Position numbers and translations under genes: made by a program
Notes under the pieces: generated by a model
Told to the model about the DNA's origin: nothing
Database searches by the model: none
What the model saw: the letters and a program-made list of their open reading frames with translations, nothing else
Assembly: GCA_036338695.1 (NCBI GenBank)
Contig: JAYZBQ010000076.1
Location: 59,625 to 123,624, forward strand
From: Myxococcota bacterium
GTDB lineage: Bacteria > Myxococcota > UBA4151
Reading direction: 5' to 3'
Length of the DNA stretch: 64,000 nt
Shown here: in pieces, positions 1 through 64,000 of the stretch
Layout of the letters: every line of letters begins with the position of its first letter
Position numbering within the stretch: position 1 is the first letter of the stretch

Positions 1-252
1 TACTTGAAGGTGGCGCTCGAGTTTGAGCTGACGGGCGAGAAGTTCAAAGAGCTCGCTGAGGATCGCAAGGGGCGGATCAAGGATCAAGTGATCGAGTTCC
101 TAAGCGATCTAACGGTCGACGATGTGGTCGGCAGTGACAACAAGCAATACATCAAAGAGCGGCTCCTGACCCGGCTGAACCACAGCCTCGAAGGCGAGGC
201 GGGCGGTCCGGTGTTTCGGCGCGTCTTCTTCCCTGAGTTTCTGGTGCAGTAG
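1..252 (+). CDS. fliL: Flagellar basal body protein FliL, C-terminal part (5' end outside the window)
   Basis: RIKDQVIEFLS...IKERLLTRLN...VFFPEFLVQ is a typical FliL C-terminus; directly upstream of fliM. Confidence 0.9.
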   Translation, partial: YLKVALEFELTGEKFKELAEDRKGRIKDQVIEFLSDLTVDDVVGSDNKQYIKERLLTRLNHSLEGEAGGPVFRRVFFPEFLVQ

Positions 253-261
253 GCGTCCAAG

Positions 262-1299
262 GTGTCGGAGCAGATCCTCAGTCAGGACGAGGTCGAAGCC
301 CTCCTCTCGGCGATTAAAAACGACGACGTTCAAGCCAGCGGTGGAACCGGTGAAGCCGGGCAGCCAGCTGATCGGCTCCGGCAAGACGCTGAAGCCATCG
401 ATCTGACGAGCGCCGACCGCACCGCTACGGTGCGCATGCCCAGTCTTGAGATCTTCAATGAGCGCACGGGGATGGCCTTCGGGCAGGTCTTAGAGAGCAC
501 GATCCGGCGCGCCGTGCGTGTCCATCATGACGGCACCGGCCCGATGAAGATGTCGGAGTTTTTGAACTATTTGCCCGTACCCTCATGCCTTAATCTGGTG
601 CGCATCGAACCCTTGTGGGGTGTGTCGCTGCTCGCCGTTGAGGCGCGCTTGCTCTACGCCATGCTCGAAGGTTTTTTCGGCGGGCACGGCTCCGGGCAAC
701 TGCGCACAGAGGCGCATACGTTCACCTCGATCGAGCTGACCTTTGTCAAACGCGTGGTCGAGATTTTCGGCGACAACCTGAGCAAAACCTGGTCGAGCTT
801 TTTGCCCTTTGAGATGAGCTACATCCGGACGGAGTCCAACCCTCAGTACGCCTCGATCGTGCAAGCCAACGACCTGGTCATGGTGACGACCTACAACATC
901 GAGTTGCCCTCCGTACGCGGGAAGGTGCACCTGGCCATCCCCTTCTCGGCGCTCGAGCCCTATAAAAAGGAGCTCGGCGCCGAACTTCAAGTCCAAGCCG
1001 ATGATCGACAGAACGATTGGGCCCAAGCTTTGCAAGAGCAGTTGGGAGAGTTTGTCATCGAGCTTTCAGTGGAGTTAGGGCGCGCTCAGATGACGGTTCG
1101 AGAACTGCTGGCTTTGGAGCCTGGTGCCGTGCTGATGCTGGACCGGCCCGCTGAAGAGCCCCTGGTTCTGACCGTTGAAGGTCGCCCGAAGTATACGGGG
1201 CGCCCTGTCCTCCACCGAAAGCATGTCGGGTTCATGGTGGGTTCCGCTGTGGACGGGGAGGAAGAGCACGATGTCGGAGAAGACCCAAGAGGGGATTGA
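262..1299 (+). CDS. fliM: Flagellar motor switch protein FliM
   Basis: N-terminal CheY-binding ILSQDEVEALL motif, ESNPQY motif, C-terminal SpoA domain. Confidence 0.96.
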   Translation: MSEQILSQDEVEALLSAIKNDDVQASGGTGEAGQPADRLRQDAEAIDLTSADRTATVRMPSLEIFNERTGMAFGQVLESTIRRAVRVHHDGTGPMKMSEFLNYLPVPSCLNLVRIEPLWGVSLLAVEARLLYAMLEGFFGGHGSGQLRTEAHTFTSIELTFVKRVVEIFGDNLSKTWSSFLPFEMSYIRTESNPQYASIVQANDLVMVTTYNIELPSVRGKVHLAIPFSALEPYKKELGAELQVQADDRQNDWAQALQEQLGEFVIELSVELGRAQMTVRELLALEPGAVLMLDRPAEEPLVLTVEGRPKYTGRPVLHRKHVGFMVGSAVDGEEEHDVGEDPRGD

Positions 1300-1549
1300 T
1301 CTCATCCTGGATATCCCGCTGGAGATCAGCGTACGGCTCGGTCGGGCGAAGATGCCCATCCAAGAGTTGATGAGTCTAGCGCCCGGGTCGGTGATCGATC
1401 TGGACAAGCTGAGCGGCGAACCGCTCGATATTCTACTCAACGGGAAGCTGGTCGCACGCGGAGAAGCGGTCGTGGTCAATGATCGCTACGGCGTTCGGCT
1501 CGTCGAGATCATCTCGGCGACCGACCGCATCGCTGGCTTGGGAACGTAG
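1271..1549 (+). CDS. fliN: Flagellar motor switch protein FliN
   Basis: ILDIPLEISVRLG...LVARGEAVVVNDRYGVRL SpoA domain; ATG at 1271 preferred to the ORF-track start 1175. Confidence 0.95.
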   Translation: MSEKTQEGIDLILDIPLEISVRLGRAKMPIQELMSLAPGSVIDLDKLSGEPLDILLNGKLVARGEAVVVNDRYGVRLVEIISATDRIAGLGT

Positions 1550-1554
1550 CGGTT

Positions 1555-2667
1555 ATGCTAACGCTCGTTTTTATCGCCTCGCTGGCGCAGCCGCAGCCGG
1601 GTCAGAAGCTGTTGCGTGCGGACCTTGTTCGCAGCCCAAAGGGCTCGAACTTGGTCCTCGAGTTCGCCAAACCGATCAAGCGCACCAGCGTCCCCATCGT
1701 CCCCGCCGGTCGGCGCCTCGTGCTCCACCTGCCCGGTCCCGTGAGCACGCGGCTCGCAGGCCAGCGTCAAGGGATGGGCGCAGTCTCGTCGGTTACGGCG
1801 CGTCGCGACCGCGTGACGCTGCAGCTCAACCGGCTCGCAAGACCCTTCGCAGACCGAGCGATCGTTCGGGCTAAGGGCACGACCTGGCGTCTGAAAATGG
1901 CGGATCCGACGGTCGAGCGCGACCTCGCCGATATGTTGCTCGGGACCGCCAAAGTGAAAGAGCGTAAACCTTTTGACGCGCTCACTGAGTCAGCTAAGCT
2001 CAGCGAAGCCGCGCAAGAGAAGGTGAACGCCGAAGAGGTCATCGCAGAAGAGCCAGCCAAAGCGGCAGCCGGCCTCGCGGCCGTCGCCGCCGCTGCGCGC
2101 GGTGAGGCGCCACCTGCTGCCCCCACGAATCCACAAACACCCGGCGCCGGCGCGCCGGCGCCCATTGAACCCTCGGGCGACCTCGGTTCCACTGTGCGCG
2201 TGGTCGGCGGGATCGGCCTGGTGCTTATCGGCCTGCTCGGTTGGGTGGCATGGCGCCGCCGGCAGACGCCGATGGAGGAAGCCTTTGGTCTCAGGGTCGT
2301 GTCACGGGCTAAACTCGACACCAAAAGCTCGGTCGCTGTGCTTGAGGTCGGCGGAGCCGTGCTGATCATCGGGCTGAGTGATCAAGGACCGAGGCTGCTC
2401 GCCCGCCTTGATGACGGTCGAACCATGGAGGACGACGACCAAGGAGCTCAAGAGGTCGAGCGGCTGCGCGCCCTGGTCGGGAAGAATCCGGCAGATCGCT
2501 TGGGCGCGTGGGTCACGGCAGCGCAGGGCGGTCGCCCCGAGCCGGCGCAATCGGCGGCGCAGCCTTTACCCGCTGAGCCGGTCGCTGTCTCGACCCCGGC
2601 AGGGCACAACGAGCGTGCGGACCTTCAGCGACGCTTAGCCGAGATCCGACGGGTATGCTCGGACTAA
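1555..2667 (+). CDS. fliO: FliO-like flagellar export protein with a long N-terminal extension
   Basis: Lies between fliN and fliP; one TM helix followed by the FliO-type LRVVSRAKLDTKSSVAVLEVGGAVLIIGLS segment. Confidence 0.8.
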   Translation: MLTLVFIASLAQPQPGQKLLRADLVRSPKGSNLVLEFAKPIKRTSVPIVPAGRRLVLHLPGPVSTRLAGQRQGMGAVSSVTARRDRVTLQLNRLARPFADRAIVRAKGTTWRLKMADPTVERDLADMLLGTAKVKERKPFDALTESAKLSEAAQEKVNAEEVIAEEPAKAAAGLAAVAAAARGEAPPAAPTNPQTPGAGAPAPIEPSGDLGSTVRVVGGIGLVLIGLLGWVAWRRRQTPMEEAFGLRVVSRAKLDTKSSVAVLEVGGAVLIIGLSDQGPRLLARLDDGRTMEDDDQGAQEVERLRALVGKNPADRLGAWVTAAQGGRPEPAQSAAQPLPAEPVAVSTPAGHNERADLQRRLAEIRRVCSD

Positions 2668-3428
2668 TCCAGCACGCCGCTCGCTTCGTCGCGCTCAGTG
2701 TGATTCTCGCCCCTGCGCTTGCGTTCGGTCAGGTCGACGCGCCCACGATTGCGCTGCCCGAGATGAGCATCAAGGTCGGTGGCGGCGACGGCAACCTCGT
2801 CGAGAGCCTCAAGGTCATGGGGCTGCTGACGGTCTTGACCTTGGCGCCGGCGATCATCATCTCGGTGACCAGCTTTACCCGGATCATTATCGTCTTCGGT
2901 TTTTTAAGGACTGCGCTCGGCACGCAGAGCTCGCCCCCGAATCAGGTCTTGGTCAGTTTGGCGCTCTTCCTAACAGCTGCTGTCATGACGCCGGTGGCGT
3001 CAACGATCTGGAATGATGGCATCGTCCCCCACCAAGAGGGGCGCCTGTCAGACGTCGCCTTGCTCGGTGTTGCGACCCAAAATATCCGTGGTTTTCTTTT
3101 GGTTCATACCCGCGATCAAGAGCTCATGACCGTTCATCGGCTGGCGGCTCAAGCCAGACCCAAAGCGCGCGAGGACATCGCCTTTCACCTGCTCGTCCCA
3201 GCCTTTATGCTCAGCGAGCTCAAGGCGGCTTTTCAGATCGGCTTCTTGGTGGCGCTCCCCTTTTTGGTGGTCGACCTCGCCGTAGCGACCCTGCTCATGA
3301 GCATGGGCATGATGATGCTGCCGCCGGTCATGATCTCGCTGCCGTTTAAGGTGCTTATCTTCCTACTCGCTGACGGCTGGAATCTGGTGGTCGTCAACCT
3401 CGCCCGCAGCTTCGGGATGGAGGTCTAA
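2655..3428 (+). CDS. fliP: Flagellar export gate protein FliP
   Basis: TSFTRIIIV, ALGTQSSPPNQVL, PAFMLSEL, MGMMMLPP motifs. Confidence 0.97.
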   Translation: MLGLIQHAARFVALSVILAPALAFGQVDAPTIALPEMSIKVGGGDGNLVESLKVMGLLTVLTLAPAIIISVTSFTRIIIVFGFLRTALGTQSSPPNQVLVSLALFLTAAVMTPVASTIWNDGIVPHQEGRLSDVALLGVATQNIRGFLLVHTRDQELMTVHRLAAQARPKAREDIAFHLLVPAFMLSELKAAFQIGFLVALPFLVVDLAVATLLMSMGMMMLPPVMISLPFKVLIFLLADGWNLVVVNLARSFGMEV

Positions 3429-3700
3429 TGGACGGGGCGACGGTCTCAGTGGCGCTGAGTCAAATGGTTGACGTCTCGATGCAGGTGGCGGGACCCTACC
3501 TCCTCGTTGGGCTCGTCGTCGGGCTGATCATGAGCCTGTTTCAGGCGCTGACTCAGCTGCAGGAGCCTTCACTTGTTTTCGTTCCAAAGGTTCTAGCGAT
3601 CGTGGTGCTCATGGGGTTAATCGGCGCATGGACCAGCGACGTGATGGTGCGCTACACGGTCAATATGTTTGACCTGTTCGGCGCCACGCTCGCGCCCTGA
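3428..3700 (+). CDS. fliQ: Flagellar export protein FliQ
   Basis: FQALTQLQEPSLVFVPK motif, 90 aa. Confidence 0.95.
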   Translation: MDGATVSVALSQMVDVSMQVAGPYLLVGLVVGLIMSLFQALTQLQEPSLVFVPKVLAIVVLMGLIGAWTSDVMVRYTVNMFDLFGATLAP

Positions 3701-4446
3701 TGGGGTTGCCGTGGATGCAACCGGAATGGTTGCTCGGGTTTGGCGTGATCATGGTTCGCCTGATCGCGTTTCTTGCCGTCTTACCCACCTTCCCGGGGAG
3801 CGCTTTTGGGCTGCGCATGCGAGGCATCATCGCTTTGTGGTTGGCGTGGTTGTTTCAGCTCGCCTCGCCGCTCGAGGTGGTCGATGTGGGGATGTCTTGG
3901 GCGGTCTACGAGCTGACCGCCTCGGCCTGCATCGGCGTGGTGCTCGGGTATACCGTGCGTCTGTCCCTCGATGCGCTGCATTTTGCCGGTGAGATCTTAG
4001 GGATCAACATTGGCTTAGGCTTAGCTGGGGTGGTCGACCCGAACACGGGGACCCGAGAGAACCCGGTCAGTCGCTTGCTCGTCATGGCCGGCGCGGTGGT
4101 CTTGCTGACGCTCGATCTGCACCTCGGGATCCTCGAGCTGCTGCGTCAGAGCTTTTCTTGGCAACCCCACGTCGACTTATGGATGTACGGACCGCGCGCG
4201 GGCGCCCGTATGATCGAGGAGGGGGTTCGGTTCGGCTTGCCGGTGGTCGGTGGCGCCACCTTGCTGTACCTGCTCTTCGGTGTCTTGGCGCGCGTGGCGC
4301 CGCAGATTCAGATCTTTCAGATCGCCTACAGCGTGACCATTTTAGGGGGGCTTTTCATCCTCTACCTTGAGGTCCCTCAGCTCCCGGCGCTCGTGGAGAG
4401 CTTCTTGCAGTCTCACCTGGACGCCCTTGCGTTGTTGGTCCGCTGA
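3700..4446 (+). CDS. fliR: Flagellar export protein FliR
   Basis: Polytopic; AGEILGINIGLG...DP and RVAPQIQIF motifs; follows fliQ. Confidence 0.93.
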   Translation: MGLPWMQPEWLLGFGVIMVRLIAFLAVLPTFPGSAFGLRMRGIIALWLAWLFQLASPLEVVDVGMSWAVYELTASACIGVVLGYTVRLSLDALHFAGEILGINIGLGLAGVVDPNTGTRENPVSRLLVMAGAVVLLTLDLHLGILELLRQSFSWQPHVDLWMYGPRAGARMIEEGVRFGLPVVGGATLLYLLFGVLARVAPQIQIFQIAYSVTILGGLFILYLEVPQLPALVESFLQSHLDALALLVR

Positions 4447-4487
4447 GCGAGTGGAGCGGCTGACGCGAGGCGCCGAGAGGGGCTGCG

Positions 4488-5573
4488 GTGGCTGAAGAGG
4501 ACAAAGACTCAAAAACTGAGATGCCGACGCCTCAGAAGATTGAGGACGCCCGCAAGAAGGGGCAGGTCGCCTTCAGCCGTGAGGTGGGCTCGGTAGTCAT
4601 CGTTTTTGGCGGAGCGCTCGCCTTTTTGGCTTTTGGGCGTTCGCTCGCCAAGGGGGTGATCGAGCTCACCGAGATCGCCTACCATCGCATCGCACAGCCC
4701 AACGCGCCGCTCGGCGACCTCGTGATGGACCTAGCGCTGCTGGTGGGGATTCCGCTGGCGGGGATCATGATCTTTCTCGGGCTGTTGTTGTTCGCCGCCA
4801 GCTTTGCGCAGGTGGGGGCGCTGGTGGCTTGGGAGGCGATCAAGCCTGACATCAACAAGCTCAACCCGATCAAAAAAGCCAAACAGATGTACTTCAGCGT
4901 TCAAGGGTTCGCCGATTTCGTCAAAGCGCTGCTCAAGATCGTCGGGCTCGGCTTTGTGGGGTATCTCGTGCTCCGGAGCCGATTTTATGAGCTACCGTCA
5001 ATTATTTGGATGCACCCGGCGGAAGGTCTGGGGAAGGTCGGCGAGATCGCCTTGTTTCTGGTCTTCTCGGTCGCTGCCTTGCTCGCAATCATCGCAACGA
5101 TCGACGTGTTTTATGTGCGCTGGAAGTACACGCGCGACCTGATGATGAGCTTGCGCGATATCCGCGACGAGACCAAAGGGCGAGAGGGCTCTCCTGAGGT
5201 CCGAAGCAAGCGCCGTCAAAAGCAGGTCGAGATGAGCCAACAACGCTTAGGTTCGACGGTTCCGACCGCTGATGTCGTCGTGACCAACCCGACGCACTTC
5301 GCGGTGGCGATCAAGTACGACATGTCCGCAGATGGGGCGCCGATGGTGGTCGCTAAGGGGACCGATAAGGTGGCGTTTAAGATCCGCTCGATCGCGCGTG
5401 AGCACGGCGTCGCAGTGGTCGAGAACCGTTATCTGGCAAGAATCTTGTACGCAAAGGTTCGTGTCGGCGCCGAGATCCCCGAGTCCCTTTGGAAAGCGGT
5501 GGCGGAGGTCCTCAAGCAGGTCGACCACATTCGCCGTCGCGTGCTGCGCCGCAGCGCCCGACCAGGAGGCTAA
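4488..5573 (+). CDS. flhB: Flagellar export specificity switch FlhB
   Basis: KTEMPTPQK..ARKKGQV N-terminus and TNPTH autocleavage motif. Confidence 0.96.
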   Translation: MAEEDKDSKTEMPTPQKIEDARKKGQVAFSREVGSVVIVFGGALAFLAFGRSLAKGVIELTEIAYHRIAQPNAPLGDLVMDLALLVGIPLAGIMIFLGLLLFAASFAQVGALVAWEAIKPDINKLNPIKKAKQMYFSVQGFADFVKALLKIVGLGFVGYLVLRSRFYELPSIIWMHPAEGLGKVGEIALFLVFSVAALLAIIATIDVFYVRWKYTRDLMMSLRDIRDETKGREGSPEVRSKRRQKQVEMSQQRLGSTVPTADVVVTNPTHFAVAIKYDMSADGAPMVVAKGTDKVAFKIRSIAREHGVAVVENRYLARILYAKVRVGAEIPESLWKAVAEVLKQVDHIRRRVLRRSARPGG

Positions 5574-7646
5574 ATGGACAACCTGCAGCGAGACCGAGGA
5601 AACGCCATCGCCGCCTTCGGGATGATGGGCGTCATTTTGTTGCTGATCCTGCCGCTGCCTGCGGCGGTCTTGGACATTATGCTGGCCTTGAGCATCTCCA
5701 TCGCCTTGGTGGTGCTGGTGGCGTCGCTGTATGTCGAGCGACCCGCCGATTTTACGGTCTTTCCTGCGCTGCTGCTGGCGACGACGCTGTTTCGGCTAGC
5801 GCTCAACGTGGGCTCGACGCGCCTGATCCTGCTCAAAGGGAACGAAGGGCCGGGCGCTGCGGGCGATGTGATCGCCACCTTCGGGACCTTTGTTGTTGGC
5901 GGCAATTATGTCGTCGGGATGATCATCTTCCTGATCTTAGTGATCATCAACTTCATGGTGGTCACCAAGGGTGCCGGCCGCATCGCTGAGGTGGCGGCGC
6001 GCTTCACCTTGGACGCCATGCCCGGAAAGCAGATGGCGATCGACGCCGACCTCGGCGCCGGGATGATCGACGAGACCGAGGCGCGCAAACGGCGCGAGGC
6101 GGTGGCGCAAGAGGCTGACTTTTACGGCGCGATGGACGGCGCCTCTAAGTTCGTTCGAGGCGACGCGATCGCCGGCCTTTTGATCACTGCGATCAACATC
6201 GTCGCCGGCTTGATTATCGGTGTCGGGCAGCAGGGCATGGAGCTCAGCGCGGCGGCATCGAATTATACCATTTTGACGATCGGCGATGGGCTCGTCTCTC
6301 AGATGCCTGCGCTGCTGATCTCGGTCGCAGCCGGTATCGTGGTGTCGCGTGCGGGCTCGAAGCAGGTCATCAGCGCTGAGGTGCAGGATCAGCTCTTCAA
6401 TCACGCCGGAAAGCTGAACGTGGTGGCGGTGGTGATCGTCTTGCTGGCGCTGATCCCCGGTATGCCGACCTTCAGCTTCTTGATGCTCGCCGGGGGCGTG
6501 GCCTTTGCTGCGAATCAGATCCGGATCAAGCGAAAGGCTGCTGAGGAAGAGGGGCTCACGCTCGAGCGGATTGAGGACAAGGGGTTGTCGGAGCGTCAGC
6601 GCTTGGAGCGGCTGCTCCCGCTTGACGCGATCGCGCTCGAGGTCAGCTTTCCGCTCGTGCCGCTGGTCGATGCGCAGCGAGACGGCGACCTGCTCGACAG
6701 GATCCAAGCGGTTCGAAAACAGATCGCGCTGCAGTATGGGATCATCCTCCCTCAGGTGCATATTCGTGACAATATTGAGCTCGAAGGCGGCGTCTACCGA
6801 GTGCTCGTTAAGGGCGTCTCGGTGGCTGAGGGGCTGGTGCGCTACGGGCAGTACCTCGGCATGGACCCAGGGACCGTGTTCGACCCGATGGACGGTGAGA
6901 AGACCACCGAGCCTGCCTTTGGCCTTGAGGCGATCTGGGTGCCCGCTGAGGATCGAGACGACGCCGAGCTGCGCGGTTACACGGTCGTCGACTGCTCGAC
7001 GGTGATCGCCACACACCTGACGGAGGTGGTCAAGGCGCACATCGACGAGCTCTTCGGCGACAGCGAGATCGACGACGTGTTACGCATCACGGCCGAACAC
7101 AGCCCTAAACTCGTGGAGGACCTGATCCCAGCGAAGTTGAGCCGCGGTGAGCTGTTACGGGTAATGCGGAACCTGCTGCGGGAAGGGGTCTCGGTGCGCG
7201 ATATGCGCACGGTGCTCGAGACCCTCGCTGATCGCATCCATGAGACCAAGAACACTGATATCCTAGCTGAGTACGTGCGCTATCGCTTGGGGTCGGCCAT
7301 CTGCTCTGAGCTCGCTGATGATGCGCTGCAGATCCAAGGTCTGGTGCTCGACGGGGTGGCGAGCCAGGCGATCCGCGAGAGCCTGACGGCGATCGATTCC
7401 GAGGTTCATGTGGGCTTACAGCCCAATGCGGCACGCGGCTTGCTTTCTAACCTATCGGATCAAATGGAGCAGTTTGTAGTGAGTGGTCGACAGCCTGTGC
7501 TCGTGGTTCCTGCAGAGATTCGCCGCCCCGTGCGCGACTTTCTCGCCCGCCACCTCGGGATGCTGACCGTCCTGTCGCATCGAGAGATCCCGTCGCGCTA
7601 CCGCCTTGAGGCGGTCGGTGAGGTGGGGCTGCAAGCGGCGGCGTGA
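5574..7646 (+). CDS. flhA: Flagellar export protein FlhA
   Basis: FHIPEP signature RIAEVAARFTLDAMPGKQMAIDADL and FYGAMDGASKFVRGDAIAG. Confidence 0.97.
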   Translation: MDNLQRDRGNAIAAFGMMGVILLLILPLPAAVLDIMLALSISIALVVLVASLYVERPADFTVFPALLLATTLFRLALNVGSTRLILLKGNEGPGAAGDVIATFGTFVVGGNYVVGMIIFLILVIINFMVVTKGAGRIAEVAARFTLDAMPGKQMAIDADLGAGMIDETEARKRREAVAQEADFYGAMDGASKFVRGDAIAGLLITAINIVAGLIIGVGQQGMELSAAASNYTILTIGDGLVSQMPALLISVAAGIVVSRAGSKQVISAEVQDQLFNHAGKLNVVAVVIVLLALIPGMPTFSFLMLAGGVAFAANQIRIKRKAAEEEGLTLERIEDKGLSERQRLERLLPLDAIALEVSFPLVPLVDAQRDGDLLDRIQAVRKQIALQYGIILPQVHIRDNIELEGGVYRVLVKGVSVAEGLVRYGQYLGMDPGTVFDPMDGEKTTEPAFGLEAIWVPAEDRDDAELRGYTVVDCSTVIATHLTEVVKAHIDELFGDSEIDDVLRITAEHSPKLVEDLIPAKLSRGELLRVMRNLLREGVSVRDMRTVLETLADRIHETKNTDILAEYVRYRLGSAICSELADDALQIQGLVLDGVASQAIRESLTAIDSEVHVGLQPNAARGLLSNLSDQMEQFVVSGRQPVLVVPAEIRRPVRDFLARHLGMLTVLSHREIPSRYRLEAVGEVGLQAAA

Positions 7647-7657
7647 TCGGTTAGCGG

Positions 7658-8917
7658 ATGAAAGTACAGACCTACACAGCGACGACCATCAAGGATGCCC
7701 TGCGGCAGGTCCGTGAGCAGCACGGACCGGACGCAGTGATCCTCGAGACACGACAGAAAGGTGACGGTTCACGCACCTGGCACGAGGTCTCCGTGGCGCC
7801 CGCAGGTGCTAAGCCAGAGGCTGTCAAGCCGCTGTTCGAGGAGCCAAAGCCGGTCAACGGTCGCTATGGGCCGAAGGCTTATGCCCGTCAGATGGATGAC
7901 GCCACGGCGGCGACCAGCGCACCCAAGACCACGCTCACCCCAGCGCCGGCGATCGATGACGAGCTCAAGGCGCTGCGTCATGAGATCCGGCGGGTCGCCT
8001 CGTTGCATCAACCGCAGGTCGACCCGGTCGACCAGGCGCTCAGGACGTTTGGGCGCTCGTTCGAGCGGGGCCTCGAAGAGACCCGAGACCTCCTTCGGGC
8101 GCTCCTGAGCGAGACCCGGGCGCAGACAGAGATGGGGTTTGAGCCCGCTCAAGCCAAGCTGTACACATTGCTGACGCACAACGGCGTCGAGGATCTGCTC
8201 GCCGAGGAGTTAGTGCGTGGGCTCGACGCTTCCGAGGGCGGCGCGATCGATCTGCGGCGCCAGCTCGCTGAGCGGCTGCTCGGGCGGGTGCGCACGGCTG
8301 CGCCGCTGGCGACACGCCGAGGGCGCCAGGTCGTCGGGTTCTTCGGACCGACAGGGGTCGGGAAGACCACGACGATCGCAAAGATCGCCGCTGACGCCTC
8401 CATCCGCTACGGTCGTAAGGTCGGCTTGATTACGAGCGACACGTACCGGATCGCTGCGGTGGAGCAGCTCGCCGCTTATGCCGATATTTTGGAGCTGCCG
8501 CTCGAGGTGGCGCAGGGGAAAGAGGAGCTCGCCAAGCGGCTCCGGTCGATGAAGACCTGCGACCTGGTGCTCGTCGATACGGCGGGGCGTAACCCCAAAG
8601 ACGATCAGGCGGTCGCTCAGATGGCGGATGACCTCAGCCCCGAGCTGATCCCAACGCGGATGCTTTGCGTCGCCGCTGGGACCAACCCTCGGACGCTCGC
8701 CGAGGTGCTGCGCGCGTTCAAGCCGGTGGGAGTCAGCGAGTTGACGATAACGAAGATGGATGAGTGCGTCGGTCACGGATCGATGCTAAACGCTCATCTA
8801 AGGACCGGCTACCCGCTGACCTACTACACGACCGGCCAGCGAGTCCCTGAGGACATCGAGGCGGCGAGTGCAGAGCGCTTAGTGCGGTTAGTCCTCGAAC
8901 AGTGGGTGGTAGGATGA
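7658..8917 (+). CDS. flhF: Flagellar biosynthesis SRP-type GTPase FlhF
   Basis: GPTGVGKTTTIAKIAA, DTYRIAAVEQL, DTAGR, TKMDE, GQRVPEDI. Confidence 0.96.
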   Translation: MKVQTYTATTIKDALRQVREQHGPDAVILETRQKGDGSRTWHEVSVAPAGAKPEAVKPLFEEPKPVNGRYGPKAYARQMDDATAATSAPKTTLTPAPAIDDELKALRHEIRRVASLHQPQVDPVDQALRTFGRSFERGLEETRDLLRALLSETRAQTEMGFEPAQAKLYTLLTHNGVEDLLAEELVRGLDASEGGAIDLRRQLAERLLGRVRTAAPLATRRGRQVVGFFGPTGVGKTTTIAKIAADASIRYGRKVGLITSDTYRIAAVEQLAAYADILELPLEVAQGKEELAKRLRSMKTCDLVLVDTAGRNPKDDQAVAQMADDLSPELIPTRMLCVAAGTNPRTLAEVLRAFKPVGVSELTITKMDECVGHGSMLNAHLRTGYPLTYYTTGQRVPEDIEAASAERLVRLVLEQWVVG

Positions 8918-9801
8918 GCTCGGATCAAGCGAAGACCCTCAGGGATCTGCGTCAGCAAGCTGACGCGCGCCGCCGCACGGGCCAGACGGACGTGCCGAGC
9001 ACCCGCGTGATCGCCGTGACGTCCGGAAAGGGCGGCGTGGGCAAGACCAACTGCGTCGCAAACCTTGCGGTGGAGCTCAGCCGGCGCGGGCGTAAGGTGT
9101 TGATCCTCGACGCGGACCTTGGGCTGGCCAACGTCGATATTTTGCTAGGCCTCGCGCCCAACGGTCACCTCGGCGATGTGCTGTCCGGTATCCGGGAGAT
9201 CGGTGAGATCATCCTGCACGGTCCCGAGGGCGTTGATCTGCTTCCGGCGGCGTCCGGGATCGCTGAGGTGACGGCGCTCTCGGAGGCGCAGAAGGCGCGC
9301 CTGAAGATGGCGCTTGAGCGCCTGCGGGACAGCTACGACACGCTGCTGGTCGACACCGGCGCTGGGATCAGCTCCAACGTGATCTATTTCGCCGGCGCTG
9401 CCCAAGACGTCGTGGTCGTCGTGACGCCTGAGCCGACGGCCTTGGCGGACGCTTACGCAGTGATCAAAGTGCTCAGGAACCGCCGTAAGGTTCGACGGTT
9501 CCAGCTGCTCGTCAACCAGGTGCACCAAGTCAGTGCAGCCGAGGCTGTTCATGAGCGGCTGCTGCGTGTCGCCGAGCGCTTCTTGGACGTCGAGATCAAC
9601 TTGCTCGGGCATATCTACGCCGACTCGGCGGTGCAGCGAGCGGTGATGGAGCAAGGACCGCTGGTCCAGCTCTACCCGACCGCTCCAGCGGCGCGTTGCT
9701 TCGCTCAGATCGCCCAGCGGCTCGACATGTTGCCGCCGCCGATGCGTGACGGGGCGGTCGATCGGTTCTGGGATCATCTGCTCAAGGCGGAGGGCGCATG
9801 A
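8914..9801 (+). CDS. flhG: MinD-like flagellar number regulator FlhG/FleN
   Basis: DQA N-terminal motif, SGKGGVGKT deviant Walker A, DADLGLANVD; ATGA overlap with flhF stop. Confidence 0.95.
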   Translation: MSSDQAKTLRDLRQQADARRRTGQTDVPSTRVIAVTSGKGGVGKTNCVANLAVELSRRGRKVLILDADLGLANVDILLGLAPNGHLGDVLSGIREIGEIILHGPEGVDLLPAASGIAEVTALSEAQKARLKMALERLRDSYDTLLVDTGAGISSNVIYFAGAAQDVVVVVTPEPTALADAYAVIKVLRNRRKVRRFQLLVNQVHQVSAAEAVHERLLRVAERFLDVEINLLGHIYADSAVQRAVMEQGPLVQLYPTAPAARCFAQIAQRLDMLPPPMRDGAVDRFWDHLLKAEGA

Positions 9802-10547
9802 TGACGCGCGGCTACGCCTTCGCTCAGACGGATGGCGATCGAGAGCGGCGGATTCGCCAGTACATGAGCTTGGTGCACCGGGTGGCGCGCCGGATCGTGC
9901 GCCGGCTCCCGTCGATGGTCGATCTGCAGGACCTTCAGCAGGTCGGCGTCATCGGCTTGATCGACGCGATCGATCGGTACGACTCGAGCCGCTCCGAGCG
10001 TTTCGAGGCTTATGCCGAGTACCGCATCAAGGGTGCGATTTTGGATCACCTGCGCCAGGTCGATCACCTCAGCCGACGTCATCGCGGGCGGATCAACGCC
10101 CTGCGTGAAGCGACCGAGCGGCTGCGCTCCGAGTCCGGCCAGGAGCCCTCAAGCGCCGAGCTAGCGCAAGAGCTCGGGGTCACGGTCGAGCAGGTGGAGT
10201 CGTTGCGTACGGAGGCTAGCAGCAGCTGGATGTCTTACGACGAGGCGGGCGGAAATTCCGAGGGTGGCGGCAGCGGCTCAGGGGGTGCGATTTTAGCGAG
10301 TCTTGAGCGCGGTGATGATGTTCTTGATGTCGTCGCTCAACGAGAAGCGCACGGCATGCTCGCCGACGCCGTGGGTCAGCTCCCGGAGCGCCTGCAGCTG
10401 CTCTTGTCGCTCTACTACCAAGAGGCGCTGACGTATCGAGAGATCGCCGAGGTCTTGTCGGTGACCGTTGGTCGCGTCTCGCAGCTGCACACCGAGGCGA
10501 CCAAGCGTCTGCGCGGTCTGCTTGGCGACAAGTTGGAGCTGGGATGA
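9798..10547 (+). CDS. fliA: RNA polymerase sigma-28 factor FliA
   Basis: DLQQVGVIGLIDAIDRYD, YRIKGAILDHLR, region 4 RVSQLH; follows flhFG. Confidence 0.93.
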   Translation: MMTRGYAFAQTDGDRERRIRQYMSLVHRVARRIVRRLPSMVDLQDLQQVGVIGLIDAIDRYDSSRSERFEAYAEYRIKGAILDHLRQVDHLSRRHRGRINALREATERLRSESGQEPSSAELAQELGVTVEQVESLRTEASSSWMSYDEAGGNSEGGGSGSGGAILASLERGDDVLDVVAQREAHGMLADAVGQLPERLQLLLSLYYQEALTYREIAEVLSVTVGRVSQLHTEATKRLRGLLGDKLELG

Positions 10548-10972
10548 AGCGTTTCGTCTTCGGCCTGGAGACGCTTCGCCGCATACGCATTCAAAAAAGA
10601 CGAGAAGCGGAGGCTGAGCTTGGGCGAGCCAGCGCGCTGTGCGAGCGTATTGCGAGCACCATGAAGTCAACCCAAGACGAGATCACCCAAGGCCCGCAGA
10701 GCCGCGAGCCGAAGTGGGCGTTTCAAGAGCAGGCGTACCTCGCTCGTTTGAAGTCTCGTTTGGAGCAGTTGGCGTCAGAATTGCTCGATGCACGCCGAGT
10801 AGAGGCTGTTTGGCGTCAGAATTTGTCTATCGCTCAGCGCGACGAGGAGATCATCGAGAACCTCCGCGAGGCGCAGTGGGGGCGCTGGCGTAAAGAGATG
10901 CTCAAGGCGGAGCAAAAGGTCCTCGACGACCTCGCGAACAGGCGACCTCAAAAAAAGACGTTCTCGGCCTAA
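10544..10972 (+). CDS. fliJ: Flagellar export protein FliJ
   Basis: MKRFVFGLETLRRIR N-terminus, coiled coil, EQKVLDD C-terminus. Confidence 0.85.
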   Translation: MKRFVFGLETLRRIRIQKRREAEAELGRASALCERIASTMKSTQDEITQGPQSREPKWAFQEQAYLARLKSRLEQLASELLDARRVEAVWRQNLSIAQRDEEIIENLREAQWGRWRKEMLKAEQKVLDDLANRRPQKKTFSA

Positions 10973-10992
10973 ACATTCCCAAAATGTGGGGT

Positions 10993-11007
10993 TGGCACGC
11001 CCCTTGC
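10993..11007 (+). promoter_or_regulatory. Sigma-54 (-24/-12) promoter for the flgF operon
   Basis: TGGCAC-GCCCC-TTGC is an exact TGGCAC-N5-TTGC match, 25 nt before the flgF ATG. Confidence 0.85.
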
Positions 11008-11032
11008 CATGACCTGTGGAGAGGGAGGTGTC

Positions 11033-11791
11033 ATGGCGGATGGACTGTGGACAGCGCTGAGCGGACTGCGCGTGCGGCAGCAGCGGCTCGACAACCTCGC
11101 GAACCGGCTCGCCAACGCGAACACGGTTGGGTTTCGGCGGCAGGTGCACCTCAGCCAGGAGCACCGAAGCTCGCCGGAGCATGTGATCGTTGAGCAGGCG
11201 CCGGCTGATATGACGCTGCGTCATCTCCCGGGCGATCACGTGATGGTGCGCGCCGCTGGGACGCAGCTGCGCGAGGAAGAGGGGGTCATGAATCAGACCG
11301 GGCGCCCCCTCGACCTGGCTCTCCAGGGCGCCCAAGGCTACTTCGTGGTTCAAGATGGCAACGCCCAAGAGATGCTCACCCGCGACGGGCGCTTCCGGAT
11401 CGCGCCGAGCGGCCAGCTCGAGACCCTCGACGGCGCCGCTGTTTTAGGCGAGGGCGGCTCGATCAACTTTCCTCAAGACACCAACCCACAAGAGATCTCG
11501 GTCTTGGCGGACGGGTCGATTCAGGTCGGCGATACGTTGGTGGGACAGCTTCGGCTCGGATACGCCGAGCCACAGGCGCTTGAGGCGGTCGGGAACAACC
11601 GTTTCACAACCGATGAGATCAATGCGGCTCAGGACATCGCAGTCGCCCAAGGATACCAAGAGCAGAGCACGGTAAATGCGGTCAAAGCCATGGTGGATTT
11701 GATCGATACGCACCGCAGTTTTGACGCCAACATGAAGTTGGTCACCAGCTACAAAGAACTCGACCAAGAAGCCGTACAGCTTCTCAGATAA
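11033..11791 (+). CDS. flgF: Flagellar basal-body rod protein FlgF
   Basis: LANRLANANTVGFRR, TGRPLDLAL, TRDGRF, STVNAV; GGAGG RBS before ATG 11033; precedes flgG. Confidence 0.9.
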   Translation: MADGLWTALSGLRVRQQRLDNLANRLANANTVGFRRQVHLSQEHRSSPEHVIVEQAPADMTLRHLPGDHVMVRAAGTQLREEEGVMNQTGRPLDLALQGAQGYFVVQDGNAQEMLTRDGRFRIAPSGQLETLDGAAVLGEGGSINFPQDTNPQEISVLADGSIQVGDTLVGQLRLGYAEPQALEAVGNNRFTTDEINAAQDIAVAQGYQEQSTVNAVKAMVDLIDTHRSFDANMKLVTSYKELDQEAVQLLR

Positions 11792-11801
11792 GGAGTAAGG
11801 A

Positions 11802-12587
11802 ATGCTTCGAGCACTGCACATCGCTGCGACGGGTATGGATGCCCAGGAAAAGAAGATGGACGTCACGTCCAACAACCTCGCCAACGTTAACACGTTCGGC
11901 TTCAAAAAGGGGCGAGCCGAGTTTCAGGACCTTCTGTACCAGACGGTCAAAGCGCCGGGCACCTCAACAGGTCAGGGCACCGAGAGCCCAAGCGGGATCC
12001 AGGTCGGCCTCGGTACGCGCCATGTCAGCACGCGGCGGGACTTCGCCACAGGGAGCTTTACGCAGACTGGAAACAACTATGACCTCGCCATCGAGGGCGA
12101 AGGGTTCTTTCAGGTCACGCAGCCCAACGGCGAGATCGGCTTTACGCGCGCCGGGAACTTCACGGTCGATAATCAAGGTCGCATGGTCACCGCCGACGGC
12201 TACCCGCTCGAGCCGCAGGTCGTGCTGCCGCCAGACGCCTTGTCGATGACGATCGCCGCCAACGGCATCGTCTCGGTCGTTCAGGCGGGTCAGACGCAGG
12301 CGACGGAGCTTGGACAGATTCAGCTGGCGCGCTTTACCAACCCTGGCGGCCTGCGCGCGCTCGGGCGGAACCTGCTGCAGCAGACCAGCGCCTCGGGGCA
12401 GGCGGTGGTCGGAAACCCAGGCGACGCAGGCATCGGCTCGCTCTCACAAGGGTTTATCGAGACCAGCAACGTCAACGTCGTCGAGGAGATGGTCAGCTTG
12501 ATCGTCGGGCAGCGCTCGTATGAGGCGAACTCCAAAGTGATCACAGCGTCGGATGAGATGCTGCGTTCGGCGACGAACTTACGCTGA
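11802..12587 (+). CDS. flgG: Flagellar distal rod protein FlgG
   Basis: SNNLANVNTFGFKK, EFQDLLYQ, SNVNVVEEMV. Confidence 0.97.
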   Translation: MLRALHIAATGMDAQEKKMDVTSNNLANVNTFGFKKGRAEFQDLLYQTVKAPGTSTGQGTESPSGIQVGLGTRHVSTRRDFATGSFTQTGNNYDLAIEGEGFFQVTQPNGEIGFTRAGNFTVDNQGRMVTADGYPLEPQVVLPPDALSMTIAANGIVSVVQAGQTQATELGQIQLARFTNPGGLRALGRNLLQQTSASGQAVVGNPGDAGIGSLSQGFIETSNVNVVEEMVSLIVGQRSYEANSKVITASDEMLRSATNLR

Positions 12588-13489
12588 TGTTAACCGCTGT
12601 CTTCCTCAGCGCCTTGGTGGCGCTACCGGCTCGCGTCGAGGTCAGCGAAGGGACGCTGACCGCCGCCGACCTCGTCGGCGGCGCTGCGGTGACCGTTGGC
12701 GACGCGCAGCGGATGCGAACCATTGGCCTTGGGCGCGCGCCGGCTGCCGGTCAGGTAAGACGGATCAGCGGCCCTTACCTAAGGCGCTTGCTGCGCGCCG
12801 CCAAGGTTCGTGGCGTGCGCGTACCCGGTCAGATCGAGCTGGTCGGACGCGCCGAGGTGATCACCGCGAAGGATCAGCTGGAGGCGGTGACGGCTTATCT
12901 CAAGAAGCGACTCGGCCGCGACGGACAGATCACCTCAGTGCAACCCTTTCAAAACGTCACCGACGTGAAGGTGCCACCGGGCGCTCGAATCAGCAGCGTT
13001 GCGCCGGTTGGCGAGGACCCTTTTCGCTCCCGATCGACCTTTAAGTTGGTGATCCGTCGGCGTGGGCAAGTGGTCGCAAGGCGTTACCCTCAGGTGACGA
13101 TTGAGGGACAAGCGAGCGTGCGCGTGGCGCGTGCTGTGATCCCAGCGCGCAAAGCGATCGGGCGCGGCGATGTGCGCGCCGCCACGCTGCCGCTGAGTCA
13201 GGTCCCGACGCAGGCGCTCGGCGCCTTTCGGCTGGCCGGTATGTTGGCGAGTCGACGCTTGGCGGTGGGGCGAGTGATCTCGCGCCGAGACCTCAAGGCG
13301 CCGCCCGTTGTGTTGCGCGGTCAGCGCGTCCGAATTGAGCTCAAAGCCGCCGCTGTCTCGGTCTCGACGGCTGGTGAGGCGCTCGCCGATGCCGCCGTCG
13401 GTCAGCGCGTGAGCGTCCGAAATCTTTCAAGCGGGCGCAGACTGCAAGCCTGGGTCCGAGGCCCTGGAGTCGTGGAGGTGACCCCATGA
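12587..13489 (+). CDS. flgA: P-ring assembly chaperone FlgA
   Basis: Signal peptide, SAF-type C-terminus VLRGQRV...GEAL..AAVGQRVSVRNLSSGR; lies between flgG and flgH. Confidence 0.9.
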   Translation: MLTAVFLSALVALPARVEVSEGTLTAADLVGGAAVTVGDAQRMRTIGLGRAPAAGQVRRISGPYLRRLLRAAKVRGVRVPGQIELVGRAEVITAKDQLEAVTAYLKKRLGRDGQITSVQPFQNVTDVKVPPGARISSVAPVGEDPFRSRSTFKLVIRRRGQVVARRYPQVTIEGQASVRVARAVIPARKAIGRGDVRAATLPLSQVPTQALGAFRLAGMLASRRLAVGRVISRRDLKAPPVVLRGQRVRIELKAAAVSVSTAGEALADAAVGQRVSVRNLSSGRRLQAWVRGPGVVEVTP

Positions 13490-14178
13490 TGCGTTATCTG
13501 ACGGTGCTCGCCGTATTGACCACGGGATGTGTCAAGCACATCGAGAGCTACGCCCCAAGAACTCGAGATTGGTCAAAGATTGAGACGAAACGTCTCGACG
13601 ACGCCCACGCGCCCAAGCCGTCACCGGGCAGCCTCTTCGTTGACGATGGCGACGACCTCTTCGCTTATCGCCGGGCGACACGCACCGGGGATGTTGTGAC
13701 CGTCCGAATTGACGAGCAGAGCCTCGCCGATGGCGAAGCGAACACGAATTTGGACCGACAGAGCTCCTATCAAGCGGGTGTGACGGCGATGTTGGGGCTG
13801 ATGAACCAGCTCGCCACGGCGGATGATCGGATCACCCCTGCGACCATGGCGAACGCCAGCAGCACCTCGAAGTTCAAGGGCGCTGGCTCGAGCGATCGGA
13901 CGACCTCGGTGCAGGCGACCATCCCAGCCATTGTCGTGGGCCGGAACCGTTCAGGTTTGCTCCGGATCGAGGGGCACCGGGTGATCCAGGTGAACCAAGA
14001 AGAGCACCATTTTTACATCTCTGGGCTGGTGCGTCGTGACGACATCAACGATCAAAACGAGATCCCCTCGGCGCGTATCGCCGAGGCGGAGATGGAATTT
14101 ACGGGGCGGGGTACGGTGACCAATCAGGCGCGTCAGGGCTGGTTGCACAACGTGCTCGACGTCATCTGGCCGTTCTAA
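13486..14178 (+). CDS. flgH: Flagellar L-ring lipoprotein FlgH
   Basis: Lipobox LTTGC, GSLF, GDVVTVRIDE, GLVRRDDI...SARIAEA, C-terminal WPF. Confidence 0.94.
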   Translation: MMRYLTVLAVLTTGCVKHIESYAPRTRDWSKIETKRLDDAHAPKPSPGSLFVDDGDDLFAYRRATRTGDVVTVRIDEQSLADGEANTNLDRQSSYQAGVTAMLGLMNQLATADDRITPATMANASSTSKFKGAGSSDRTTSVQATIPAIVVGRNRSGLLRIEGHRVIQVNQEEHHFYISGLVRRDDINDQNEIPSARIAEAEMEFTGRGTVTNQARQGWLHNVLDVIWPF

Positions 14179-14184
14179 GGAGTC

Positions 14185-15279
14185 ATGATGCGAGGATTGC
14201 TTCTCATTCTGGCGGTAAGCGCTGCGCAGCCTGCGCAGGCGGCGCGCCTCAAGGAGCTTGTGAGTTTTGAGGGCGTTCGGGCCAACCACTTGACCGGCTA
14301 CGGTCTCGTCGTCGGGCTCAACGGCCAAGGCGATAACGACTCCGCACGTTTTACCGTCAAGAGTTTGGCTGCCTTGATGCAGCGTCAAGGCGTCAACGTC
14401 TCGGAGCGTGAGATTCGTGTCAAAAATGTCGCTGCGGTGATGGTGACCACCAAGCTCCCACCCTTCGCAAGGCCCGGTCAAAAGCTCGACGTCTCGGTCT
14501 CGTCGACCGGTAACGCCAAGAGCCTCCAAGGGGGGACCTTGCTGCTGACGCGATTAAAGGGGGCGGATGGGCGCGTCTATGCGCTCGTTCAAGGCGCCCT
14601 GACCATCGGCGGCTTCTCGCTCGGTGGTGGTGGTGGCGGTGATCAAGCCCAGAAGAACCACCCCACGGTCGGGACCATCCCAGGTGGCGCCATCGTCGAG
14701 CGCGCCGCGCCGCGCAGCCTCGGAGCCGGTCAGCCGCTGCGTATTCAGTTGCATCGTCCCGATTTCACGACCGCCGCACGTGTCGCCAAGGTGATCAATG
14801 AGGCGCTAGGGACGCGCGCAGCGCGGGCCATGGATCCCGGCAGCGTGGAGGTGCAGTTGCCCGATCGCTTTGAGGGGCGACCGGTCGAGCTGATCGCTGG
14901 CATCGAGAACCTGCAGGTGCAGCAAGATGCGGTGGCGCGCGTGATCGTCAATGAGCGTACGGGCACCATCGTGATGGGTGAAGGCGTCCGCATCAGCACC
15001 GTCGCGATCAGTCACGGGAACCTGGTCCTGCAGGTGGAGGCCGACCAGAAGATTGTGCAGCCTCAGGCGCTCGCTGAGGGCGAAACCGCTGTGCAGAATA
15101 ACGAGAAGGTGACGGTCACCGAGCAGAGCTCCGGTCTGGCTGTCGTCAAGCAAGGCGCAACCCTCGGCAGGGTGGTGCGGGCGCTCAACGCGCTGGGCGT
15201 CAGCACCAGGGATCTGATCGCCATCCTTCAGGCGATGCGGACGGCGGGTGCGCTCGAGGCTGAGCTTGAGGTCTTATGA
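14185..15279 (+). CDS. flgI: Flagellar P-ring protein FlgI
   Basis: GVRANHLTGYGLVVGLNGQGD, KNVAAVMVT, NERTGTIV. Confidence 0.97.
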   Translation: MMRGLLLILAVSAAQPAQAARLKELVSFEGVRANHLTGYGLVVGLNGQGDNDSARFTVKSLAALMQRQGVNVSEREIRVKNVAAVMVTTKLPPFARPGQKLDVSVSSTGNAKSLQGGTLLLTRLKGADGRVYALVQGALTIGGFSLGGGGGGDQAQKNHPTVGTIPGGAIVERAAPRSLGAGQPLRIQLHRPDFTTAARVAKVINEALGTRAARAMDPGSVEVQLPDRFEGRPVELIAGIENLQVQQDAVARVIVNERTGTIVMGEGVRISTVAISHGNLVLQVEADQKIVQPQALAEGETAVQNNEKVTVTEQSSGLAVVKQGATLGRVVRALNALGVSTRDLIAILQAMRTAGALEAELEVL

Positions 15280-16007
15280 AAACCTCTCTGGCTGACCTTG
15301 CGGCGTACCAACAGGCGGCGCGCACGCAGCGCAACGCAAGCGATCAGCTGAAGGCGGGGGGCGTAGAGGCTGCGGCGAAAGCCTTTGAGGCGATGTTTAT
15401 CAAGATGCTCCTCGACGCCATGCCCGAGTCTGAAGACAGCGCCATCTCCGGCGGCTTCGGCGGCGGCGTCTGGCGCGATATGTTGCACCAAGAATACGCC
15501 TCGCAGGCCTCGAAACAAAAAGGTTTTGGGATCGCCGAGGCGATCGTCCGGCAGATGGGACCTCAAGCTCAGGTCACCCCCACCGAGCCCTTATCGCCGC
15601 TGGCAGGCGCGCTGCGCCGAACGAGCGCCTTTGGGCCGCGTGTGCACCCGATCACCGGTCAACACCACCACCACACCGGCGTCGATTACGCTGCGCCCAC
15701 GGGCACCCCGGTTCGTTCCATCCTGGACGCCGAGGTCGTTTTTGCCGGCCCCAAAGGGGGCTATGGCCAGCTGGTTGAGCTGCGTCACGCAGACGGTACG
15801 ACGACGCGCTACGCGCACCTTGATCGAATTGATGTCACCCTCGGGCAGCGTCTTGAGCGCGGTGAGCTGCTCGGAACGGTCGGCTCGACCGGTCAGAGCA
15901 CCGGACCTCACCTGCACTTTGAGGTGCGTCAAAACGGTCAAGCGATCGACCCAGAGCCCTACCTCAAGGCTCAGGCGAGCCAGCCCGTCGCGCGGCGCGG
16001 GCGCTGA
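15276..16007 (+). CDS. flgJ: FlgJ rod-binding domain fused to an M23 metallopeptidase
   Basis: AAKAFEAMFIKMLL..M and GIAEAIVRQM (rod-binding); HTGVD, YAHL, STGPHLHFEV (M23). Confidence 0.9.
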   Translation: MKTSLADLAAYQQAARTQRNASDQLKAGGVEAAAKAFEAMFIKMLLDAMPESEDSAISGGFGGGVWRDMLHQEYASQASKQKGFGIAEAIVRQMGPQAQVTPTEPLSPLAGALRRTSAFGPRVHPITGQHHHHTGVDYAAPTGTPVRSILDAEVVFAGPKGGYGQLVELRHADGTTTRYAHLDRIDVTLGQRLERGELLGTVGSTGQSTGPHLHFEVRQNGQAIDPEPYLKAQASQPVARRGR

Positions 16008-16021
16008 GCACCGAAACCGGG

Positions 16022-16133
16022 TAAAAGCTTTTCGAGCGCGTACCGTTAACTGGGTTGCGGAGCGGTCGGCGCGCCGTTCGACCCGTAGGGTCGGTTAGAA
16101 TTTTCTAAAGCCGTTCGGCGATTGCGTCGTTGA
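16022..16133 (+). promoter_or_regulatory. Two tandem candidate sigma-28 promoters upstream of flgM
   Basis: TAAA(16022)-N16-ACCGTTAA and TAAA(16106)-N16-GTCGTTGA resemble TAAA-N15/16-GCCGATAA. Confidence 0.5.
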
Positions 16134-16193
16134 ACGGCATGAACAGTCTTGCGCGACGCCAAGGACGGTTGAGCGTAGAGGGAGGAGGGGAAG

Positions 16194-16505
16194 ATGAGTA
16201 TCGACTCCTTAGGAAAAACCACCGGGGTGCCGAAGCCGGCGTCTACGGTCGAGCGTAAAGAGGGGCTGGCGGCCCCGAAAGCGGTCGAGGGTGCAACTGC
16301 GTCGCGTGTCGATTTGAGCGTGAAGCGGTTCGAAGGTGCGATCAAAGCGGCGTCGAAAGAGTTGACCGCAGCGGATGAAGCCCGTCTCGACGGGTTGCGT
16401 CAGCAGATCGCATCGGGGGATTACGCCCTAAACCCAGCTGATATTGCGCGCTCGATCATGGAAGACCGCGCCTTCTTTTCATCGCTAAGCGGCGATAAGG
16501 AGTAG
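16194..16505 (+). CDS. flgM: Anti-sigma-28 factor FlgM
   Basis: RVDLS and RLDGLRQQIASGDYALNPADIARSI C-terminal motif. Confidence 0.92.
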   Translation: MSIDSLGKTTGVPKPASTVERKEGLAAPKAVEGATASRVDLSVKRFEGAIKAASKELTAADEARLDGLRQQIASGDYALNPADIARSIMEDRAFFSSLSGDKE

Positions 16506-16507
16506 GC

Positions 16508-16801
16508 GTGTCCGCGGCCGACAAGCTCACGGCCCTGTTGGTTGAAGAAGAAGCCGCCCTGCGTCGTGGTGACGCAGAGGCGGTGCTTCTTTTTGCGAAG
16601 CGTAAAGAGGAGCTCGTGCGCTCGCTCAGCGAGGACCCGCCCGAAGAGGCGGTCTTGAGCGCATTGCTCGAAAAGAACCGCGCCAACGGCCTCCTGGCGC
16701 GCAGCGGCTTGGCGCTCTTGAACCAGGTCCTGGGCAACCCCTCAACGTACGGCGCAGACCCGACGGATCGGTCGGGGCGTTTTTTGAGCGAGAGCGCCTG
16801 A
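16508..16801 (+). CDS. flgN: Flagellar export chaperone FlgN (short form)
   Basis: EEEAALRRGD...KEEL, NRANGLL, TY motif; lies between flgM and flgK. Confidence 0.8.
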   Translation: MSAADKLTALLVEEEAALRRGDAEAVLLFAKRKEELVRSLSEDPPEEAVLSALLEKNRANGLLARSGLALLNQVLGNPSTYGADPTDRSGRFLSESA

Positions 16802-16802
16802 T

Positions 16803-18230
16803 ATGGGGATCAGGGGCTCCTTCACTACGCTGAGCATTGGGCGAAACAGCCTCCTTGCGCATCGCACGGCGCTCGACACGGTGGGCCACAACCTCGCTAA
16901 CTCGGGGGTTGAGGGGTACACTCGTCAACGAGCGCACTACGCGCCGCTGCCTCCGTCGGCGACGACCATCGGGTCGATCGGCACGGGGGTGCGCATCGAC
17001 ACCATCCAGCGCATGGGGCACAGCCTGGTCGAGCGGCGGCTCGATCAAGACGCCTCCGATCAACACGAAGCGCAGGCACGCTTGAACTTTCTCAACCAGA
17101 TCGAGGTCGTGTTCACCGATGAGTCCTGGGGGATTTCGTCCGGAATGACCGCCTTCTTCAACAGCTTTCGTGACCTGAGCCGTAACCCCGGCTCGATGGT
17201 ACAGCGCGCCGAGGTCGTGGCGCGCGCAGGCGACATGGCGCGTCGCTTCCAGACCGCCGCAGATCGGATCGAAGGGCTGCGTTCGGACCTCGACGCTGAG
17301 CTCTCAGCGCATGCTGCCGAGATCACGGAGCTCTCGGCGACCGTCGCTGACCTCAACCGGGAGATCCGGGACGTCGAGTCGGACGTGGGCATCGCCAACG
17401 ACCTGCGAGATCAGCGTCAGCGCGTGGTGCGAGAGATCGCCGAGCTGGTCGAGATCCGCACGCACAACGACTCGGATGGGAACGTGATCGTGCAGATGAC
17501 CAGCGGTCACACCTTGGTGTCGGGGCGACGCTCTGGATCGCTCACAGTGCGCGCCAACCCCAACAACAACGGCTTGGCTTCGATCATTTACACCGACGCC
17601 GACGGCACCAAGCCGGCTGACGTCACCAACGCAGTCCAGGGCGGCGAGCTCGGTGGGAAGATCAACGCGCGGGACAACGCATCGAGCGATGCCCTTGATC
17701 AGCTCGACAATTTAGCCTTTCTCTTGGTCGAAGAGGTGAACAATCAGCACCGAGCTGGGTTTAGCCTCTCCGTGGGCGGCAACCCGCCGACCGACCAACA
17801 AAATTTCTTCAGCGCCTTTGGCGGGGTCCCGGGGTCGGCGCAGGCCATCGAGATCGACCCGGCGGTGCTTGCGGACCCGAGCTTGATCGCCGCGTCATCG
17901 ACGGCGGGTGGCTCTCCCGGGAACAACGAGAACGCCTTGGCGCTGGCAGCGCTTGAGGAGGCTGCGATCATTAACGGCAGCCGCCCACATGACTTTTGGT
18001 CAGACCAGGTTCGACGGATCGGCGATCAGGTCGCCCGAGCCCGTCGTGACACCGACAACTACGATGCCCGGATGGAGCAGAGCACAGCGCTGCGCGAGGC
18101 GATCTCCGGCGTCAGCGTAGACGAAGAGCTCGCCGAACTGGTCAAAATTCAGACCTCGTTTGAGGCGTCGGCGAAGGTGATCACGACCGCCGATGAGATG
18201 CTCCAAGCCGTCCTGAACATGAAGAGGTAA
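16803..18230 (+). CDS. flgK: Hook-associated protein FlgK
   Basis: GHNLANSGVEGYTRQR, NDLRDQR, SGVSVDEE. Confidence 0.95.
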   Translation: MGIRGSFTTLSIGRNSLLAHRTALDTVGHNLANSGVEGYTRQRAHYAPLPPSATTIGSIGTGVRIDTIQRMGHSLVERRLDQDASDQHEAQARLNFLNQIEVVFTDESWGISSGMTAFFNSFRDLSRNPGSMVQRAEVVARAGDMARRFQTAADRIEGLRSDLDAELSAHAAEITELSATVADLNREIRDVESDVGIANDLRDQRQRVVREIAELVEIRTHNDSDGNVIVQMTSGHTLVSGRRSGSLTVRANPNNNGLASIIYTDADGTKPADVTNAVQGGELGGKINARDNASSDALDQLDNLAFLLVEEVNNQHRAGFSLSVGGNPPTDQQNFFSAFGGVPGSAQAIEIDPAVLADPSLIAASSTAGGSPGNNENALALAALEEAAIINGSRPHDFWSDQVRRIGDQVARARRDTDNYDARMEQSTALREAISGVSVDEELAELVKIQTSFEASAKVITTADEMLQAVLNMKR

Positions 18231-18233
18231 CCC

Positions 18234-19130
18234 ATGGTCTTTCGCGTGACTTCGACCGCCTCGCACATGCGCCGTATCTCGGCGATGAACCGGACCCTGA
18301 CCGGGATGGATCGCGTCGAGCGGCAGCTCAGCAGCGGGCGACGTTTTGAGCGCCCGGGTGAGGACCCAGAAGCCTCTGCGCGGGTTCTGCGCATTAGCCG
18401 TAAGCAAGACGATATCGTGACCTACGGCGAGAACGTCGAGGCAGGGCGCGGGATGCTCAACCGCGCCGAGTCCGCGGTGGTTGCGCTGACCGGGGTGATC
18501 AACTCCGCTCGCTCGCTCGCCTTGAAGATGTCTGACAGCTTCTACGACGGCGAGCGGACCGGTCAGGTCGATCTGAGCAACGGTTTGATCGACTCGGCGC
18601 TGGATCTACTCAACACGACTTATGATGACATGTACATTTTTGGTGGACACGCCAATGATCAGCCGCCGTATGAGCTCAACAACGGCGCGGCGCAGTTTAA
18701 CGGCAACGATGGGCTGATGCAGCTCGATGTCTCAGACGGTGCGCGCTCGCAGGTGACGATCAACGCTGAGGTGCATTTCAATGGAAACGGCGGCGGCGAG
18801 GACGTTTTGGCGCTGCTGATCGAGCTGCGAGATCAGATGGCTGCGGACAGCCAAGCCGGCGTTGCGGCGACGCTCGATCGGTTTGAGAACGCCGTGGCGC
18901 AGATAAGCCAGACCGCCTCCGAGCTCGGGACGCTGTACCAGCGACTCGAGGTGCACGAGCGCGTGAACGAAGTGCAGGACGTCGAGCTTGAGCGCCTGCG
19001 CAGCACGATTGAAGACACGGATTACGCCGAGGCGGCGGCGACGATGAGCTTACGCCAGACGGCTTATCAGGCGAGCCTCGCTGCTACCGCCCGAGTTCAG
19101 GGGATGAGTCTCCTGAACTTCATGCGCTAA
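18234..19130 (+). CDS. flgL: Hook-filament junction protein FlgL
   Basis: QLSSGRRFERPGEDP, YIFGG, EDTDYAEA...YQASL...SLLNFMR. Confidence 0.93.
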   Translation: MVFRVTSTASHMRRISAMNRTLTGMDRVERQLSSGRRFERPGEDPEASARVLRISRKQDDIVTYGENVEAGRGMLNRAESAVVALTGVINSARSLALKMSDSFYDGERTGQVDLSNGLIDSALDLLNTTYDDMYIFGGHANDQPPYELNNGAAQFNGNDGLMQLDVSDGARSQVTINAEVHFNGNGGGEDVLALLIELRDQMAADSQAGVAATLDRFENAVAQISQTASELGTLYQRLEVHERVNEVQDVELERLRSTIEDTDYAEAAATMSLRQTAYQASLAATARVQGMSLLNFMR

Positions 19131-19199
19131 TCGGTGTAGACCCACCCTCGTGAACCAGGTTAGCTGACCCAGCACAGACGATGAGACACCACCGAAACG

Positions 19200-19475
19200 A
19201 TGCTCACACTTAGCCGACGAGAAGGTCACGCCATCCGCATTGGCGACTCGATTCGGATCGTGATCTCGGAGATCCGCGGGAACACGGTGCGCATCGGGAT
19301 CGAAGCGCCGCGTGAGCTTCAGGTGTTTCGCGAAGAGCTCTGGCTTAAGATTCAAGAAGAAAACCGCGCCGCCGCAGAAGGCCCCGATCGCGACGCTTTG
19401 GACGCGTTTTTGGATGCCTTTGGACTCGACGGTGCGAACCCACAACATGGCGGAAGCGGAACCCAAGATGAGTGA
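19200..19475 (+). CDS. csrA: Translational regulator CsrA with a FliW-type C-terminal extension
   Basis: MLTLSRREG..IRIGD, VRIGIEAP..VFREE, KIQEENRAA extension; adjacent to fliW. Confidence 0.95.
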   Translation: MLTLSRREGHAIRIGDSIRIVISEIRGNTVRIGIEAPRELQVFREELWLKIQEENRAAAEGPDRDALDAFLDAFGLDGANPQHGGSGTQDE

Positions 19476-19914
19476 TACCTTATGCTTTACCAATCAGCGA
19501 TTGGGCGAAATTGAGGTCGAGTCCGACGCCGTATTGAATTTCCCAGCCGGGATCCTCGGGTTCTCGGAATGTCGCCGGTTCGCGCTGCTGCCGCATCGAC
19601 CCGGTACGCCGTTCTTTTGGTTGGTCCCGGTCGAGCGAGTGGACGTCGCCTTTGTGGTGGTCAACCCCGAGAACTTCTTCCCGGACTACTGCCCGTCGCT
19701 GACGAAAGACCAGCTGGCGCCGCTGGCGTTGACGCCCGATCAAGACCACAGCCTCGGGATGTTGGTGGTCGTCAGCTTTCGTGATGGTCAGCCGACCGCT
19801 AATTTGCGCGCCCCGCTGATCATGGACCTAGCCAACCGCCGCGCGGTTCAGGCGGTGCAGATTGGCCGCGAGTTTGACACGCAAACGCCGCTGTTTCCGG
19901 CCACCTCAAAATAA
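19468..19914 (+). CDS. fliW: Flagellar assembly factor FliW
   Basis: FPAGILGF, PFFWL, FVVVNP..FFPDY, TANLRAPL; ATG 19468 overlaps the csrA stop. Confidence 0.94.
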   Translation: MSDTLCFTNQRLGEIEVESDAVLNFPAGILGFSECRRFALLPHRPGTPFFWLVPVERVDVAFVVVNPENFFPDYCPSLTKDQLAPLALTPDQDHSLGMLVVVSFRDGQPTANLRAPLIMDLANRRAVQAVQIGREFDTQTPLFPATSK

Positions 19915-19930
19915 ATTGCAGGCGCCGGCC

Positions 19931-19958
19931 TAAACAGCTGACCTGATCGGGTCGTTGT
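19931..19958 (+). promoter_or_regulatory. Candidate sigma-28 promoter for the flagellin-1/fliD/fliS operon
   Basis: TAAA-N16-GTCGTTGT, same layout as the element at 16106. Confidence 0.55.
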
Positions 19959-19965
19959 CTGGGTC

Positions 19966-20009
19966 GGAGGGCAAGGATGCCTTCCAGGCGGACACGGATG
20001 TCCACGGAG
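19966..20009 (+). promoter_or_regulatory. CsrA-type GGA-loop hairpins in the flagellin-1 leader
   Basis: GGAGGGCA-AGGA-TGCCTTCC (19966-19985), GGACA-CGGA-TGTCC (19990-20003), then ACGGAG at the RBS. Confidence 0.8.
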
Positions 20010-20017
20010 CCAACCCA

Positions 20018-20848
20018 ATGTCTTTAGTCGTCCACCATAACGTGGCGGCGCGCTTTGCCCGCATGCACCTGGCTCGAGCCCAGGATGCCATTCAAGGTAG
20101 CACGGACCGGATGAGCTCGGGGTACCGACTCAATCGAGCGGCAGACGACACCACCGCCTTTGCGGTCTCCATGCGCTTCGGTTCGGACTTGATTGGCCTT
20201 GAGACCGTCAACCGCAACGCCCGCAACGGCATGAACCTGATCAGCGCCATGGAAGGGACGGCTGGTGAGATCCTGCGCGTCCTGGACCGGATGCGTGAGT
20301 TGGCGACGAAAAACGCAACGGAGACGATGACCGCGACGGATCGCAGCGAAGCTCAGATCGAGTTTGCGGCGCTTCAAGAAGAGATTCAGCGCTTGGCTCA
20401 GACCACGCAGATGAACCGAGTCCAAGGTCTGGCGGTTTCGGACACCATGACCTTCCAAGTCGGCGCCGGTGGCGGCGCCGCCAACCAGGTCGTGCTGTCG
20501 ATGCGCTCGATGACGCTTGCGGCGCTCTCGATCGGACCGGGCGACGCAGACATTATACTGATGAGCAACGCGCAGGGCGCGCTTGAGAGCATCGACGTCG
20601 CGCTTTCTCGCCTCAATACGCGCCGCTCGGAGATGGCGGCCACCTTCTCTCAGCTCAACTCCGCCTTTGACGTGACCGCAGCGGATCGCGAAGCGCTCCT
20701 CAATACATTAAACGTGATTCGTGATACCGATTACGCAGAGGAGTCGACGCGACTGGCGCAGAATCAGATCCGCTCGCAAGCTGCGGTGAGCATTCTGAGC
20801 CAGGCGAATACGATCCCGCAGCTGGCGCTGCAGCTGCTGCAAGGATAG
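20018..20848 (+). CDS. fliC: Flagellin 1 (short, divergent, 276 aa)
   Basis: MSSGYRLNRAADD, DRMRELA, TFQVG, IRDTDYAEE, SQANTIPQLALQLLQ; ATG 20018 follows the RBS. Confidence 0.88.
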   Translation: MSLVVHHNVAARFARMHLARAQDAIQGSTDRMSSGYRLNRAADDTTAFAVSMRFGSDLIGLETVNRNARNGMNLISAMEGTAGEILRVLDRMRELATKNATETMTATDRSEAQIEFAALQEEIQRLAQTTQMNRVQGLAVSDTMTFQVGAGGGAANQVVLSMRSMTLAALSIGPGDADIILMSNAQGALESIDVALSRLNTRRSEMAATFSQLNSAFDVTAADREALLNTLNVIRDTDYAEESTRLAQNQIRSQAAVSILSQANTIPQLALQLLQG

Positions 20849-20858
20849 GGAGGCGAAG

Positions 20859-22202
20859 ATGGCTGGATTTAGTGTAGGTGGATTGGCGACGGGGCTTGAT
20901 ACCAAGACCATGATCGCCCAACTCCTTCAGGTCGAGCGCTCGGCGCAGATCGGCCCTAAGCGTCGTAAGGCTGAGGCAGATCAGCGCGGCGCCGCCATCA
21001 ACGACCTGATCAACCTGATGAAAGAGGTCCGAACAGCCGCTGAGGGCGTCGACACCAACACCGAGGCTGCCGCCGTCACCGCCACCAGCGGCGACACCGA
21101 CAAGTTTACGGTAACGGGCGATGGCAACGCGCTCCCCGGCAGCTATCAGCTCGCCATCGGTCAGCTCGCCCAGGGGCAGAAGAATCGGGTGACCCTCGGC
21201 ACGAGCCTAACCGATTCTATCAACACCGGGACCTACACGATCCAAGTCGAGGGTGAGGACGCAGTCGATGTCGAGATCGACGGCACCAACGACACTTTGT
21301 CGGGGTTCATCACGGCGATCAACTCAGCCGAGGCAGGGGTGACAGCCTCCACCATCTTTGACGGCAACAACTACACCTTGGTGATCACCGCTGATGACAC
21401 CGGCAAGGCCGTCAACTACACCTCGAGTGGGGGCGCCAAGTGGAGCAACATCGACGGCAGCAAGGCGGACTTCTCAGTCTACCAAGAAGCCCAAGATGCC
21501 ATGTTTACGATCGATGGGATCGGGATCCAGAGCGACACCAACGAGGTGACCGACGCCATCACCGGGATCACGATCAACTTGCTGGAGACCACCGCCTTTG
21601 ACGAGATGGGGATGCCCACCGAAGAGATCAGCCTTGAGGTCAAAGCGGACAGTGAGAAGACCACAGAGAACGTCGAGGCGCTGACGGCGGCCATCGGCAA
21701 GGTCATGGCGAACCTTAAGTCGAACATGGCGTCCAGCGAGGACCGAGCCGGGATTCTCGCCTTTGACTCCACCGCCCGCATGCTGCGCGGCTCGATCTCC
21801 GATGCTTTGATCAATCGGCAAAGCGGCAACGACGGAACGTACAGCTCGCTGACGATGATCGGTATCGGGCAGGATCGCTATGGCAACATCTCCTTTGATA
21901 AGGATGAGTTCGCCGAGGCGCTCGCTAAGGATAAAGATGGCGTGCTGGGTCTGATTACGGGCGAGGACGGCCTCGCCGACCGGTTCAAAGAGATGGTTGA
22001 CGACTACACCTTCTCGGACGGTTTCCTGACGATCCGCAAAACCATGTACTCGGATCGCTCGAGCGATATCTCAAAGTCGATCGAGCGTATGGAGGAGCGC
22101 GTCATCGCTTACGGCGACCGGCTCAAGCGCCAGTTCGCTAAGCTCGAGCAGATGGTCTCAGGGCTCAATCAACAGAGCTCCGCATTGAGCGGTCTGCGCT
22201 AG
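20859..22202 (+). CDS. fliD: Flagellar filament cap protein FliD
   Basis: GLATGLDT..MI..LL, QLAQ, AQDA.FTIDG...SDTN.VTDAITGITINL, RLKRQFAKLE. Confidence 0.95.
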   Translation: MAGFSVGGLATGLDTKTMIAQLLQVERSAQIGPKRRKAEADQRGAAINDLINLMKEVRTAAEGVDTNTEAAAVTATSGDTDKFTVTGDGNALPGSYQLAIGQLAQGQKNRVTLGTSLTDSINTGTYTIQVEGEDAVDVEIDGTNDTLSGFITAINSAEAGVTASTIFDGNNYTLVITADDTGKAVNYTSSGGAKWSNIDGSKADFSVYQEAQDAMFTIDGIGIQSDTNEVTDAITGITINLLETTAFDEMGMPTEEISLEVKADSEKTTENVEALTAAIGKVMANLKSNMASSEDRAGILAFDSTARMLRGSISDALINRQSGNDGTYSSLTMIGIGQDRYGNISFDKDEFAEALAKDKDGVLGLITGEDGLADRFKEMVDDYTFSDGFLTIRKTMYSDRSSDISKSIERMEERVIAYGDRLKRQFAKLEQMVSGLNQQSSALSGLR

Positions 22203-22213
22203 GAAGGCACACC

Positions 22214-22618
22214 ATGATCCCCGCCAAACGGAACCCGTACGCCAGCGCTCAGGTCAACTCGGCAAGCCCGGAGCAGATCCTGGTGCTGCTGTATGACGCC
22301 GCTTTACGTGACCTCAAAGAGGCGATGGCGGCGCTGCAGGTGAACGATCGGTCGCGCAAGGCGAAGGCTTTGGATCATGCGGTCAAGGTGGTCACCGAGC
22401 TCGCGAACAGCCTGCGACCGGACAAGTCACCTGAGATCGCTGAGAACCTCTCGAGTTTGTATGATTTTATGATCGATCGGATGATTCGATCGAACGCTCA
22501 GAACCAAGACCTTGATCTGCAGGTCGTCTACAACTTGCTCGGCGAGCTGCGCTCAGCCTGGGTGGAGGCGATCCGGATCAACCGAACACAGCGAAACCAA
22601 GGGGTGGCAGGAGCCTAA
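22214..22618 (+). CDS. fliS: Flagellin chaperone FliS
   Basis: ASPEQILVLLYDAA, ENLSSLYDFM, ELRSAW. Confidence 0.96.
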   Translation: MIPAKRNPYASAQVNSASPEQILVLLYDAALRDLKEAMAALQVNDRSRKAKALDHAVKVVTELANSLRPDKSPEIAENLSSLYDFMIDRMIRSNAQNQDLDLQVVYNLLGELRSAWVEAIRINRTQRNQGVAGA

Positions 22619-22634
22619 CCCCAAGCACCCTACA

Positions 22635-22700
22635 CGCTGAGCAAGGATGCGAGGCGTTGACCCATCAAGGAGGATATCGGTCATGTTGAACAGCACATAG
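22635..22700 (+). other. Orphan flagellin-type leader: two GGA hairpins plus a 5-codon ORF (MLNST)
   Basis: GCA-AGGA-TGC (22641-22650); CCATCAAGGAGGATATC identical to the flagellin-3 RBS region; ATG TTG AAC AGC ACA TAG at 22683-22700. Confidence 0.55.
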
Positions 22701-22816
22701 GGGGCACCCCCCAGCGAGCCGAACCCAGCAAGGCTCACGACATAATCAGCTGGAAAAATAAATACTTTGAAACACCTGGGACGGCTCGAGCGAGCTCGAA
22801 CAGGGACCCTTTACCC

Positions 22817-22836
22817 GGAGCTCAGGGACGAGCTCC
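22817..22836 (+). promoter_or_regulatory. CsrA-type hairpin in the flagellin-2 leader
   Basis: Perfect 7-bp stem GGAGCTC-AGGGAC-GAGCTCC. Confidence 0.7.
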
Positions 22837-22895
22837 TTCCACTCGGCGGCGCTTCTTTCCAGAGCTCGCCGGCCATGCCAATCAAGGAGGATACC

Positions 22896-23723
22896 ATGGC
22901 CATCACTGTACGCAGTAACCCGCAATCCATTTTCTCGCAGACTCGCTTGACGCGCACCAGCCGCGCTCTTGAGAAGACGTTCAACCGTCTCTCGAGCGGC
23001 AGCCGCATCAACACGGCGGCCGATGACGCCGCAGGCTTAGCGATCTCGACTCGGCTCGAGCACCGCATCAAGGGGCAAGCCGCCGCCAAGCAAAACGCGC
23101 AAGAGGGGATCAGCTTTATCCAGACGCTCGAGGGCGGCGTGGAGCAGATCCTCGATATGTTGCATCGTCTGCGTGAGCTGGGTGTGCGCGCCGCTAACGA
23201 GACCCTGACCGACACTGATCGCGACGCCTTAGACCTTGAGTTTCAGCAGCTGCTGACCGAGGTGGACCGCGTCGGGTTGTCTACCTCGTTCAATGGTGGT
23301 CCGAACCTGCAAGGCTCTCTTGAGATGACCTTCCAGGTCGGCTTCTCAAACACCACCAACGACCGAGTCTCGCTGACTCAAACCTCTGGGCTTTCGCTCG
23401 CGGCGCTTCAGCTCAGCGGGCACGACGTGCAGTCGATCAGCAACGCTGCCAGCGCCATCGGTGACCTGAGCTTGGCGCTGAGCCACCTCAACGCGTACCG
23501 TTCGCGTCTGGGCGCCACGCAAAACCGCCTCGAGCGTTCCATCTCGAACCTTGAAGCCGATATCGAAAACGCAACGGCGGCCAACAGCCGCATCCGTGAC
23601 GTCGACTTCGCAGAGGAGACCAGCCAGCTGACCAGGCTCCAGATCTTGAGCCAGAGCGGAACCGCTGTGTTGACGCAGGCTAACGCCATGCCGCAGGCGG
23701 CGCTCGCCTTGCTCGGCGGCTGA
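22896..23723 (+). CDS. fliC: Flagellin 2 (275 aa)
   Basis: RLSSGSRINTAADDAAGLAIS, RSRLGATQNRLE, SRIRDVDFAEE; AAGGAGG RBS before ATG 22896. Confidence 0.95.
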   Translation: MAITVRSNPQSIFSQTRLTRTSRALEKTFNRLSSGSRINTAADDAAGLAISTRLEHRIKGQAAAKQNAQEGISFIQTLEGGVEQILDMLHRLRELGVRAANETLTDTDRDALDLEFQQLLTEVDRVGLSTSFNGGPNLQGSLEMTFQVGFSNTTNDRVSLTQTSGLSLAALQLSGHDVQSISNAASAIGDLSLALSHLNAYRSRLGATQNRLERSISNLEADIENATAANSRIRDVDFAEETSQLTRLQILSQSGTAVLTQANAMPQAALALLGG

Positions 23724-24118
23724 TCGGACGGCTGACTATGAACAAGATCACGATCGCCAATAGAGGCTCACCCGGGCGCGCGCCGCCCCCTCGACGCCGA
23801 GGTCGCAAGCGGAGCACCATCCGGTGGCTCTGGTCTCGGCGGCGAGGTCACCCGGTCATCCTGACCTGGGCTCGCTGCAAGACAAGGGCAGGACCCTTTA
23901 GCGGGCACATCAGGGCGCCGAACATGAGCGTTCGTAACGACATCCCCAGGGAGCTTGCCGATTCGGCGCACGCTCCGATCATCAGGAATCGTCATGGACC
24001 GTCTGAATCTCGGGCAGGGCCGACTCCCGGTCGCGCACCGCCCAAATCGACGGGCCCTCCTTAGCCGGAGGAGCTCCCGTCTGGGAGTCATCAGGAAGGA
24101 CAACAATTCAAATCAATC

Positions 24119-24134
24119 GGGACAAGGACGTCCC
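24119..24134 (+). promoter_or_regulatory. CsrA-type hairpin in the flagellin-3 leader
   Basis: GGGAC-AAGGAC-GTCCC. Confidence 0.65.
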
Positions 24135-24187
24135 ATTCGCCGGCTGGCGACCCAGGTCACCAGCCACTAGCCATCAAGGAGGATATC

Positions 24188-25021
24188 ATGGCTATTGTAG
24201 TAAGAAGTAATCCGCAGTCGGTCTTTGCACAGGTCCGTCTGAATCGTAGCTCGAACGCCTTACAAGACACCTTTCAGAAGTTGTCGACGGGCTCTCGGAT
24301 CAACAACGCTGGTGACGACGCCGCTGGGCTCGCTATCTCGACGCTGCTCGAGCACCGGATCCGCGGTCAAGGCGCGGCGAAGCAGAACGCGCTCGAAGGC
24401 ATCAGCATGATCCAGACCGCCGAAGGGGGCGTGGAGCAGGTTCGCTCGATGCTCGACCGGATGCGAGAGCTGGCGGTTCGCTCAGGCAACGAGACGCTCA
24501 GCGCCTCGGATCGTTCGAACGCGGACTTGGAGTTTCAGCAGCTCAAGCAAGAGATCACGCGTATCGGCAACACGACCTCGTACAACGGCGTCAACCTGCT
24601 TAATGCGTCACAGACGCTGACGTTCCAGGTCGGCTTTGCCAACACCACGAACAATCAGATCGCGGTGAGCTTGACCGGTAACATGATCGCATCAGGCGCT
24701 GACAGCTTCCTGTCGCTGAGCGGTGACGTCGGTAGCGCGGCTGCTGCAGCGTCGATGTTGGCTAAGATCGACAGCGCGCTGAGTCGGCTCAATGGTTATC
24801 GATCGAAGCTCGGCTCGGTGCAGAACCGGCTCGAGCGAGCGATCTCGAACCTCGAGGCCGACATCGAGAACGCAACGGCGTCGAATAGCCGGATTCGGGA
24901 CGTGGACTTTGCAGAGGAGACATCGAAGATGACGCGTCTGCAGATCCTTGTCCAAAGTGGCACGGCCGTGCTGACGCAGGCCAACGCCAGCCCACAAGCG
25001 GCGCTCTCCCTGCTCGGGTAG
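24188..25021 (+). CDS. fliC: Flagellin 3 (277 aa)
   Basis: KLSTGSRINNAGDDAAGLAIS, QTAEG, LGSVQNRLE, SRIRDVDFAEE. Confidence 0.96.
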   Translation: MAIVVRSNPQSVFAQVRLNRSSNALQDTFQKLSTGSRINNAGDDAAGLAISTLLEHRIRGQGAAKQNALEGISMIQTAEGGVEQVRSMLDRMRELAVRSGNETLSASDRSNADLEFQQLKQEITRIGNTTSYNGVNLLNASQTLTFQVGFANTTNNQIAVSLTGNMIASGADSFLSLSGDVGSAAAAASMLAKIDSALSRLNGYRSKLGSVQNRLERAISNLEADIENATASNSRIRDVDFAEETSKMTRLQILVQSGTAVLTQANASPQAALSLLG

Positions 25022-25044
25022 CGCAGCACGCGGGATCAGCCAGG

Positions 25045-25085
25045 AGGGTGCTCGGGGGTTACCTCGAGCACCCTTTTGGTTTTTT
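25045..25085 (+). terminator. Rho-independent terminator after flagellin 3
   Basis: AGGGTGCTCGGGG-GTTA-CCTCGAGCACCCT stem followed by TTTGGTTTTTT. Confidence 0.85.
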
Positions 25086-25332
25086 AAATTTACAGCAAAT
25101 CAAATGGCTTAGCGTTGCATCGGCTCAAAATGGCCGTGTTTTTAGGGCGTTGCCTTGACTTTGTTCATTCATGCCCCCACACTCTCAATGAAGGTCCACC
25201 TGTCCCCGGGCGACTTAGGAGGTAGTTTTAACATCATGGTTCCGCGCTGGCGAGCGCCGAATCAAGCCGGGCACACGCACCCGTTGAGCTTCAGCCCTTG
25301 GACCCTTGAAGCACAGCAAAACCATACAGAAC

Positions 25333-25353
25333 GCTCTCAAAGGATATGAGAGC
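25333..25353 (+). promoter_or_regulatory. CsrA-type hairpin in the flagellin-4 leader
   Basis: Perfect 7-bp stem GCTCTCA-AAGGATA-TGAGAGC, just before the AAGGAGG RBS. Confidence 0.75.
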
Positions 25354-25374
25354 TAAGCCATCCAAGGAGGAATC

Positions 25375-26208
25375 ATGGCACTTGTAGTACGTAGTAACGT
25401 TCAGTCTGTCTTCGCTCAAAACCGCCTCAACAGAAGCCAGGCGACCTTCGAAGACTCCCTCGCAAAACTTGCCTCGGGTAGCCGCATCAATAAAGCGGCT
25501 GATGATGCTGCTGGTATGGCGGTCTCGACCACTCTTGAGCACCGCATCAAAGCGCAGTCGGCTGCAAAGCAGAACGCTCAGGAAGCGATCAGTATGATCC
25601 AGACCGCAGAAGGCGGCGTGGAGCAGGTGCGCGGTATGATCGACCGTATGCGTGAACTCGCCGTGCGTGCGAGCAACGAAACGCTCAGCGCATCGGATCG
25701 CACGAATGCGAACCTCGAGTTCACTCAGCTTCAAGCGGAGATCAACCGCATCGGCAACACGACGTCGTACAACGGCACGGACTTGCTGGCAGCGACCGCA
25801 GAGCTGACCTTCCAGGTCGGCATGGAAAACAGCGCCAACCAGCGGATCATGGTGACCATGACCGGTAACATGCTGGCGACTGGCACTTCGGCTGCGCTGG
25901 CGCTGACCGGCGGCGTCGACACGACGGCGGGTGCGACGTCGATGCTTGCCAAGATCGACGCGGCGCTGAGCACCCTGAATGGGTACCGCTCGAAGCTCGG
26001 TTCGGTCCAAAACCGCCTGGAGCGATCGATCTCGAACATCGAGGCAGACATCGAGAACGCCACCGCAGCGAACAGCCGGATCCGTGACGTCGATTTTGCG
26101 TCCGAAACGGCGAACTTCACTCGGTCTCAGATCCTTATTCAGTCGGGTACGGCGATTTTGGCTCAGGCGAACAGCTCGCCGCAGGCTGCGCTGTCCCTGC
26201 TGGGTTAG
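25375..26208 (+). CDS. fliC: Flagellin 4 (277 aa)
   Basis: KLASGSRINKAADDAAG, QTAEG, LGSVQNRLE, SRIRDVDFASE. Confidence 0.96.
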   Translation: MALVVRSNVQSVFAQNRLNRSQATFEDSLAKLASGSRINKAADDAAGMAVSTTLEHRIKAQSAAKQNAQEAISMIQTAEGGVEQVRGMIDRMRELAVRASNETLSASDRTNANLEFTQLQAEINRIGNTTSYNGTDLLAATAELTFQVGMENSANQRIMVTMTGNMLATGTSAALALTGGVDTTAGATSMLAKIDAALSTLNGYRSKLGSVQNRLERSISNIEADIENATAANSRIRDVDFASETANFTRSQILIQSGTAILAQANSSPQAALSLLG

Positions 26209-26239
26209 TGGTCGACGCGTAGCGATTAGGAGGTAAACA

Positions 26240-26617
26240 ATGGCTGATCCTGCAAGCCTCCAAGCTACACTGATGCCGAGTCGTGCTCCGCGCCTTGGGC
26301 AGCCTGGTGCTGCCGAGGCCAAGAGCGCACGGGTAGCGGCGCCGCAGCCGGTTGCACTTGAGGCAGCCAGCAGCGGGGCGCTAGGACCAGTGCAGTTGGA
26401 GCGTCTGAAGGTCGAAGTGGCTGAGGTGCAAGCCCAGCTGGACCGTCACGGGGTAGACATCGAGATGGAACCCCAAGATGGTCTGGATCCTGCGATCATC
26501 CGCTTGGTTGATCGTGAGACGGGCGAGACCGTCCGGCAGATCCCTCCCAAGGAGTGGCTCGAGATGAGGCGCAACTTGATGGAAGGAAAAGGTCTGGTGG
26601 TCTCCACCATCGCCTAA
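26240..26617 (+). CDS. flaG: Flagellar protein FlaG
   Basis: IIRLVDRETGETVRQIPPKE...GLVV motif; follows a flagellin gene. Confidence 0.9.
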   Translation: MADPASLQATLMPSRAPRLGQPGAAEAKSARVAAPQPVALEAASSGALGPVQLERLKVEVAEVQAQLDRHGVDIEMEPQDGLDPAIIRLVDRETGETVRQIPPKEWLEMRRNLMEGKGLVVSTIA

Positions 26618-26634
26618 CCGACCAGGGCGAAAAT

Positions 26635-26673
26635 GGGCTCAGGGGTGCCTTCGGCGCCCCTGGGTCTTTTTTT
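26635..26673 (+). terminator. Rho-independent terminator after flaG
   Basis: GC-rich stem-loop GGCTCAGGGGTGCCTTCGGCGCCCCTGGGTC followed by T7. Confidence 0.9.
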
Positions 26674-26696
26674 GTGGGTGTGCCACAGAACACATC

Positions 26697-27026
26697 ATGA
26701 GCGAGACCATCCCCAAATCGCAGTATCTTCAGCGCTTACTCGAGCTCAGCGACGCCATGATCGCTGCGCTAGAAGCTGGCGACGTCGACATGGCAGGCGC
26801 GGTGTACGATGAACGTGTTCGCTTCATCGAGACGATGCGCGCCGATGATGAACCGGTTGAGCCCGATGTGATCGAGCGCGTGCTCGCTCGAGACCAGGCG
26901 GTGATCGCTGCAGCGCTCAAGCGGCGGCACGATATGGTGGGCTCGGCCGCTCAACTCAACGCGGTCAGTCGGTACTCAAGCCAGCTGCCGGGGTCCGCTG
27001 ACGGAGGCGATTGGGGCAGCGGCTAA
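26697..27026 (+). CDS. FliT-like flagellar chaperone (putative)
   Basis: LLELSDAMIAALEAGDVD...ER...I, VLARDQ helical pattern; flagellar context. Confidence 0.6.
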   Translation: MSETIPKSQYLQRLLELSDAMIAALEAGDVDMAGAVYDERVRFIETMRADDEPVEPDVIERVLARDQAVIAAALKRRHDMVGSAAQLNAVSRYSSQLPGSADGGDWGSG

Positions 27027-27042
27027 AGGCCGCCCTACGGGC

Positions 27043-29475
27043 GTGTCGATAGATGAAGTGGAGGTCCCCATGGAAGTCTACTTCGACCAGCAACTGATCG
27101 GCGAGACGGCGAGCGGCTCGTCGCTCACCTCCCTCATCGGGGGCGACCGGCTTGAGCTGACGGTTTGCACGCGCGTCGACGGCGTTGATGATACCCTCGA
27201 CGCGGTTTTGGCGCAGAGCAACTTGACCGGGAAGCGCCTCGATCTCTTCAGCTTTGATGGTTGGCTTGCCGAGTCGGCATCGCTGGTGACGGAGTTGATT
27301 GAGCGGATTGGTCAGAGCAGTACGGTCATCGCCGGTATGACCAGCCAGCGTGATCCGGTGGAATTGCTCGATGAGCTGATGCTCAAGCCGAAAGAGATCC
27401 TCAGCGAACTCGAAGGGGTCGCCGAACATCTTGGTCCAGAGCTGTCCGCAGCGATCGATGAGTTAAAACTCCTGAGCGTCGCTGCTGAGTCGGTTCTAGT
27501 AGCCGCTGTTCGCGACAAGGATTTCATCCGGGTCGCCGACGCGTTACGACTTGAGTGGAGCATCTTTTTGCGTGGGCTCGTCAGCTTTCTTGAGCCCGAG
27601 GTTGCCTTCGAGATACCTGCTGCTGAGCCCAGCTCTGGACTCTCACCCGAGGCACTGTATGCGCTTAATCTTGAGGCGCTTGAGGAGCGCTTTCCTCTTT
27701 TGTGCTCACCCTTGAAGGCGGCTTGGGAAGAGCGTGACGAAGAGCGTTATCGTTTTGAGGAGGGACCATCAGGGTTGCGCGCGCCGCGCATCAACAATCA
27801 GCGGATGTGGTCGGTGATGACCCCCTTGGCTGATGCTGAGCACATCGCCGCAGAGCATCGAGGCGATGCGAAGTATGCGGTATGGGATTGTGCGGTCTCA
27901 TGGGGGCTCTCGGGCGAGTTAGCGCATCAGATTTTAGCGGGTGAGATGGAGGGACGACCACAGATTTTTGTTCGACCTGACCTTCAAGCTTTTGCCGCTG
28001 AGCTGCACTGCTGTGACTGGCGACCCCTACTCGAGGCGGATCACACGATTCTGTGCACGACGGTGAGCGACTACCGCTGGACGCTCCGGAACTGCTTTGT
28101 ACACAATGACCGGATTCGTCGTTTGAGCAGTCCGAATCTTCTCGCGGTCGACCCTGAGCTGTACGTAGAGCTCCACGAACAGAGCGGACATACGGAACTC
28201 TCCTTGATCATGGAGGATTTTACCGGGATCAGTCGCGGGCGCGGTTGGGTCATCAATGAGCTTCAGAACGTCGCTGTGCTGCTTGACCAGCCCGACGCTC
28301 GCGAGCTTAAAGATATGCGTAAAGGCATGCCGGGTCTGCTGGTCGCTCCGGGACCCAGCCTGAAGAAGAATCTGCATTTGATCCCTGAGTTCGCTAAAAA
28401 AGGCGTGGTGGTCGGGGTCAGCCATGTTTTGGGTAAGTTGCAAGATATGGGCGTGGATCCCGAGCTGACGGTCGCTATTGAAGGGTATGACATCTCGAAT
28501 CACTTTGAAAACAGCGACCCGACGCGTACCTCCCTGTTCTTGCACGAGTCTACAAACCCCAACGTCGTCAATCTGCCGGTCGCACAGCGCTGGGTGGTGC
28601 ACGATGGCGGCATCGGCGCACGGCTGCGCCCGGACGAGAATCTTCGCTCCGTCAACATGGTCGCGTCGAGCTGTACGCACGTGGTCATGTGGGCGCTCAA
28701 GGAGCTCGGCTGCGACCCCATCGTCTTTGTGGGCCTGGACCTCGCGCTTGAGGACGGGCGCCAATACGCCGACGGCTGTGAGGGCACGACACCCACACAG
28801 CAAACCCTCGAGGTCGACGGATACTTTGGCGAAAAGGTTCAGACCTTATCGCAGTACAACGTCTTTCGCGACCAGTTCGAGCTCTGTATCTCGCATCCGC
28901 TCTTCTCGGACCGGCGTTACATCAACGCCACCGAGGGCGGAGCGCGCATTGACGGAACCGATCAGATGTCGCTCGCTGAGGTTATCGAGTCGCTCGCAGA
29001 GCGCCCGGATAAAGAATTGCATGGACCCCTCGTCGCTGAAGAGCATCAGCTGCCGTCCATCGATTGGTCGCTCGCCGCGCAAACGATCGAGACCAGCGCA
29101 TCGGACCTCGAAGAAGCCGAGGCGAGCGCACGTCGCGGATTGAAATCCGCTAAAGAGGCGATCACCTGCTTTAAAGCTGGCGATGAAGCGGGCGTCTCGC
29201 GCCGAGGGCGAGCCGCCTCCAAGCGAGCCAAGCGCGCCAACGAGGTGCTGACCCACGATCACATCCTCAACGGGCGCTGGATGGCTGAACAAAACAAGCG
29301 CTCTCAGCGCCTCGAGCGTGAGGTCCGCTACCTCGGCGACGACCCCAAGGCAGTGATGCGCCATAACCTCAACCACTATCAGCAGCTCCTCGCCTCCATC
29401 GAAGAGGCGACGCGCAGCTTGCGACCGCATTATGAAGAGGCGGCGAAACGAATCCGGGAGCGGCACAATGTTTGA
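27043..29475 (+). CDS. Motility-associated factor (Maf/DUF115) flagellin glycosyltransferase with an extra N-terminal domain
   Basis: LLVAPGPSLKKNL, LGCDPIVFVGLDLA, YINATEGGARIDG; lies between flagellins and pseB. Confidence 0.85.
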   Translation: MSIDEVEVPMEVYFDQQLIGETASGSSLTSLIGGDRLELTVCTRVDGVDDTLDAVLAQSNLTGKRLDLFSFDGWLAESASLVTELIERIGQSSTVIAGMTSQRDPVELLDELMLKPKEILSELEGVAEHLGPELSAAIDELKLLSVAAESVLVAAVRDKDFIRVADALRLEWSIFLRGLVSFLEPEVAFEIPAAEPSSGLSPEALYALNLEALEERFPLLCSPLKAAWEERDEERYRFEEGPSGLRAPRINNQRMWSVMTPLADAEHIAAEHRGDAKYAVWDCAVSWGLSGELAHQILAGEMEGRPQIFVRPDLQAFAAELHCCDWRPLLEADHTILCTTVSDYRWTLRNCFVHNDRIRRLSSPNLLAVDPELYVELHEQSGHTELSLIMEDFTGISRGRGWVINELQNVAVLLDQPDARELKDMRKGMPGLLVAPGPSLKKNLHLIPEFAKKGVVVGVSHVLGKLQDMGVDPELTVAIEGYDISNHFENSDPTRTSLFLHESTNPNVVNLPVAQRWVVHDGGIGARLRPDENLRSVNMVASSCTHVVMWALKELGCDPIVFVGLDLALEDGRQYADGCEGTTPTQQTLEVDGYFGEKVQTLSQYNVFRDQFELCISHPLFSDRRYINATEGGARIDGTDQMSLAEVIESLAERPDKELHGPLVAEEHQLPSIDWSLAAQTIETSASDLEEAEASARRGLKSAKEAITCFKAGDEAGVSRRGRAASKRAKRANEVLTHDHILNGRWMAEQNKRSQRLEREVRYLGDDPKAVMRHNLNHYQQLLASIEEATRSLRPHYEEAAKRIRERHNV

Positions 29476-30436
29476 CCAGGCTTCACTGCTCATCACAGGC
29501 GGAACGGGTAGCCTAGGGAACGCGCTGACCCGCTATCTACTCGACCACACGAATTTGCGCCGCGTGATCATCTACAGTCGCGACGAGCTCAAGCAGCATG
29601 AGATGCGCCAGCGCTTCGGCAACGACCCAAGATTACGGTTTTTTATCGGCAACGTGCGCGACTTAGATCGGCTCCGACGCGCTTTTACAGGGGTTGATTA
29701 CGTCATCCATGCGGCGGCGCTCAAGCAGGTCCCAGCCGCTGAATACAACCCTTTTGAGTGCATCAAGACCAACGTTTTGGGTGGGCAGAACGTGATCGAG
29801 GCGGCGCTCGACTGTGGCGTCAAGAAGTTGGTCGCTCTATCGACGGACAAAGCGTGCAATCCCATCAATTTGTACGGCGCGACCAAGCTGTGCTCCGATA
29901 AGCTTTTTGTCGCGGGTAACGCCTACGCAGGCGGTTCGGGCACCCAGTTTGCGGTGGTCCGCTACGGCAACGTCTCGGGCTCGCGCGGCTCGGTGGTTCC
30001 CTTGTTCAAACGATTCGCTGAGACGGGCGGCGAGGTCACCATCACCGATGAGCGGATGACGCGCTTTTGGATCACCATCGAAACGGCGGTTCAGCTGGTG
30101 ATGGACAGCTTTGAGCACATGGTCGGCGGGGAAATCTTTGTGCCCAAGATCCCCTCTATGCGGGTTGTGGATCTGGCACAGGCGCTGTGCCCTGGGCAGC
30201 CAATTCGGGTCATCGGGATTCGCCCGGGCGAGAAGCTGCACGAGGCGATGATCGGCGAAGACGACAGCCGCTCGGTGATCGATATGGGCGCCCGCTACGC
30301 GATCTTGCCGGAATTTGAGTGGTACAATGCGCGCCGGGATCGAGGCACGCCGGTGCCCGACGGGTTTAGCTACACCTCGGATCGCAACGAGGACTGGCTG
30401 ACGGTCGAGCAGCTCAAGGAGTTGTCGGCGCGATGA
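29468..30436 (+). CDS. pseB: UDP-N-acetylglucosamine 4,6-dehydratase (inverting)
   Basis: ITGGTGS, SRDELKQ, HAAALKQVPAAEYNPFECIKTN, LSTDKA..PINLYGATKL. Confidence 0.95.
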   Translation: MFDQASLLITGGTGSLGNALTRYLLDHTNLRRVIIYSRDELKQHEMRQRFGNDPRLRFFIGNVRDLDRLRRAFTGVDYVIHAAALKQVPAAEYNPFECIKTNVLGGQNVIEAALDCGVKKLVALSTDKACNPINLYGATKLCSDKLFVAGNAYAGGSGTQFAVVRYGNVSGSRGSVVPLFKRFAETGGEVTITDERMTRFWITIETAVQLVMDSFEHMVGGEIFVPKIPSMRVVDLAQALCPGQPIRVIGIRPGEKLHEAMIGEDDSRSVIDMGARYAILPEFEWYNARRDRGTPVPDGFSYTSDRNEDWLTVEQLKELSAR

Positions 30437-31563
30437 TCCCTTATGGACGGCATGAGCTTAGACCCGAAGACCGCGACGCAGTGCTGCGCGTCTTGGAGTC
30501 CGGTTGGCTGACCGGCGGACCGGCGGTGCAGGAATTTGAGGCGGCGCTGTCGAGCGTCTGCCAGGCGCCGCATGTCGTGAGTTGCTCGAACGGAACCACG
30601 GCGCTGCATCTGATCGCTGAGGCCATCGCGGCGCCCCCAGGCGCCTGGTGGATCTGTACGCCGAGCACCTTCGTCGCAAGCATTCAGGCAGGTATCTACG
30701 CAGGCTATCGCCCCGTTTTTGTCGACGCGGACCCGCAGACCGGACTGATCGATCTCGAGTCGTTGCGCGGCTTGCTCGAGGCGGCACGCGATCATCAGGC
30801 GGTGGTCGCTGCCGTGGTCGCTGTGGACCTGAACGGTCACTGCGTACCGCTCGAGGACCTCGTCGATTTGCTGGATATCTACGCCGTGCCCATCGTGCGA
30901 GACGCTGCGCACAGCTTGGGCGCTTTGGACGCCGGCGGGATACCGGTCGGCGGGAGCGATCGGGTGCTGGCGACGGCGCTGAGCTTTCATCCGGTCAAGC
31001 TGATCGCTGCAGCAGAGGGCGGCGCCATCGTCGGGCACGATGACGAGTTCATGGCGCGACTGCGCCACCTAAGGAGTCACGCGATGGTGCGCCAGCCTGG
31101 AACACCGAGTGATTATCGCGTCGACGCCGTCGGGTATAATTATCGCCTCTCTGACCTTCACGCCGCGCTCGGGCAGAGCCAACTGGCCAGGATCGATGAA
31201 AAGCTGGCGCGCCGGCGCGCGCTGGCGCGCCAGTATCAAACATTGCTCGCCGATGTGGACGGGGTGGAGGTCGTGTCACCATCACCTCAGACCCAGTCGG
31301 CGTGGCACCTGATGAGTGTCCTCGTCGACCCTGAGCGTCGCTGGCAGCTGATCGCTAGCTTGCGTGCGAAAGGCGTAGGCGCAGCCCATCATTACCCGGC
31401 TGCGCACCTTCAGCCGGTGTATCAAGAGTTGCTGCCAGGGTTGGAGGGTACCTGCCCTGGCGCCGAGCGTTACTGTGCGTCTCAGGTGACGTTGCCGCTC
31501 TTTGAAGAGCTGACCGAAGAACAGGTGACCGAGGTCACTGACACGCTCAAAGCGCTCCTATAA
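30433..31563 (+). CDS. pseC: DegT-family sugar aminotransferase, PseC-like
   Basis: MIPYGR, SNGTTALH, DAAHSLG, SFHPVK, GYNYRLSD; follows pseB. Confidence 0.88.
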   Translation: MIPYGRHELRPEDRDAVLRVLESGWLTGGPAVQEFEAALSSVCQAPHVVSCSNGTTALHLIAEAIAAPPGAWWICTPSTFVASIQAGIYAGYRPVFVDADPQTGLIDLESLRGLLEAARDHQAVVAAVVAVDLNGHCVPLEDLVDLLDIYAVPIVRDAAHSLGALDAGGIPVGGSDRVLATALSFHPVKLIAAAEGGAIVGHDDEFMARLRHLRSHAMVRQPGTPSDYRVDAVGYNYRLSDLHAALGQSQLARIDEKLARRRALARQYQTLLADVDGVEVVSPSPQTQSAWHLMSVLVDPERRWQLIASLRAKGVGAAHHYPAAHLQPVYQELLPGLEGTCPGAERYCASQVTLPLFEELTEEQVTEVTDTLKALL

Positions 31564-31649
31564 GCAACGCATTCGAAACGGTAAATTCGACTTTTTAGGG
31601 TTGTAAGCGGTGCGTGCATGAGTCAATCCTTCGGGCGGAGCCTTTTGAG

Positions 31650-32531
31650 ATGAGCAACCCAGTCTTGCAAGTTGGTGATCGTGTCGTGATCGTCCCTCGC
31701 TCGGGCAGCATGGCAAGCGTGCAAATCTCAGGGCGCGTCCTCGCCGCAAAGGGGACCGACGCGGTACGCATCGCCTGGGACCTCGACGGCCGAAACCCCT
31801 TTGAAAAGGGTGACGAGTTTTTGGTGATCGGGCGCGACATGCGCCGCCGCGGCACGTTCATGAGTGGTGACGTCAGCAGCGCCAATCTGGTGCTGCGTGA
31901 AGCCGCAGGAGACGGGCGCTCGAACCGGCGCTTCGCGCGGGTCGAGAGCATGCTTAAGTTTTCGTGGCGCGGGCTGAACCCCGGTGAGGTGGAAGCGCTC
32001 GAGTTTAAAGTGCGCGACGCCGTCGGTTTACGCCAAGGCTTGAGCGCAGAGAACGTGGCCGCGCCGAAGACGCAGCTCGGCGATTACCTCGAGAAGCGCC
32101 TGAGTGTGCTTGAAGAGCTCATGAGGCGTATCCTCGAGCGGCTTGAGGTGAATGACCCCGCCAGCGCCGAGTTGACCGAAGGGCTCTGTGATCTGAGCGG
32201 CTCAGGCATGGTGTTTCCCGTTGATCACGGGCACTATCGCGTAGCGGTGGCGTTTACGGCGATCAGCCCGGTCGATCAGGAGTCGATCGTCCGCTACAAC
32301 TTTCACGTCGAGCGCTCTCGGCGCCGGAAGGCGGTTGAGGGGGAGGGTCAGCACACCGAGTTTAGCGGTGAGATGCCGGCGTTGACGCTCGCTCAGAAAA
32401 AGGATCTGGCACTCTGCCCCGTGCAAGTGGGTGACTTTGTCGAGATCTCGCTGACGCTCCCGCTTGAGGTCCCAGCGGAGATTCGCGTGGTGGCGCGCGT
32501 CGTTCGCTTGGAATCCGGCGAACGCAGCTAA
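31650..32531 (+). CDS. PilZ-domain c-di-GMP effector with a rearranged C-terminal barrel
   Basis: RRFAR (RxxxR) and DLSGSG (DxSxxG) motifs; ATG 31650 follows GGAG. Confidence 0.75.
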   Translation: MSNPVLQVGDRVVIVPRSGSMASVQISGRVLAAKGTDAVRIAWDLDGRNPFEKGDEFLVIGRDMRRRGTFMSGDVSSANLVLREAAGDGRSNRRFARVESMLKFSWRGLNPGEVEALEFKVRDAVGLRQGLSAENVAAPKTQLGDYLEKRLSVLEELMRRILERLEVNDPASAELTEGLCDLSGSGMVFPVDHGHYRVAVAFTAISPVDQESIVRYNFHVERSRRRKAVEGEGQHTEFSGEMPALTLAQKKDLALCPVQVGDFVEISLTLPLEVPAEIRVVARVVRLESGERS

Positions 32532-32553
32532 CTGACCTAGAGAAGATCAGGTT

Positions 32554-32958
32554 ATGAAATTAGATCATCTGGGCATTGCGGTGCCCAACCTAGAGGAGGC
32601 GCTCGCGTTTTGGCGTGACGCGCTCGGGCTCGAGTTGACCGACGTTGAGGTCGTTGAGTCCGAAGGCGTTCGAACCGCCTTCTTGCCGGTCGGTGACGCC
32701 AGCATCGAGCTGCTTGAGCCGATGGACGACTCAGGGGTGATCGCTCGGCATATTGAGCGGCGTGGACCGGGGATTCATCACATCTGCATGAAGGTTGATG
32801 GTCTCGAGGGGCATCTTGACCGCTTGGATCGACAAGATGTCCGCTTGGTGGATCGCCAGCCGCGCCCAGGCGCCCATGGTAAAAAGGTTGCTTTTATCCA
32901 TCCAAAGTCTGCAGGGGGTGTCCTCGTGGAACTGGCGGAGCCTGGAGACGAGGCATGA
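32554..32958 (+). CDS. mce: Methylmalonyl-CoA epimerase
   Basis: DHLGIAV, IELLEP, GPGIHHIC, FIHPKSAGGVLVEL. Confidence 0.93.
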   Translation: MKLDHLGIAVPNLEEALAFWRDALGLELTDVEVVESEGVRTAFLPVGDASIELLEPMDDSGVIARHIERRGPGIHHICMKVDGLEGHLDRLDRQDVRLVDRQPRPGAHGKKVAFIHPKSAGGVLVELAEPGDEA

Positions 32959-34967
32959 AGCGTTTGATGATGTTGTTCGTGGCGGTCGGGGCCTCTCCCG
33001 CGGTCGCTCAAGAAGCCCAGGCGCCGGCGGAGGCTTCCGCCGAGGCGCCCGCCCAAAGCGCAGCCTCTGGAGAGGCGCCCGCCCCTGCAGAGCCCGAGGC
33101 ATCTCAAGAAGAGTCGCCCAAGGAAGCGGTCGAGTCCGACGCCAAGACCCAGCCGCCAGTCGCCGTCGGTTCGGGTGTCGACGTGGAGCGCTTGAAGTCG
33201 CAGCTCAAGCTCGAGCTGCTCGAAGAGCTCTCTGCGGGGCGCAGCCAGGGCGCAGGTGTGCCGGCTGATTGGGAGGAGAAGACGCTCAAGGAAGAGATCA
33301 AGCCGGCGCTGAGGACCTTTGAGGTGAACGGCTACTTCCGGACCCGTATGGACTACATGCGCAACCTGGACCTCGGCACGGCTCAGTTCAACCGGACGCG
33401 TGGGGGCTGGGATGGCTCATCCAATGTCCCGCCGGCGCTCTTTTGGGACGGTGAAGGTGCGTCCGAGTTGTCCTCGGCGAACATGCGCTTGCGGCTCGAC
33501 CCGACGCTCAACTTGAGCGAGACGGTCCAGGTCCACAGCCGAATCGATGTCTTTGACAACGTGATGCTCGGCGCCACGCCGGATTCGTTCCCAGGGTTGA
33601 TTGACAATCCGTCGTCACCGCTGTCGCTGTTCTCAGCCTCCGCGAGCGCGCCTCAGGCCGGCGTCAACGGCCCATGGAGCAGCCTTGTGGTCAAGCGAGT
33701 CTACGGCGACGTGCTGTTGCCGGTCGGGCGCCTTCGCTTCGGCCGGATGGGCTCGAACTTTGGCTTAGGGGTGCTCTCCAACGGCGGCGACGGAGACCAA
33801 GACGACGCGGGAGACAACGCGGATCGAATCATGTTCTTGACCAAGCTGAGCGGTCACATCGTGGGGCTTGGTTGGGATTTTGCTGCCGAAGGCCCGTTTG
33901 GCGCCGGCGGGGGCAACGGCGCATCGCAGCCGTATCGAGCCGGCGAGGGTCGCCAGTTCTATGACTTGGCGCAGCGTGACGACGTGGATCAGTACGTGGC
34001 GGTCGTCGCCAAGGCGGACCGCGGCGAGGCGATGACTCGTCTCTTGGCCGAGGGCAAAACCAGCACGAATTACGGCGCCTACGTGGTGTATCGAAGCCAA
34101 GCTTATGACTTCCCGACGGAGTGGTACGGCAGCCGCTACAACGGCTCGTTCCCCGGACAGGATCCGACGCAGGATGGCGGCAACGCCCCGCGGGGCGCGC
34201 TGCGGCGTGACGCCCAGGCGACCATCGCCAGCCTCTGGTTTCGGCAGCAAAACAACCGCTATCGTGTGGAGGCTGAAGCCGTCACCATTCAGGGGATGGT
34301 CGGGTCGTTCGCAACCAAGGCGGAAGACGTCGGCAACCCAGCGGTCGAGGACATCGAGATCTCTCAGCTCGGCGCTGCGCTTGAGACTGAGTACAAGCTC
34401 GCGAAGGACAAGCTCGTTGTCGGGCTCGATGCAGGCTACGCCAGCGGCGATGACTATCCTCGGTGGGGGCTGCGGCCTGGCACGGGACAGGTTGCGGCAG
34501 GGGACCGGGAAACGGGCGACACGCGTCAGTTCGGCTGCCCGGTCGGCACCGAGACCAACACCGCCAACCCCTGCTCGGCGGCGCTCGATAAGAACATCAC
34601 CAACTTCCGCTTTGATCCCTCCTACCGCGTGGATCAGATCCTGTTTCGCGAGGTCATCGGTGGGATCACCGACGCGTGGTACGTCAAGCCGCACCTCGCC
34701 TATGCGCTCAACCCAGCCTCCAAGCTCAAGGCAGCGGCGATTTATGGTCAGGCGGTTCACGCCCAGAGCACCCCGGGCGGAGAGACGCCGCTGGGGCTCG
34801 AGTTTGACCTCGGCTTGGACATCAAGCTCAAAAACCGGCTGGGCTTCGCCCTGGATTACGGCCTGCTCTTCCCCTTGGCGGGGTTGAACTACAAGGTCGC
34901 TCAAGGGAGCACCGTCGAGGCGGGCATGGCGCAGCGGGTGATGGGCACCCTGATGCTCCGCTTCTAG
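32955..34967 (+). CDS. TIGR04551-like outer-membrane beta-barrel protein
   Basis: Signal peptide, NGYFRTR, ANMRLRLDP.LN.SE, LRFGRMGS..GLG, NFRF.P.YRVD.ILFRE, C-terminal RF; family recalled, not searched. Confidence 0.75.
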   Translation: MKRLMMLFVAVGASPAVAQEAQAPAEASAEAPAQSAASGEAPAPAEPEASQEESPKEAVESDAKTQPPVAVGSGVDVERLKSQLKLELLEELSAGRSQGAGVPADWEEKTLKEEIKPALRTFEVNGYFRTRMDYMRNLDLGTAQFNRTRGGWDGSSNVPPALFWDGEGASELSSANMRLRLDPTLNLSETVQVHSRIDVFDNVMLGATPDSFPGLIDNPSSPLSLFSASASAPQAGVNGPWSSLVVKRVYGDVLLPVGRLRFGRMGSNFGLGVLSNGGDGDQDDAGDNADRIMFLTKLSGHIVGLGWDFAAEGPFGAGGGNGASQPYRAGEGRQFYDLAQRDDVDQYVAVVAKADRGEAMTRLLAEGKTSTNYGAYVVYRSQAYDFPTEWYGSRYNGSFPGQDPTQDGGNAPRGALRRDAQATIASLWFRQQNNRYRVEAEAVTIQGMVGSFATKAEDVGNPAVEDIEISQLGAALETEYKLAKDKLVVGLDAGYASGDDYPRWGLRPGTGQVAAGDRETGDTRQFGCPVGTETNTANPCSAALDKNITNFRFDPSYRVDQILFREVIGGITDAWYVKPHLAYALNPASKLKAAAIYGQAVHAQSTPGGETPLGLEFDLGLDIKLKNRLGFALDYGLLFPLAGLNYKVAQGSTVEAGMAQRVMGTLMLRF

Positions 34968-34982
34968 TCGAGGGCGTCCTCG

Positions 34983-36368
34983 TTGAGTCAGTACAGCTGG
35001 GGTGGTCGCTTCTCGGAAGGTATGGACGCGCTGGTGGCGCGGTTCAACGCATCGGTTCGGTTTGACCAGCGACTCGCTATGCACGACCTGCGCGGCTCGC
35101 AGGCGCACGCTCGGATGCTCTGCACCCAAGGCTTGATCTCAGAGGCTGAGTTCGCCGCCATCGACGAGGGCCTGCAGACGATCAAGGGGCGCATCGAGCG
35201 CGGCGACTTCGCCTGGAGCGATGCGCTCGAAGATGTGCACATGAACATCGAGGCGGAGCTCGTCGAGACCATCGGCGCCGCCGGCAAGAAGCTCCACACC
35301 GCACGCTCGAGGAACGACCAAGTCGCAACCGATATGCGCTTGTGGGTCAACGAGGCTGGCGCCGAGTTGGTCTCGGCGCTCGTCGCCTTGCGCTCCGCCC
35401 TGATCGAGCAGGCGCGGCAGCAGCAGGATACCATCCTGCCGGGATACACCCACCTGCAGCGGGCGCAACCGGTCCGCCTTAGCCACCACCTGCTCGCACA
35501 CGAAGCACACCTAGCGCGTGACACCGAGCGGATCATCGATGCGGTCAAGCGGCAGAACCTGTCGCCGCTGGGAAGCGGCGCGCTCGCCGGGACACCGCAC
35601 CCGATCGATCGCCAGCAGGTCGCTGACGCGCTCGGGTTTGACGGCGTCACGGTCAACAGCCTCGACGCGGTCGGCGCACGCGATCACATGCTCGAGCTGC
35701 TCGCCGCCTGCGCCATCGCCCAGATCGGGCTCAGCCGCCTCGCCCAGGAGCTGGTGCTTTGGTCGAGCCAGGAGTTTGCGTTCTGTACGCTCTCGGATGC
35801 GTACTGCACCGGCTCCTCGATGATGCCGCAGAAGAAAAACCCCGACATGCCGGAGCTGGTGCGCGGGAAGGCGGGGCGCGTGCTCGGTGATTTCGTGACG
35901 CTCGCGACCGTGGTCAAGGGGTTGCCCTTAGCCTATAACAAGGACCTCCAAGAGGACAAAGAGCCGCTCTTTGACGCGGTCGATACTCTGCGCGATTGCG
36001 CCACCGTGATGACCGGTACGATTGCCACCGCAGTGTTTCACGCTGACACCATGGAGCAGGCGCTGCGTGAGGGCTTTGTCGAGGCGACGGAGCTAGCCGA
36101 TGTTCTGGTTGAGCAGGGGGTCGCCTTTCGTGAGGCGCATCATCGCGTCGGCGACTTGGTCGGTGAGCTCGCCAGCGCCGGGCAGCGACTGATCGATGCG
36201 AGCGATGAGCAGCTCGAGCGGCACCTGAAGATCACCTCAACCTTGGTCCGAGGCCGGCTCGACCTCGACGCGATGATCGAGCGTCGTCAGCAGCCGGGTA
36301 GCCCGGCGCGCCGGTTTGTTCTTGAGGCGATCGAGGCCGCGGGTAAGCGGCTGGATACGCTGTCGTGA
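34983..36368 (+). CDS. argH: Argininosuccinate lyase
   Basis: WGGRF, EDVHMNIE, HTARSRNDQ, GSSMMPQKKNPD, YNKDLQEDKE. Confidence 0.97.
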   Translation: MSQYSWGGRFSEGMDALVARFNASVRFDQRLAMHDLRGSQAHARMLCTQGLISEAEFAAIDEGLQTIKGRIERGDFAWSDALEDVHMNIEAELVETIGAAGKKLHTARSRNDQVATDMRLWVNEAGAELVSALVALRSALIEQARQQQDTILPGYTHLQRAQPVRLSHHLLAHEAHLARDTERIIDAVKRQNLSPLGSGALAGTPHPIDRQQVADALGFDGVTVNSLDAVGARDHMLELLAACAIAQIGLSRLAQELVLWSSQEFAFCTLSDAYCTGSSMMPQKKNPDMPELVRGKAGRVLGDFVTLATVVKGLPLAYNKDLQEDKEPLFDAVDTLRDCATVMTGTIATAVFHADTMEQALREGFVEATELADVLVEQGVAFREAHHRVGDLVGELASAGQRLIDASDEQLERHLKITSTLVRGRLDLDAMIERRQQPGSPARRFVLEAIEAAGKRLDTLS

Positions 36369-36499
36369 GGTGGCTCGCCCTGTGGGTCGCAGTGCTCAGC
36401 GCCTGCGGCGTCAAGGGGCCGCCGATGCCGCCTGTTGGGAAACCCGCGCCGATCGATGCGGAGGGAGCGAATGAGCATGCTGACCGCAAGCAGCCTTGA
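36365..36499 (+). CDS. Small lipoprotein, LptM/YifL/LppL-like (44 aa, absent from the ORF track)
   Basis: Manual translation MRWLALWVAVLSACGVKGPPMPP...; lipobox LSAC plus CGxKGP motif; GTGA overlap with the argH stop. Confidence 0.8.
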   Translation: MRWLALWVAVLSACGVKGPPMPPVGKPAPIDAEGANEHADRKQP

Positions 36500-37376
36500 G
36501 GGAACCTACACCGCCTTGATCACACCCTTTGGTGCGGACGGGCGACCGGATTTTCAAGCCTTCTCGCTCCATGTTGAGCGGCAAATCGAGGCGGGTATTG
36601 ACGGCTTGGTCCCCTGCGGAACCACCGGCGAAGCGGCGACGATGACGGCCGAGGAGCAAGCGAGCCTCATCGCCGTCTGTGTTGAGGTCGCCGCCGGTCG
36701 GGTGCCGGTGATCGCTGGCGTCGGCTCGATGAGCACGCACGCCAGCGTCGAGCTCACGCAGGCGGCTGCGTCGGCGGGCGCTGATGGTCTCTTGTTGGTG
36801 ACCCCGCCCTACAACAAACCTCCGATCGCTGGCTTGGTGGCGCACTTTCAGGCGGTTGCCGAGGCGTCAGGGGGACGACCGATCGTGGCGTACAACGTCC
36901 CTGGGCGCACCGCCTATGACGCCAGCGTCGAGGACATCCAGGCGATCTGCGACGCGGTCCCCGGCGTGATCGGACTCAAAGAGGCGACCGGCAGCATCGA
37001 GCGGGCGACCCAGCTGGGCGAGCGCTTCGGGGAGCGGCTGTCCCTCCTCAGCGGAGACGACTTTAGCCTGCTTCCGTTCTATTCGGTCGGCGGGCGTGGC
37101 GCCATCTCGGTCGTGAGCAACTTGCTCCCACGTACGACCGGGTCCATCTACCGTCATCTGCGTGCGGGCGAGGTTGTTCAAGCGCAGCGCGCCTTCGCCG
37201 CTATTCGACCGCTCACCAACGCCCTGTTCGAGACAACCAACCCGATCCCGGTGAAGTCCGCAGCGGCGCTGCTTGGGTGGTGTGAGGACCGGTTTCGGCT
37301 GCCGCTCGTCTCGCTGGACGCTGAGGCGACAGAGCGCCTGAGGGCTGCCCTGGATCGCTGCGAGGAGCTCGCGTGA
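36471..37376 (+). CDS. dapA: 4-hydroxy-tetrahydrodipicolinate synthase
   Basis: ALITPF, CGTTGE, PPYNKP, YNVPGRT, GLKEATG, LLSGDD, TNPIPVK. Confidence 0.96.
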   Translation: MSMLTASSLEGTYTALITPFGADGRPDFQAFSLHVERQIEAGIDGLVPCGTTGEAATMTAEEQASLIAVCVEVAAGRVPVIAGVGSMSTHASVELTQAAASAGADGLLLVTPPYNKPPIAGLVAHFQAVAEASGGRPIVAYNVPGRTAYDASVEDIQAICDAVPGVIGLKEATGSIERATQLGERFGERLSLLSGDDFSLLPFYSVGGRGAISVVSNLLPRTTGSIYRHLRAGEVVQAQRAFAAIRPLTNALFETTNPIPVKSAAALLGWCEDRFRLPLVSLDAEATERLRAALDRCEELA

Positions 37377-38092
37377 TCCGCCTGTGCTTGCACGGCGCGT
37401 CCGGGCGCATGGGCGCAGCGATCGAGGGCTTGCTCGACGCACGCTTTGAGGTCAGCGCCCGGCTCGATGCGGACAGCGACCAGGCGGCTTATGACGCGGC
37501 GCTGGCTGCTGCGGACGTGGTCATCGATTTTAGCGTCGCCGCCGCCATGGATCGTTTGGCCACTGCCCTTGAGCGTACCCCGCGCCCGGTGGTGTCCGGC
37601 ACGACTGGGCTAAGTGATCGGCAGATGCGTACGCTGCAAGGCCTCTCGCAGACGATGCCTGTGCTTTGGGCTTCGAACATGAGCCTCGGGGTGGCGGTGC
37701 TCACATCGCTCGTGGCGTCGGCGGCGCGCCAGCTCGCCGATTGGGACCTCGAGTTCGTCGAGACCCATCACCGCCACAAGGTCGACGCCCCGTCCGGGAC
37801 CGCCCTGACCCTGGCTCAGGTCGCCGCTGCCGAGCGCCCGGGGAGCACGATCGTCTGCGGTCGAGCGGGCGAGGGGCGGCGACATCCGGGACAGATCGGT
37901 GTCCAGGCTCTGCGCGGTGGAACGGTCGTGGGTCACCATGAGGCGCATTTTTACGGTCAGGCGGAGCAGATCACGTTGGCGCATCGTGCCGAGAGTCGAG
38001 ATCAGTTTGCGAGCGGCGCGCTGCGCGCCGCGTATTGGATCTCGGGGCGATCTCCTGGCTGGTACAGCCTCGAGGAGGTGCTCGGTCTGTGA
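37373..38092 (+). CDS. dapB: 4-hydroxy-tetrahydrodipicolinate reductase
   Basis: GASGRMG, VIDFS, ETHHRHKVDAPSGTA. Confidence 0.96.
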   Translation: MIRLCLHGASGRMGAAIEGLLDARFEVSARLDADSDQAAYDAALAAADVVIDFSVAAAMDRLATALERTPRPVVSGTTGLSDRQMRTLQGLSQTMPVLWASNMSLGVAVLTSLVASAARQLADWDLEFVETHHRHKVDAPSGTALTLAQVAAAERPGSTIVCGRAGEGRRHPGQIGVQALRGGTVVGHHEAHFYGQAEQITLAHRAESRDQFASGALRAAYWISGRSPGWYSLEEVLGL

Positions 38093-38625
38093 GCGGGATC
38101 TATCTAGGGCTCGGCGGCAATCTCGGGGCGGTGGCGCGCACATTTGGCACGGCGCTCGAGCATTTTGAGCGCTCCGAGTGGTTGCGGGTGGTGAGCAGCA
38201 GCCGCCTGTGGCGATCCCCTGCGTGGGGGTTTGAAGGTCCCGATTTTCTCAACGCAGTGGTTGAGATTCAGACCGACCGCTCGCCGCAGCGCCTGTTGGA
38301 CGACCTGCTCGCCTATGAGGTGCAGTGCGGTCGCGTGCGCGCAGGCGGGATGGGCAGCCGCCCCATTGACCTCGACCTGCTGGCGTGGGCCGGCGTGGTC
38401 GCTGATGAGCCCGGCCTATGCCTACCGCATCCGGGGACGCCGAGCCGGCGCTTTGTGCTCGAGCCCTTGCACGACATTGCGCCTCAACTGTGCTTGGCGG
38501 CGGGCCAGTCGGTCCACCAACTGGTCGAGCAGGCTCGGCGCGACGACGCCCGGGTGTCGGTCGTGCCAAGGAGCGGGGACTGGCGAGCTTGGTCGACCTG
38601 GAGCGCCGAGCTCAGGGCATCCTAG
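38089..38625 (+). CDS. folK: 2-amino-4-hydroxy-6-hydroxymethyldihydropteridine diphosphokinase
   Basis: YLGLGGNLG, FLNAV, RPIDLDLL, LPHP...RRFVLEPL; GTG overlaps the dapB stop. Confidence 0.92.
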   Translation: MSGIYLGLGGNLGAVARTFGTALEHFERSEWLRVVSSSRLWRSPAWGFEGPDFLNAVVEIQTDRSPQRLLDDLLAYEVQCGRVRAGGMGSRPIDLDLLAWAGVVADEPGLCLPHPGTPSRRFVLEPLHDIAPQLCLAAGQSVHQLVEQARRDDARVSVVPRSGDWRAWSTWSAELRAS

Positions 38626-39698
38626 TCGCAACCTCGCCATGAAGGCTCTGCTGCCCCTGCGCCTTCTTGAGCGCAGGTTTCGCTGTCCTCATCGCAGTTT
38701 CCGCTCTGGCACTGGTTATCACCGCTGCAGCTTTCGCCGTCTGCCTTTTTGGCGACGCATTGAGAGGTCTCGAAGTCGCAAAATGCGCTGGTGACGCAGG
38801 CTGTGACGGTGATGGTCGTCCCTTCGCGCAGGACGCAGGCTTCACCGACGACCTTGGGTTGCGTACATTGTGACGTGGCGCCGGAGGTCGTGATCGGGCA
38901 CACAACGTCCCCCTCACACAGGACGCCGTTTGCCCCGCACTCGGCGCCTTCGGTGCTGCTGAACTGAGCCTCGGTGCAGGTGCCGTCGACGCAGAGCATG
39001 TTCGAGTACATATCACAGCCCCCGATCAGGTCACCTCCGCCACCCTCACATGCCGAGCCCGCGCCCCCCGAATTGCGCTCTTCAACGCAGATGTTTTCCT
39101 CATCGCACTCGAGCCCGTCGGCGCAGCTGAGTTCCTCGCATGAGGCGCCAAGCTCGGCCTCTGGTTCGATCGGGAGCACCTCACAGACACCGCATTGGTC
39201 GTCGCTCGCCGTGCAGGAGCCTTCGCCGTCTCCGGCGGCACACTCTTCGTCGATAAAGCAGCCGCCGCCCGCCTCGACGGTGCCCTCAAAAAGGGTGTCA
39301 CACGCTGAGAGCGATTCGTTGCAGGTCGCCGACGCGATCGCCTGCTCGCAGCGCTCAAAGCGCTCTTGGTCAAAGACGACCCGTTCGGCCTCGAGCGCAT
39401 CTTTGATGCGGTCGATGTCCCCGCCAGCCGCCAGCGCAGTATCACGGCAGTTGCCGAGGTCCATGGCGTCCATGCTGTTCATCCGGGCGTACGCCTGCAA
39501 GAGCCGCGATGAGAAGCACCGTTCGGCGTAGGCGCAGTAAGCGTCCGCCATCGCCGAGGCGATCTGCGTCGGGGTGTTGAGCGCGCTGCCGCCGCCGCCA
39601 CCGCCACCGCCGCCGCCACGACCACCACCACCGGCGGTGGGCGGTCCGCAAGCGATTGCGGTGAGACAGAGGAGAGACACAGTAAGCACTCGAGCCAT
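38622..39698 (-). CDS. Cys-rich lipoprotein with a poly-Gly linker (myxobacterial type)
   Basis: AGGAGG RBS, lipobox AIAC, Gly run, many G..C....C Cys repeats. Confidence 0.8.
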   Translation of the reverse strand: MARVLTVSLLCLTAIACGPPTAGGGGRGGGGGGGGGGSALNTPTQIASAMADAYCAYAERCFSSRLLQAYARMNSMDAMDLGNCRDTALAAGGDIDRIKDALEAERVVFDQERFERCEQAIASATCNESLSACDTLFEGTVEAGGGCFIDEECAAGDGEGSCTASDDQCGVCEVLPIEPEAELGASCEELSCADGLECDEENICVEERNSGGAGSACEGGGGDLIGGCDMYSNMLCVDGTCTEAQFSSTEGAECGANGVLCEGDVVCPITTSGATSQCTQPKVVGEACVLREGTTITVTACVTSAFCDFETSQCVAKKADGESCSGDNQCQSGNCDEDSETCAQEGAGAAEPSWRGCD

Positions 39699-39770
39699 GA
39701 TCAGCCTCCTTAGCTGGTAGCTGAGTCTAGACCGAGAAGGTGGCCTCGCCAAGTTGTTGCGATCGCCCGT

Positions 39771-41378
39771 TTAGCGCAGCGTTCCGTATTTGGCTCGGAA
39801 CGACTCGTAGTCACCGGGGTAGTCGATGAGCCCCTTGGACGTCAGCGCCCAAATTCGGGTCGCAAAGGCGCTGATCAGGTCTTGGTTGTGCGTCGCGACC
39901 AGACAGGTCCCCTTAAAAGCCGCCAAGCCCTCGCCGAGCGCGCTGATGCTCTCGAGGTCGAGGTGGTTCGTCGGCTCGTCGAGGAACAGGAGGTTGTGCT
40001 GCAGCAGCATGAGCTCAGAGAACAGCAGCCGGGCGCGCTCGCCACCGCTGAGGTGGTCGGTCTTCTTAAAACACTCTTCACGCCCAAAGAGCATCTGCCC
40101 GAGGTACCCACGCACCACCTCTTGGCTCTCCGCCGGGCGCTTATTGTGCAGCCACTCAAGCAGGCTTGAGCCCGGCTCGATGGCGCCGAAATTGTCCTGC
40201 GCATAGAAGCCCGAGGCGACGTTGTGACCGTGGGTGACGGTGCCCTGATCCGGCGCTAGCCGGCCCGCTACGAGGTTCAGGAGCGCGGTCTTACCGCTGC
40301 CGGATGGCCCGACCACGGCGATGCGCTCGTCGCGCCCGATGTGCAGGCTCGCTTGCTTGAGCACGGTGACCGCGGGTTCATGCGGCCCACGCTCGGGAAA
40401 GGCGAGGCTGGCTTCTTCGATGCGCACCACGTCCTTGCCGGGCTGCTGCTCAACCTTAAAGCGGATGAAGGGTTTCTGAATATTTGATTTTTTGAGCTCG
40501 GTCGGCGTGAGCTTCGAGACCTGACGCTCACGGCTCTTAACCTGGCTTGCGCGCGAGCCGGCGCGGAAGCGCTGAATGAAGTCGTTGAGCTGGCTGATCT
40601 TCTCGAGGCGCTGCTCGTGGTCTGCCTCGACGCGCCCACGCACCGCCATCTTGGCCTCGACCATGTCGTCGTAGTTGCCGGGGTAGGGGATGATCGTCTC
40701 GTAGTCGATGTCGGCGATGTGGGTGCAGACCTCGTTGAGGAAGTGACGGTCGTGGCTGATCACGATGAGGCTTCCTTGATAACGGCACAGGAAACGCTTG
40801 AGCCAGTCGATGCAGTCGAGATCGAGGTGGTTGGTCGGTTCATCGAGGAGCAGCACCTGAGGGTCGCCAAAAAGTGCCTGCGCCAGCAGCGCCCGGACCT
40901 TCATCGAGGCGGGCAGATCCGACATCATCGAGTAGTGGAGTTGGTCGCCCATGCCCAGCCCTGCGAGCAGCTCGCCGGCGTGCACCTCGGCCATGTAACC
41001 GTCCTCTTCAGCGACCACCATCTCGAGCTCGGCGAGGCGCTCGCCGTCGGCCTCGGTGAGCGCTTCACCCTTGGCGTAGAGCACCTCTTTTTCTTGGTTG
41101 ACCGCCCAGAGCCGAGCGTTGCCTTGGATCACCGTGTCCATGACGGTGAATGCGTCAAAGGCGTGCTGGTCCTGGCGCAGGATCCCGACCTTATCAGGGA
41201 GACCGATGCGCCCGGAGTCTGCTAACTCTTCACCCGTTAGGATGCGCATAAAGGTCGACTTGCCGGCCCCGTTTGGCCCGGTCAGTCCGTAGCGCCTACC
41301 TGGGGAGAAGGTCATGTTGACCTTCTCGAAAAGCGTGGTGGCGCCAAAGCCTTTGCTCACGTCCGTCAGGTTGATCAT
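39771..41378 (-). CDS. ABC-F family ATPase (YbiT-like)
   Basis: Two ABC cassettes (GPNGAGKST / GPSGSGKT, LDEPTNHLD twice), no TM segment; AGGAGG RBS before MINLTDVSK. Confidence 0.93.
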   Translation of the reverse strand: MINLTDVSKGFGATTLFEKVNMTFSPGRRYGLTGPNGAGKSTFMRILTGEELADSGRIGLPDKVGILRQDQHAFDAFTVMDTVIQGNARLWAVNQEKEVLYAKGEALTEADGERLAELEMVVAEEDGYMAEVHAGELLAGLGMGDQLHYSMMSDLPASMKVRALLAQALFGDPQVLLLDEPTNHLDLDCIDWLKRFLCRYQGSLIVISHDRHFLNEVCTHIADIDYETIIPYPGNYDDMVEAKMAVRGRVEADHEQRLEKISQLNDFIQRFRAGSRASQVKSRERQVSKLTPTELKKSNIQKPFIRFKVEQQPGKDVVRIEEASLAFPERGPHEPAVTVLKQASLHIGRDERIAVVGPSGSGKTALLNLVAGRLAPDQGTVTHGHNVASGFYAQDNFGAIEPGSSLLEWLHNKRPAESQEVVRGYLGQMLFGREECFKKTDHLSGGERARLLFSELMLLQHNLLFLDEPTNHLDLESISALGEGLAAFKGTCLVATHNQDLISAFATRIWALTSKGLIDYPGDYESFRAKYGTLR

Positions 41379-41530
41379 GGTGCGCCTCCTTTGAGCCTCT
41401 GCGGGGGCGCCTAGCAAACCCTTGCTCGGCTTTCCACGAACAATTCTGCAGGCGACGCGGCTCAATGTTTTCAGTTGAGCCCAAACGGCGTTACAGTGAG
41501 CGCCGAGCCGAGGTGGCTCGTGGAGGCTGT

Positions 41531-42577
41531 ATGCTGCGCGCCGTATGGATTCTGAGTCTTTGTGCTTGCGCAACTCCACAGGTGCAGCAGGCGCTCCCCG
41601 GTCGCTCGAGCCGCACCTTGCTGATCAACGGGATGCCGTTGTCGGTCACCCTCAACGAACCCACGCTCAGTCAAGCTGCCGTCGATAAGCTCTTTATGAC
41701 CCTACAGAAAGAGGCGACCCGCATTGACAACACCTTCTTTGCGACTGGCTCGCTCGAGCTGATCAACAACCAGCTCGCCAAGGGGAAGGGGCCGGTTCGG
41801 ATCGCCCCCGCGACCGGGCGCATGATCGCTGACGCCATGCGCGGCTATGAGATCACGGGCGGCGTGTTCGACCCGACGGTCGGGCCGATCGTTCAGGCTT
41901 GGATTGAGATGCGCGGCGAGCAGCCTGCCCCAAGCGCAATTCGAGAGGCCCTGACCAAGGTCGGCTCAGAGAAGCTGATCCTCAGCGCGGACTACAAGTC
42001 GCTGAGGACCCAAGTCGCCGGGATGCGGCTCGAGCCAGGCGGGCTACGCGATGGCTGGGTCGTCAAGCATATCGCTGGCGTATTGGCATCGCGAAGACTG
42101 GTGAACTACCTGATCAATTTCCGCGGCGCGTGCTGGTACGGTTCGGGTGTTGGGCCGAAGGAGCAGCCGTGGCGTGTGCTCGTGAACGACCACAAGACGC
42201 AACGCGCCGGTTTCGTCTCCTTGTCCAACCAGAGCCTATCGGTCTCGGTGAGTCTCGTGCCGCGCCCCGATGGGCGCCCGGGGCGTAAAGGGCACATCGT
42301 AGACCCTCGCAATGGCTTCTTGGTTAGCGAGAGCCGGAGCGTGGCAGCGATCGCGCCGAGCCCGCTCGACGCCGAGATCTTGTCCACAGCGACCGTCGTG
42401 CTGGGGTCGCAGGCGGAGTACGCCGTGAGCCGGATCGACGGTGGCAGCGTGCTCGTCTTTTACGGTGAGAGCCGTAAGCCGTTGATCATGGGGGTGTCGC
42501 CGAGCTTCACGCAGGTCCAGAGCCTCGATGAGGGGACCTACTTTAAGGCGGAGCGGGCGGCGTACAAGCGTCCGTGA
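41531..42577 (+). CDS. ApbE-like FAD:protein FMN transferase lipoprotein (divergent)
   Basis: Lipoprotein-like signal LCAC, TGGVFDPTVGP, GHIVDPRNG, AEILST. Confidence 0.75.
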   Translation: MLRAVWILSLCACATPQVQQALPGRSSRTLLINGMPLSVTLNEPTLSQAAVDKLFMTLQKEATRIDNTFFATGSLELINNQLAKGKGPVRIAPATGRMIADAMRGYEITGGVFDPTVGPIVQAWIEMRGEQPAPSAIREALTKVGSEKLILSADYKSLRTQVAGMRLEPGGLRDGWVVKHIAGVLASRRLVNYLINFRGACWYGSGVGPKEQPWRVLVNDHKTQRAGFVSLSNQSLSVSVSLVPRPDGRPGRKGHIVDPRNGFLVSESRSVAAIAPSPLDAEILSTATVVLGSQAEYAVSRIDGGSVLVFYGESRKPLIMGVSPSFTQVQSLDEGTYFKAERAAYKRP

Positions 42578-42626
42578 TCCGGCTGCCCCCTTGCGCTCCG
42601 GTCGCCGAGTTGCGAAGGGGCTGAGC

Positions 42627-43991
42627 ATGCGAGCGGCCATCATTCTAGCAGCCGGCCAAGGGACGCGCATGAAGAGCGCCGTCCCGAAGGTCCTTCATCC
42701 CATCCTCAACCGCCCGATGGTCCAGTGGGTCGTCGACGCTGCGCGCCAGACCGGCGCCGAGGCGATCGTTCTGGTCGTCGGTCATGGCGCCGACGCGGTG
42801 CGCGCTCAGTTTGCAGGGCAGCCTGATGTCGCCTTCGCCGTGCAGGCGCAACAACTCGGGACCGGTGATGCGGTTCGAGCCGGGCTTGAGGCGCTCGGCG
42901 ATGACGTCGAGTCGGTGTGGGTCCTGTGCGGCGATGTGCCGCTGATCCCCGTCGAAGAGCTTCAGACGCTCGCAGAGCTTCAATCGGGTTGTGCGCTGTC
43001 GGTCCTGACCTTTCGGGCGCCGCCGCCGCATGGCTATGGGCGGATGCTGCGTCGGGGTGATGAGCTGGTGGGGATCGTCGAAGCGAAAGACGCCACCGCT
43101 GCGCAGCTTGAGATCGACGAATGCAACTCGGGAACGTACTGCTTTGACGCTTCATTTTTGCGCCGTCACATCAGCAGCCTGACGACCGACAACGCCCAGG
43201 GCGAGCTCTACCTGACCGACCTCGTCGCAGCGGCTCAAGGTGCCGCCCGGGGGCTGGTCGCAGCCGACTCGGCTCGGCTCGCCGGCGCCAACGACCGAGT
43301 GGATCTCGCGGCGCTTACTAAGCGGGCGCAGCGGCTCGTCAATGAGGCGCTCATGCGTGAGGGGGTCACCTTCGAGGACCCAGACAACACCTGGGTCGAC
43401 GCCGGGGTCTCGATCGGGCGCGACACGGTGCTTGAGACCGGGGTTCGGCTCGCCGGCGCTACACGCGTCGGCGCGGGCTGCCGGCTCGCCCAAGGGGTGG
43501 TCGTCACCGACTCGGTGATCGATGACGATGCGCAGATCCACGCCTACTCGGTGCTCGAATCCGCCCGCGTCTCGGGTGGGTGTTCGGTTGGCCCCTTTGC
43601 CCGTCTGCGCCCTGGGGCAGCGCTCGGCGAGGGTGCCCGTGTGGGCAACTACGTTGAGATCAAGAATGCGAGCCTCGGCGCAGGCGCCAAGGCGAACCAT
43701 CTCGCTTACATCGGAGACGCTGAGGTGGGCTCGGGCGCCAACATCGGCGCCGGGACGATCACCTGCAATTACGACGGCGCCAACAAGCACCGGACGCACA
43801 TCGGCCAGAACAGTTTTGTGGGTTCGAACTCCACTTTGGTGGCGCCGATCACCGTCGAGGACAACGCCTATGTTGGCGCTGGCTCGGTCGTGACCCGCCC
43901 GGTACCAGAAGGGGCGCTCGGTGTAGGCCGGGCAAAGCAACGCAACATCGAAGGGTGGGTTGCGCGCGCGGCGCCAAAGAAGGATCGCTAG
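42627..43991 (+). CDS. glmU: Bifunctional UDP-GlcNAc pyrophosphorylase / glucosamine-1-phosphate acetyltransferase
   Basis: ILAAGQGTRMKS..PKVLH, QLGTG, hexapeptide repeats, NIGAGTITCNYDG. Confidence 0.97.
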   Translation: MRAAIILAAGQGTRMKSAVPKVLHPILNRPMVQWVVDAARQTGAEAIVLVVGHGADAVRAQFAGQPDVAFAVQAQQLGTGDAVRAGLEALGDDVESVWVLCGDVPLIPVEELQTLAELQSGCALSVLTFRAPPPHGYGRMLRRGDELVGIVEAKDATAAQLEIDECNSGTYCFDASFLRRHISSLTTDNAQGELYLTDLVAAAQGAARGLVAADSARLAGANDRVDLAALTKRAQRLVNEALMREGVTFEDPDNTWVDAGVSIGRDTVLETGVRLAGATRVGAGCRLAQGVVVTDSVIDDDAQIHAYSVLESARVSGGCSVGPFARLRPGAALGEGARVGNYVEIKNASLGAGAKANHLAYIGDAEVGSGANIGAGTITCNYDGANKHRTHIGQNSFVGSNSTLVAPITVEDNAYVGAGSVVTRPVPEGALGVGRAKQRNIEGWVARAAPKKDR

Positions 43992-43994
43992 AGT

Positions 43995-45821
43995 ATGTGT
44001 GGAATCGTAGGTTATATCGGCGCCGAAGTCGCCGCAGACGTTTTGGTCGAGGGGCTCAAAACCCTTGAATATCGTGGCTATGACTCAGCCGGCGTGGCGG
44101 TGATCGGCGCGGAGGGGCTGGACCGACGTCGCGCCGAAGGAAAGCTCAAGAACTTGAGCAAGCGGCTGCGCGAGGCGCCGCTCGCTGGCTCACTTGGGAT
44201 CGGACACACGCGCTGGGCGACGCACGGTCGACCCAACGAGACGAACGCTCACCCGCATCGCGCCGGCACGGTCGCCGTGGTGCACAATGGCATCATCGAG
44301 AACTACGCCGAGCTGCGCAGCGAGCTTCAAGCGCAAGGCGCTGTATTCCACTCCGAGACCGACACCGAGGTGGTCGCCCACCTCGTCGCCTCGCTGCGAG
44401 CCCAAGGGATGGACCTCCGAGCGGCTGTCGAGTCGGCGATCCAGCGGCTCGAGGGCGCCTACGCCATCGCCGTGGTCGATGAAGAGTATCCCGATGAATT
44501 CGTCGCTGCGCGGCTGGCGAGCCCGCTCGTTCTGGCGCTCGGTGACGGCGAGAACTTGGTCGCGAGCGATCTGCCGGCGGTGCTCCCCTACACGCGCGAT
44601 GTGGTCTTCTTAGAAGAGGGCGACCTGGCGCATCTGCGCCGAGATGGTGTGACGATCTACAACCAGGGCGCCCCCGTCGAGCGCGCCAGTCAGCGCATCA
44701 ACTGGTCCCCGGCGGCGGCGCAAAAGGGTGGCTACAAACACTTCATGCTCAAAGAGATCTTCGAGCAGCCGCGCGCCATCAGCGATACCTTGAGCGGTCG
44801 CCTTGGGCAAAACGGTGAGGTGCGCCTCGAGCATTTTGATCTGGCGCGGGTCGAGGGGGTTGAGCATATCTCTTTGGTCGCCTGCGGGACCTCCTGGCAC
44901 GCCGCCTTGGTCGGGCGCGACCTGATCGAGAACATCGCCGGCATCCCGGTCAGCGTCGAGTACGCGCATGAGTACCGTTATCGCCGGCACCTGATGGGCG
45001 CAGGTGACCTGGTGATCGGCATCTCGCAAAGCGGAGAAACAGCGGACACGCTCGCTGCTTTGAGCGAGGTGAAGATGCAGGGCGTGCGCGTCGGTTGCAT
45101 CACGAACGTGCTCGAGTCGGCGGTGGCGCGTCTCTGCGCCGACAGCCTCGGCGTGATCTACACGCATGCAGGCCCTGAGATCGGGGTCGCCTCGACCAAA
45201 GCCTTCACCACGCAGATGGTGAGCCTGCACCTGCTGGCGCTGGGGTTGGGGCGTCAGCTAGGGCGCATCAGCGCCGAGCAAGCCAAAGCCGAGATCGACG
45301 ACTTGCGCCACCTGCCGCACTGGATGGAGAAGACGCTCGAGTCGGCAAAGAACATCGCTGAGCTCGCGCCCTTTGCGAGCGAGTTTGATAACTACCTCTT
45401 CTTGGGGCGCGGGACCCTCTTTCCGGTGGCGCTGGAGGGGGCGCTCAAGCTCAAAGAGATCAGCTACCTGCATGCCGAGGGCTACGCGTCCGGCGAGATG
45501 AAGCACGGACCGATCGCCTTGATTACCGAGCAGTTTCCGACGGTGGCGCTGGTCGGTGATGACATGCTCAAGGCGAAGGCGGTGAGCAACATCGAGGAGA
45601 TCAAGGCGCGCGGCGGCCCCGTGATTTTGGTCGCGAGCGAAGGCAGCGAAGAGCTTGCGCGGGTGGCGGATCAGGTGGTGCTGGTCCCCAAAGTCCCCGA
45701 GCGTTTGCAGCCCGTGATCTACAGCCTGCCCATGCAGCTGCTCGCTTATCATGTGGCGGATCATTTGGGCACCGACGTGGACCAGCCAAGGAACTTAGCC
45801 AAGTCCGTCACGGTGGAGTGA
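43995..45821 (+). CDS. glmS: Glutamine--fructose-6-phosphate transaminase
   Basis: MCGIVG, GHTRWATHG, SQSGETADT, DQPRNLAKSVTVE. Confidence 0.98.
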   Translation: MCGIVGYIGAEVAADVLVEGLKTLEYRGYDSAGVAVIGAEGLDRRRAEGKLKNLSKRLREAPLAGSLGIGHTRWATHGRPNETNAHPHRAGTVAVVHNGIIENYAELRSELQAQGAVFHSETDTEVVAHLVASLRAQGMDLRAAVESAIQRLEGAYAIAVVDEEYPDEFVAARLASPLVLALGDGENLVASDLPAVLPYTRDVVFLEEGDLAHLRRDGVTIYNQGAPVERASQRINWSPAAAQKGGYKHFMLKEIFEQPRAISDTLSGRLGQNGEVRLEHFDLARVEGVEHISLVACGTSWHAALVGRDLIENIAGIPVSVEYAHEYRYRRHLMGAGDLVIGISQSGETADTLAALSEVKMQGVRVGCITNVLESAVARLCADSLGVIYTHAGPEIGVASTKAFTTQMVSLHLLALGLGRQLGRISAEQAKAEIDDLRHLPHWMEKTLESAKNIAELAPFASEFDNYLFLGRGTLFPVALEGALKLKEISYLHAEGYASGEMKHGPIALITEQFPTVALVGDDMLKAKAVSNIEEIKARGGPVILVASEGSEELARVADQVVLVPKVPERLQPVIYSLPMQLLAYHVADHLGTDVDQPRNLAKSVTVE

Positions 45822-45902
45822 CTGCGTTAGGGTGCGAGGTTCCAACAGCCATCAGGTAGGCGTTGTAGCGAGTTGGGTTGGCTTCATGGTAGCCAGAGCA
45901 CC

Positions 45903-46925
45903 CTAAAGGCAGGGAACCTCATATCCCGATGCGTCCCAGCAGGTCCGTGCACCAACTCGACGACCATCGTGCCACATTTCGACAAGTTCTTGGCCATTCG
46001 GGAGTCGAGTGATTTGTCGCCCATGTTGTTTCCCGTTTTTGTAATAATATTCCACTCGGTCTACCAACCGCCTGCGCAGTTTTCCTCTTTTGTAGTCCTC
46101 TTCGATGCCTAATGTGACAAACGTCCCGTTTTTTTCGCCGTGGGCATATTCGCCCTCTAGTTCGATGACTCCGCTTTCGTACCAGCTGAAGTACTTTCCG
46201 TGTAGCTTTCCATCCTTGTATTCGGCGTGTTCACGAGGTTGTCCGTTCGAGTGCCAACGGGCGTACTGTCCGTGTCGTGTACCGTCCTTTCTCTGGCAAA
46301 ACTTTCGGTAGGCTTTGGGGGGCGCGCCACCGAATACCATCGTACCCGGTGGACACGTGATCTCTCCGATGGAGGGCATTTGACTTACGGCCTTTCTTGG
46401 CTCGGTACTCCACACGCAACGGTTGTCCGCACAAATGATCCATTTTTCCCCGGTGGCTATCCGAATTGCTCGATTCAGACAGTTCTTGCGGGGCCATGCC
46501 ACCCGAGAAGCGCATGAGCCGATGATGTAGTCCGATTTCAACCTAATGATTTCATCTTTGAGTTGCTCCGAAACGGGTCCGATATAAGTTTGGCAACTAT
46601 TCGGAGCGGTCCATTCACGACAGTCAAGATCTTGGCGACAGGCTCCGCCTCCACTCACGGGTGGACCGGATTTTTTCGGCGCCACTGCTTTCGACTGCGC
46701 ATTCAGTTGGCGGATATGGTTTTCGAGTTCGGACTGAATCCGCCGACATTCTGCTTTATCTATCCTTGGGGGTAGCGGCGAGGATGGAGCCTCTGTGGAG
46801 TCCTTCGTTGCGACGTTCACGTGTTGTGTTTGGAGCTCGTCGTTTGCACACGCAGTGAGCGAGTGCGTTGAAAGCCAGGCAATTCCTAGTGTTAGCGCTC
46901 CATGCGCAGAGTTGAAGTGGTTCAA
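45903..46925 (-). CDS. Probable lipoprotein with a Cys-rich domain and MORN-variant (YwqK-like) repeats; lower GC than flanks
   Basis: LTAC lipobox-like; CPPGT...PP motif; HGQYARWHSNGQ, YKDGKLHGKYFSWYESG repeats; start codon uncertain. Confidence 0.75.
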   Translation of the reverse strand: MNHFNSAHGALTLGIAWLSTHSLTACANDELQTQHVNVATKDSTEAPSSPLPPRIDKAECRRIQSELENHIRQLNAQSKAVAPKKSGPPVSGGGACRQDLDCREWTAPNSCQTYIGPVSEQLKDEIIRLKSDYIIGSCASRVAWPRKNCLNRAIRIATGEKWIICADNRCVWSTEPRKAVSQMPSIGEITCPPGTMVFGGAPPKAYRKFCQRKDGTRHGQYARWHSNGQPREHAEYKDGKLHGKYFSWYESGVIELEGEYAHGEKNGTFVTLGIEEDYKRGKLRRRLVDRVEYYYKNGKQHGRQITRLPNGQELVEMWHDGRRVGARTCWDASGYEVPCL

Positions 46926-46943
46926 GTGACCGTTCCGACAGGC

Positions 46944-47364
46944 TCAATAACTGATGAACGGTCGCAAACAATTCGATTGCCGAAAAGATAGAAAGATCGA
47001 CATCCGTTGAGCGGCGGGCATTTCGCACTCGAACGATGGCAACCCGTTACGGCGGGGTCGCTCATCGGGGCAGGGGATCGTCTTGCCTGCTTCATCCCAG
47101 CACGTGCGACCCCTGACCTGCGCACCTTCCATCCATGTGCTTTCGCTCGCCTTTTGACCGTTTGCGTCACGACAGCTGCGAACGGAGCGTTTGCGTTCGC
47201 AGGTAATCGGAGTTTCTCCCATAAACACTTATGGAGACACGAACGGGCATACCATCACGGAATTTGCCTCCGCCGAGAGCGCACCTCAAGCCCCCCGAAG
47301 GCGCCAATTCGTGATGCACTGTGTTACCCAGAAGCATCGTCCAATGGGGTTTTGGGAAGGACAA
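46944..47364 (-). pseudogene. Degenerate MORN-variant paralogue fragment
   Basis: NGQKASESTWMEGAQVRGRTCWDEAGKTIPCP parallels the C-terminus of 45903..46925 (NGQELVEMWHDGRRVGARTCWDASGYEVPCL); GKFRDGMP sits in another frame. Confidence 0.55.
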
Positions 47365-47421
47365 CGGCGTTCAGCCGTTGGTCAGGTGTGAGCACACCTG
47401 CACGACGGAGAGTGAGCAGTT

Positions 47422-47604
47422 ATGTTTGGATGGTTAAAATCGCTCGGCAGCTCGGACCCGCAAGCCAAGCTCAAGAAGGCGAAAGACAAGAAGTATGACG
47501 AAGCGATCCGGTTTCAACGCGCCGGCGACCTGCGCAGCTACGCCCGCTTGATGACCGAGATTGAAGCGCTGGACCGTGAGCTCGCAGCCAGCGAGCAGCC
47601 CTAG
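47422..47604 (+). CDS. Small helical protein, DUF6435-like
   Basis: MFGW...DP.AKLKK....YDEA..FQRAGDLRSYARL..E pattern; GGAG RBS. Confidence 0.7.
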   Translation: MFGWLKSLGSSDPQAKLKKAKDKKYDEAIRFQRAGDLRSYARLMTEIEALDRELAASEQP

Positions 47605-47678
47605 CCGGATCGACTGGCTTTTGGCGTTGGAGTCGGCGCACCGCGTGGTGTAAGAACAAACGGTGACGAGGGGGTCCA

Positions 47679-48164
47679 ATGGTGCGGCTGCTTGGTGCGA
47701 TCATCTGCCTTTTGCTTGCGCCGCAGGCGGCGCAAAGTGGCGACAGCCAATGCGGTGAGGCGCAGGGTGGCTGCGCCGACAGTGAGCAGGTGGGATCGCC
47801 GGCGCCGGCCGAGCGCAGCGTCGCCGACACCGAGCTCCAACTGTGCAGCCTCTCACCCCGTACGGGCTGGTTTCGCGACGGCTACTGCCGCACCAACGCT
47901 GCTGATACGGGGCGCCACACGGTCTGCGCCCAAGTGACGCAACAGTTTCTGACCTTTACCGCCGCACGAGGCAACGATCTGTCGAGCCCACGTGGGCGTT
48001 TTCCTGGGCTCAAACCGGGTGATCGCTGGTGTCTGTGTGCGGTGCGGTGGGCGGAGGCCTACAAGGCAGGTAAAGCGCCGCCCGTTGACCTCGAGGCGAC
48101 GCACCAGCGAACCTTGCGCTATGTGAACTACGAGGCGCTCCGGAGCGTGGGGCGATCGCAGTGA
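47679..48164 (+). CDS. DUF2237 family protein with an N-terminal signal peptide
   Basis: TGWFRDGYC, HTVCA, RGNDLSSP, FPGLKPGDRWCLCA.RW.EA. Confidence 0.88.
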   Translation: MVRLLGAIICLLLAPQAAQSGDSQCGEAQGGCADSEQVGSPAPAERSVADTELQLCSLSPRTGWFRDGYCRTNAADTGRHTVCAQVTQQFLTFTAARGNDLSSPRGRFPGLKPGDRWCLCAVRWAEAYKAGKAPPVDLEATHQRTLRYVNYEALRSVGRSQ

Positions 48165-48493
48165 ATCAGGTCGCTGAGGATCACCGAGCGCGCTGCCCAC
48201 ACTGCGGCGCCGAGCGCGCCGCTCGGGACCGCGTCTGCGGGGCTTGCGGAAAGCCCCTGCCGCTGATGGAGGTGCGCTGGACGCGTCACCTGATCACGGC
48301 GGTGCTGATCTCGCTGATCCCGGCGGTGTTCGTGTTTCGCTACTCGTGGCAATACGCACAGGACCTGAACAGCCGCAGCACCGCAGTGGCTGCGGTGGCG
48401 TATGGCTTCTACGTCTTCGTCATCTTTTTCGCCGCCACCGCGAGCTTCTTTCTGGGCACGGATTGGCTGCGGATCAACCGCCGAGACGATTGA
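48161..48493 (+). CDS. Zinc-ribbon membrane protein
   Basis: CPHCGA...CGACGKPL followed by two TM helices; GTGA overlap with the upstream stop. Confidence 0.75.
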   Translation: MNQVAEDHRARCPHCGAERAARDRVCGACGKPLPLMEVRWTRHLITAVLISLIPAVFVFRYSWQYAQDLNSRSTAVAAVAYGFYVFVIFFAATASFFLGTDWLRINRRDD

Positions 48494-48500
48494 GCAGGCG

Positions 48501-48575
48501 CTAGAGTCGCCCGATGTAGGTGGCGATGATGACCGCCATAACGGCGGCGGCGAGGAGGGCGCGAACGATGGCCAT
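48501..48575 (-). CDS. Putative 24-aa single-TM small protein (absent from the ORF track)
   Basis: Manual translation MAIVRALLAAAVMAVIIATYIGRL*; AGGAG 7 nt before the ATG; 26 nt downstream of the 48602 gene. Confidence 0.6.
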   Translation of the reverse strand: MAIVRALLAAAVMAVIIATYIGRL

Positions 48576-48601
48576 CGGTGAGCTCCTAGCTTGATTTATG
48601 C

Positions 48602-49894
48602 CTACAAACCGTACGCGAAGGTGAGCCCGCCCTGATAGCCCCCGTCAAGGCTTTGAGCTCGCTTGGTGTTGCCCAGTCGCAGGCCGATCGTGGCCGCGCC
48701 TAGGCGATAAGCGACGTCATAATACAGGTTCGCCGCGTCCGGCGCATAGGCTTGCAGAGGGGTCGGCCAGTCGGTGAACTCGATCCCGAGCGCCATCGGC
48801 ATATTGGGCACGGTGACCCAGGTGAAGCGCAGGTCGGTTCGGCTGCCGACGTTCCCGATGGTCTCGAGCTCCGCTGAGGCATGGGTGCCGGCGATGTCGC
48901 CGATGCGCGCGATGCCCGCTCCACCCATCGTGAAGCCGACCGTGTTGGCGCCGAGGATAAGCCGACCGCCGACGCTGAACCATCGGTGCAGTTCGAGGTT
49001 GATCTCGCTGTAGCCATAGTTGACCCCTGGGGCGTCATCCGCGTGGATCGGCGTCTGATTCACCGTTGGCCATTGACCCCGCATGACGCCAATCCCGAAG
49101 CGGAAGTCATGCAGCAGGTTGAGGGGGCGATAGCGGTACTCGAGCTGTGTCTTCCACAGGTTGTCGCTGCCGGCATCCGTGATGGGGAAGTCTCCGCCGA
49201 GATCGTTGGGGTCTTGATAGCGGCGTCCGTACCTGAGCGCCTGGGCGGCGATCGTGAACTGGCTGCGCTGTCCGCCGAAGCGGGCGAGCTGGCGCTTTTG
49301 CGTCACCGTTTGAGAGTAGCCGACGAGCGAGATCGGATGCGGGTCCTCGCGGCTGGCGAAGTGACTGCGCGTCACGCCCACTTCATCGAGCGAGAGGACC
49401 GCATAGGCCAGCCCGCGCTCCACCCATTCACCGGGAATCGTCGCCACCATGCCACTCTGGCGGCTGGTGATAAAATCGATCTCTTTGCTGCGGCCTTTCA
49501 GCGTCACCACGGCAAAGAGCCTCTTGACGCGCCAGTGCGCGGAGAGCGCCCCGCGTAAGCGGATGGGTTCGCCCGCTTGCGCGCTGATCGGTGGGACGTG
49601 CAAGAAGCTGATCTTTGTCTTGGCTCGAGCGCCTTCTTTCTTCGCTGGAGCGGTCTCTTCCTGGGATCGTCGATCTGGCTTCTTAGCGGCTTTTTTCGCC
49701 GCTTGCGGTAGGAGTAATGGGGCTGAGGCCGCAGCGCCTTGACCCTGAGCTTTGTCGTGAGCCGCCCGCTCTTTCGGCTCCTTTGTCGCCGCTTTCTCTT
49801 GGGATGGTGCCGGGCTCGAGTCTTGAGCGTGGGTTGCCCCTCCAAGCAAGGTCAGAGGGAGCATCAGGGCCAACATGCGATAGATGATCTTCAT
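48602..49894 (-). CDS. Secreted protein: Ig-like domain plus probable C-terminal beta-barrel (paralogue B)
   Basis: Signal peptide (ATHA-Q), low-complexity linker, amphipathic beta strands at the C-terminus. Confidence 0.65.
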   Translation of the reverse strand: MKIIYRMLALMLPLTLLGGATHAQDSSPAPSQEKAATKEPKERAAHDKAQGQGAAASAPLLLPQAAKKAAKKPDRRSQEETAPAKKEGARAKTKISFLHVPPISAQAGEPIRLRGALSAHWRVKRLFAVVTLKGRSKEIDFITSRQSGMVATIPGEWVERGLAYAVLSLDEVGVTRSHFASREDPHPISLVGYSQTVTQKRQLARFGGQRSQFTIAAQALRYGRRYQDPNDLGGDFPITDAGSDNLWKTQLEYRYRPLNLLHDFRFGIGVMRGQWPTVNQTPIHADDAPGVNYGYSEINLELHRWFSVGGRLILGANTVGFTMGGAGIARIGDIAGTHASAELETIGNVGSRTDLRFTWVTVPNMPMALGIEFTDWPTPLQAYAPDAANLYYDVAYRLGAATIGLRLGNTKRAQSLDGGYQGGLTFAYGL

Positions 49895-49896
49895 GG

Positions 49897-51567
49897 TTAC
49901 CACTCCAGTCCGAGGCCACCGCCGACGGTGAAGCCAAAGTGATTAATGGTGCGCGCGTTCCAGCCCAAGAGACCCTGAACCGAGACCTTGTTGGTGATGC
50001 GGTAGCCGGCTTGAGCCGAGAGCTGCACGCCCCAGTCCTTGCTCTGAACGGGCAGGCTGGTCACGACAACGCCCGCCTTGAGCGGTATCTTCTCGAGAAC
50101 GTCGATGTACGCATCGACAAAGCCTTTGCTGCCCAGGTCATCAAGGCTCGCGATGCCAACAACCAGGCGGGTTCGCTCCGCCTCTCCGATGCGTAAGCGC
50201 AGCTCAAAACCGTTCGACTCGCTCGCCGTGTTGCCGACGCCACCTTGATGGTTTCCGCCGGTTAGTCGCGCCGCTAAACCGAGCCACTGCCCCCCGAGCT
50301 CCGCTTCGGCGAAGGCGTAGTTCAAGCTGAGCGCTCGAGCCTCGCCTTCCGCTGGGTCGCTCGGTTCGTTGTCGAGGCATTCTTGGTTGCTGCCCAGCGT
50401 GCATCCGCCCGAGAGGCTGCCAACCCCAAAGGTTACTGCGCGCAGTTGGCGGTAGTTGACGGCATAGCTGATGCTGGTCTCGAACTGGTTGTAGCTGTCT
50501 TGAGCCGTTCCGGGTTGGTTGAAGTCGACCCTGCGTCCCATGAGCTCGACCCGGGTGCGCCCGGGTGCGCCTTCGCCTGGGGGCGTCGGCTTGATCTCGA
50601 CAACGCCGGGTTGACGAGAGGACTTGTAGATCGGCTCAAAACTCGCATCGTCTCGAACCGCCTCGATATAATAGTCGAGCTTGCCGGCTTGGGCGGCGAA
50701 TTTAGCCGGAAGCTGAGCCCGGTAGTAGAAGTCACCGTCTCGCTTCATCTCGACCGTCGTCCAGCCATCGGCCGCTGCAGGCTTGATCCGGCTGCCGTCT
50801 GCGCGCTGAGCGCTCGGTGCGACTAAGAGCGTGACCTTGGTGATCACCTCAGGTGACGTCACGGCCACCACGAGCTCGAGGTCTTCACCGACAAAGATCG
50901 GTTGCGGTTGGTCGGCTCTGGCTTTGATCTTTGGCTTCGTCGGCTTCGGTGCCTTTGCGCTGGGTTGGCTCGTTGGCGTGCGGATCTGCGCTTCGAAGCG
51001 TTGCATGGCGCGCACCTCGCGCCCGACTGCGTCGACGTGGGCGCTGTCGGGAAAAGCAGCGATGAACTGCTCGTAGGCGCGGATGCGGTCGGCGATGGGT
51101 TGACCGAGCACGCCCGCGAAAACCTTCTGCAGCGCCAGGCTGTCCGGCGGTAAGTTTTTGGTGTCACCCGCCGCCAGCAGCGGTTTGGGGGTGTCCGCTT
51201 TGGTGGGGAGCGGCGGTCGAAACACAGCGATGTCGCCGCGCTGGGGCGCTCGAGTCAGCTGATTCCATCGCGTCACGATGCTGAGCTTTTGACCGACCTC
51301 GGAGGGGGTCACGGAGCCGATCGGGAAGCGGTCGACGATCGGCTTGTTCGAGTAAGGGTGGGTCACGACCAAGCGCCGATACAGCTCGATGGAGCGCTTC
51401 GGCAGCAGCCCGTTCTCGCGGCCGAGGTTAATGATGAGTTCTTTTTTGTCGAGCGAGACGATGTAACCCTCAGCGGGTTCGGCGGCGTTGAGCGGCGCTG
51501 AACCGAGCGCGATGGACAGACAGCAAGTCGCCGCAGACAGCTGATAGAGGTTAGCGTTAAAGCTCAT
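49897..51567 (-). CDS. Secreted protein: FlgT-C-like domain, helical segment, Ig-like domain, probable beta-barrel (paralogue A)
   Basis: AAGGAG RBS before ATG 51567; signal peptide; IINLGRENGL motif; YEQFIAAFPDS helix; LDYYIEA; terminal GLGLEW. Confidence 0.65.
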   Translation of the reverse strand: MSFNANLYQLSAATCCLSIALGSAPLNAAEPAEGYIVSLDKKELIINLGRENGLLPKRSIELYRRLVVTHPYSNKPIVDRFPIGSVTPSEVGQKLSIVTRWNQLTRAPQRGDIAVFRPPLPTKADTPKPLLAAGDTKNLPPDSLALQKVFAGVLGQPIADRIRAYEQFIAAFPDSAHVDAVGREVRAMQRFEAQIRTPTSQPSAKAPKPTKPKIKARADQPQPIFVGEDLELVVAVTSPEVITKVTLLVAPSAQRADGSRIKPAAADGWTTVEMKRDGDFYYRAQLPAKFAAQAGKLDYYIEAVRDDASFEPIYKSSRQPGVVEIKPTPPGEGAPGRTRVELMGRRVDFNQPGTAQDSYNQFETSISYAVNYRQLRAVTFGVGSLSGGCTLGSNQECLDNEPSDPAEGEARALSLNYAFAEAELGGQWLGLAARLTGGNHQGGVGNTASESNGFELRLRIGEAERTRLVVGIASLDDLGSKGFVDAYIDVLEKIPLKAGVVVTSLPVQSKDWGVQLSAQAGYRITNKVSVQGLLGWNARTINHFGFTVGGGLGLEW

Positions 51568-51687
51568 CAACAACTCCTTCACGTCGGAATGTGGACGAAC
51601 CTATCATCACGCAGGTAAATGCATGCGTAAAGTTTTGTATTTTTGTGTATTTTGGGTGCCGAGCCGGTGGTGATACGGCTGAGCGCG

Positions 51688-52392
51688 CTACCAGAGGATG
51701 CGCCAACCAATCAGCCCAAAACTGTGTGAGCCCATGGTCGCGACCTGGCTGGTAATCTGTTGCCCAAAGATCATCGCTTGATGATGGATACGGATCAGCG
51801 TGCCGGCGAGCCCGAGCCGCAGGGTCTGGTCTCGCCAGCCCGTCCATGAGACCCCCGCCTCGGTCGCTAAAAGAAGGTCAAATACACCTAAAAGCGTCAA
51901 AGAGCGATCAATTGGGTGCGATACAAAGCTTTTGACACCAACAAGGGGGAGCGACAGGTCGCCCCGCCAGCGCCGTGAGGTGAGCTCGATCGCTAGACCA
52001 CCGCGCGCCGTGAGGCGGCGGTCGAGCGCGCCGCCTCCGTCGAAGAGGACGCTCTGGATAAAGGGCGCAAGCGCAAAGCTCGGGTTGAGCGCTCGGCGGT
52101 AGCTCAGCCCACCGATCGCAAAGCGCTGATGCGGTAAGCCGGGCGCATGCCAACTGTGGGCGATCAAAGAGCCTGAGACCCGGTCGCCCAAGGGGGCGGT
52201 GAGCGCAGCTCGAACGAGCCCGAGCCCGCCTTGAGGGAAGGCGGCGTAGCCTACGCCGAGCTCGAGGCTGCTTGATTCTACCGCTTGCGCGTCGGGGAGC
52301 GCCCAGGTCGCGCCGCTCCCCAAGGCGGTTGCGCTGAACAGCGCCGCAAAGAGGCTAAGGCTGCGAATAGATAAAGAGCACATTGTCTTCAT
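51688..52392 (-). CDS. Hypothetical exported protein, probable beta-rich outer-membrane protein
   Basis: Signal peptide, alternating beta-strand pattern, terminal Trp. Confidence 0.55.
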   Translation of the reverse strand: MKTMCSLSIRSLSLFAALFSATALGSGATWALPDAQAVESSSLELGVGYAAFPQGGLGLVRAALTAPLGDRVSGSLIAHSWHAPGLPHQRFAIGGLSYRRALNPSFALAPFIQSVLFDGGGALDRRLTARGGLAIELTSRRWRGDLSLPLVGVKSFVSHPIDRSLTLLGVFDLLLATEAGVSWTGWRDQTLRLGLAGTLIRIHHQAMIFGQQITSQVATMGSHSFGLIGWRILW

Positions 52393-53677
52393 AGCCTGTC
52401 ACCAGCAGTTCGTTGTCGCCGTCGCCGTCGAAGTCTTCGATGAGCATGCCGCCGGCCTGCCCGAGGTTCGTCTCGAGCGTGTGCTGGACAAATTCACCCG
52501 GGGCTGTCTGCTCGAACAAAAAGATGCGCGGGTCGCCGTCACCGGACACGACCAGGTCGATGTCTCCGTCGTTGTCGGCATCGCCGTAGCCAAAGATGCC
52601 CGGCGCTGCGACGCCGGTGCCCGGGCGCGAGATGATGTCGTCGCTGATGACCTGCTTCGTCCAAGGCGCCCGTAGATCAGAGCTCGGTGTGTAGACGGCG
52701 ACCTCGGAGGCTGGGTCATCGGGGTTCGACGTGGTGTTGGTGTGGTTGCTGCCGACGCCGCGCGTCACGCCGTCACCGAAGAGGTCTTCGATCAGGGTAA
52801 ACTGGATGCTCGGTCCGCTCTGATCATCGATTAGGTGGCGCACCCAGACACCCGCCGGCTGGTCGCTCGAGGGCGCCTCGACCTGCTCCATCCAGGTGTA
52901 GGAGGCGCCTAATCCGGCGAAGTATTCGCCGCTGATCAAGTCGACGTCACCGTCACCGTCGACGTCATGCGGCTCAACGAGGCTCCCGAGGCCGTCGCCG
53001 ATCCGGTGGGGTTCCGTCGCAAATCGACCGGGCTCGAGGGCTTCGAACCAGATCACCTCCGCAGCATAATCGGTCCCAAACGGGGTCCTCATCGACTCAA
53101 GGACGCTGACCAAGTCGAGGTCACCATCTTGGTCGACGTCGACGGGCAGACCCTCATGGATAAAGCGTTCGTTCCCGGGTGAGATGACGTCATGCCGAAC
53201 CCACCCGTCGGAGGTCTGCTCAAACCAGATGAGGCCGCCGCAAGGTGCGGTCCAAGGGACCAGCTGGCAGGTAAGAAAGCCGGTCCCGACGATCACGTCT
53301 TGGCGCCCATCTGCGTTGAGGTCGGCGACGCGTGTGGCGTTCGGCCACTTGATCGTATCCTCGGGCTCAAAGATCGCGCGTTGCGTCCAGTCGGTGAGGT
53401 CGGCGTTGAGCGTAAAGGCGCGCAGCGAGCCGTCAGGGACGGTGAAGCCGACCTGCTTATGAAAGTTCGACACGATTAACTCGGCCTCGCCGTTTGCCTG
53501 CAGCGCGCTTCGGCGCACGAACGCAGGGCCACAGATCCCTTGGGTAAAAGCACGCCGTTCAAGCGTGAGCGAGCCGACGGTGATACGCGTCGTCTCGCCG
53601 TGTGTGTAGGTCGAGCGGCAGGGGTCGGCGCATGCGCTGATCACGAGCGCGAGGAGGCAGACGATGAAAGGCTTCAT
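52355..53677 (-). CDS. FG-GAP/VCBS-repeat (beta-propeller) lipoprotein
   Basis: Lipobox ISAC; five DxDxDGxxD motifs (DLNADGRQD, DVDQDGDLD, DVDGDGDVD, DADNDGDID, DFDGDGDNE). Confidence 0.88.
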   Translation of the reverse strand: MKPFIVCLLALVISACADPCRSTYTHGETTRITVGSLTLERRAFTQGICGPAFVRRSALQANGEAELIVSNFHKQVGFTVPDGSLRAFTLNADLTDWTQRAIFEPEDTIKWPNATRVADLNADGRQDVIVGTGFLTCQLVPWTAPCGGLIWFEQTSDGWVRHDVISPGNERFIHEGLPVDVDQDGDLDLVSVLESMRTPFGTDYAAEVIWFEALEPGRFATEPHRIGDGLGSLVEPHDVDGDGDVDLISGEYFAGLGASYTWMEQVEAPSSDQPAGVWVRHLIDDQSGPSIQFTLIEDLFGDGVTRGVGSNHTNTTSNPDDPASEVAVYTPSSDLRAPWTKQVISDDIISRPGTGVAAPGIFGYGDADNDGDIDLVVSGDGDPRIFLFEQTAPGEFVQHTLETNLGQAGGMLIEDFDGDGDNELLVTGYEDNVLFIYSQP

Positions 53678-54096
53678 GGTAAACTCGCTTGCGTCGGTGT
53701 CGGCCCATCGCATGAGGGCTCGAGGTTAAGCTCGATGGCGTAGCCAAAACCGTTGGGGCTGCTCAGTTCGATGGTTTTTGCGGACTCGATCGGTGTACCG
53801 GGCAAGCAATGCGCGCCGTCGCCGTTGGCGTCTTGCCAAGCGTACAAGCTCAGCCCCTCGCCAGCGTCGCTAGGTACCAGCACCGTCCAGTCGAGGGCGC
53901 CGGGAGCCTCTAACGTCCACGTCGAGATGATCGCCAGCGGTGTCTCGAGCAAGCCCTCACCGGCGCGGGTGTGCATCAACCAGAGCTCGATCGCTCCTTG
54001 CTGCGGCGAGCGCACCTCGCCCTGGAGCCGGACCTCGGTCATCGGCTCGGCGGGCAGACAGGCCGTCCCCAGCGCCATCAGTAAGAGGTACCTCAT
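53674..54096 (-). CDS. Small lipoprotein of unknown function
   Basis: Lipobox GTAC; AWQDANGDG motif; ATGA overlaps on both sides. Confidence 0.7.
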   Translation of the reverse strand: MRYLLLMALGTACLPAEPMTEVRLQGEVRSPQQGAIELWLMHTRAGEGLLETPLAIISTWTLEAPGALDWTVLVPSDAGEGLSLYAWQDANGDGAHCLPGTPIESAKTIELSSPNGFGYAIELNLEPSCDGPTPTQASLP

Positions 54097-54644
54097 CGGC
54101 GGCTCCAGCGAAGCCCGAGCGAAGCGCCAGGGATGGCGAAGACGCCGTCGACCTCGCCAAATACCAAGCGCCCGGTGAGCGTCAGCGCGGGCGAGAGCGC
54201 CCGCTCAACGCCTAGGTGGCACAGCACGCTGTAGAGGGTCTGCGTGCGCCACTCGGTGCGGGCGCCTTGAGCGCTTGCGATGGACAGCTCCCGGAGGCTG
54301 ATGAGTTGGCGGACATCGAGCAGCACGAACGGCGCGTAGCGTCGCTGGTAGCGAAGCCCCACTCGCCCAACCAGCTGCACGCCCTGTCGAGCGACTGACG
54401 GGGATTGGATCACCCACCCACCGGCCGCCTCGGTTTGTGCGGACCATCGAGGCGCCAGCGCAACGTGGCGCTGAACAAAGCCGCGCGCTTCAAAGCGCCG
54501 CGCCAGCGCCGTCTCGGCCTCAAGGCCCGCAGTTGACGCTGCGCCGATGGGCGCGCTCAGGCGGAGCCCTGACCACGGAAAGCCCAGGCTGAGCTCAGCG
54601 CTCGACGCGCTCGCAGCCGCTGCGAGCGCAACCGCCGCGATCAT
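54093..54644 (-). CDS. Hypothetical exported protein, possible small beta-barrel
   Basis: Ala-rich signal peptide, amphipathic strands, ends SLGLRWSRR; translationally coupled. Confidence 0.6.
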   Translation of the reverse strand: MIAAVALAAAASASSAELSLGFPWSGLRLSAPIGAASTAGLEAETALARRFEARGFVQRHVALAPRWSAQTEAAGGWVIQSPSVARQGVQLVGRVGLRYQRRYAPFVLLDVRQLISLRELSIASAQGARTEWRTQTLYSVLCHLGVERALSPALTLTGRLVFGEVDGVFAIPGASLGLRWSRR

Positions 54645-55642
54645 GGCGCCAGCCCAAAGACGCGCTCAAAATTGCCTTTGAAGACGGCTTGCGCCTCGGC
54701 CAGCGTGTAATCCGCCGCCAGCATCGCGTTGCGTGTGCGCTCCGCATAATCAGCGAGAAAGCCCGGGAATTGGGGTCCGTCACTGCCGTAGATCATGCGC
54801 TCGACCAAGCCCTCTTCTTTGGTGCGGCGCATCACCTTTTTGTACAGCGTTCCTTCGGGGTCCGATGCGCCTGAGCCGAGCGCGCTGGCTTCAAAGAAGA
54901 CGTTTTCATAGCGCTTGCCGAGCTCGAGGCACTCCTCGAGGTTGCCCTCTGCCTTGTTGAGAAAATCAAAGCCCATATGACCCAAGATGAACTGCGTCTG
55001 CGGAAAGCGCCGGATCGAGTCCTCAAGATAGACGGGGTTCGTGTACGGAGGGTCGGCGAGCGTCCCGTTGAAAGGAGAAGGCCCCGTGTGCAGGTAGACG
55101 GGTTTGCCCAGCTCGCCCGCTAAGGCGTAGATCGGGTCGTATTGGGGGTCGTCGAAGCGGATGTGCATATGGGCGTGCGCCAGCTTGACCCCAATCATAC
55201 GTGGGTGGCTCAGCGCCTCGCGCAAATTATCGAGCTGCGTCTGCGCCTCAAACGCCCAGTGATCGATCCTTAGACTCGCCATACCCCACAAGCGCTCTGG
55301 CTCCGCATCGAGCAGCTCGATCACCTCAGCGTTCGTCGCAATCCCCACGCTGTGCGGCGCGTAGACCGCGAACACGACCCCCGTCTCAAGTCCTGCGCGG
55401 TCGAGCTGTTCGACGATGCCGGCGGCCGAGAGCGTCTCCTCAGCCAGTGGCTCAGGGTTGAGGCTCAGCGGGAACGGGAAACGAGAGGCGAGATACTCTT
55501 GCGTCCCGGGCGGTATCTGATCCCACTCACCCGTGTGCAGGTGCATGTCGACCGCCGCCAGCAGCTCGCCTTGGTACTCGATCCCGCTGCCTTGGGAGCA
55601 GCCGGTGATCAGCAAGGCGGTGAGGAGGCGCAGGCGTCGCAT
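54641..55642 (-). CDS. Amidohydrolase_2-family metallohydrolase with a lipoprotein signal
   Basis: Lipobox ITGC; DMHLH, GVKL, VYLHTG, ILGHMG, YGSDGP. Confidence 0.88.
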   Translation of the reverse strand: MRRLRLLTALLITGCSQGSGIEYQGELLAAVDMHLHTGEWDQIPPGTQEYLASRFPFPLSLNPEPLAEETLSAAGIVEQLDRAGLETGVVFAVYAPHSVGIATNAEVIELLDAEPERLWGMASLRIDHWAFEAQTQLDNLREALSHPRMIGVKLAHAHMHIRFDDPQYDPIYALAGELGKPVYLHTGPSPFNGTLADPPYTNPVYLEDSIRRFPQTQFILGHMGFDFLNKAEGNLEECLELGKRYENVFFEASALGSGASDPEGTLYKKVMRRTKEEGLVERMIYGSDGPQFPGFLADYAERTRNAMLAADYTLAEAQAVFKGNFERVFGLAP

Positions 55643-55647
55643 GGTCG

Positions 55648-56919
55648 TTAGGGCAGGTTTGGCGAGATCAAGAGCGTGTAGTCGCCGCGACCAAACCAGC
55701 TGAAGTGGCTGATGCGCAGGCGATAGGTGCCGGGATCTAGGCTCTCAAAAGCCATGAGGCAGTTGCTGTTTTCGCCCGAGTCATCATCTTGCGCGGTCGC
55801 ACGATCGCTGTCTCGAGTGATCTCGCAGCGGGTATCGGTCTCACCCGTGGTCCAGATGGTCAGCGGGCTCGCCTCCGTCAGCTCGAAGACGAACCAGTCA
55901 AAGTCTCGTGCGCCGCCGAGGCGGCCGAAGATGCGGCTGCTCGGCTGCACGCGCTGAGCTTGCTCGGCGCGGTTTGGAAAGTCTTGGCTCTCGCGCAGCT
56001 CCAGCACGCCCGGCTCTTGGGGCTCGGGGTCCGGCTCGTTTTCCGGTTCGGGTCGGTTCTCGGGCTCTTGCTCTGGTTCCGGCTCGGCGTCAGGTGTTTC
56101 CTGGCGCTCGGGCGGCGTCACCGGCGCGTCGGGCGAGCCGTTGTTGCCGTTCTCGGCTCGAGGCGGCGCAAACAAGACCATGAGCGGCGAGTTGCGCAGC
56201 GGGATGGTGAACGCGCGTTGACCGGTCCAGTCAGGGAAGTCGTCGGTTCGCCATGCGACCTGATAGCGCCCTGCAGCCAGGGCGTCGAGCTCGAGGTCGA
56301 CCGGCAGGTCGGGGTTGTCCAGCGTCTCCGTCTGCAGCACCTCACCGTCTGCGGAGAGGATCACGATCTCGGCGTGCGATAAGCCGTCGCAGTTGCAACC
56401 GACGCGCACCGGAAGCGGCTCTTCAGTCGTCGGCGCTTCGAGCTGCTCGGGCGCGTCCGTAAGGGCGAGCTCGATCTGATTATCTTGTGGGTCGAGCATG
56501 AGCATGCCGGTGACGATCAGGTCCTCGGCGCCTGGGTTGATCCAGTCAAACGGGGCGCGATCGAGCACGGCGCGCACGGTGACCACTTGAGGCTCGAGAC
56601 CCTCAAAGCGGACGCGCTCTGGAAAGGTCGGGTTGTCCCTTTCTTGGACGTCGAGGGTCCAGCCCCAGGCGTTTTCACCCGCGAACAAGGCGACGCTGAG
56701 GCGGCCGTCGGTGGGCTCGTCGGTGTTGACGACCACCGTAAGCCCTGCGCCGGAAGCTTCTGGCGTTTGCTCGGGTGCGGGTTCGGGCTCGGGCTGCGCG
56801 GCGCGCTCGGGCATGCGATTGGCTGGACGGAAGCTGTTGTCCGCGACGCTGTCGGTCGGTTCACCGCAGGCTGCAAGGAGGACGGCTAAGCCGAGGAGAT
56901 GATGCGGCTGGGTCTTCAT
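55648..56919 (-). CDS. Lipoprotein with beta-sandwich domains, PE linker and C-terminal PPC-like domain
   Basis: Lipobox LAAC; DFDWFVF, DDDSGE, LDPGTYRLRI...GDYTL. Confidence 0.8.
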   Translation of the reverse strand: MKTQPHHLLGLAVLLAACGEPTDSVADNSFRPANRMPERAAQPEPEPAPEQTPEASGAGLTVVVNTDEPTDGRLSVALFAGENAWGWTLDVQERDNPTFPERVRFEGLEPQVVTVRAVLDRAPFDWINPGAEDLIVTGMLMLDPQDNQIELALTDAPEQLEAPTTEEPLPVRVGCNCDGLSHAEIVILSADGEVLQTETLDNPDLPVDLELDALAAGRYQVAWRTDDFPDWTGQRAFTIPLRNSPLMVLFAPPRAENGNNGSPDAPVTPPERQETPDAEPEPEQEPENRPEPENEPDPEPQEPGVLELRESQDFPNRAEQAQRVQPSSRIFGRLGGARDFDWFVFELTEASPLTIWTTGETDTRCEITRDSDRATAQDDDSGENSNCLMAFESLDPGTYRLRISHFSWFGRGDYTLLISPNLP

Positions 56920-56933
56920 CGGACGGCCCCTTT

Positions 56934-57923
56934 CTAGTTGTTGGCGACGCTCTGGAAGTCGAATCCAAGCGTCATGTTTTCTTGGTTGCGGACCGAGCCG
57001 GCGAAGGCCGAGTAGGGCCGGAAGCCGAAGTCACGGTGGGTAATTCCGAGCTCGCCGCGCAGGTACAGGACGCCATCGATCAGGCGGTATTGCATGTTCA
57101 TCTGGACCGCTTTGCTGACGCCGCGGATGGTCAGGCGACCGTCGATCGTCATGGTGCCGCGGTCGGCGTCTGCGCCACTGCAGCGCTCGCCCTCAAAGGT
57201 CATCGTCCGGTGGGCGTTAATGTTGAGCTGATTGTCGGCGAGCATGTGCCCGCGAATCTCGGCGCGTTGGTTGTCGCTGATCTCGTCGTTGTAGCCCACT
57301 CGGCGGCGCATCTGAGGTTCATCGACGACGAGCCCCTCGACGGGAAGCGTCAGGCTCACCCGGCAGTCGGTTCCGGCGCCGTTGCGCGTGAGCTCGCCGG
57401 TCCAGTTGGTCGAACGGATGGCGTGGTTGTGTGCGAAGCGCGCCCCGAGCGTGTTGTTGTCCTTGAAGACTTGGACGTACAGTAGGCTCTGCTCGTCGTT
57501 GAAGCGGTAGCTGCCTTGAACACCTGTGAGCGGCGGGTCTTCGGCCTCTGGCTCCGGCTCGGGTTCGGGCTCCGGTTCCGGCTCGGGGTCCTCGCTCGGT
57601 GGATCTCGCTCGTCATCGACGGGGTCAGCGGGCTCGGGCGCAGGTGTCTGCTCATCGCGACCCGGCTCAGGCGTCTCTTCGCGGCGCTCTGCTGAGGGCT
57701 CAGGGACATAGACGCGCCGACCGGTCGAGGTCGCCGATCGGTTCTCAGGGGCGGGTTCACTAGCGGGCGGATCCGTTGGCTCGTCGGCCCACGGGTCGAT
57801 CTCACGGACACCAAAGCTCTCGTCGGTCGAAACAGGTTCGACCTGAGACGAGGGCGCCTCGCTACAAGCTGCAAAACACAGCGTCAACGCAAGCAGCCGA
57901 ACGGAATGAGCGAAAATGGTCAT
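56934..57923 (-). CDS. YceI-family lipid/polyisoprenoid-binding lipoprotein with a long PE-rich linker
   Basis: GGAGG RBS, lipobox FAAC, (PE)n tract, GRLTIRGVSK, DFGFRPYS YceI-type motifs. Confidence 0.85.
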   Translation of the reverse strand: MTIFAHSVRLLALTLCFAACSEAPSSQVEPVSTDESFGVREIDPWADEPTDPPASEPAPENRSATSTGRRVYVPEPSAERREETPEPGRDEQTPAPEPADPVDDERDPPSEDPEPEPEPEPEPEPEAEDPPLTGVQGSYRFNDEQSLLYVQVFKDNNTLGARFAHNHAIRSTNWTGELTRNGAGTDCRVSLTLPVEGLVVDEPQMRRRVGYNDEISDNQRAEIRGHMLADNQLNINAHRTMTFEGERCSGADADRGTMTIDGRLTIRGVSKAVQMNMQYRLIDGVLYLRGELGITHRDFGFRPYSAFAGSVRNQENMTLGFDFQSVANN

Positions 57924-58183
57924 CGGAGCCTCCAAGGTAACTAAATATCAACTCATAAGTAGATTATTGCTAAGTCCCTCTATATTCCTTTCGTCTCGGG
58001 GGTAAACGTCAATCGACCGATGGGGTGGATAAAAAACGATTTGGTCGTTTGTAAGGCGGCCGGAAGGAGCGGTTTTTCGGGGAGTTTGATGAACGCAAGG
58101 CCGGGCGGCCACGGGACTTAGACTCGACGAGTCACCGTGCGGTTCTTGGCGAATTTGTGGTGTGCGCAAGATTTTATAAGTGA

Positions 58184-58843
58184 CGTACGCTGTGCCTGAT
58201 CGCTGGGATCGGCGGCGCTGGCTGCGCGATCTGGGTAATGACGCCATCGCTCGATAATGGGTCGGCTCCTGTGAGCGATGCGCGGGTGCGGCAGGACGCT
58301 GCCAGGGCTGATTCGGCGGCCTTTGACAGCGTTGCGTTGCGTCGCTGAGAGCGTTGCGGGCGACGTCCTCGACGACGATGAGGACTCCGGTGCGGGTACA
58401 AACTGCCGCGTGCGCTTTGACCTGGCGCCCGGCGCCAAGGCGCGTCCTGCACATCAAGCCAAGACTGCTCCGGCGGTACCACCTGTCTGGCGGGACGCTG
58501 TCTGAGCCGGGAGCAGCAATGCGACTCAGGCGCTCAGAGCGTCTGTTGAGAGGCTTGACGGTGCAGTTTACTCAGTTGGGGGCTCGATCAAGGGGTGTGC
58601 GGTCTGCAGGAGCCCAACCCGGGCTCGGCAGGGGCGCCTTGCGATAAGAGCACGCAGTGTGTCGATGGGTCCATCTGCCTGACCTTGCGCCGGGGCGAGC
58701 AGCCGTCGACCTGTCACGCCTTATGCCGCCCGCTTGAGGGGGGCGGGGGCTGCCCACGCAACACCCGCTGCACGGGTTTGCCCGAATTATCGAACGGGCA
58801 AGTGGTCAGCGACTGGGGCTTGTGTGTTCCGGCGGTGCGCTAG
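58184..58843 (+). pseudogene. Disrupted Cys-rich (lipo)protein gene
   Basis: The frame of ORF 58595 continues upstream as GASCTSSQDCSGGTTCLAGRC and a signal-like LCLIAGIGGAGC, broken by TGA at 58346, 58379, 58418, 58547 and 58556. Confidence 0.65.
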
Positions 58844-58844
58844 C

Positions 58845-59534
58845 TCAAGGGCTGGGCGGGTCGCTCGACTCGTCGCAGTTCAAGGACTTGATCGGCTGGC
58901 CTAAGCACGAACCGGCTTCTGCGCCAAGAGGCTCACCGCGCACCGTCCAATAGGTTGCGCCCGGGCCGCGTTTGCCCTGCTGAAACGAGACCGCGCATCG
59001 CCGCTGACCGCTGTCGTACCACTCGGTCCATGGTCCTTCGCGCCGGCCCTGGTGGTACCTGCCCTTGGAGCGCAACTGACCGCTTGGAAACCAGGTTATC
59101 TGTTCGCCATGAAGGGCGCAGCCGATGTAGCCCTCCGTCTTTGAGCGGCGACCGTTTGGGTACCAGAACCGATGCGCCCCCATCGCTTTGCCGTTGGTGT
59201 AGGCCCCCTCCTGGCGTGGCGAGCCGCTCGCATACCATGTTTTCCACGGCCCGCTCTTGTTGCCTTGGACCATGCGACCCTGACTGCGGCGTCGCCCGTT
59301 GTCGTGCCAATAGGTCCAGACCCCCTCGGCCTCTCCGCGTTTAAAGCGTCCGTCGCTCCGGCGCTCACCGCTTTCATGCCAGGTGGTCCAGCGCCCGTGA
59401 CGCAGACCGTCACGGAGCGCGCCGCGCTGCTTGAGCTGTCCGTTTGGGTGATAGCTTTGATGCTCGGCTTGCTGGGCGCACCCGAGCGTACAGGCCAGCG
59501 CCGCCGCTGCAAGAGCCCGTCTAGTCGTCATCAT
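58845..59534 (-). CDS. MORN-variant (YwqK-like) repeat lipoprotein
   Basis: Lipobox TLGC; about seven repeats of type HG.W..W..NG...S.G.Y..G. Confidence 0.88.
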   Translation of the reverse strand: MMTTRRALAAAALACTLGCAQQAEHQSYHPNGQLKQRGALRDGLRHGRWTTWHESGERRSDGRFKRGEAEGVWTYWHDNGRRRSQGRMVQGNKSGPWKTWYASGSPRQEGAYTNGKAMGAHRFWYPNGRRSKTEGYIGCALHGEQITWFPSGQLRSKGRYHQGRREGPWTEWYDSGQRRCAVSFQQGKRGPGATYWTVRGEPLGAEAGSCLGQPIKSLNCDESSDPPSP

Positions 59535-60231
59535 CCCAGCATTGTTGATATGCCTCCGGGCAGGCTCGCTGACCGCAGGCCATGTCGATGCAGCGGGCGT
59601 TCATCATGCACTGCGTCAGGATGGCTGCGTTCTCGGTGCTCTCTTCTCGGACGCGCTCGAGGCAGCCGTTGAAGCACATGGTGTTTGCGCCGCAGGCGTT
59701 CACGCATCGGATCATATCGGCGCAGGTGTAGCGCGCTCGTGTCGGCATGCCGGCGTCTCCAGTCGTTGGCGGAGGCGTCTCTCCGCCCGCTTCGCCGCAC
59801 GCTCTCGCCTGCTCTTGGCAATTCATCATGACGCAGTTTGGGTCGACGCAGCCGTGCTCCCGTGAGCACGCCAGCGCAGCTTCGGTTACCTCGCGGTTGC
59901 GCGGCAGCGTCGCGTTGAGGCAGCCCTCAAAGCAGGGCTCATCGGTACATCCAAAGCTACACTGGAGCGCCTCAATGCAGCTCCCCGCTCCCCCGATCAA
60001 CCCGGGGCCGCCCGCTTCAGGGGGCTCCACCTGAGCGTCGCGCAAGCCGCCTACGTCGGTAAAGCCTGCATCTCGATCGGCACCGTTCGTATCGGGCGTA
60101 GCAATGCCTGCGTCCGCAGCAGGCGCTGCGGACGCAGCATCGACTGGTTGAGCCGGCGGCTCAGGAGACTCAGCGCAGCCGATACACCAACTCACCACAA
60201 GGATCCAACCAACCGAGTAACCTGTCCGCAT
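59521..60231 (-). CDS. Lipoprotein with two copies of a 10-Cys module
   Basis: Lipobox CIGC, DAG linker, two approx. 62-aa modules with near-identical Cys spacing. Confidence 0.8.
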   Translation of the reverse strand: MRTGYSVGWILVVSWCIGCAESPEPPAQPVDAASAAPAADAGIATPDTNGADRDAGFTDVGGLRDAQVEPPEAGGPGLIGGAGSCIEALQCSFGCTDEPCFEGCLNATLPRNREVTEAALACSREHGCVDPNCVMMNCQEQARACGEAGGETPPPTTGDAGMPTRARYTCADMIRCVNACGANTMCFNGCLERVREESTENAAILTQCMMNARCIDMACGQRACPEAYQQCWDDDD

Positions 60232-60319
60232 CACAAACCCTCCGCGTCGTCACCTCTGACTTTAGTACAAAAGCGGCGGGGAGTATATGTTTAGGTCGTA
60301 TTTTTGATGATAAATCGAC

Positions 60320-61288
60320 CTAATCGACCATTGAGATCACCAGTTTACCGACCGTACGCTGGCTGCGGCTACGCTCGAACGCCGCGCCGATGCGATCGAG
60401 CGGATAGACCTCCTCGATCACCGGATTCAGCGCGCCTTGATCGATCAACGTGCGCAGCTGCGCCAGGTCGGCCGCGCTTGGCGCAACGAAGACCGCGTGG
60501 CTCGTTTGGTGGCGCATCGGGTTGAACCAGCTGCTCACGCTCGTGCTGACCAGCTTGACGATGTTGAGGTAGACACCGCCACGCGCCATCTGGTGGCGGA
60601 CGGTGCGCAGGCTGTGATGACCGACGACGTCGAACCAGACGTCGACCGTGAGGTCCTCGGCGAGCAGGTTGTGCGTTTGGTAGTCGATGACTTCATCGCA
60701 GCCCGCTTGGCGCGCGGCGCCTTGGTTGGCGGCGCTGCAGACCCCTACGACGTAGGCGCCGAGCGCCTTGGAAAGCTGAACAGCGATCAAGCCCACGCCG
60801 CCGGAGCAGCCGTTGACTAAGACGCGCTGTCCGGGCTTGAGCTGCGCGTGGTGTACCAGGCTCTGGTATGCTGTCAGCCCCACGAGCGGTAAACTCGCCG
60901 CCTCCTCGAAGCTGAGCTGCGCCGGCATGGCGTCGACGAGCTCGCTGGCGCAGCGCGTGACCTCGGCGTGGGCACCAGGTGTCCGGCGAAGTTTGCGGAT
61001 CTCGGTCAGCCCCCAGACTCGGTCCCCAGGTCGAAAGTCACTGGACGGGTCCGACTCGAGCACGACCCCTGCGAAGTCGCCGCCTAGGATGGGCGGGGGC
61101 GTGCGACCGAACAAGATGCGCAGATCACCGCGCAGGATTTTCCAATCGACCGGGTTGATCGAGCTGGCGTGGACTTGGATCAGCAGCTCGCCGGGCTGCC
61201 GCTTAGGCCGCGCAGTCTGCCGAATGTCGAGCGCATCGGCGCCGCCGTAGCGCGTGCACAGGGAGGCTTTCATCATGTGCTCGTTCAT
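60320..61288 (-). CDS. NAD(P)-dependent MDR oxidoreductase (quinone oxidoreductase-like)
   Basis: SINPVDWK, GGDFAGVV, AASLPLVGLTAYQSL, NGCSGGVG, GKLVI; ATGA overlap with the upstream gene. Confidence 0.92.
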   Translation of the reverse strand: MNEHMMKASLCTRYGGADALDIRQTARPKRQPGELLIQVHASSINPVDWKILRGDLRILFGRTPPPILGGDFAGVVLESDPSSDFRPGDRVWGLTEIRKLRRTPGAHAEVTRCASELVDAMPAQLSFEEAASLPLVGLTAYQSLVHHAQLKPGQRVLVNGCSGGVGLIAVQLSKALGAYVVGVCSAANQGAARQAGCDEVIDYQTHNLLAEDLTVDVWFDVVGHHSLRTVRHQMARGGVYLNIVKLVSTSVSSWFNPMRHQTSHAVFVAPSAADLAQLRTLIDQGALNPVIEEVYPLDRIGAAFERSRSQRTVGKLVISMVD

Positions 61289-62100
61289 GCGGTCTCCTGG
61301 CGGCGTAAGCGCATCGGAATCAGCACGAACCCCATACTCGCCCAGACCGCAAGGCTGAAGTAGAGGGACTGCCACACCATGGGATAACGCCAGCGCTCAT
61401 AGGTCCCGGTGATCGTGACCTGTTGCAGGTCCCGGAGCCCGTCACTGAGGCTCAGATAGGAGGCGCCGGCCGCCTCCTTTGCTTGCCAGAGTCGATAGTA
61501 GTTCGGCACATCGATGAACCCCATGAACAGAATGTACGCCACGCATCCAGCGATGGTGAGGTCGAGCCACCGCCGGCTGCTTTGGCTCACGCCCTGGCGG
61601 CACAGCCACAGCCCACCGCTGAGCAGCAGCGCGCTGAGCGTCCACAGGCTCTCCTCGAGCGTTTGACCGATGTAGTTGGTGGTGAGCACGCCATACCACG
61701 CGCAGCACTGGGCGAGCGTGATCAACGGCAGGATCGGTGCGCTCAGCAGCCGCACGCTCGGCCGCTGTGCGCGCCGCCCAAAGTACACCAAAAGCAGAAC
61801 CCACTGCGCCACGAAGGCGAGCTCGGCGACGGTGGCGATGGAGCGACCGATGAGGATGCTCGAGAGCCAGGAGTCGACGAGCCCAAAACGGGCGACGTCG
61901 CTGCGCGGGATCAGGCACCGTGAGGCGCAGCCTAGGGTGTAGATCGCGCACAAGCTCAGCGAGAGCCGCTCGAGCCGGTCCGGTTGCGCCGCCCGCACCC
62001 AGCGATGCAGCCGTAGCAGCAGGGCGATGTTAACCGCCGCGAGCGCGCACATGCCAACCCACCACCAAGCGACTATCGGCGCTGCATCTTGTGCCAGCAT
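61285..62100 (-). CDS. Polytopic membrane protein of unknown function
   Basis: About seven hydrophobic segments; AAGGAG RBS; GRSIATVAEL.FVAQW and EESLW polar motifs. Confidence 0.75.
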   Translation of the reverse strand: MLAQDAAPIVAWWWVGMCALAAVNIALLLRLHRWVRAAQPDRLERLSLSLCAIYTLGCASRCLIPRSDVARFGLVDSWLSSILIGRSIATVAELAFVAQWVLLLVYFGRRAQRPSVRLLSAPILPLITLAQCCAWYGVLTTNYIGQTLEESLWTLSALLLSGGLWLCRQGVSQSSRRWLDLTIAGCVAYILFMGFIDVPNYYRLWQAKEAAGASYLSLSDGLRDLQQVTITGTYERWRYPMVWQSLYFSLAVWASMGFVLIPMRLRRQETA

Positions 62101-62193
62101 GATGCTCCTTGAAAGCAGCTAACCATGGCTCCGCCGCATCTTGCAATCGGGCGCCGCCTGAAGGATCCTAATCGCTGCGAAAGAGAGCGTCTC

Positions 62194-64000
62194 GTGAAGC
62201 GATCGATCATTGGCCTTGTGTTGTTGAGCGGCATCTCGGCGTGCCTGACCGAAGGGGCGCTGCCCGAGCTGCCGGCGCCGAGCGCCTCAGAGGCGCTCCC
62301 GAGCAGCCTTCAGATCCGTGTCTCGGACCCGGATCGCCCCTTTGATGAGGCCTGGGAGGTGACAGGGCAGACGCAGTGGGTGGAGCTTGAGGTGGAGGTG
62401 CGCGGCGCGGTGCCGGGTCAGACCGAGTCGCTGCTCGCCGACGAGACCATCAACTTTACCTTTGAGAACGCGCGCGCCGCCACGACGCGTGCTGTGGGCT
62501 TAGACCAAGGCAGCTCGTGCGTGAGCGACGACCAGGGGCGCTGCCGTCTGGCGGTTCGTGTGGGCACGGAGCCTGGCGATTGGGTGGTGCGCGCCACCGC
62601 TTTGCGTCAGCCCGACGTCTACGCTGAGCAGCACCTGATCGTGGGGCTGGGTGATCGGCGGCGGATCACGCTGGAGGCGCCTGGGCTGCCCTTGCGTTTA
62701 TGGAACGGATCGCTGCCGCATCCGTGGCAGCGCGACGAGATCATCTTGGCGCAGAGCGAGCCGGACGGCGGCGACCTCACCCTGATGGTTCATGATCAAT
62801 ACGACAACCCGGTCGCTGATCTCGGCGTCACGCTCTCAGTGCGCGCGCTGGGCGCGCCGCGAAGCGACGACGCCGGACCTGGTATGGACGCAGGACCCGC
62901 TATGGACGCAGGCGCCGAGCCCCTGGATGCGGCCGTCGTCGACGCCACCGGCTCGGACGCTTCGGGTGCGCCAGAGGCTGGCGTGCGCGACGCAGGGCGG
63001 GTGGACGGCGGTGGGCCAGTTGGGCGCGACGGCTGCGTCTTTGCGGCTTGTCTTGGGCAGGGCGCGACGGCGAGCGTTCAAGGTGTCACCGACGGTGAGG
63101 GGCGCTTGAGCGTGCGCATTCAGCCCGGCGCATCCGCCGGGCGGTTTATCCTCGAGCTAAGGTTTGCCCCCCCTGAAGACGACGCCTCGCTCCCCGCCGT
63201 GAGCTTGAGCGGAAAGACCTACCAGCGTCTCGCTGCGGAGGTGCGAGCGGAAGGTGAGGCGATCTGTTTTCCAGCCGACACCGTGCGGGGTGCTCGCGTG
63301 CGCGTCCTCGACGCGCTCGTGTATGGGGTGCCGAACGTGCCGCTTCAGGTGATCGCCGAGGGGCTCTTCGCCGCCAGCGCAGCGCCGACCGATGACACCG
63401 GAGCGACGCAGGTGACGGCGCGGTGTCCGTCGCAGCCTCCCGGCGTCAACGAGGCGCTCACCTTGCGGGTCGTGCTCGTGGATCAGCCCGAGTTGCAGGT
63501 GGACTTAGAGGTCGGGTTCGATACAGCCGCTCCGGATCGCATCACCTATCTCCCGACCCGGGTCGGCGAGACCCAGATCGTGGCTGGGAGCGTCTCGCCG
63601 TTGCGCCTGCGCGTCACCGATCGAAACGACTTCCCCGTACCGGGGGCGCTGATCCGCGCCCAGCCTTTGAGCCCTTCGGATTTGGGGCGTTTATCCTTTC
63701 GAGACGGTGACCGGTTCGTCGTCACTCAAGATCTCGAGACCGACGCAGCTGGTGAGGTGATCGTGCAGGTCCGCCCGATGGGCGCGCGCACGCAGCCCGA
63801 GTATCCGGTGCAGCTGCGCGTGGCCGCTGCGCAATTCGACGAGGTGCGCACCGAGATCCCGATCCACGTGCTCGGTGGCACGCCGCAGCGGGTGCAGGTG
63901 GTCCGGGGTCAGGATATGCAGCTCTTGACCGGGCAAGGCGGGGCGCTGGTGACCGTGCGCGTGGACGACGGTCAGGACAACCCGATCGGCAACGTCCAGG
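62194..64000 (+). CDS. Large lipoprotein with invasin/intimin-type Ig-like (Big_1) repeats, runs off the window (absent from the ORF track)
   Basis: Manual translation MKRSIIGLVLLSGISAC...; frame stays open to 64000; repeats VHDQYDNPV, VTDRNDFPVPG, VDDGQDNPIG and TDGEG/TDDTG/TDAAG. Confidence 0.8.
   Translation, partial: MKRSIIGLVLLSGISACLTEGALPELPAPSASEALPSSLQIRVSDPDRPFDEAWEVTGQTQWVELEVEVRGAVPGQTESLLADETINFTFENARAATTRAVGLDQGSSCVSDDQGRCRLAVRVGTEPGDWVVRATALRQPDVYAEQHLIVGLGDRRRITLEAPGLPLRLWNGSLPHPWQRDEIILAQSEPDGGDLTLMVHDQYDNPVADLGVTLSVRALGAPRSDDAGPGMDAGPAMDAGAEPLDAAVVDATGSDASGAPEAGVRDAGRVDGGGPVGRDGCVFAACLGQGATASVQGVTDGEGRLSVRIQPGASAGRFILELRFAPPEDDASLPAVSLSGKTYQRLAAEVRAEGEAICFPADTVRGARVRVLDALVYGVPNVPLQVIAEGLFAASAAPTDDTGATQVTARCPSQPPGVNEALTLRVVLVDQPELQVDLEVGFDTAAPDRITYLPTRVGETQIVAGSVSPLRLRVTDRNDFPVPGALIRAQPLSPSDLGRLSFRDGDRFVVTQDLETDAAGEVIVQVRPMGARTQPEYPVQLRVAAAQFDEVRTEIPIHVLGGTPQRVQVVRGQDMQLLTGQGGALVTVRVDDGQDNPIGNVQ

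What the first reader, a model, noticed from the sequence alone, without database searches (positions are those of the whole stretch)
1..32531. Intact-looking flagellar supercluster in a Myxococcota-like genome
Seen: more than 30 uninterrupted flagellar ORFs with promoters, terminators and glycosylation genes, on the same contig as a TIGR04551-like barrel and myxobacterial-style Cys-rich/DAG-linker lipoproteins. Known: the classic cultured myxobacteria glide and do not swim. Inference: an uncultured lineage that retains a functional, probably polar (FlhF/FlhG) flagellum.
Basis: partly seen in the sequence, partly recalled or inferred. Interest (0 to 1): 0.7.

Follow-up and report, generated by a model that had tools for sequence, protein, structure and literature searches.

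The report
Myxobacterial flagellum without chemotaxis genes
An uncultured marine relative of the gliding myxobacteria carries a complete, conserved set of flagellum genes that also turns up in ocean RNA libraries, yet no chemotaxis genes were found in the six genomes of its class, so it likely swims without the usual steering system.

Summary
Confirmed: 32 flagellar genes plus maf, pseB, pseC and a PilZ-type gene fill 262-32531. The missing core (motAB, fliL, flgB-E, fliE-K) lies upstream on this contig and on one that overlaps it by 141 nt. The genes are under purifying selection, the 32.5 kb junction recurs in relatives, and RNA-library contigs from four studies cover the filament genes. The genome belongs to a six-species marine class in the phylum of Myxococcaceae, and its FlhA groups with that phylum.

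Flagella in Myxococcota are not new: Anaeromyxobacter (2008), Zodletone MAGs (2021), 106 of 355 phylum genomes here. This scan also noted a full set in a Polyangiaceae genome (e1-9812353).

The unusual part: no CheW or CheB in 6 of 6 class genomes, no chemoreceptor, CheR or CheA domain in 5 of 5, whereas 97 of 106 flagellated phylum genomes have CheW. Candidate controls are a strand-swapped YcgR/MotI-like PilZ protein closing the cluster and a nearby diguanylate cyclase. An Asp-less MotB paralog sits just upstream (noted before, e1-934479). Swimming, polar placement and the brake are inferred. New variant of a known kind; interest 0.5.

The parts
262..1299 (+). fliM (keeps the N-terminal LSQxEVxALL peptide that binds CheY-P in model organisms; role recalled)
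   Evidence: TIGR01397 over cut-off; motif kept in G001, G004, G005
1175..1549 (+). fliN (true start likely downstream of the listed TTG)
   Evidence: TIGR02480 over cut-off
1555..2667 (+). fliO-like, long N-terminal extension
   Evidence: Pfam FliO 34 bits
2655..4446 (+). fliP, fliQ, fliR export gate
   Evidence: TIGR01103 over cut-off; TIGR01402 and TIGR01400 best hits, below cut-off
4488..5573 (+). flhB with NPTH cleavage motif
   Evidence: TIGR00328 over cut-off; motif
5574..7646 (+). flhA
   Evidence: TIGR01398 856 bits, over cut-off; SctV model below cut-off; tree
7658..8917 (+). flhF GTPase
   Evidence: TIGR03499 over cut-off; GPTGVGKTT, DTAG, TKMDE motifs
8902..9801 (+). flhG (MinD/ParA-type ATPase in the flhF-flhG-fliA position)
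   Evidence: MinD/ParA family hits; name from position
9798..10547 (+). fliA (sigma28)
   Evidence: TIGR02479 over cut-off
10544..10972 (+). fliJ, placed after fliA rather than after fliI
   Evidence: TIGR02473 over cut-off; same place in G001, G003, G004, G005
10993..11007 (+). sigma54-type promoter site before flgF
   Evidence: pattern recurs before flgF in G001, G003, G004, G005; 8 matches in the whole genome
11036..15279 (+). flgF, flgG, flgA, flgH, flgI (rod, P and L rings)
   Evidence: NCBIfam hits; Pfam ChapFlgA
15276..16007 (+). flgJ: rod-binding domain fused to an M23 peptidase
   Evidence: Pfam Rod-binding + Peptidase_M23
16106..16131 (+). sigma28-like promoter site before flgM
   Evidence: pattern recurs before flgM in G001 and G005
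16194..16801 (+). flgM and flgN-like
   Evidence: Pfam FlgM over cut-off, FlgN weak; RNA-library contigs on flgM in X2, X6, X8 and depth in all four runs
16803..19130 (+). flgK, flgL hook-filament junction
   Evidence: TIGR02492 and TIGR02550 over cut-off
19200..19914 (+). csrA and fliW
   Evidence: NCBIfam CsrA and FliW hits
19931..19956 (+). sigma28-like promoter site before the first flagellin
   Evidence: pattern recurs at this place in G001 and G003
20018..20848 (+). flagellin 1 (276 aa, divergent, 36-38% to the others)
20859..22618 (+). fliD cap and fliS chaperone
22896..26208 (+). flagellins 2, 3, 4 (275-277 aa, no large variable domain)
   Evidence: RNA-library contigs in four runs
25038..25081 (+). 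terminator-like hairpin after flagellin 3
26240..27026 (+). flaG, terminator-like hairpin (26635-26667), fliT-like
   Evidence: Pfam FlaG over cut-off; FliT weak
27024..27050 (+). sigma28-like promoter site before maf
   Evidence: pattern recurs in G001 and G003
27043..31563 (+). maf/pseD-like transferase, pseB, pseC (likely flagellin glycosylation with a nonulosonate sugar)
   Evidence: PseB over cut-off, PseC and PseD below; a NeuB-family synthase elsewhere in the genome
31650..32531 (+). YcgR/MotI-like two-barrel protein with RxxxR and DxSxxG motifs and a strand-swapped PilZ domain; candidate c-di-GMP motor brake

Best explanation
This is the native, complete flagellar gene set of a small uncultured marine class of Myxococcota in whose genomes no chemotaxis (Che) genes were found, so the cells likely swim with a glycosylated, probably polar flagellum that is not steered by Che signalling and is likely throttled by c-di-GMP through a YcgR/MotI-like protein. 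Shown: all 24 core gene families, conservation across the class, purifying selection, presence in RNA libraries, no Che matches. Inferred from family knowledge: a sigma54 (FleQ-like) to sigma28/FlgM hierarchy with FliW-CsrA control of flagellin; FlhF/FlhG placing one or few polar flagella; two stator sets of the PomAB/MotPS (sodium) type; Maf-dependent glycosylation of five short flagellins. Inferred and untested: the PilZ protein at the end of the cluster binds c-di-GMP, made for example by the cyclase 1.6 kb before the FleQ-like gene, and slows or uncouples the motor, giving go/stop control rather than gradient climbing.
For: Core genes outside the window: motA, motB x2, fliL at C76:57182-59876; flgE at the start of C76; flgBC, fliEFGHI, fliK, flgD at the end of C48, which overlaps C76 by 141 identical bases; G001 carries both blocks on one contig. 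Pooled dN/dS against G001 is 0.078 for 51 flagellar-cluster genes and 0.084 for 7 neighbouring non-flagellar genes. FlhA over cut-off in 5 of 6 class genomes, split over two contigs in the sixth. FlhA tree: one 21-row clade (SH-aLRT 100) holds all 14 same-phylum rows and 5 of 6 Myxococcota-labelled rows. RNA-library contigs of four studies cover 28, 14, 12 and 11 of 30 bins of 13000-32900, with long pieces carrying few other letters, including flgM, which was outside the search query; a control stretch gave 8, 5, 0 and 2 bins. Che families: CheW 0 of 6, CheB 0 of 6, MCP 0 of 5, CheA dimer domain 0 of 5, CheR 0 of 5 over cut-off, with control genomes ringing each time; the two Hpt proteins of G000 are HisKA-HATPase-REC-Hpt hybrids, not CheA; CheW, MCP and CheB proteins from relative G109 find no tblastn hit in G000. 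PilZ protein: in 6 of 6 class genomes, motifs invariant in 15 of 15 homologues, best Foldseek matches B. subtilis MotI/DgrA (E 2.8e-4) and V. cholerae VCA0042; four GGDEF matches in G000.
Against: Nobody has seen these cells; swimming and polarity are not observed. FlhF/FlhG also occur with non-polar flagella (recalled). The RNA evidence is from contigs, which show neither strand nor level, and the runs were found with part of this stretch. dS is near saturation (pS 0.66), and against G003 it is saturated. All six genomes are incomplete (59-94%), and G000 alone lacks the SctV gene that its five relatives have, so single-genome absences can be false. FliM keeps its N-terminal regulator-binding peptide, which suggests that some receiver protein still acts on the switch. 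The whole-protein fold match is weak (TM 0.2-0.3; VIA Z 8.1-8.2 at rmsd about 14 A over about 160 residues), and the VIA list mostly tests residues 1-92. The PilZ gene is separated from the main cluster's context only by position; in G004 and G005 it follows pseC on another contig. RpoB places the class with the phylum at SH-aLRT 93 only and left it unresolved in the FastTree run.
Confidence: 0.6

Rival explanations
1. The cells do steer, but through a non-Che route: hybrid histidine kinases phosphorylate a stand-alone receiver protein that binds the FliM N-terminus like CheY.
For: FliM keeps LSQxEVxALL in G000, G001, G004, G005; one stand-alone receiver protein at C63:24566-24964 among 22 receiver matches; GAF-containing and Hpt-containing hybrid kinases exist. 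An earlier, unchecked note reports a light-sensor gene set in this genome (e1-9982781).
Against: The stand-alone receiver is not near flagellar genes. No methylation-based adaptation enzymes were found, so temporal gradient sensing has no evident memory. The FliM peptide may be kept for a structural reason.
Confidence: 0.18
2. The filament serves mainly for attachment or surface sensing on particles or prey, with little or no swimming; the Asp-less MotB makes one stator set a lock or anchor.
For: The first MotB after motA lacks the ion-binding Asp in all class genomes examined. The genome also has four PilT-family ATPases over cut-off, a diverged glt-like cluster and T3SS genes, which point to a surface or contact lifestyle.
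Against: Three of the four MotB proteins keep the Asp, and a second stator set (C48:54067-56555) is conserved in the class. FliG is 98% identical to G001's. P and L rings, needed for rotation, are kept.
Confidence: 0.12
3. A chemotaxis system exists but was missed, through assembly gaps or extreme divergence.
For: All genomes are metagenome assemblies; G000 misses SctV; one CheR-like trace at E 0.004 in G005, below cut-off.
Against: Five separate families are missing in five or six separately assembled genomes, four of them over 90% complete. Multiplying the missing fractions by hand gives about 1 in a million for one locus, if gaps were independent (they need not be). The same CheW search finds 325 of 355 phylum genomes.
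Confidence: 0.06
4. The cluster is foreign or mis-binned (recent transfer, chimera), or the host is not Myxococcota.
For: The class has a long branch; RpoB support is 93, unstarred, and no AU test was run. Top FlhA database hits beyond the class (about 50% identity) include Desulfobacterota names.
Against: Junction pilZ-mce-TIGR04551-argH-dapA-dapB is the same in G001 and G003 and pseC-pilZ-TIGR04551 in G004 and G005; contamination estimate 0.98%; divergence of flagellar and neighbouring genes is equal; FlhA groups with phylum members; homologues at 87% and 69% carry Myxococcota/Myxococcales labels.
Confidence: 0.04

Closest known systems
Flagellar gene cluster of Anaeromyxobacter dehalogenans 2CP-C (Thomas et al. 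2008, PMC2330069; passages read)
   Same: Deltaproteobacterial-type cluster in a Myxococcota genome, judged vertically inherited; near-identical block order from fliL to flgL; swimming reported there for strain K.
   Different: That cluster is one 55.7 kb block with cheA, cheY and mcp genes embedded between motAB and the fli genes, and was reported to lack fliJ, flgN, fliT, flgA, flgJ and fliK. Here those genes have matches (flgN and fliT weak), the set is split into two blocks 56 kb apart, the stators are of another type with tandem MotB, and no che genes were found.
Zodletone spring Myxococcota MAGs (Murphy et al., bioRxiv 2021.07.06.451402; one passage read)
   Same: Uncultured aquatic Myxococcota encoding flagellar assembly, type IV pili and a partial type III system.
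   Different: Those genomes are reported to encode chemotaxis; this class has no match to Che families.
Flagellated bacteria without a chemosensory system: Aquifex aeolicus and 14 of 69 flagellated actinobacteria (Zhu et al. 2023, PMC10746217; passages read)
   Same: Complete flagellar gene set and no Che pathway; the paper calls this very rare and says that how such cells control direction is unclear.
   Different: Here it holds for every sequenced genome of a class inside a phylum where 325 of 355 genomes have CheW, the organism also has type IV pili and glt-like genes, and a candidate PilZ brake lies in the cluster.
YcgR/MotI/FlgZ family of c-di-GMP flagellar brakes and clutches (PDB 5vx6 MotI/DgrA, 2rde VCA0042, 2gjg PP4397)
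   Same: N-terminal barrel, RxxxR linker, DxSxxG motif, C-terminal PilZ-like barrel; best fold matches.
   Different: The PilZ strands are in swapped order (profile positions 11-24, then 60-84, then 27-58), a long helical insert lies between RxxxR and DxSxxG, and no sequence match to solved structures was found.
MotA5B2 / PomA5B2 stator units
   Same: MotA/PomA-type A subunit followed by MotB-type proteins with plug and peptidoglycan-binding domains.
   Different: Each stator locus has two MotB genes. In the cluster-linked one, the first lacks the Asp but has an OmpA domain, the second has the Asp but no OmpA match; noted earlier by this scan (e1-934479).

Membership tests
Bacterial flagellum | Core structural and export genes (fliC, fliD, flgKL, flgBCDEFG, fliE, fliF, fliGMN, motAB, flhAB, fliPQR, fliHI; list recalled) | tested here: met
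   All 24 families matched in window, C76 upstream and C48
Bacterial flagellum | Intact functional motifs (FliI Walker A, FlhB NPTH, FlhA FHIPEP-region motifs, MotB Asp) | tested here: met
   Asp present in 3 of 4 MotB proteins
Bacterial flagellum | Assembled rotating filament and swimming | not testable with these tools
   Only indirect: selection and RNA-library contigs
Non-flagellar type III secretion system | Export-gate proteins score as Sct rather than Flh/Fli; no hook, filament or stator | tested here: not met
   FlhA, FlhB, FliP over flagellar cut-offs and under SctV, SctU, SctR cut-offs; a separate Sct set exists on C45 and C74
Myxococcota | Same GTDB phylum as Myxococcaceae | tested here: met
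   A named Myxococcaceae MAG nests at 100 inside family f10, which the tool lists as same phylum; an f10 genome has GltE over cut-off
Myxococcota | Marker-gene tree groups the genome with the phylum, apart from Bdellovibrionota and Desulfobacterota | tested here: inconclusive
   RpoB only: SH-aLRT 93 under a mixture model on 30 of 50 rows; unresolved with FastTree on 50 rows; no AU test
Chemotactic flagellar system (Wuichet-Zhulin F classes) | Chemoreceptor, CheA, CheW and CheY all present | tested here: not met
   MCP 0 of 5, CheA dimer 0 of 5, CheW 0 of 6; genomes 59-94% complete
Polar flagellar system (FlhF/FlhG type) | FlhF GTPase and FlhG ATPase | tested here: met
Polar flagellar system (FlhF/FlhG type) | Flagellum located at the pole | not testable with these tools
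   Needs microscopy
Anaeromyxobacter-type flagellar cluster | One block with che genes embedded between motAB and fliL | tested here: not met
   motB is followed directly by fliL; the embedded layout is seen in relative G109
YcgR/MotI/FlgZ PilZ brakes | N-terminal barrel plus RxxxR and DxSxxG motifs | tested here: met
YcgR/MotI/FlgZ PilZ brakes | Canonical PilZ strand order | tested here: not met
   Segments match the profile in swapped order in 4 of 5 homologues tested, partly in the fifth; Pfam PilZ positions 43-75 match the last residues
YcgR/MotI/FlgZ PilZ brakes | Binds c-di-GMP and acts on the motor | not testable with these tools
   Inferred from motifs, fold and position

The most novel reading that the evidence does not exclude
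A whole early-branching class of planktonic marine Myxococcota has dropped every Che system while keeping and expressing a full flagellum, type IV pili and glt-like genes. It swims unsteered under c-di-GMP go/stop control through a naturally strand-swapped PilZ clutch, on stators built from two different MotB subunits of which one carries no ion-binding Asp. It would be a natural model for how flagellated cells behave without chemotaxis, and support for a swimming ancestor of the myxobacteria.
Probability: 0.35. Interest if true: 0.72.

Novelty: new variant of a known kind. Interest (0 to 1): 0.5.

Why it matters
Myxobacteria are the textbook non-swimmers with many chemosensory systems. This class inverts both traits: full flagellum, no Che match. 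With 106 of 355 phylum genomes carrying FlgG and FlhA forming one phylum-wide clade, flagella look ancestral and repeatedly lost in Myxococcota, as Thomas et al. proposed from a single genome. The class adds an environmental example, seen in RNA libraries, to a question the literature calls open (how a flagellated cell without a chemosensory system controls its movement) and names testable parts: a PilZ protein, a cyclase, a stand-alone receiver and an odd MotB pair, all of which can be expressed in laboratory strains.

Tried and rejected
Chimera at 32.5 kb: rejected. Relic cluster: rejected by selection and RNA-library cover; note that 'no internal stops in 61 of 61 genes' is true by construction, since genes were taken as ORFs, so full-length alignment to relatives is the real test. 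dN/dS against G003 is saturated and its flgE row is a wrong pairing; not used. A broad sigma28 consensus scan gave 127 genome-wide matches and none clean before the flagellins; sigma70-type promoters: 0 found vs 3.5 expected. No promoter was identified before flagellins 2-4. Parts of the cluster without RNA-contig cover (flgH-I in all runs; flgK-L, maf in X2, X6, X8) and the low-share runs X9-X20 are no evidence either way. Locus L017, labelled Myxococcota, groups with Desulfotalea in both trees and was not counted as support. Single-sequence fold of the PilZ protein was unusable (pLDDT 43); the Atlas search gave PilZ clusters at 0.83-0.85, a lead only; no sequence match in PDB; the wide structural search was not run. 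Complex prediction of the two cluster-linked MotB proteins gave weak support only (score 0.56, best control 0.01, runs agree in at least 89% of contacts, partner pLDDT 65; passes at or under 0.60 came from 18 of 157 solved complexes and both passing mismatches; MotB homodimers are solved, so likeness may explain it). The Asp-less MotB profile matched only 8 of 355 phylum genomes at E 1e-30, with at most 8 candidates scored per genome. Literature searches found no paper on flagella or Che loss in this class, nor on a tandem Asp-less MotB; the library lacks most subscription journals, and no supplementary tables were read, where genome-wide motility tables could list this class. Passages of PMC11821767, PMC8632791, PMC12363192, PMC1183210, PMC10576062, PMC11509652 and PMC10385382 added nothing on this point.

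Full report
What is in the window. From 262 to 27026 the + strand carries 32 flagellar ORFs in near-continuous order: fliM-fliN-fliO-fliPQR-flhBAFG-fliA-fliJ-flgFGAHIJ-flgMN-flgKL-csrA-fliW-fliC1-fliD-fliS-fliC2-fliC3-fliC4-flaG-fliT. Then come maf/pseD-like, pseB, pseC and a PilZ-type gene to 32531. FlhA, FlhB and FliP score over the flagellar cut-offs and under the injectisome ones. After 32.5 kb follow methylmalonyl-CoA epimerase, TIGR04551 (over cut-off), argH, dapA and dapB.

The rest of the flagellum. The window is C76:59625-123624 of a 3.36 Mb assembly, 93.6% complete, 0.98% contaminated. motA, two motB genes and fliL lie directly before the window. C76 starts with flgE, and its first 141 bases are identical to the last 141 of C48, whose end carries a diguanylate cyclase, a sigma54 activator (FleQ-like by position), a TPR protein, flgB, flgC, fliE, fliF, fliG, fliH, fliI, an unassigned gene, fliK and flgD. 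In relative G001 both blocks are on one contig. So the set is complete but split by about 56 kb of other genes. A fifth flagellin lies on C75, a second stator set on C48, and a NeuB-family synthase on C21.

Is it native and maintained? The order pilZ-mce-TIGR04551-argH-dapA-dapB is the same in G001 and G003, and pseC-pilZ-TIGR04551 in G004 and G005 of the other genus. Pooled dN/dS against G001 is 0.078 for 51 cluster genes and 0.084 for 7 neighbours, with dS near saturation. A sigma54-type site before flgF recurs in four relatives; sigma28-like sites before flgM, flagellin 1 and maf recur in two relatives each. The flagellin region is held by 20 listed runs, 19 on record as RNA, from 13 studies, mostly marine; only 3 hold half its words or more. 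Laying four runs from four studies gave cover in 28, 14, 12 and 11 of 30 bins, with long near-identical pieces on flgM, flgK, flgL, fliC1-4, fliD, fliS, flaG and maf in the best run. A control stretch (44100-64000) gave 8, 5, 0 and 2 bins, mostly short or foreign pieces. These are contigs, so strand and level are not shown, but even DNA carry-over does not fit the contrast well.

Who is the host? The class holds six species, one family, two genera. A named Myxococcaceae MAG nests at full support inside family f10, which the tool lists as the same phylum. In an RpoB tree under a mixture model (30 of 50 rows; 20 near-duplicate or long rows left out) the class is sister to the other phylum rows at SH-aLRT 93, apart from Bdellovibrionota and Desulfobacterota; FastTree on all 50 rows left it unresolved. 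Close homologues carry Myxococcota or Myxococcales labels. The genome has myxobacterial-type barrels, a diverged gltC/gltE/cglF-like cluster, Sct genes and four PilT-family ATPases. FlhA falls in one 21-row clade at SH-aLRT 100 with all 14 same-phylum rows and 5 of 6 Myxococcota-labelled rows, which fits vertical descent; no rooted test of transfer was run.

How new are flagella in this phylum? Not new. Thomas et al. 2008 describe a 55.7 kb flagellar cluster in Anaeromyxobacter dehalogenans, report swimming in strain K and propose a flagellated ancestor (PMC2330069, passages). Murphy et al. list flagellar assembly in uncultured Myxococcota (bioRxiv 2021.07.06.451402, one passage). Here FlgG is over cut-off in 106 of 355 phylum genomes of at least 90% completeness, including 39 matches among 171 f10 genomes. 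This scan has also noted a full set in a Polyangiaceae genome (e1-9812353; not checked by me). The Myxococcales T3SS is a separate known system (PMC3459982, passages).

What is unusual. No Che family was found in the class: CheW 0 of 6, CheB 0 of 6, MCP signalling domain 0 of 5, CheA dimerisation domain 0 of 5, CheR 0 of 5 over cut-off. Control genomes rang in each search. The two Hpt proteins in G000 are ordinary hybrid kinases, and real CheW, MCP and CheB proteins from relative G109 find nothing in G000 by tblastn. Across the phylum 325 of 355 genomes have CheW, and 97 of the 106 FlgG-positive ones do; the nine exceptions are the four class members in that sample and G027, G089, G092, G359, G384, and those five also lack an MCP over cut-off. 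So Che loss with flagellar retention has happened elsewhere in the phylum too, but is fixed in this class. The tallies include the unpublished genome G273; without it they read 106 of 354 and 324 of 354, and the 97 of 106 does not involve it. Kin are not independent and the sample is not the whole phylum. Zhu et al. 2023 call complete flagella without a chemosensory system very rare, cite Aquifex aeolicus and 14 of 69 actinobacteria, and say that control of direction in such cells is unclear (PMC10746217, passages). Against a firm absence: all genomes are incomplete, and G000 lacks an SctV gene that its relatives have.

What could control the motor. The last gene of the cluster (31650-32531) occurs in 6 of 6 class genomes and has 15 database homologues, all 51-100% identical. 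RxxxR and DxSxxG are invariant. The model (pLDDT 73.9, pTM 0.48) matches MotI/DgrA, VCA0042 and PP4397 best (weak overall superposition). I read it as a c-di-GMP brake or clutch with a rearranged barrel; binding and action are inferred. G000 has four GGDEF matches, one 1.6 kb before the FleQ-like gene. FliM keeps its N-terminal peptide and one stand-alone receiver exists, which keeps a non-Che switching route open.

The stators. Both loci have two MotB genes. In the cluster-linked one the first MotB has Ser (G000, G001) or Ala (G004, G005) at the Asp position and an OmpA domain; the second has the Asp and no OmpA match. The same pair is in G031 and G042. Of the best 150 representatives found with its profile, 135 aligned at that column and 118 of them lack the Asp. 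I saw this before consulting the scan's notes, which report it as e1-934479. MotA scores best against PomA and MotP models, below cut-off; sodium coupling is an inference from that and from recalled motifs.

Verdict. The cluster is real, native, complete and most likely used. As 'flagella in Myxococcota' it is a new member of a known kind. As a class-wide flagellum with no Che match, a strand-swapped PilZ protein and a split-role MotB pair, it is a new variant of a known kind that gives testable parts for an open question. Interest 0.5.

Noticed in passing
G000:C76:57182-59373 (about 2.4 kb to 0.25 kb before the window; L003:17182-19373): motA followed by an Asp-less MotB with OmpA domain and an Asp-bearing MotB without OmpA match; conserved in the class, G031, G042 and a wide protein subfamily.
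   Followed up: partly
G000:C48:54067-56555 (L267): Second stator set far from the cluster: PomA-like gene plus two MotB genes, both with Asp, only the second with an OmpA match; conserved in both genera.
   Followed up: partly
window 31650-32531: Natural non-circular permutation of a PilZ barrel (two middle strands moved to the C-terminus), fixed across the class.
   Followed up: yes
G027, G089, G092 (f5), G359 (f30), G384 (f34): Five more phylum genomes with FlgG over cut-off but no CheW and no MCP over cut-off: possible independent Che losses.
   Followed up: partly
G000:C48:147662, C12:22567, C26:22076-24231: Four PilT-family ATPases, so type IV pili also run without a Che-type (Pil-Chp, Dif, Frz) system; one copy lies in an 898-residue open frame.
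   Followed up: no
G000:C85:45681-56505 (L244): Diverged glt-like cluster: two TIGR04565 barrels, GltC-like, TPR proteins, GltE-like, CglF-like, all Glt models below cut-off.
   Followed up: partly
G000:C45 (L246) and C74:15528-18632 (L247): Non-flagellar type III genes (sctQ, R, S, T, U, a FliO-like gene, a chaperone); sctV not found in G000 but present in the five relatives.
   Followed up: partly
window 15276-16007: FlgJ rod-binding domain fused to an M23 endopeptidase instead of a glucosaminidase.
   Followed up: no
G000:C75:22773-23579: Fifth, stand-alone flagellin (33-41% identical to cluster copies) next to alanyl-tRNA synthetase.
   Followed up: no
window 22850-22896, 24120-24188, 25340-25375: Leaders of flagellins 2-4 share a CAAGGAGGA ribosome site and extra GGA words, as expected for CsrA control (recalled); no sigma28 site was found before them.
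   Followed up: no
window 22719-22741: RNA-library contigs of three studies share several substitutions and a one-base insertion in the spacer before flagellin 2, so a common strain variant differs from the assembly here.
   Followed up: no
L182-L184 and L230-L232 (G004:C7, G005:C86): In the second genus the flgM-to-flagellin block is inverted and lies upstream of motA.
   Followed up: no
L017: A record titled 'uncultured Myxococcota' groups with Desulfotalea in both RpoB and FlhA trees; probably mislabelled.
   Followed up: partly
window 48602-57935 (- strand): Run of secreted and lipoprotein-like ORFs (barrel-like proteins, FG-GAP repeats, amidohydrolase-like, PPC domain, YceI-like) with no NCBIfam match.
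   Followed up: no

What the first reader, a model, noticed from the sequence alone, without database searches (positions are those of the whole stretch)
31650..32531. PilZ domain with its beta-strands in a swapped order
Known canonical order: RxxxR, DxSxxG, then the G..v.l.l.lp....i...a.VvR hairpin, then Y.vgv.F plus the terminal helix. Seen here: DLSGSGMVF (32190) runs directly into HYRVAVAFTAISPVDQESIVRY (32232), and the missing hairpin VQVGDFVEISLTLPLEVPAEIRVVARVVR appears last (32421), after an approx. 35-aa linker. All parts are present, in frame, with both c-di-GMP motifs intact. Inference: a naturally permuted or domain-swapping PilZ effector closing the flagellar cluster (possible motor brake).
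Basis: partly seen in the sequence, partly recalled or inferred. Interest (0 to 1): 0.7.

Follow-up and report, generated by a model that had tools for sequence, protein, structure and literature searches.

The report
PilZ protein with swapped barrel strands
One family of marine bacteria carries, beside its flagellar genes, a signalling protein whose PilZ domain has two blocks in swapped order compared with the more distant relatives found; it is predicted to fold into the usual barrel and likely still senses cyclic di-GMP, a rare natural rewiring of a textbook domain.

Summary
The swap is real. ORF 31650-32531 (293 aa) carries PilZ strands in the order b1-b2-b3-b6-helix-linker-b4-b5. A profile of canonical-order relatives hits all 15 family proteins in three pieces, profile 6-113, 155-191, 117-151 (shuffles reach 9.7 bits, the moved hairpin 13-27). 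It is not a misassembly: 3 of 4 independent runs bridge both junctions, and the gene is in 6 of 6 genomes of one Myxococcota family and 0 of 395 others searched. The moved hairpin is under purifying selection. AlphaFold models fit a closed barrel with both blocks in their usual places, with low Z-scores. Both c-di-GMP motifs are intact in 15 of 15. A decayed DLSG-like motif in the linker weakly suggests origin by partial duplication. c-di-GMP binding, tetramer and motor role are inferred and untested; the gene may instead head the downstream housekeeping operon. No paper describing a permuted PilZ was found. The scan had not noted this on other DNA.

The parts
31650..32531 (+). Whole gene, 293 aa: PilZN-like barrel fused to an internally permuted tPilZ-type domain
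   Evidence: the ATG start matches homologue starts and a conserved GGAG; an in-frame GTG at 31614 is the alternative start
31650..31910 (+). N-terminal PilZN/xPilZ-like six-stranded barrel (res 1-87), no c-di-GMP motifs, no terminal helix
   Evidence: model strands; best structural match 2L1T (GSU3033 N-domain), Z 9.9, rmsd 2.6, 87 aligned
31926..31940 (+). RxxxR motif (RRFAR, res 93-97)
   Evidence: 15 of 15 homologues
31941..31976 (+). strand b1 (res 98-109)
   Evidence: model; profile match
31980..32147 (+). tPilZ-type insert: helix a2 (res 111-129), loop, heptad helix a3 (res 143-166)
   Evidence: model; hydrophobic at 147/151/154/158/161 in 15 of 15 and at 165 in 13 of 15
32175..32222 (+). 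strands b2-b3 with the DhSxxG motif (DLSGSG, 32190-32207)
   Evidence: 15 of 15; model
32223..32234 (+). new short turn joining b3 directly to b6, where canonical relatives carry the b4-b5 hairpin
   Evidence: profile jump from 113 to 155; gap in the profile-profile alignment
32235..32339 (+). strand b6 and the Arg-rich helix a4 (res 196-230), normally C-terminal; the best-conserved block
   Evidence: profile 155-191, 28-37 bits; mean identity 0.76, pN/pS 0.075
32340..32417 (+). low-confidence linker (res 231-256) holding EFSG (32358-32369), a possible relic of a duplicated DLSG
   Evidence: pLDDT under 50 for res 231-250; motif statistics weak and post hoc
32418..32516 (+). relocated b4-b5 hairpin (res 257-289), now C-terminal
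   Evidence: Pfam PilZ positions 43-75; profile 117-151; pN/pS 0.149; superposes on solved PilZ chains

Best explanation
This gene encodes a PilZN-like barrel fused to a tPilZ-type domain whose b4-b5 hairpin sits at the C-terminus instead of between b3 and b6; the chain is predicted to close the usual six-stranded barrel by itself, likely tetramerises through helix a3, likely binds c-di-GMP, and likely passes that signal to the flagellar motor through helix a4. Shown: segment order, conservation, selection on the moved hairpin, intact motifs, heptad pattern, gene position. Predicted: b3 turns straight into b6 (neighbouring antiparallel strands in the PilZ barrel, recalled), and the 26-aa linker carries the chain from a4 back to b4 (about 0.8). 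Inferred: c-di-GMP binding between RxxxR and DLSGSG (about 0.7); tetramer (about 0.65); action on the stator or rotor, as for YcgR, MotI or FlgX (about 0.5). The swap likely arose once in the family's ancestor, by duplication of the 3' part of the gene followed by loss of the first hairpin and of the second b6-helix (about 0.5 against cut-and-paste).
For: Order: 15 of 15 family clusters are A-C-B. Of 17 distant relatives, 14 show B before C, 3 show A and C with a 30-45 aa gap between them, and none shows C before B; 16 of the 17 pass the Pfam PilZ cut-off as one stretch. Real DNA; 6 of 6 family genomes. Fold: C-domain model pLDDT 75 overall, 89-95 in the blocks holding b1, b2-b3, b6, a4, b4 and b5, pTM 0.64. 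Of 11 PilZ-type chains in the top 50, 10 align from the model's start to its C-terminal hairpin; six of these were also matched by the N-terminal barrel, and for five the alignment stops 10-16 residues short of that barrel end. One (5y6g) aligns to model 4-144 and runs through the terminal helix. E. coli YcgR shows both routes (5y6f 113-205; 5y6g 112-242). Top hits for the domain are the tPilZ structures 3PH1/3RQA; for the whole protein MotI, VCA0042, PP4397 and MrkH. Motifs 15 of 15. The genome has 4 GGDEF matches. motA lies 2.4 kb before the window on the same contig and strand. Synteny flagellin-flaG-maf-pseB-pseC-gene is kept in both genera. All 6 family genomes have flagellin. Print: FlgX, a tPilZ, binds MotA through a4 (PMC11725899); 3433 of 11,980 YcgR-like loci have a flagellar gene nearby (PMC11800159).
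Against: C-domain Z-scores are only 3.6-5.4, in the range the tool calls unspecific and interleaved with helical noise, and Foldseek gives no E under 0.001. The aligners gave first and last residues only; no coordinates were available for an order-free superposition. The models rest on 15-20 close sequences and may echo PilZ structures the predictor was trained on. The tPilZ interlock motif is complete in only 2 of 15, and Pfam tPilZ hit none of the 15. The gene has an 86-nt upstream gap with its own conserved element, no sigma-28-like or sigma-70-like match there, and a GTGA overlap with mce in genus g2. 123 other flagellin-bearing genomes of the phylum lack it at this sensitivity. No intermediate with a duplicated segment was found. 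The linker relic is not significant over 10 columns.
Confidence: 0.55

Rival explanations
1. Same permuted c-di-GMP receptor, but its output is not the flagellar motor. It heads the mce-TIGR04551-argH-dapA-dapB-folK run and regulates some other target.
For: Own conserved upstream element; 22-nt gap to mce here and a GTGA overlap in genus g2; downstream order conserved in both genera; no sigma-28-like site near the gene.
Against: 0 of 21 mce loci outside the family have a PilZ-like ORF within 1.5 kb, although 3 of them keep mce next to TIGR04551, so the gene is not an old member of that cluster. Its architecture matches MotI/YcgR.
Confidence: 0.25
2. Domain-swapped oligomer: the long flexible linker lets each C-terminal hairpin complete the barrel of a neighbouring subunit, locking the tetramer.
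For: The linker is 22-27 aa and has low pLDDT; a3 heptads would hold the subunits close; part of the linker is conserved (pN/pS 0.116).
Against: Single-chain models place the hairpin confidently in their own barrel; linker length and sequence vary between genera (mean identity 0.42).
Confidence: 0.14
3. The domain lost b4-b5 and works as a four-stranded remnant; the C-terminal hairpin is an appendage or packs on the N-terminal barrel.
For: The N-terminus (LQVGDRVVI) resembles the hairpin start (VQVGDFVEI) in protein and DNA (repeat D5), as expected for two PilZ-type barrels.
Against: The hairpin is kept in 15 of 15, under the same constraint as the rest, keeps the VARVVR strand, and superposes on solved PilZ chains. 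The N-terminal barrel already has six strands.
Confidence: 0.05
4. Assembly artefact.
For: None found.
Against: Independent contigs cross both junctions; the same order holds in 15 clusters down to 50% identity and in two genera.
Confidence: 0.01

Closest known systems
Tetrameric PilZ (tPilZ): XCC6012 (PDB 3PH1/3RQA), PA2989, Campylobacter FlgX
   Same: Two-helix insert between b1 and b2; a3 heptad in the same register (E148/R150/L151 against D75/K77/L78, PMC3131395 passages); Arg-rich a4; top structural hit of the domain; the only full tPilZ-type match per genome in the family.
   Different: Published topology is b1-a2-a3-b2-b3-b4-b5-b6-a4; here it is b1-a2-a3-b2-b3-b6-a4-b4-b5. It is fused to an N-terminal barrel. 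Both c-di-GMP motifs are intact, unlike XCC6012 and FlgX. The interlock motif is complete in only 2 of 15.
YcgR-like PilZN-PilZ proteins: YcgR, MotI/DgrA, VCA0042/PlzD, PP4397/FlgZ, MrkH, GSU3033 (PilZN1)
   Same: N-terminal motif-less barrel, RxxxR in the interdomain linker, C-terminal PilZ; best whole-protein fold hits.
   Different: Helical insert and swapped strand order. No Pfam PilZN, PilZNR or PilZN1 hit. The partner-binding helix is internal, not terminal.
YcgR-like proteins with helical inserts from Myxococcota and Deltaproteobacteria (clusters MBI4594913.1 and MCA9504126.1 in PMC11800159)
   Same: PilZN plus PilZ with 1-3 helices between b1 and b2 and motifs often kept. P0023, P0025, P0031, P0035 and P0036 found here have this build in canonical order.
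   Different: No permutation is mentioned in the text or the two readable supplements; the three GenBank accessions of this family are absent from them. One supplement was too large to read.
Natural non-circular permutations: BPP-1 capsid against the HK97 fold, DNA methyltransferases
   Same: Two adjacent blocks swapped with the N-terminal block fixed and the 3D fold kept (PMC3863775 passages; PMC10085705 passages).
   Different: BPP-1 has no recognisable sequence similarity to canonical relatives, which obscures its origin. Here each block still aligns by sequence to canonical relatives and the event maps to one bacterial family.

Membership tests
canonical PilZ (PF07238) | RxxxR motif | tested here: met
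   RRFAR in 15 of 15
canonical PilZ (PF07238) | [D/N]hSxxG motif | tested here: met
   DLSGSG or DLSGNG in 15 of 15
canonical PilZ (PF07238) | six strands in order b1-b6, followed by a C-terminal helix | tested here: not met
   order b1-b2-b3-b6-helix-b4-b5 in 15 of 15
canonical PilZ (PF07238) | Pfam score over the curated cut-off (22.5 bits) | tested here: not met
   19.4-19.6 bits for the window protein; 12 of 15 members hit at E up to 1, best E 0.00054
canonical PilZ (PF07238) | six-stranded barrel in three dimensions | tested here: inconclusive
   predicted only; complementary A+B and A+C superpositions at Z 3.6-5.4, rmsd 2.9-4.1 (6.2 for 3PH1)
canonical PilZ (PF07238) | binds c-di-GMP | not testable with these tools
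   needs ITC or DRaCALA
tPilZ (PF16823) | about 60-aa insert of two helices between b1 and b2 | tested here: met
   H111-129 and H143-166 in the model; profile match 6-113
tPilZ (PF16823) | hydrophobic heptads in a3 | tested here: met
   five a/d positions hydrophobic in 15 of 15, the sixth in 13 of 15
tPilZ (PF16823) | interlock motif [DENH]x[KR]h[DEN] | tested here: not met
   complete in 2 of 15; the window protein has EKRLS. PMC11725899 argues the motif should be dropped as a criterion
tPilZ (PF16823) | canonical strand order with C-terminal a4 | tested here: not met
tPilZ (PF16823) | forms a tetramer | not tested
   the complex predictor was not available; needs SEC-MALS
YcgR-like (PilZN-PilZ) | N-terminal PilZ-like barrel without motifs or terminal helix | tested here: met
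   2L1T Z 9.9, rmsd 2.6, 87 aligned; PA0012 Z 9.2; no Pfam PilZN-type hit
YcgR-like (PilZN-PilZ) | canonical PilZ as the C-terminal domain | tested here: not met
   insert and permutation
YcgR-like (PilZN-PilZ) | acts on MotA/FliG as brake or clutch | not testable with these tools
   gene position only

The most novel reading that the evidence does not exclude
A natural non-circular permutation of the PilZ barrel, caught with its footprint. A 3' partial duplication followed by two losses moved b4-b5 behind the output helix and left a decayed second DLSG in the linker (EFSG, HFSG/HVSG, VDLS; in one genus within one residue of the canonical distance to the hairpin). The rewired protein still binds c-di-GMP and controls the flagellar stator, with its partner-binding helix now tethered at both ends. 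This would be a traceable route to a class of rearrangement whose origin is usually obscure.
Probability: 0.3. Interest if true: 0.78.

Novelty: new variant of a known kind. Interest (0 to 1): 0.6.

Why it matters
Reviews of PilZ diversity describe inserts, fusions and motif loss but a fixed strand order (10.1101/814665, parts 1-4 of 5 read). Non-circular permutations in proteins are called rarer than circular ones (PMC10085705), and in the BPP-1 case the origin is obscured by lack of sequence similarity (PMC3863775). Here the swapped and canonical forms still align block by block and the event is confined to one family, so folding, ligand affinity and signalling can be compared directly between the two topologies. 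It also shows that such receptors drop under the Pfam cut-off and are filed as 'hypothetical protein', so c-di-GMP receptor censuses may miss them. Limits: one narrow uncultured lineage, no new chemistry, function untested.

Tried and rejected
Oligomer and domain-swap prediction: the complex predictor was not available, so there is no verdict. Sequence search of the PDB with the family profile gave only chance hits, best E 0.22. Pfam tPilZ did not find the gene in its own genome; NCBIfam gave no family. The Atlas search with homologue P0015 listed PilZ and tPilZ clusters at 0.82-0.87, under the tool's 0.9 line, so it is a lead only. No repeats flank the swapped blocks. No remote or independent permuted PilZ and no duplication intermediate was found: profile search of 1.84 billion representatives (24 hits = 1 full member, 5 fragments, 1 spurious repeat protein P0021 dropped, 17 canonical), word-based searches limited to about 160-550 aa, metagenome scan. 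P0028, P0033 and P0037 were left out of alignment A2 as fragments. RNA runs: contigs of 2 of 4 runs bridge the b3-b6 junction in the window's order; none covers the C-terminal hairpin, and they end at different places (32337, 32387, 32402). A hole proves nothing, and no silent control stretch was laid, so transcription is not shown. Linker relic: 5-column score reached by 1-5% of random 35-mers for 11 of 15 proteins and by 14-43% for the other 4; 10-column score not significant in any. The serine codon class matches between the motif and the putative relic within each genus (AGY/AGY in 6 loci, TCN/TCN in 2), but AGY makes up 41% of Ser codons, so this is weak. Tree of segment A (29 rows): the 15 permuted rows form one side of a branch at 86/95 support, not starred, with long outgroup branches; no sister group can be named. 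Promoter scans: no sigma-70 match in 29000-35200; the sigma-28 pattern (recalled consensus) has no match between 25.5 and 37 kb. Neighbourhoods of three other phylum hits showed no flagellar genes, apart from a pseB-like gene 2.7 kb from a canonical stand-alone tPilZ in G106. Bujnicki 2002 was not held and is known here only through its citation in PMC10085705.

Full report
1. The observation. The window holds one open frame at 31650-32531 (293 aa). I call the blocks A (res 88-192: RxxxR, b1, insert, b2-b3 with DLSGSG), C (193-230: b6 and the long helix) and B (257-289: the b4-b5 hairpin). Canonical order is A-B-C; the window has A-C-B. Pfam sees only B, at profile positions 43-75 of 102, E 0.0014, below the cut-off.

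2. It is real DNA. The genome holds the stretch once, identical. Four DNA runs not marked as possible sources were laid. X4 (31500-32651), X7 (32142-32800) and X12 (31945-32798) each have one contig across both junctions; X6 starts at 32238 and crosses only the second. No joints or indels were listed. The protein search gave 15 clusters at 90% identity, 51-100% identical and 94-100% covered, colinear from end to end. The gene is in 6 of 6 genomes of family f1 (two genera; in G002 split over two contigs, the second showing C before B) and in 0 of 395 other genomes of the phylum searched (these are a sample, some incomplete). Named records call most relatives Myxococcota or Myxococcales. The runs that hold the stretch are labelled marine, seawater or salt marsh where labelled.

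3. It is a permutation. A profile search of 1.84 billion representatives returned 24 hits: 1 full member, 5 fragments, 1 spurious repeat protein (dropped) and 17 distant PilZ proteins. Against the family profile, 14 of those 17 show B before C, 3 show A and C with a 30-45 residue gap, and none shows C before B. Sixteen of the 17 pass the Pfam PilZ cut-off in one stretch. The reverse test used an HMM of 14 of them (3 fragments left out). It hits 15 of 15 family proteins in three pieces, profile about 6-113, 155-191 and 117-151, which together tile the canonical domain. B scores 13.2-26.5 bits; 2000 shuffles reach at most 9.7. The 14 were selected by similarity to the family, so these scores are inflated, but the order is not affected by that. 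Because A stays first, the swap is non-circular for the domain; it is a circular permutation of the last 75 or so residues only. B is maintained: pN/pS 0.149 against 0.162 for A, 0.075 for C and 0.130 for the N-domain (6 loci, pooled, uncorrected, pS near saturation), and mean identity 0.63 across the 15 proteins.

4. Residues 1-87 model as a six-stranded barrel closest to the PilZN1 domain of GSU3033 (2L1T, Z 9.9, rmsd 2.6, 87 aligned). The whole model is closest to MotI, VCA0042, PP4397 and MrkH (2 rows with E under 0.001). Between b1 and b2 lie two helices (111-129 and 143-166), the hallmark of tPilZ (10.1101/814665). The second has heptad hydrophobics at 147, 151, 154, 158 and 161 in 15 of 15 and at 165 in 13 of 15, in the register of XCC6012 a3 (PMC3131395 passages). 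The interlock motif is complete in only 2 of 15. RxxxR and DhSxxG are intact in 15 of 15. PilZN fused to PilZ with such inserts is already in print for Myxococcota and Deltaproteobacteria (PMC11800159 section 10), without mention of permutation.

5. Predicted fold. The C-domain alone models at pLDDT 75, with 89-95 in the blocks holding the strands and a4 and under 50 in the a2-a3 loop and the linker. Foldseek ranks 3PH1/3RQA first but weakly (E 0.0065). In the wide search, 11 PilZ-type chains are in the top 50. Ten align from the model's start to its C-terminal hairpin and end early in the solved chain: YcgR 205, 4I86 76, 4P00 665, 9FMV 768, 3KYF 208, 4RT0 93, against barrel ends of 216, 92, 680, 784, 224 and 103 (the YcgR end from 5Y6G). 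One, 5Y6G, aligns to model 4-144 and runs to chain residue 242, through the terminal helix. The same protein, YcgR, is therefore matched once by A+B and once by A+C, which is what an order-bound aligner should give if both blocks sit in their canonical places. This reading is an inference from end points and aligned lengths (67-77 residues; 126 for 3PH1). Z is 3.6-5.4, mixed with helical noise, and the alignment behind the model has only 20 close sequences. That b3 and b6 are neighbours in the PilZ barrel, so that a short turn can join them, is recalled and comes from no call.

6. How it may have arisen. Whole-gene tandem duplication explains circular, not non-circular, permutation; sub-gene rearrangement is the proposed route (PMC10085705 passages). 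A duplication of the 3' part, then loss of the first B and the second C, gives A-C-B and predicts remnants in the linker. The linker has an h[ST]G motif at one aligned place in 12 of 15 proteins (EFSG, EFTG, HFSG, HVSG) and VDLS in 2 more. In genus g2 it lies 17 residues before the G position of B, against 16 in 11 of 17 canonical relatives; in g1 it lies 23 before. [DEN][LIVF]SG occurs in 0.7% of random 30-mers, but the test was post hoc, the sequences are kin, and the 10-column score is not significant. No intermediate was found. I rate duplication and cut-and-paste about even.

7. Function. The gene closes a same-strand run from motA-motB-motB-fliL (just before the window) through fliM, flhA, fliA, flg genes, flagellins, a maf-type gene, pseB and a pseC-like gene (several flagellar names rest on my reading of the translations). 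The flanks are conserved in both genera. The genome has 4 GGDEF matches and 4 other PilZ genes over the cut-off. tPilZ FlgX binds MotA through a4, and tPilZ PA2989 binds c-di-GMP at 188 nM (PMC11725899 Results parts 1 and 3). Here C, which holds a4, is the most conserved block. Against a flagellar role: an 86-nt gap with its own conserved element precedes the gene; no sigma-28-like or sigma-70-like site was found there; the stop overlaps the start of methylmalonyl-CoA epimerase in g2; and 123 other flagellin-bearing genomes of the phylum lack the gene. On the other hand, 0 of 21 mce loci outside the family carry a PilZ-like neighbour. A motor regulator is the single most likely role, at about even odds.

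8. Novelty. Full-text searches for PilZ with circular permutation, permuted, strand swap/topology/permutation, circularly permuted, tPilZ, and the family's accessions (listings only) showed no paper on a permuted PilZ. The library lacks most subscription papers. The bioRxiv supplements of 10.1101/814665 and one large supplement of PMC11800159 were not seen and could list family members. Papers seen: 10.1101/814665 parts 1-4 of 5; PMC11725899 abstract and two of three Results parts; PMC11800159 passages, section 10 part 1 and searches of two supplements; PMC3131395, PMC10085705, PMC3863775 and PMC2096629 passages. The scan had no look-alike note by sequence and none with all the search words.

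9. Verdict. This is a new variant of a known kind: a family-wide, selected, non-circular block swap in a PilZN-tPilZ fusion. Interest 0.6.

Noticed in passing
window 31595-31628: Conserved upstream element in genus g1 (GGGTTG[AT]AA, then a GCATGAGTCA-type imperfect palindrome), with a looser version in g2. It may be a promoter or operator for this gene; it matches neither scanned consensus.
   Followed up: partly
L102:12183-14877 (G000:C76, just before the window): One motA followed by two motB-like genes and fliL. An earlier scan note (e1-934479) reports that the first MotB lacks the channel Asp; I did not check that residue. A permuted PilZ effector and an unusual stator in one cluster may be linked.
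   Followed up: partly
window 19955-26208: Four short flagellin genes (about 275-280 aa) around fliD, followed by flaG, a FliT-like gene, an 810-aa Maf-type gene, pseB and a pseC-like gene: a likely flagellin glycosylation module. Genomes of the family have 5-7 flagellin-domain matches.
   Followed up: no
L010 (CACGMS010000009.1): The record title says Candidatus Hydrogenedens, but the gene is 90% identical and fully syntenic with this Myxococcota locus; the label is probably wrong.
   Followed up: no
L099:8351-8899 (G106): A canonical-order stand-alone tPilZ-type gene with a weakened RxxxR region in another flagellin-bearing Myxococcota family, 2.7 kb from a pseB-like gene.
   Followed up: partly
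phylum-wide: 129 of 401 Myxococcota genomes searched have a flagellin-domain match at E 1e-15 or better, in many families.
   Followed up: no
window 15276-16007: FlgJ-like N-terminal domain fused to an M23 peptidase domain in the flg operon.
   Followed up: no
P0023 cluster: A canonical PilZN-tPilZ-type relative with a 25-aa insertion exactly between b3 and b4, showing that this loop tolerates rewiring. One member is named 'RNA binding exosome subunit' by a source, probably wrongly.
   Followed up: no
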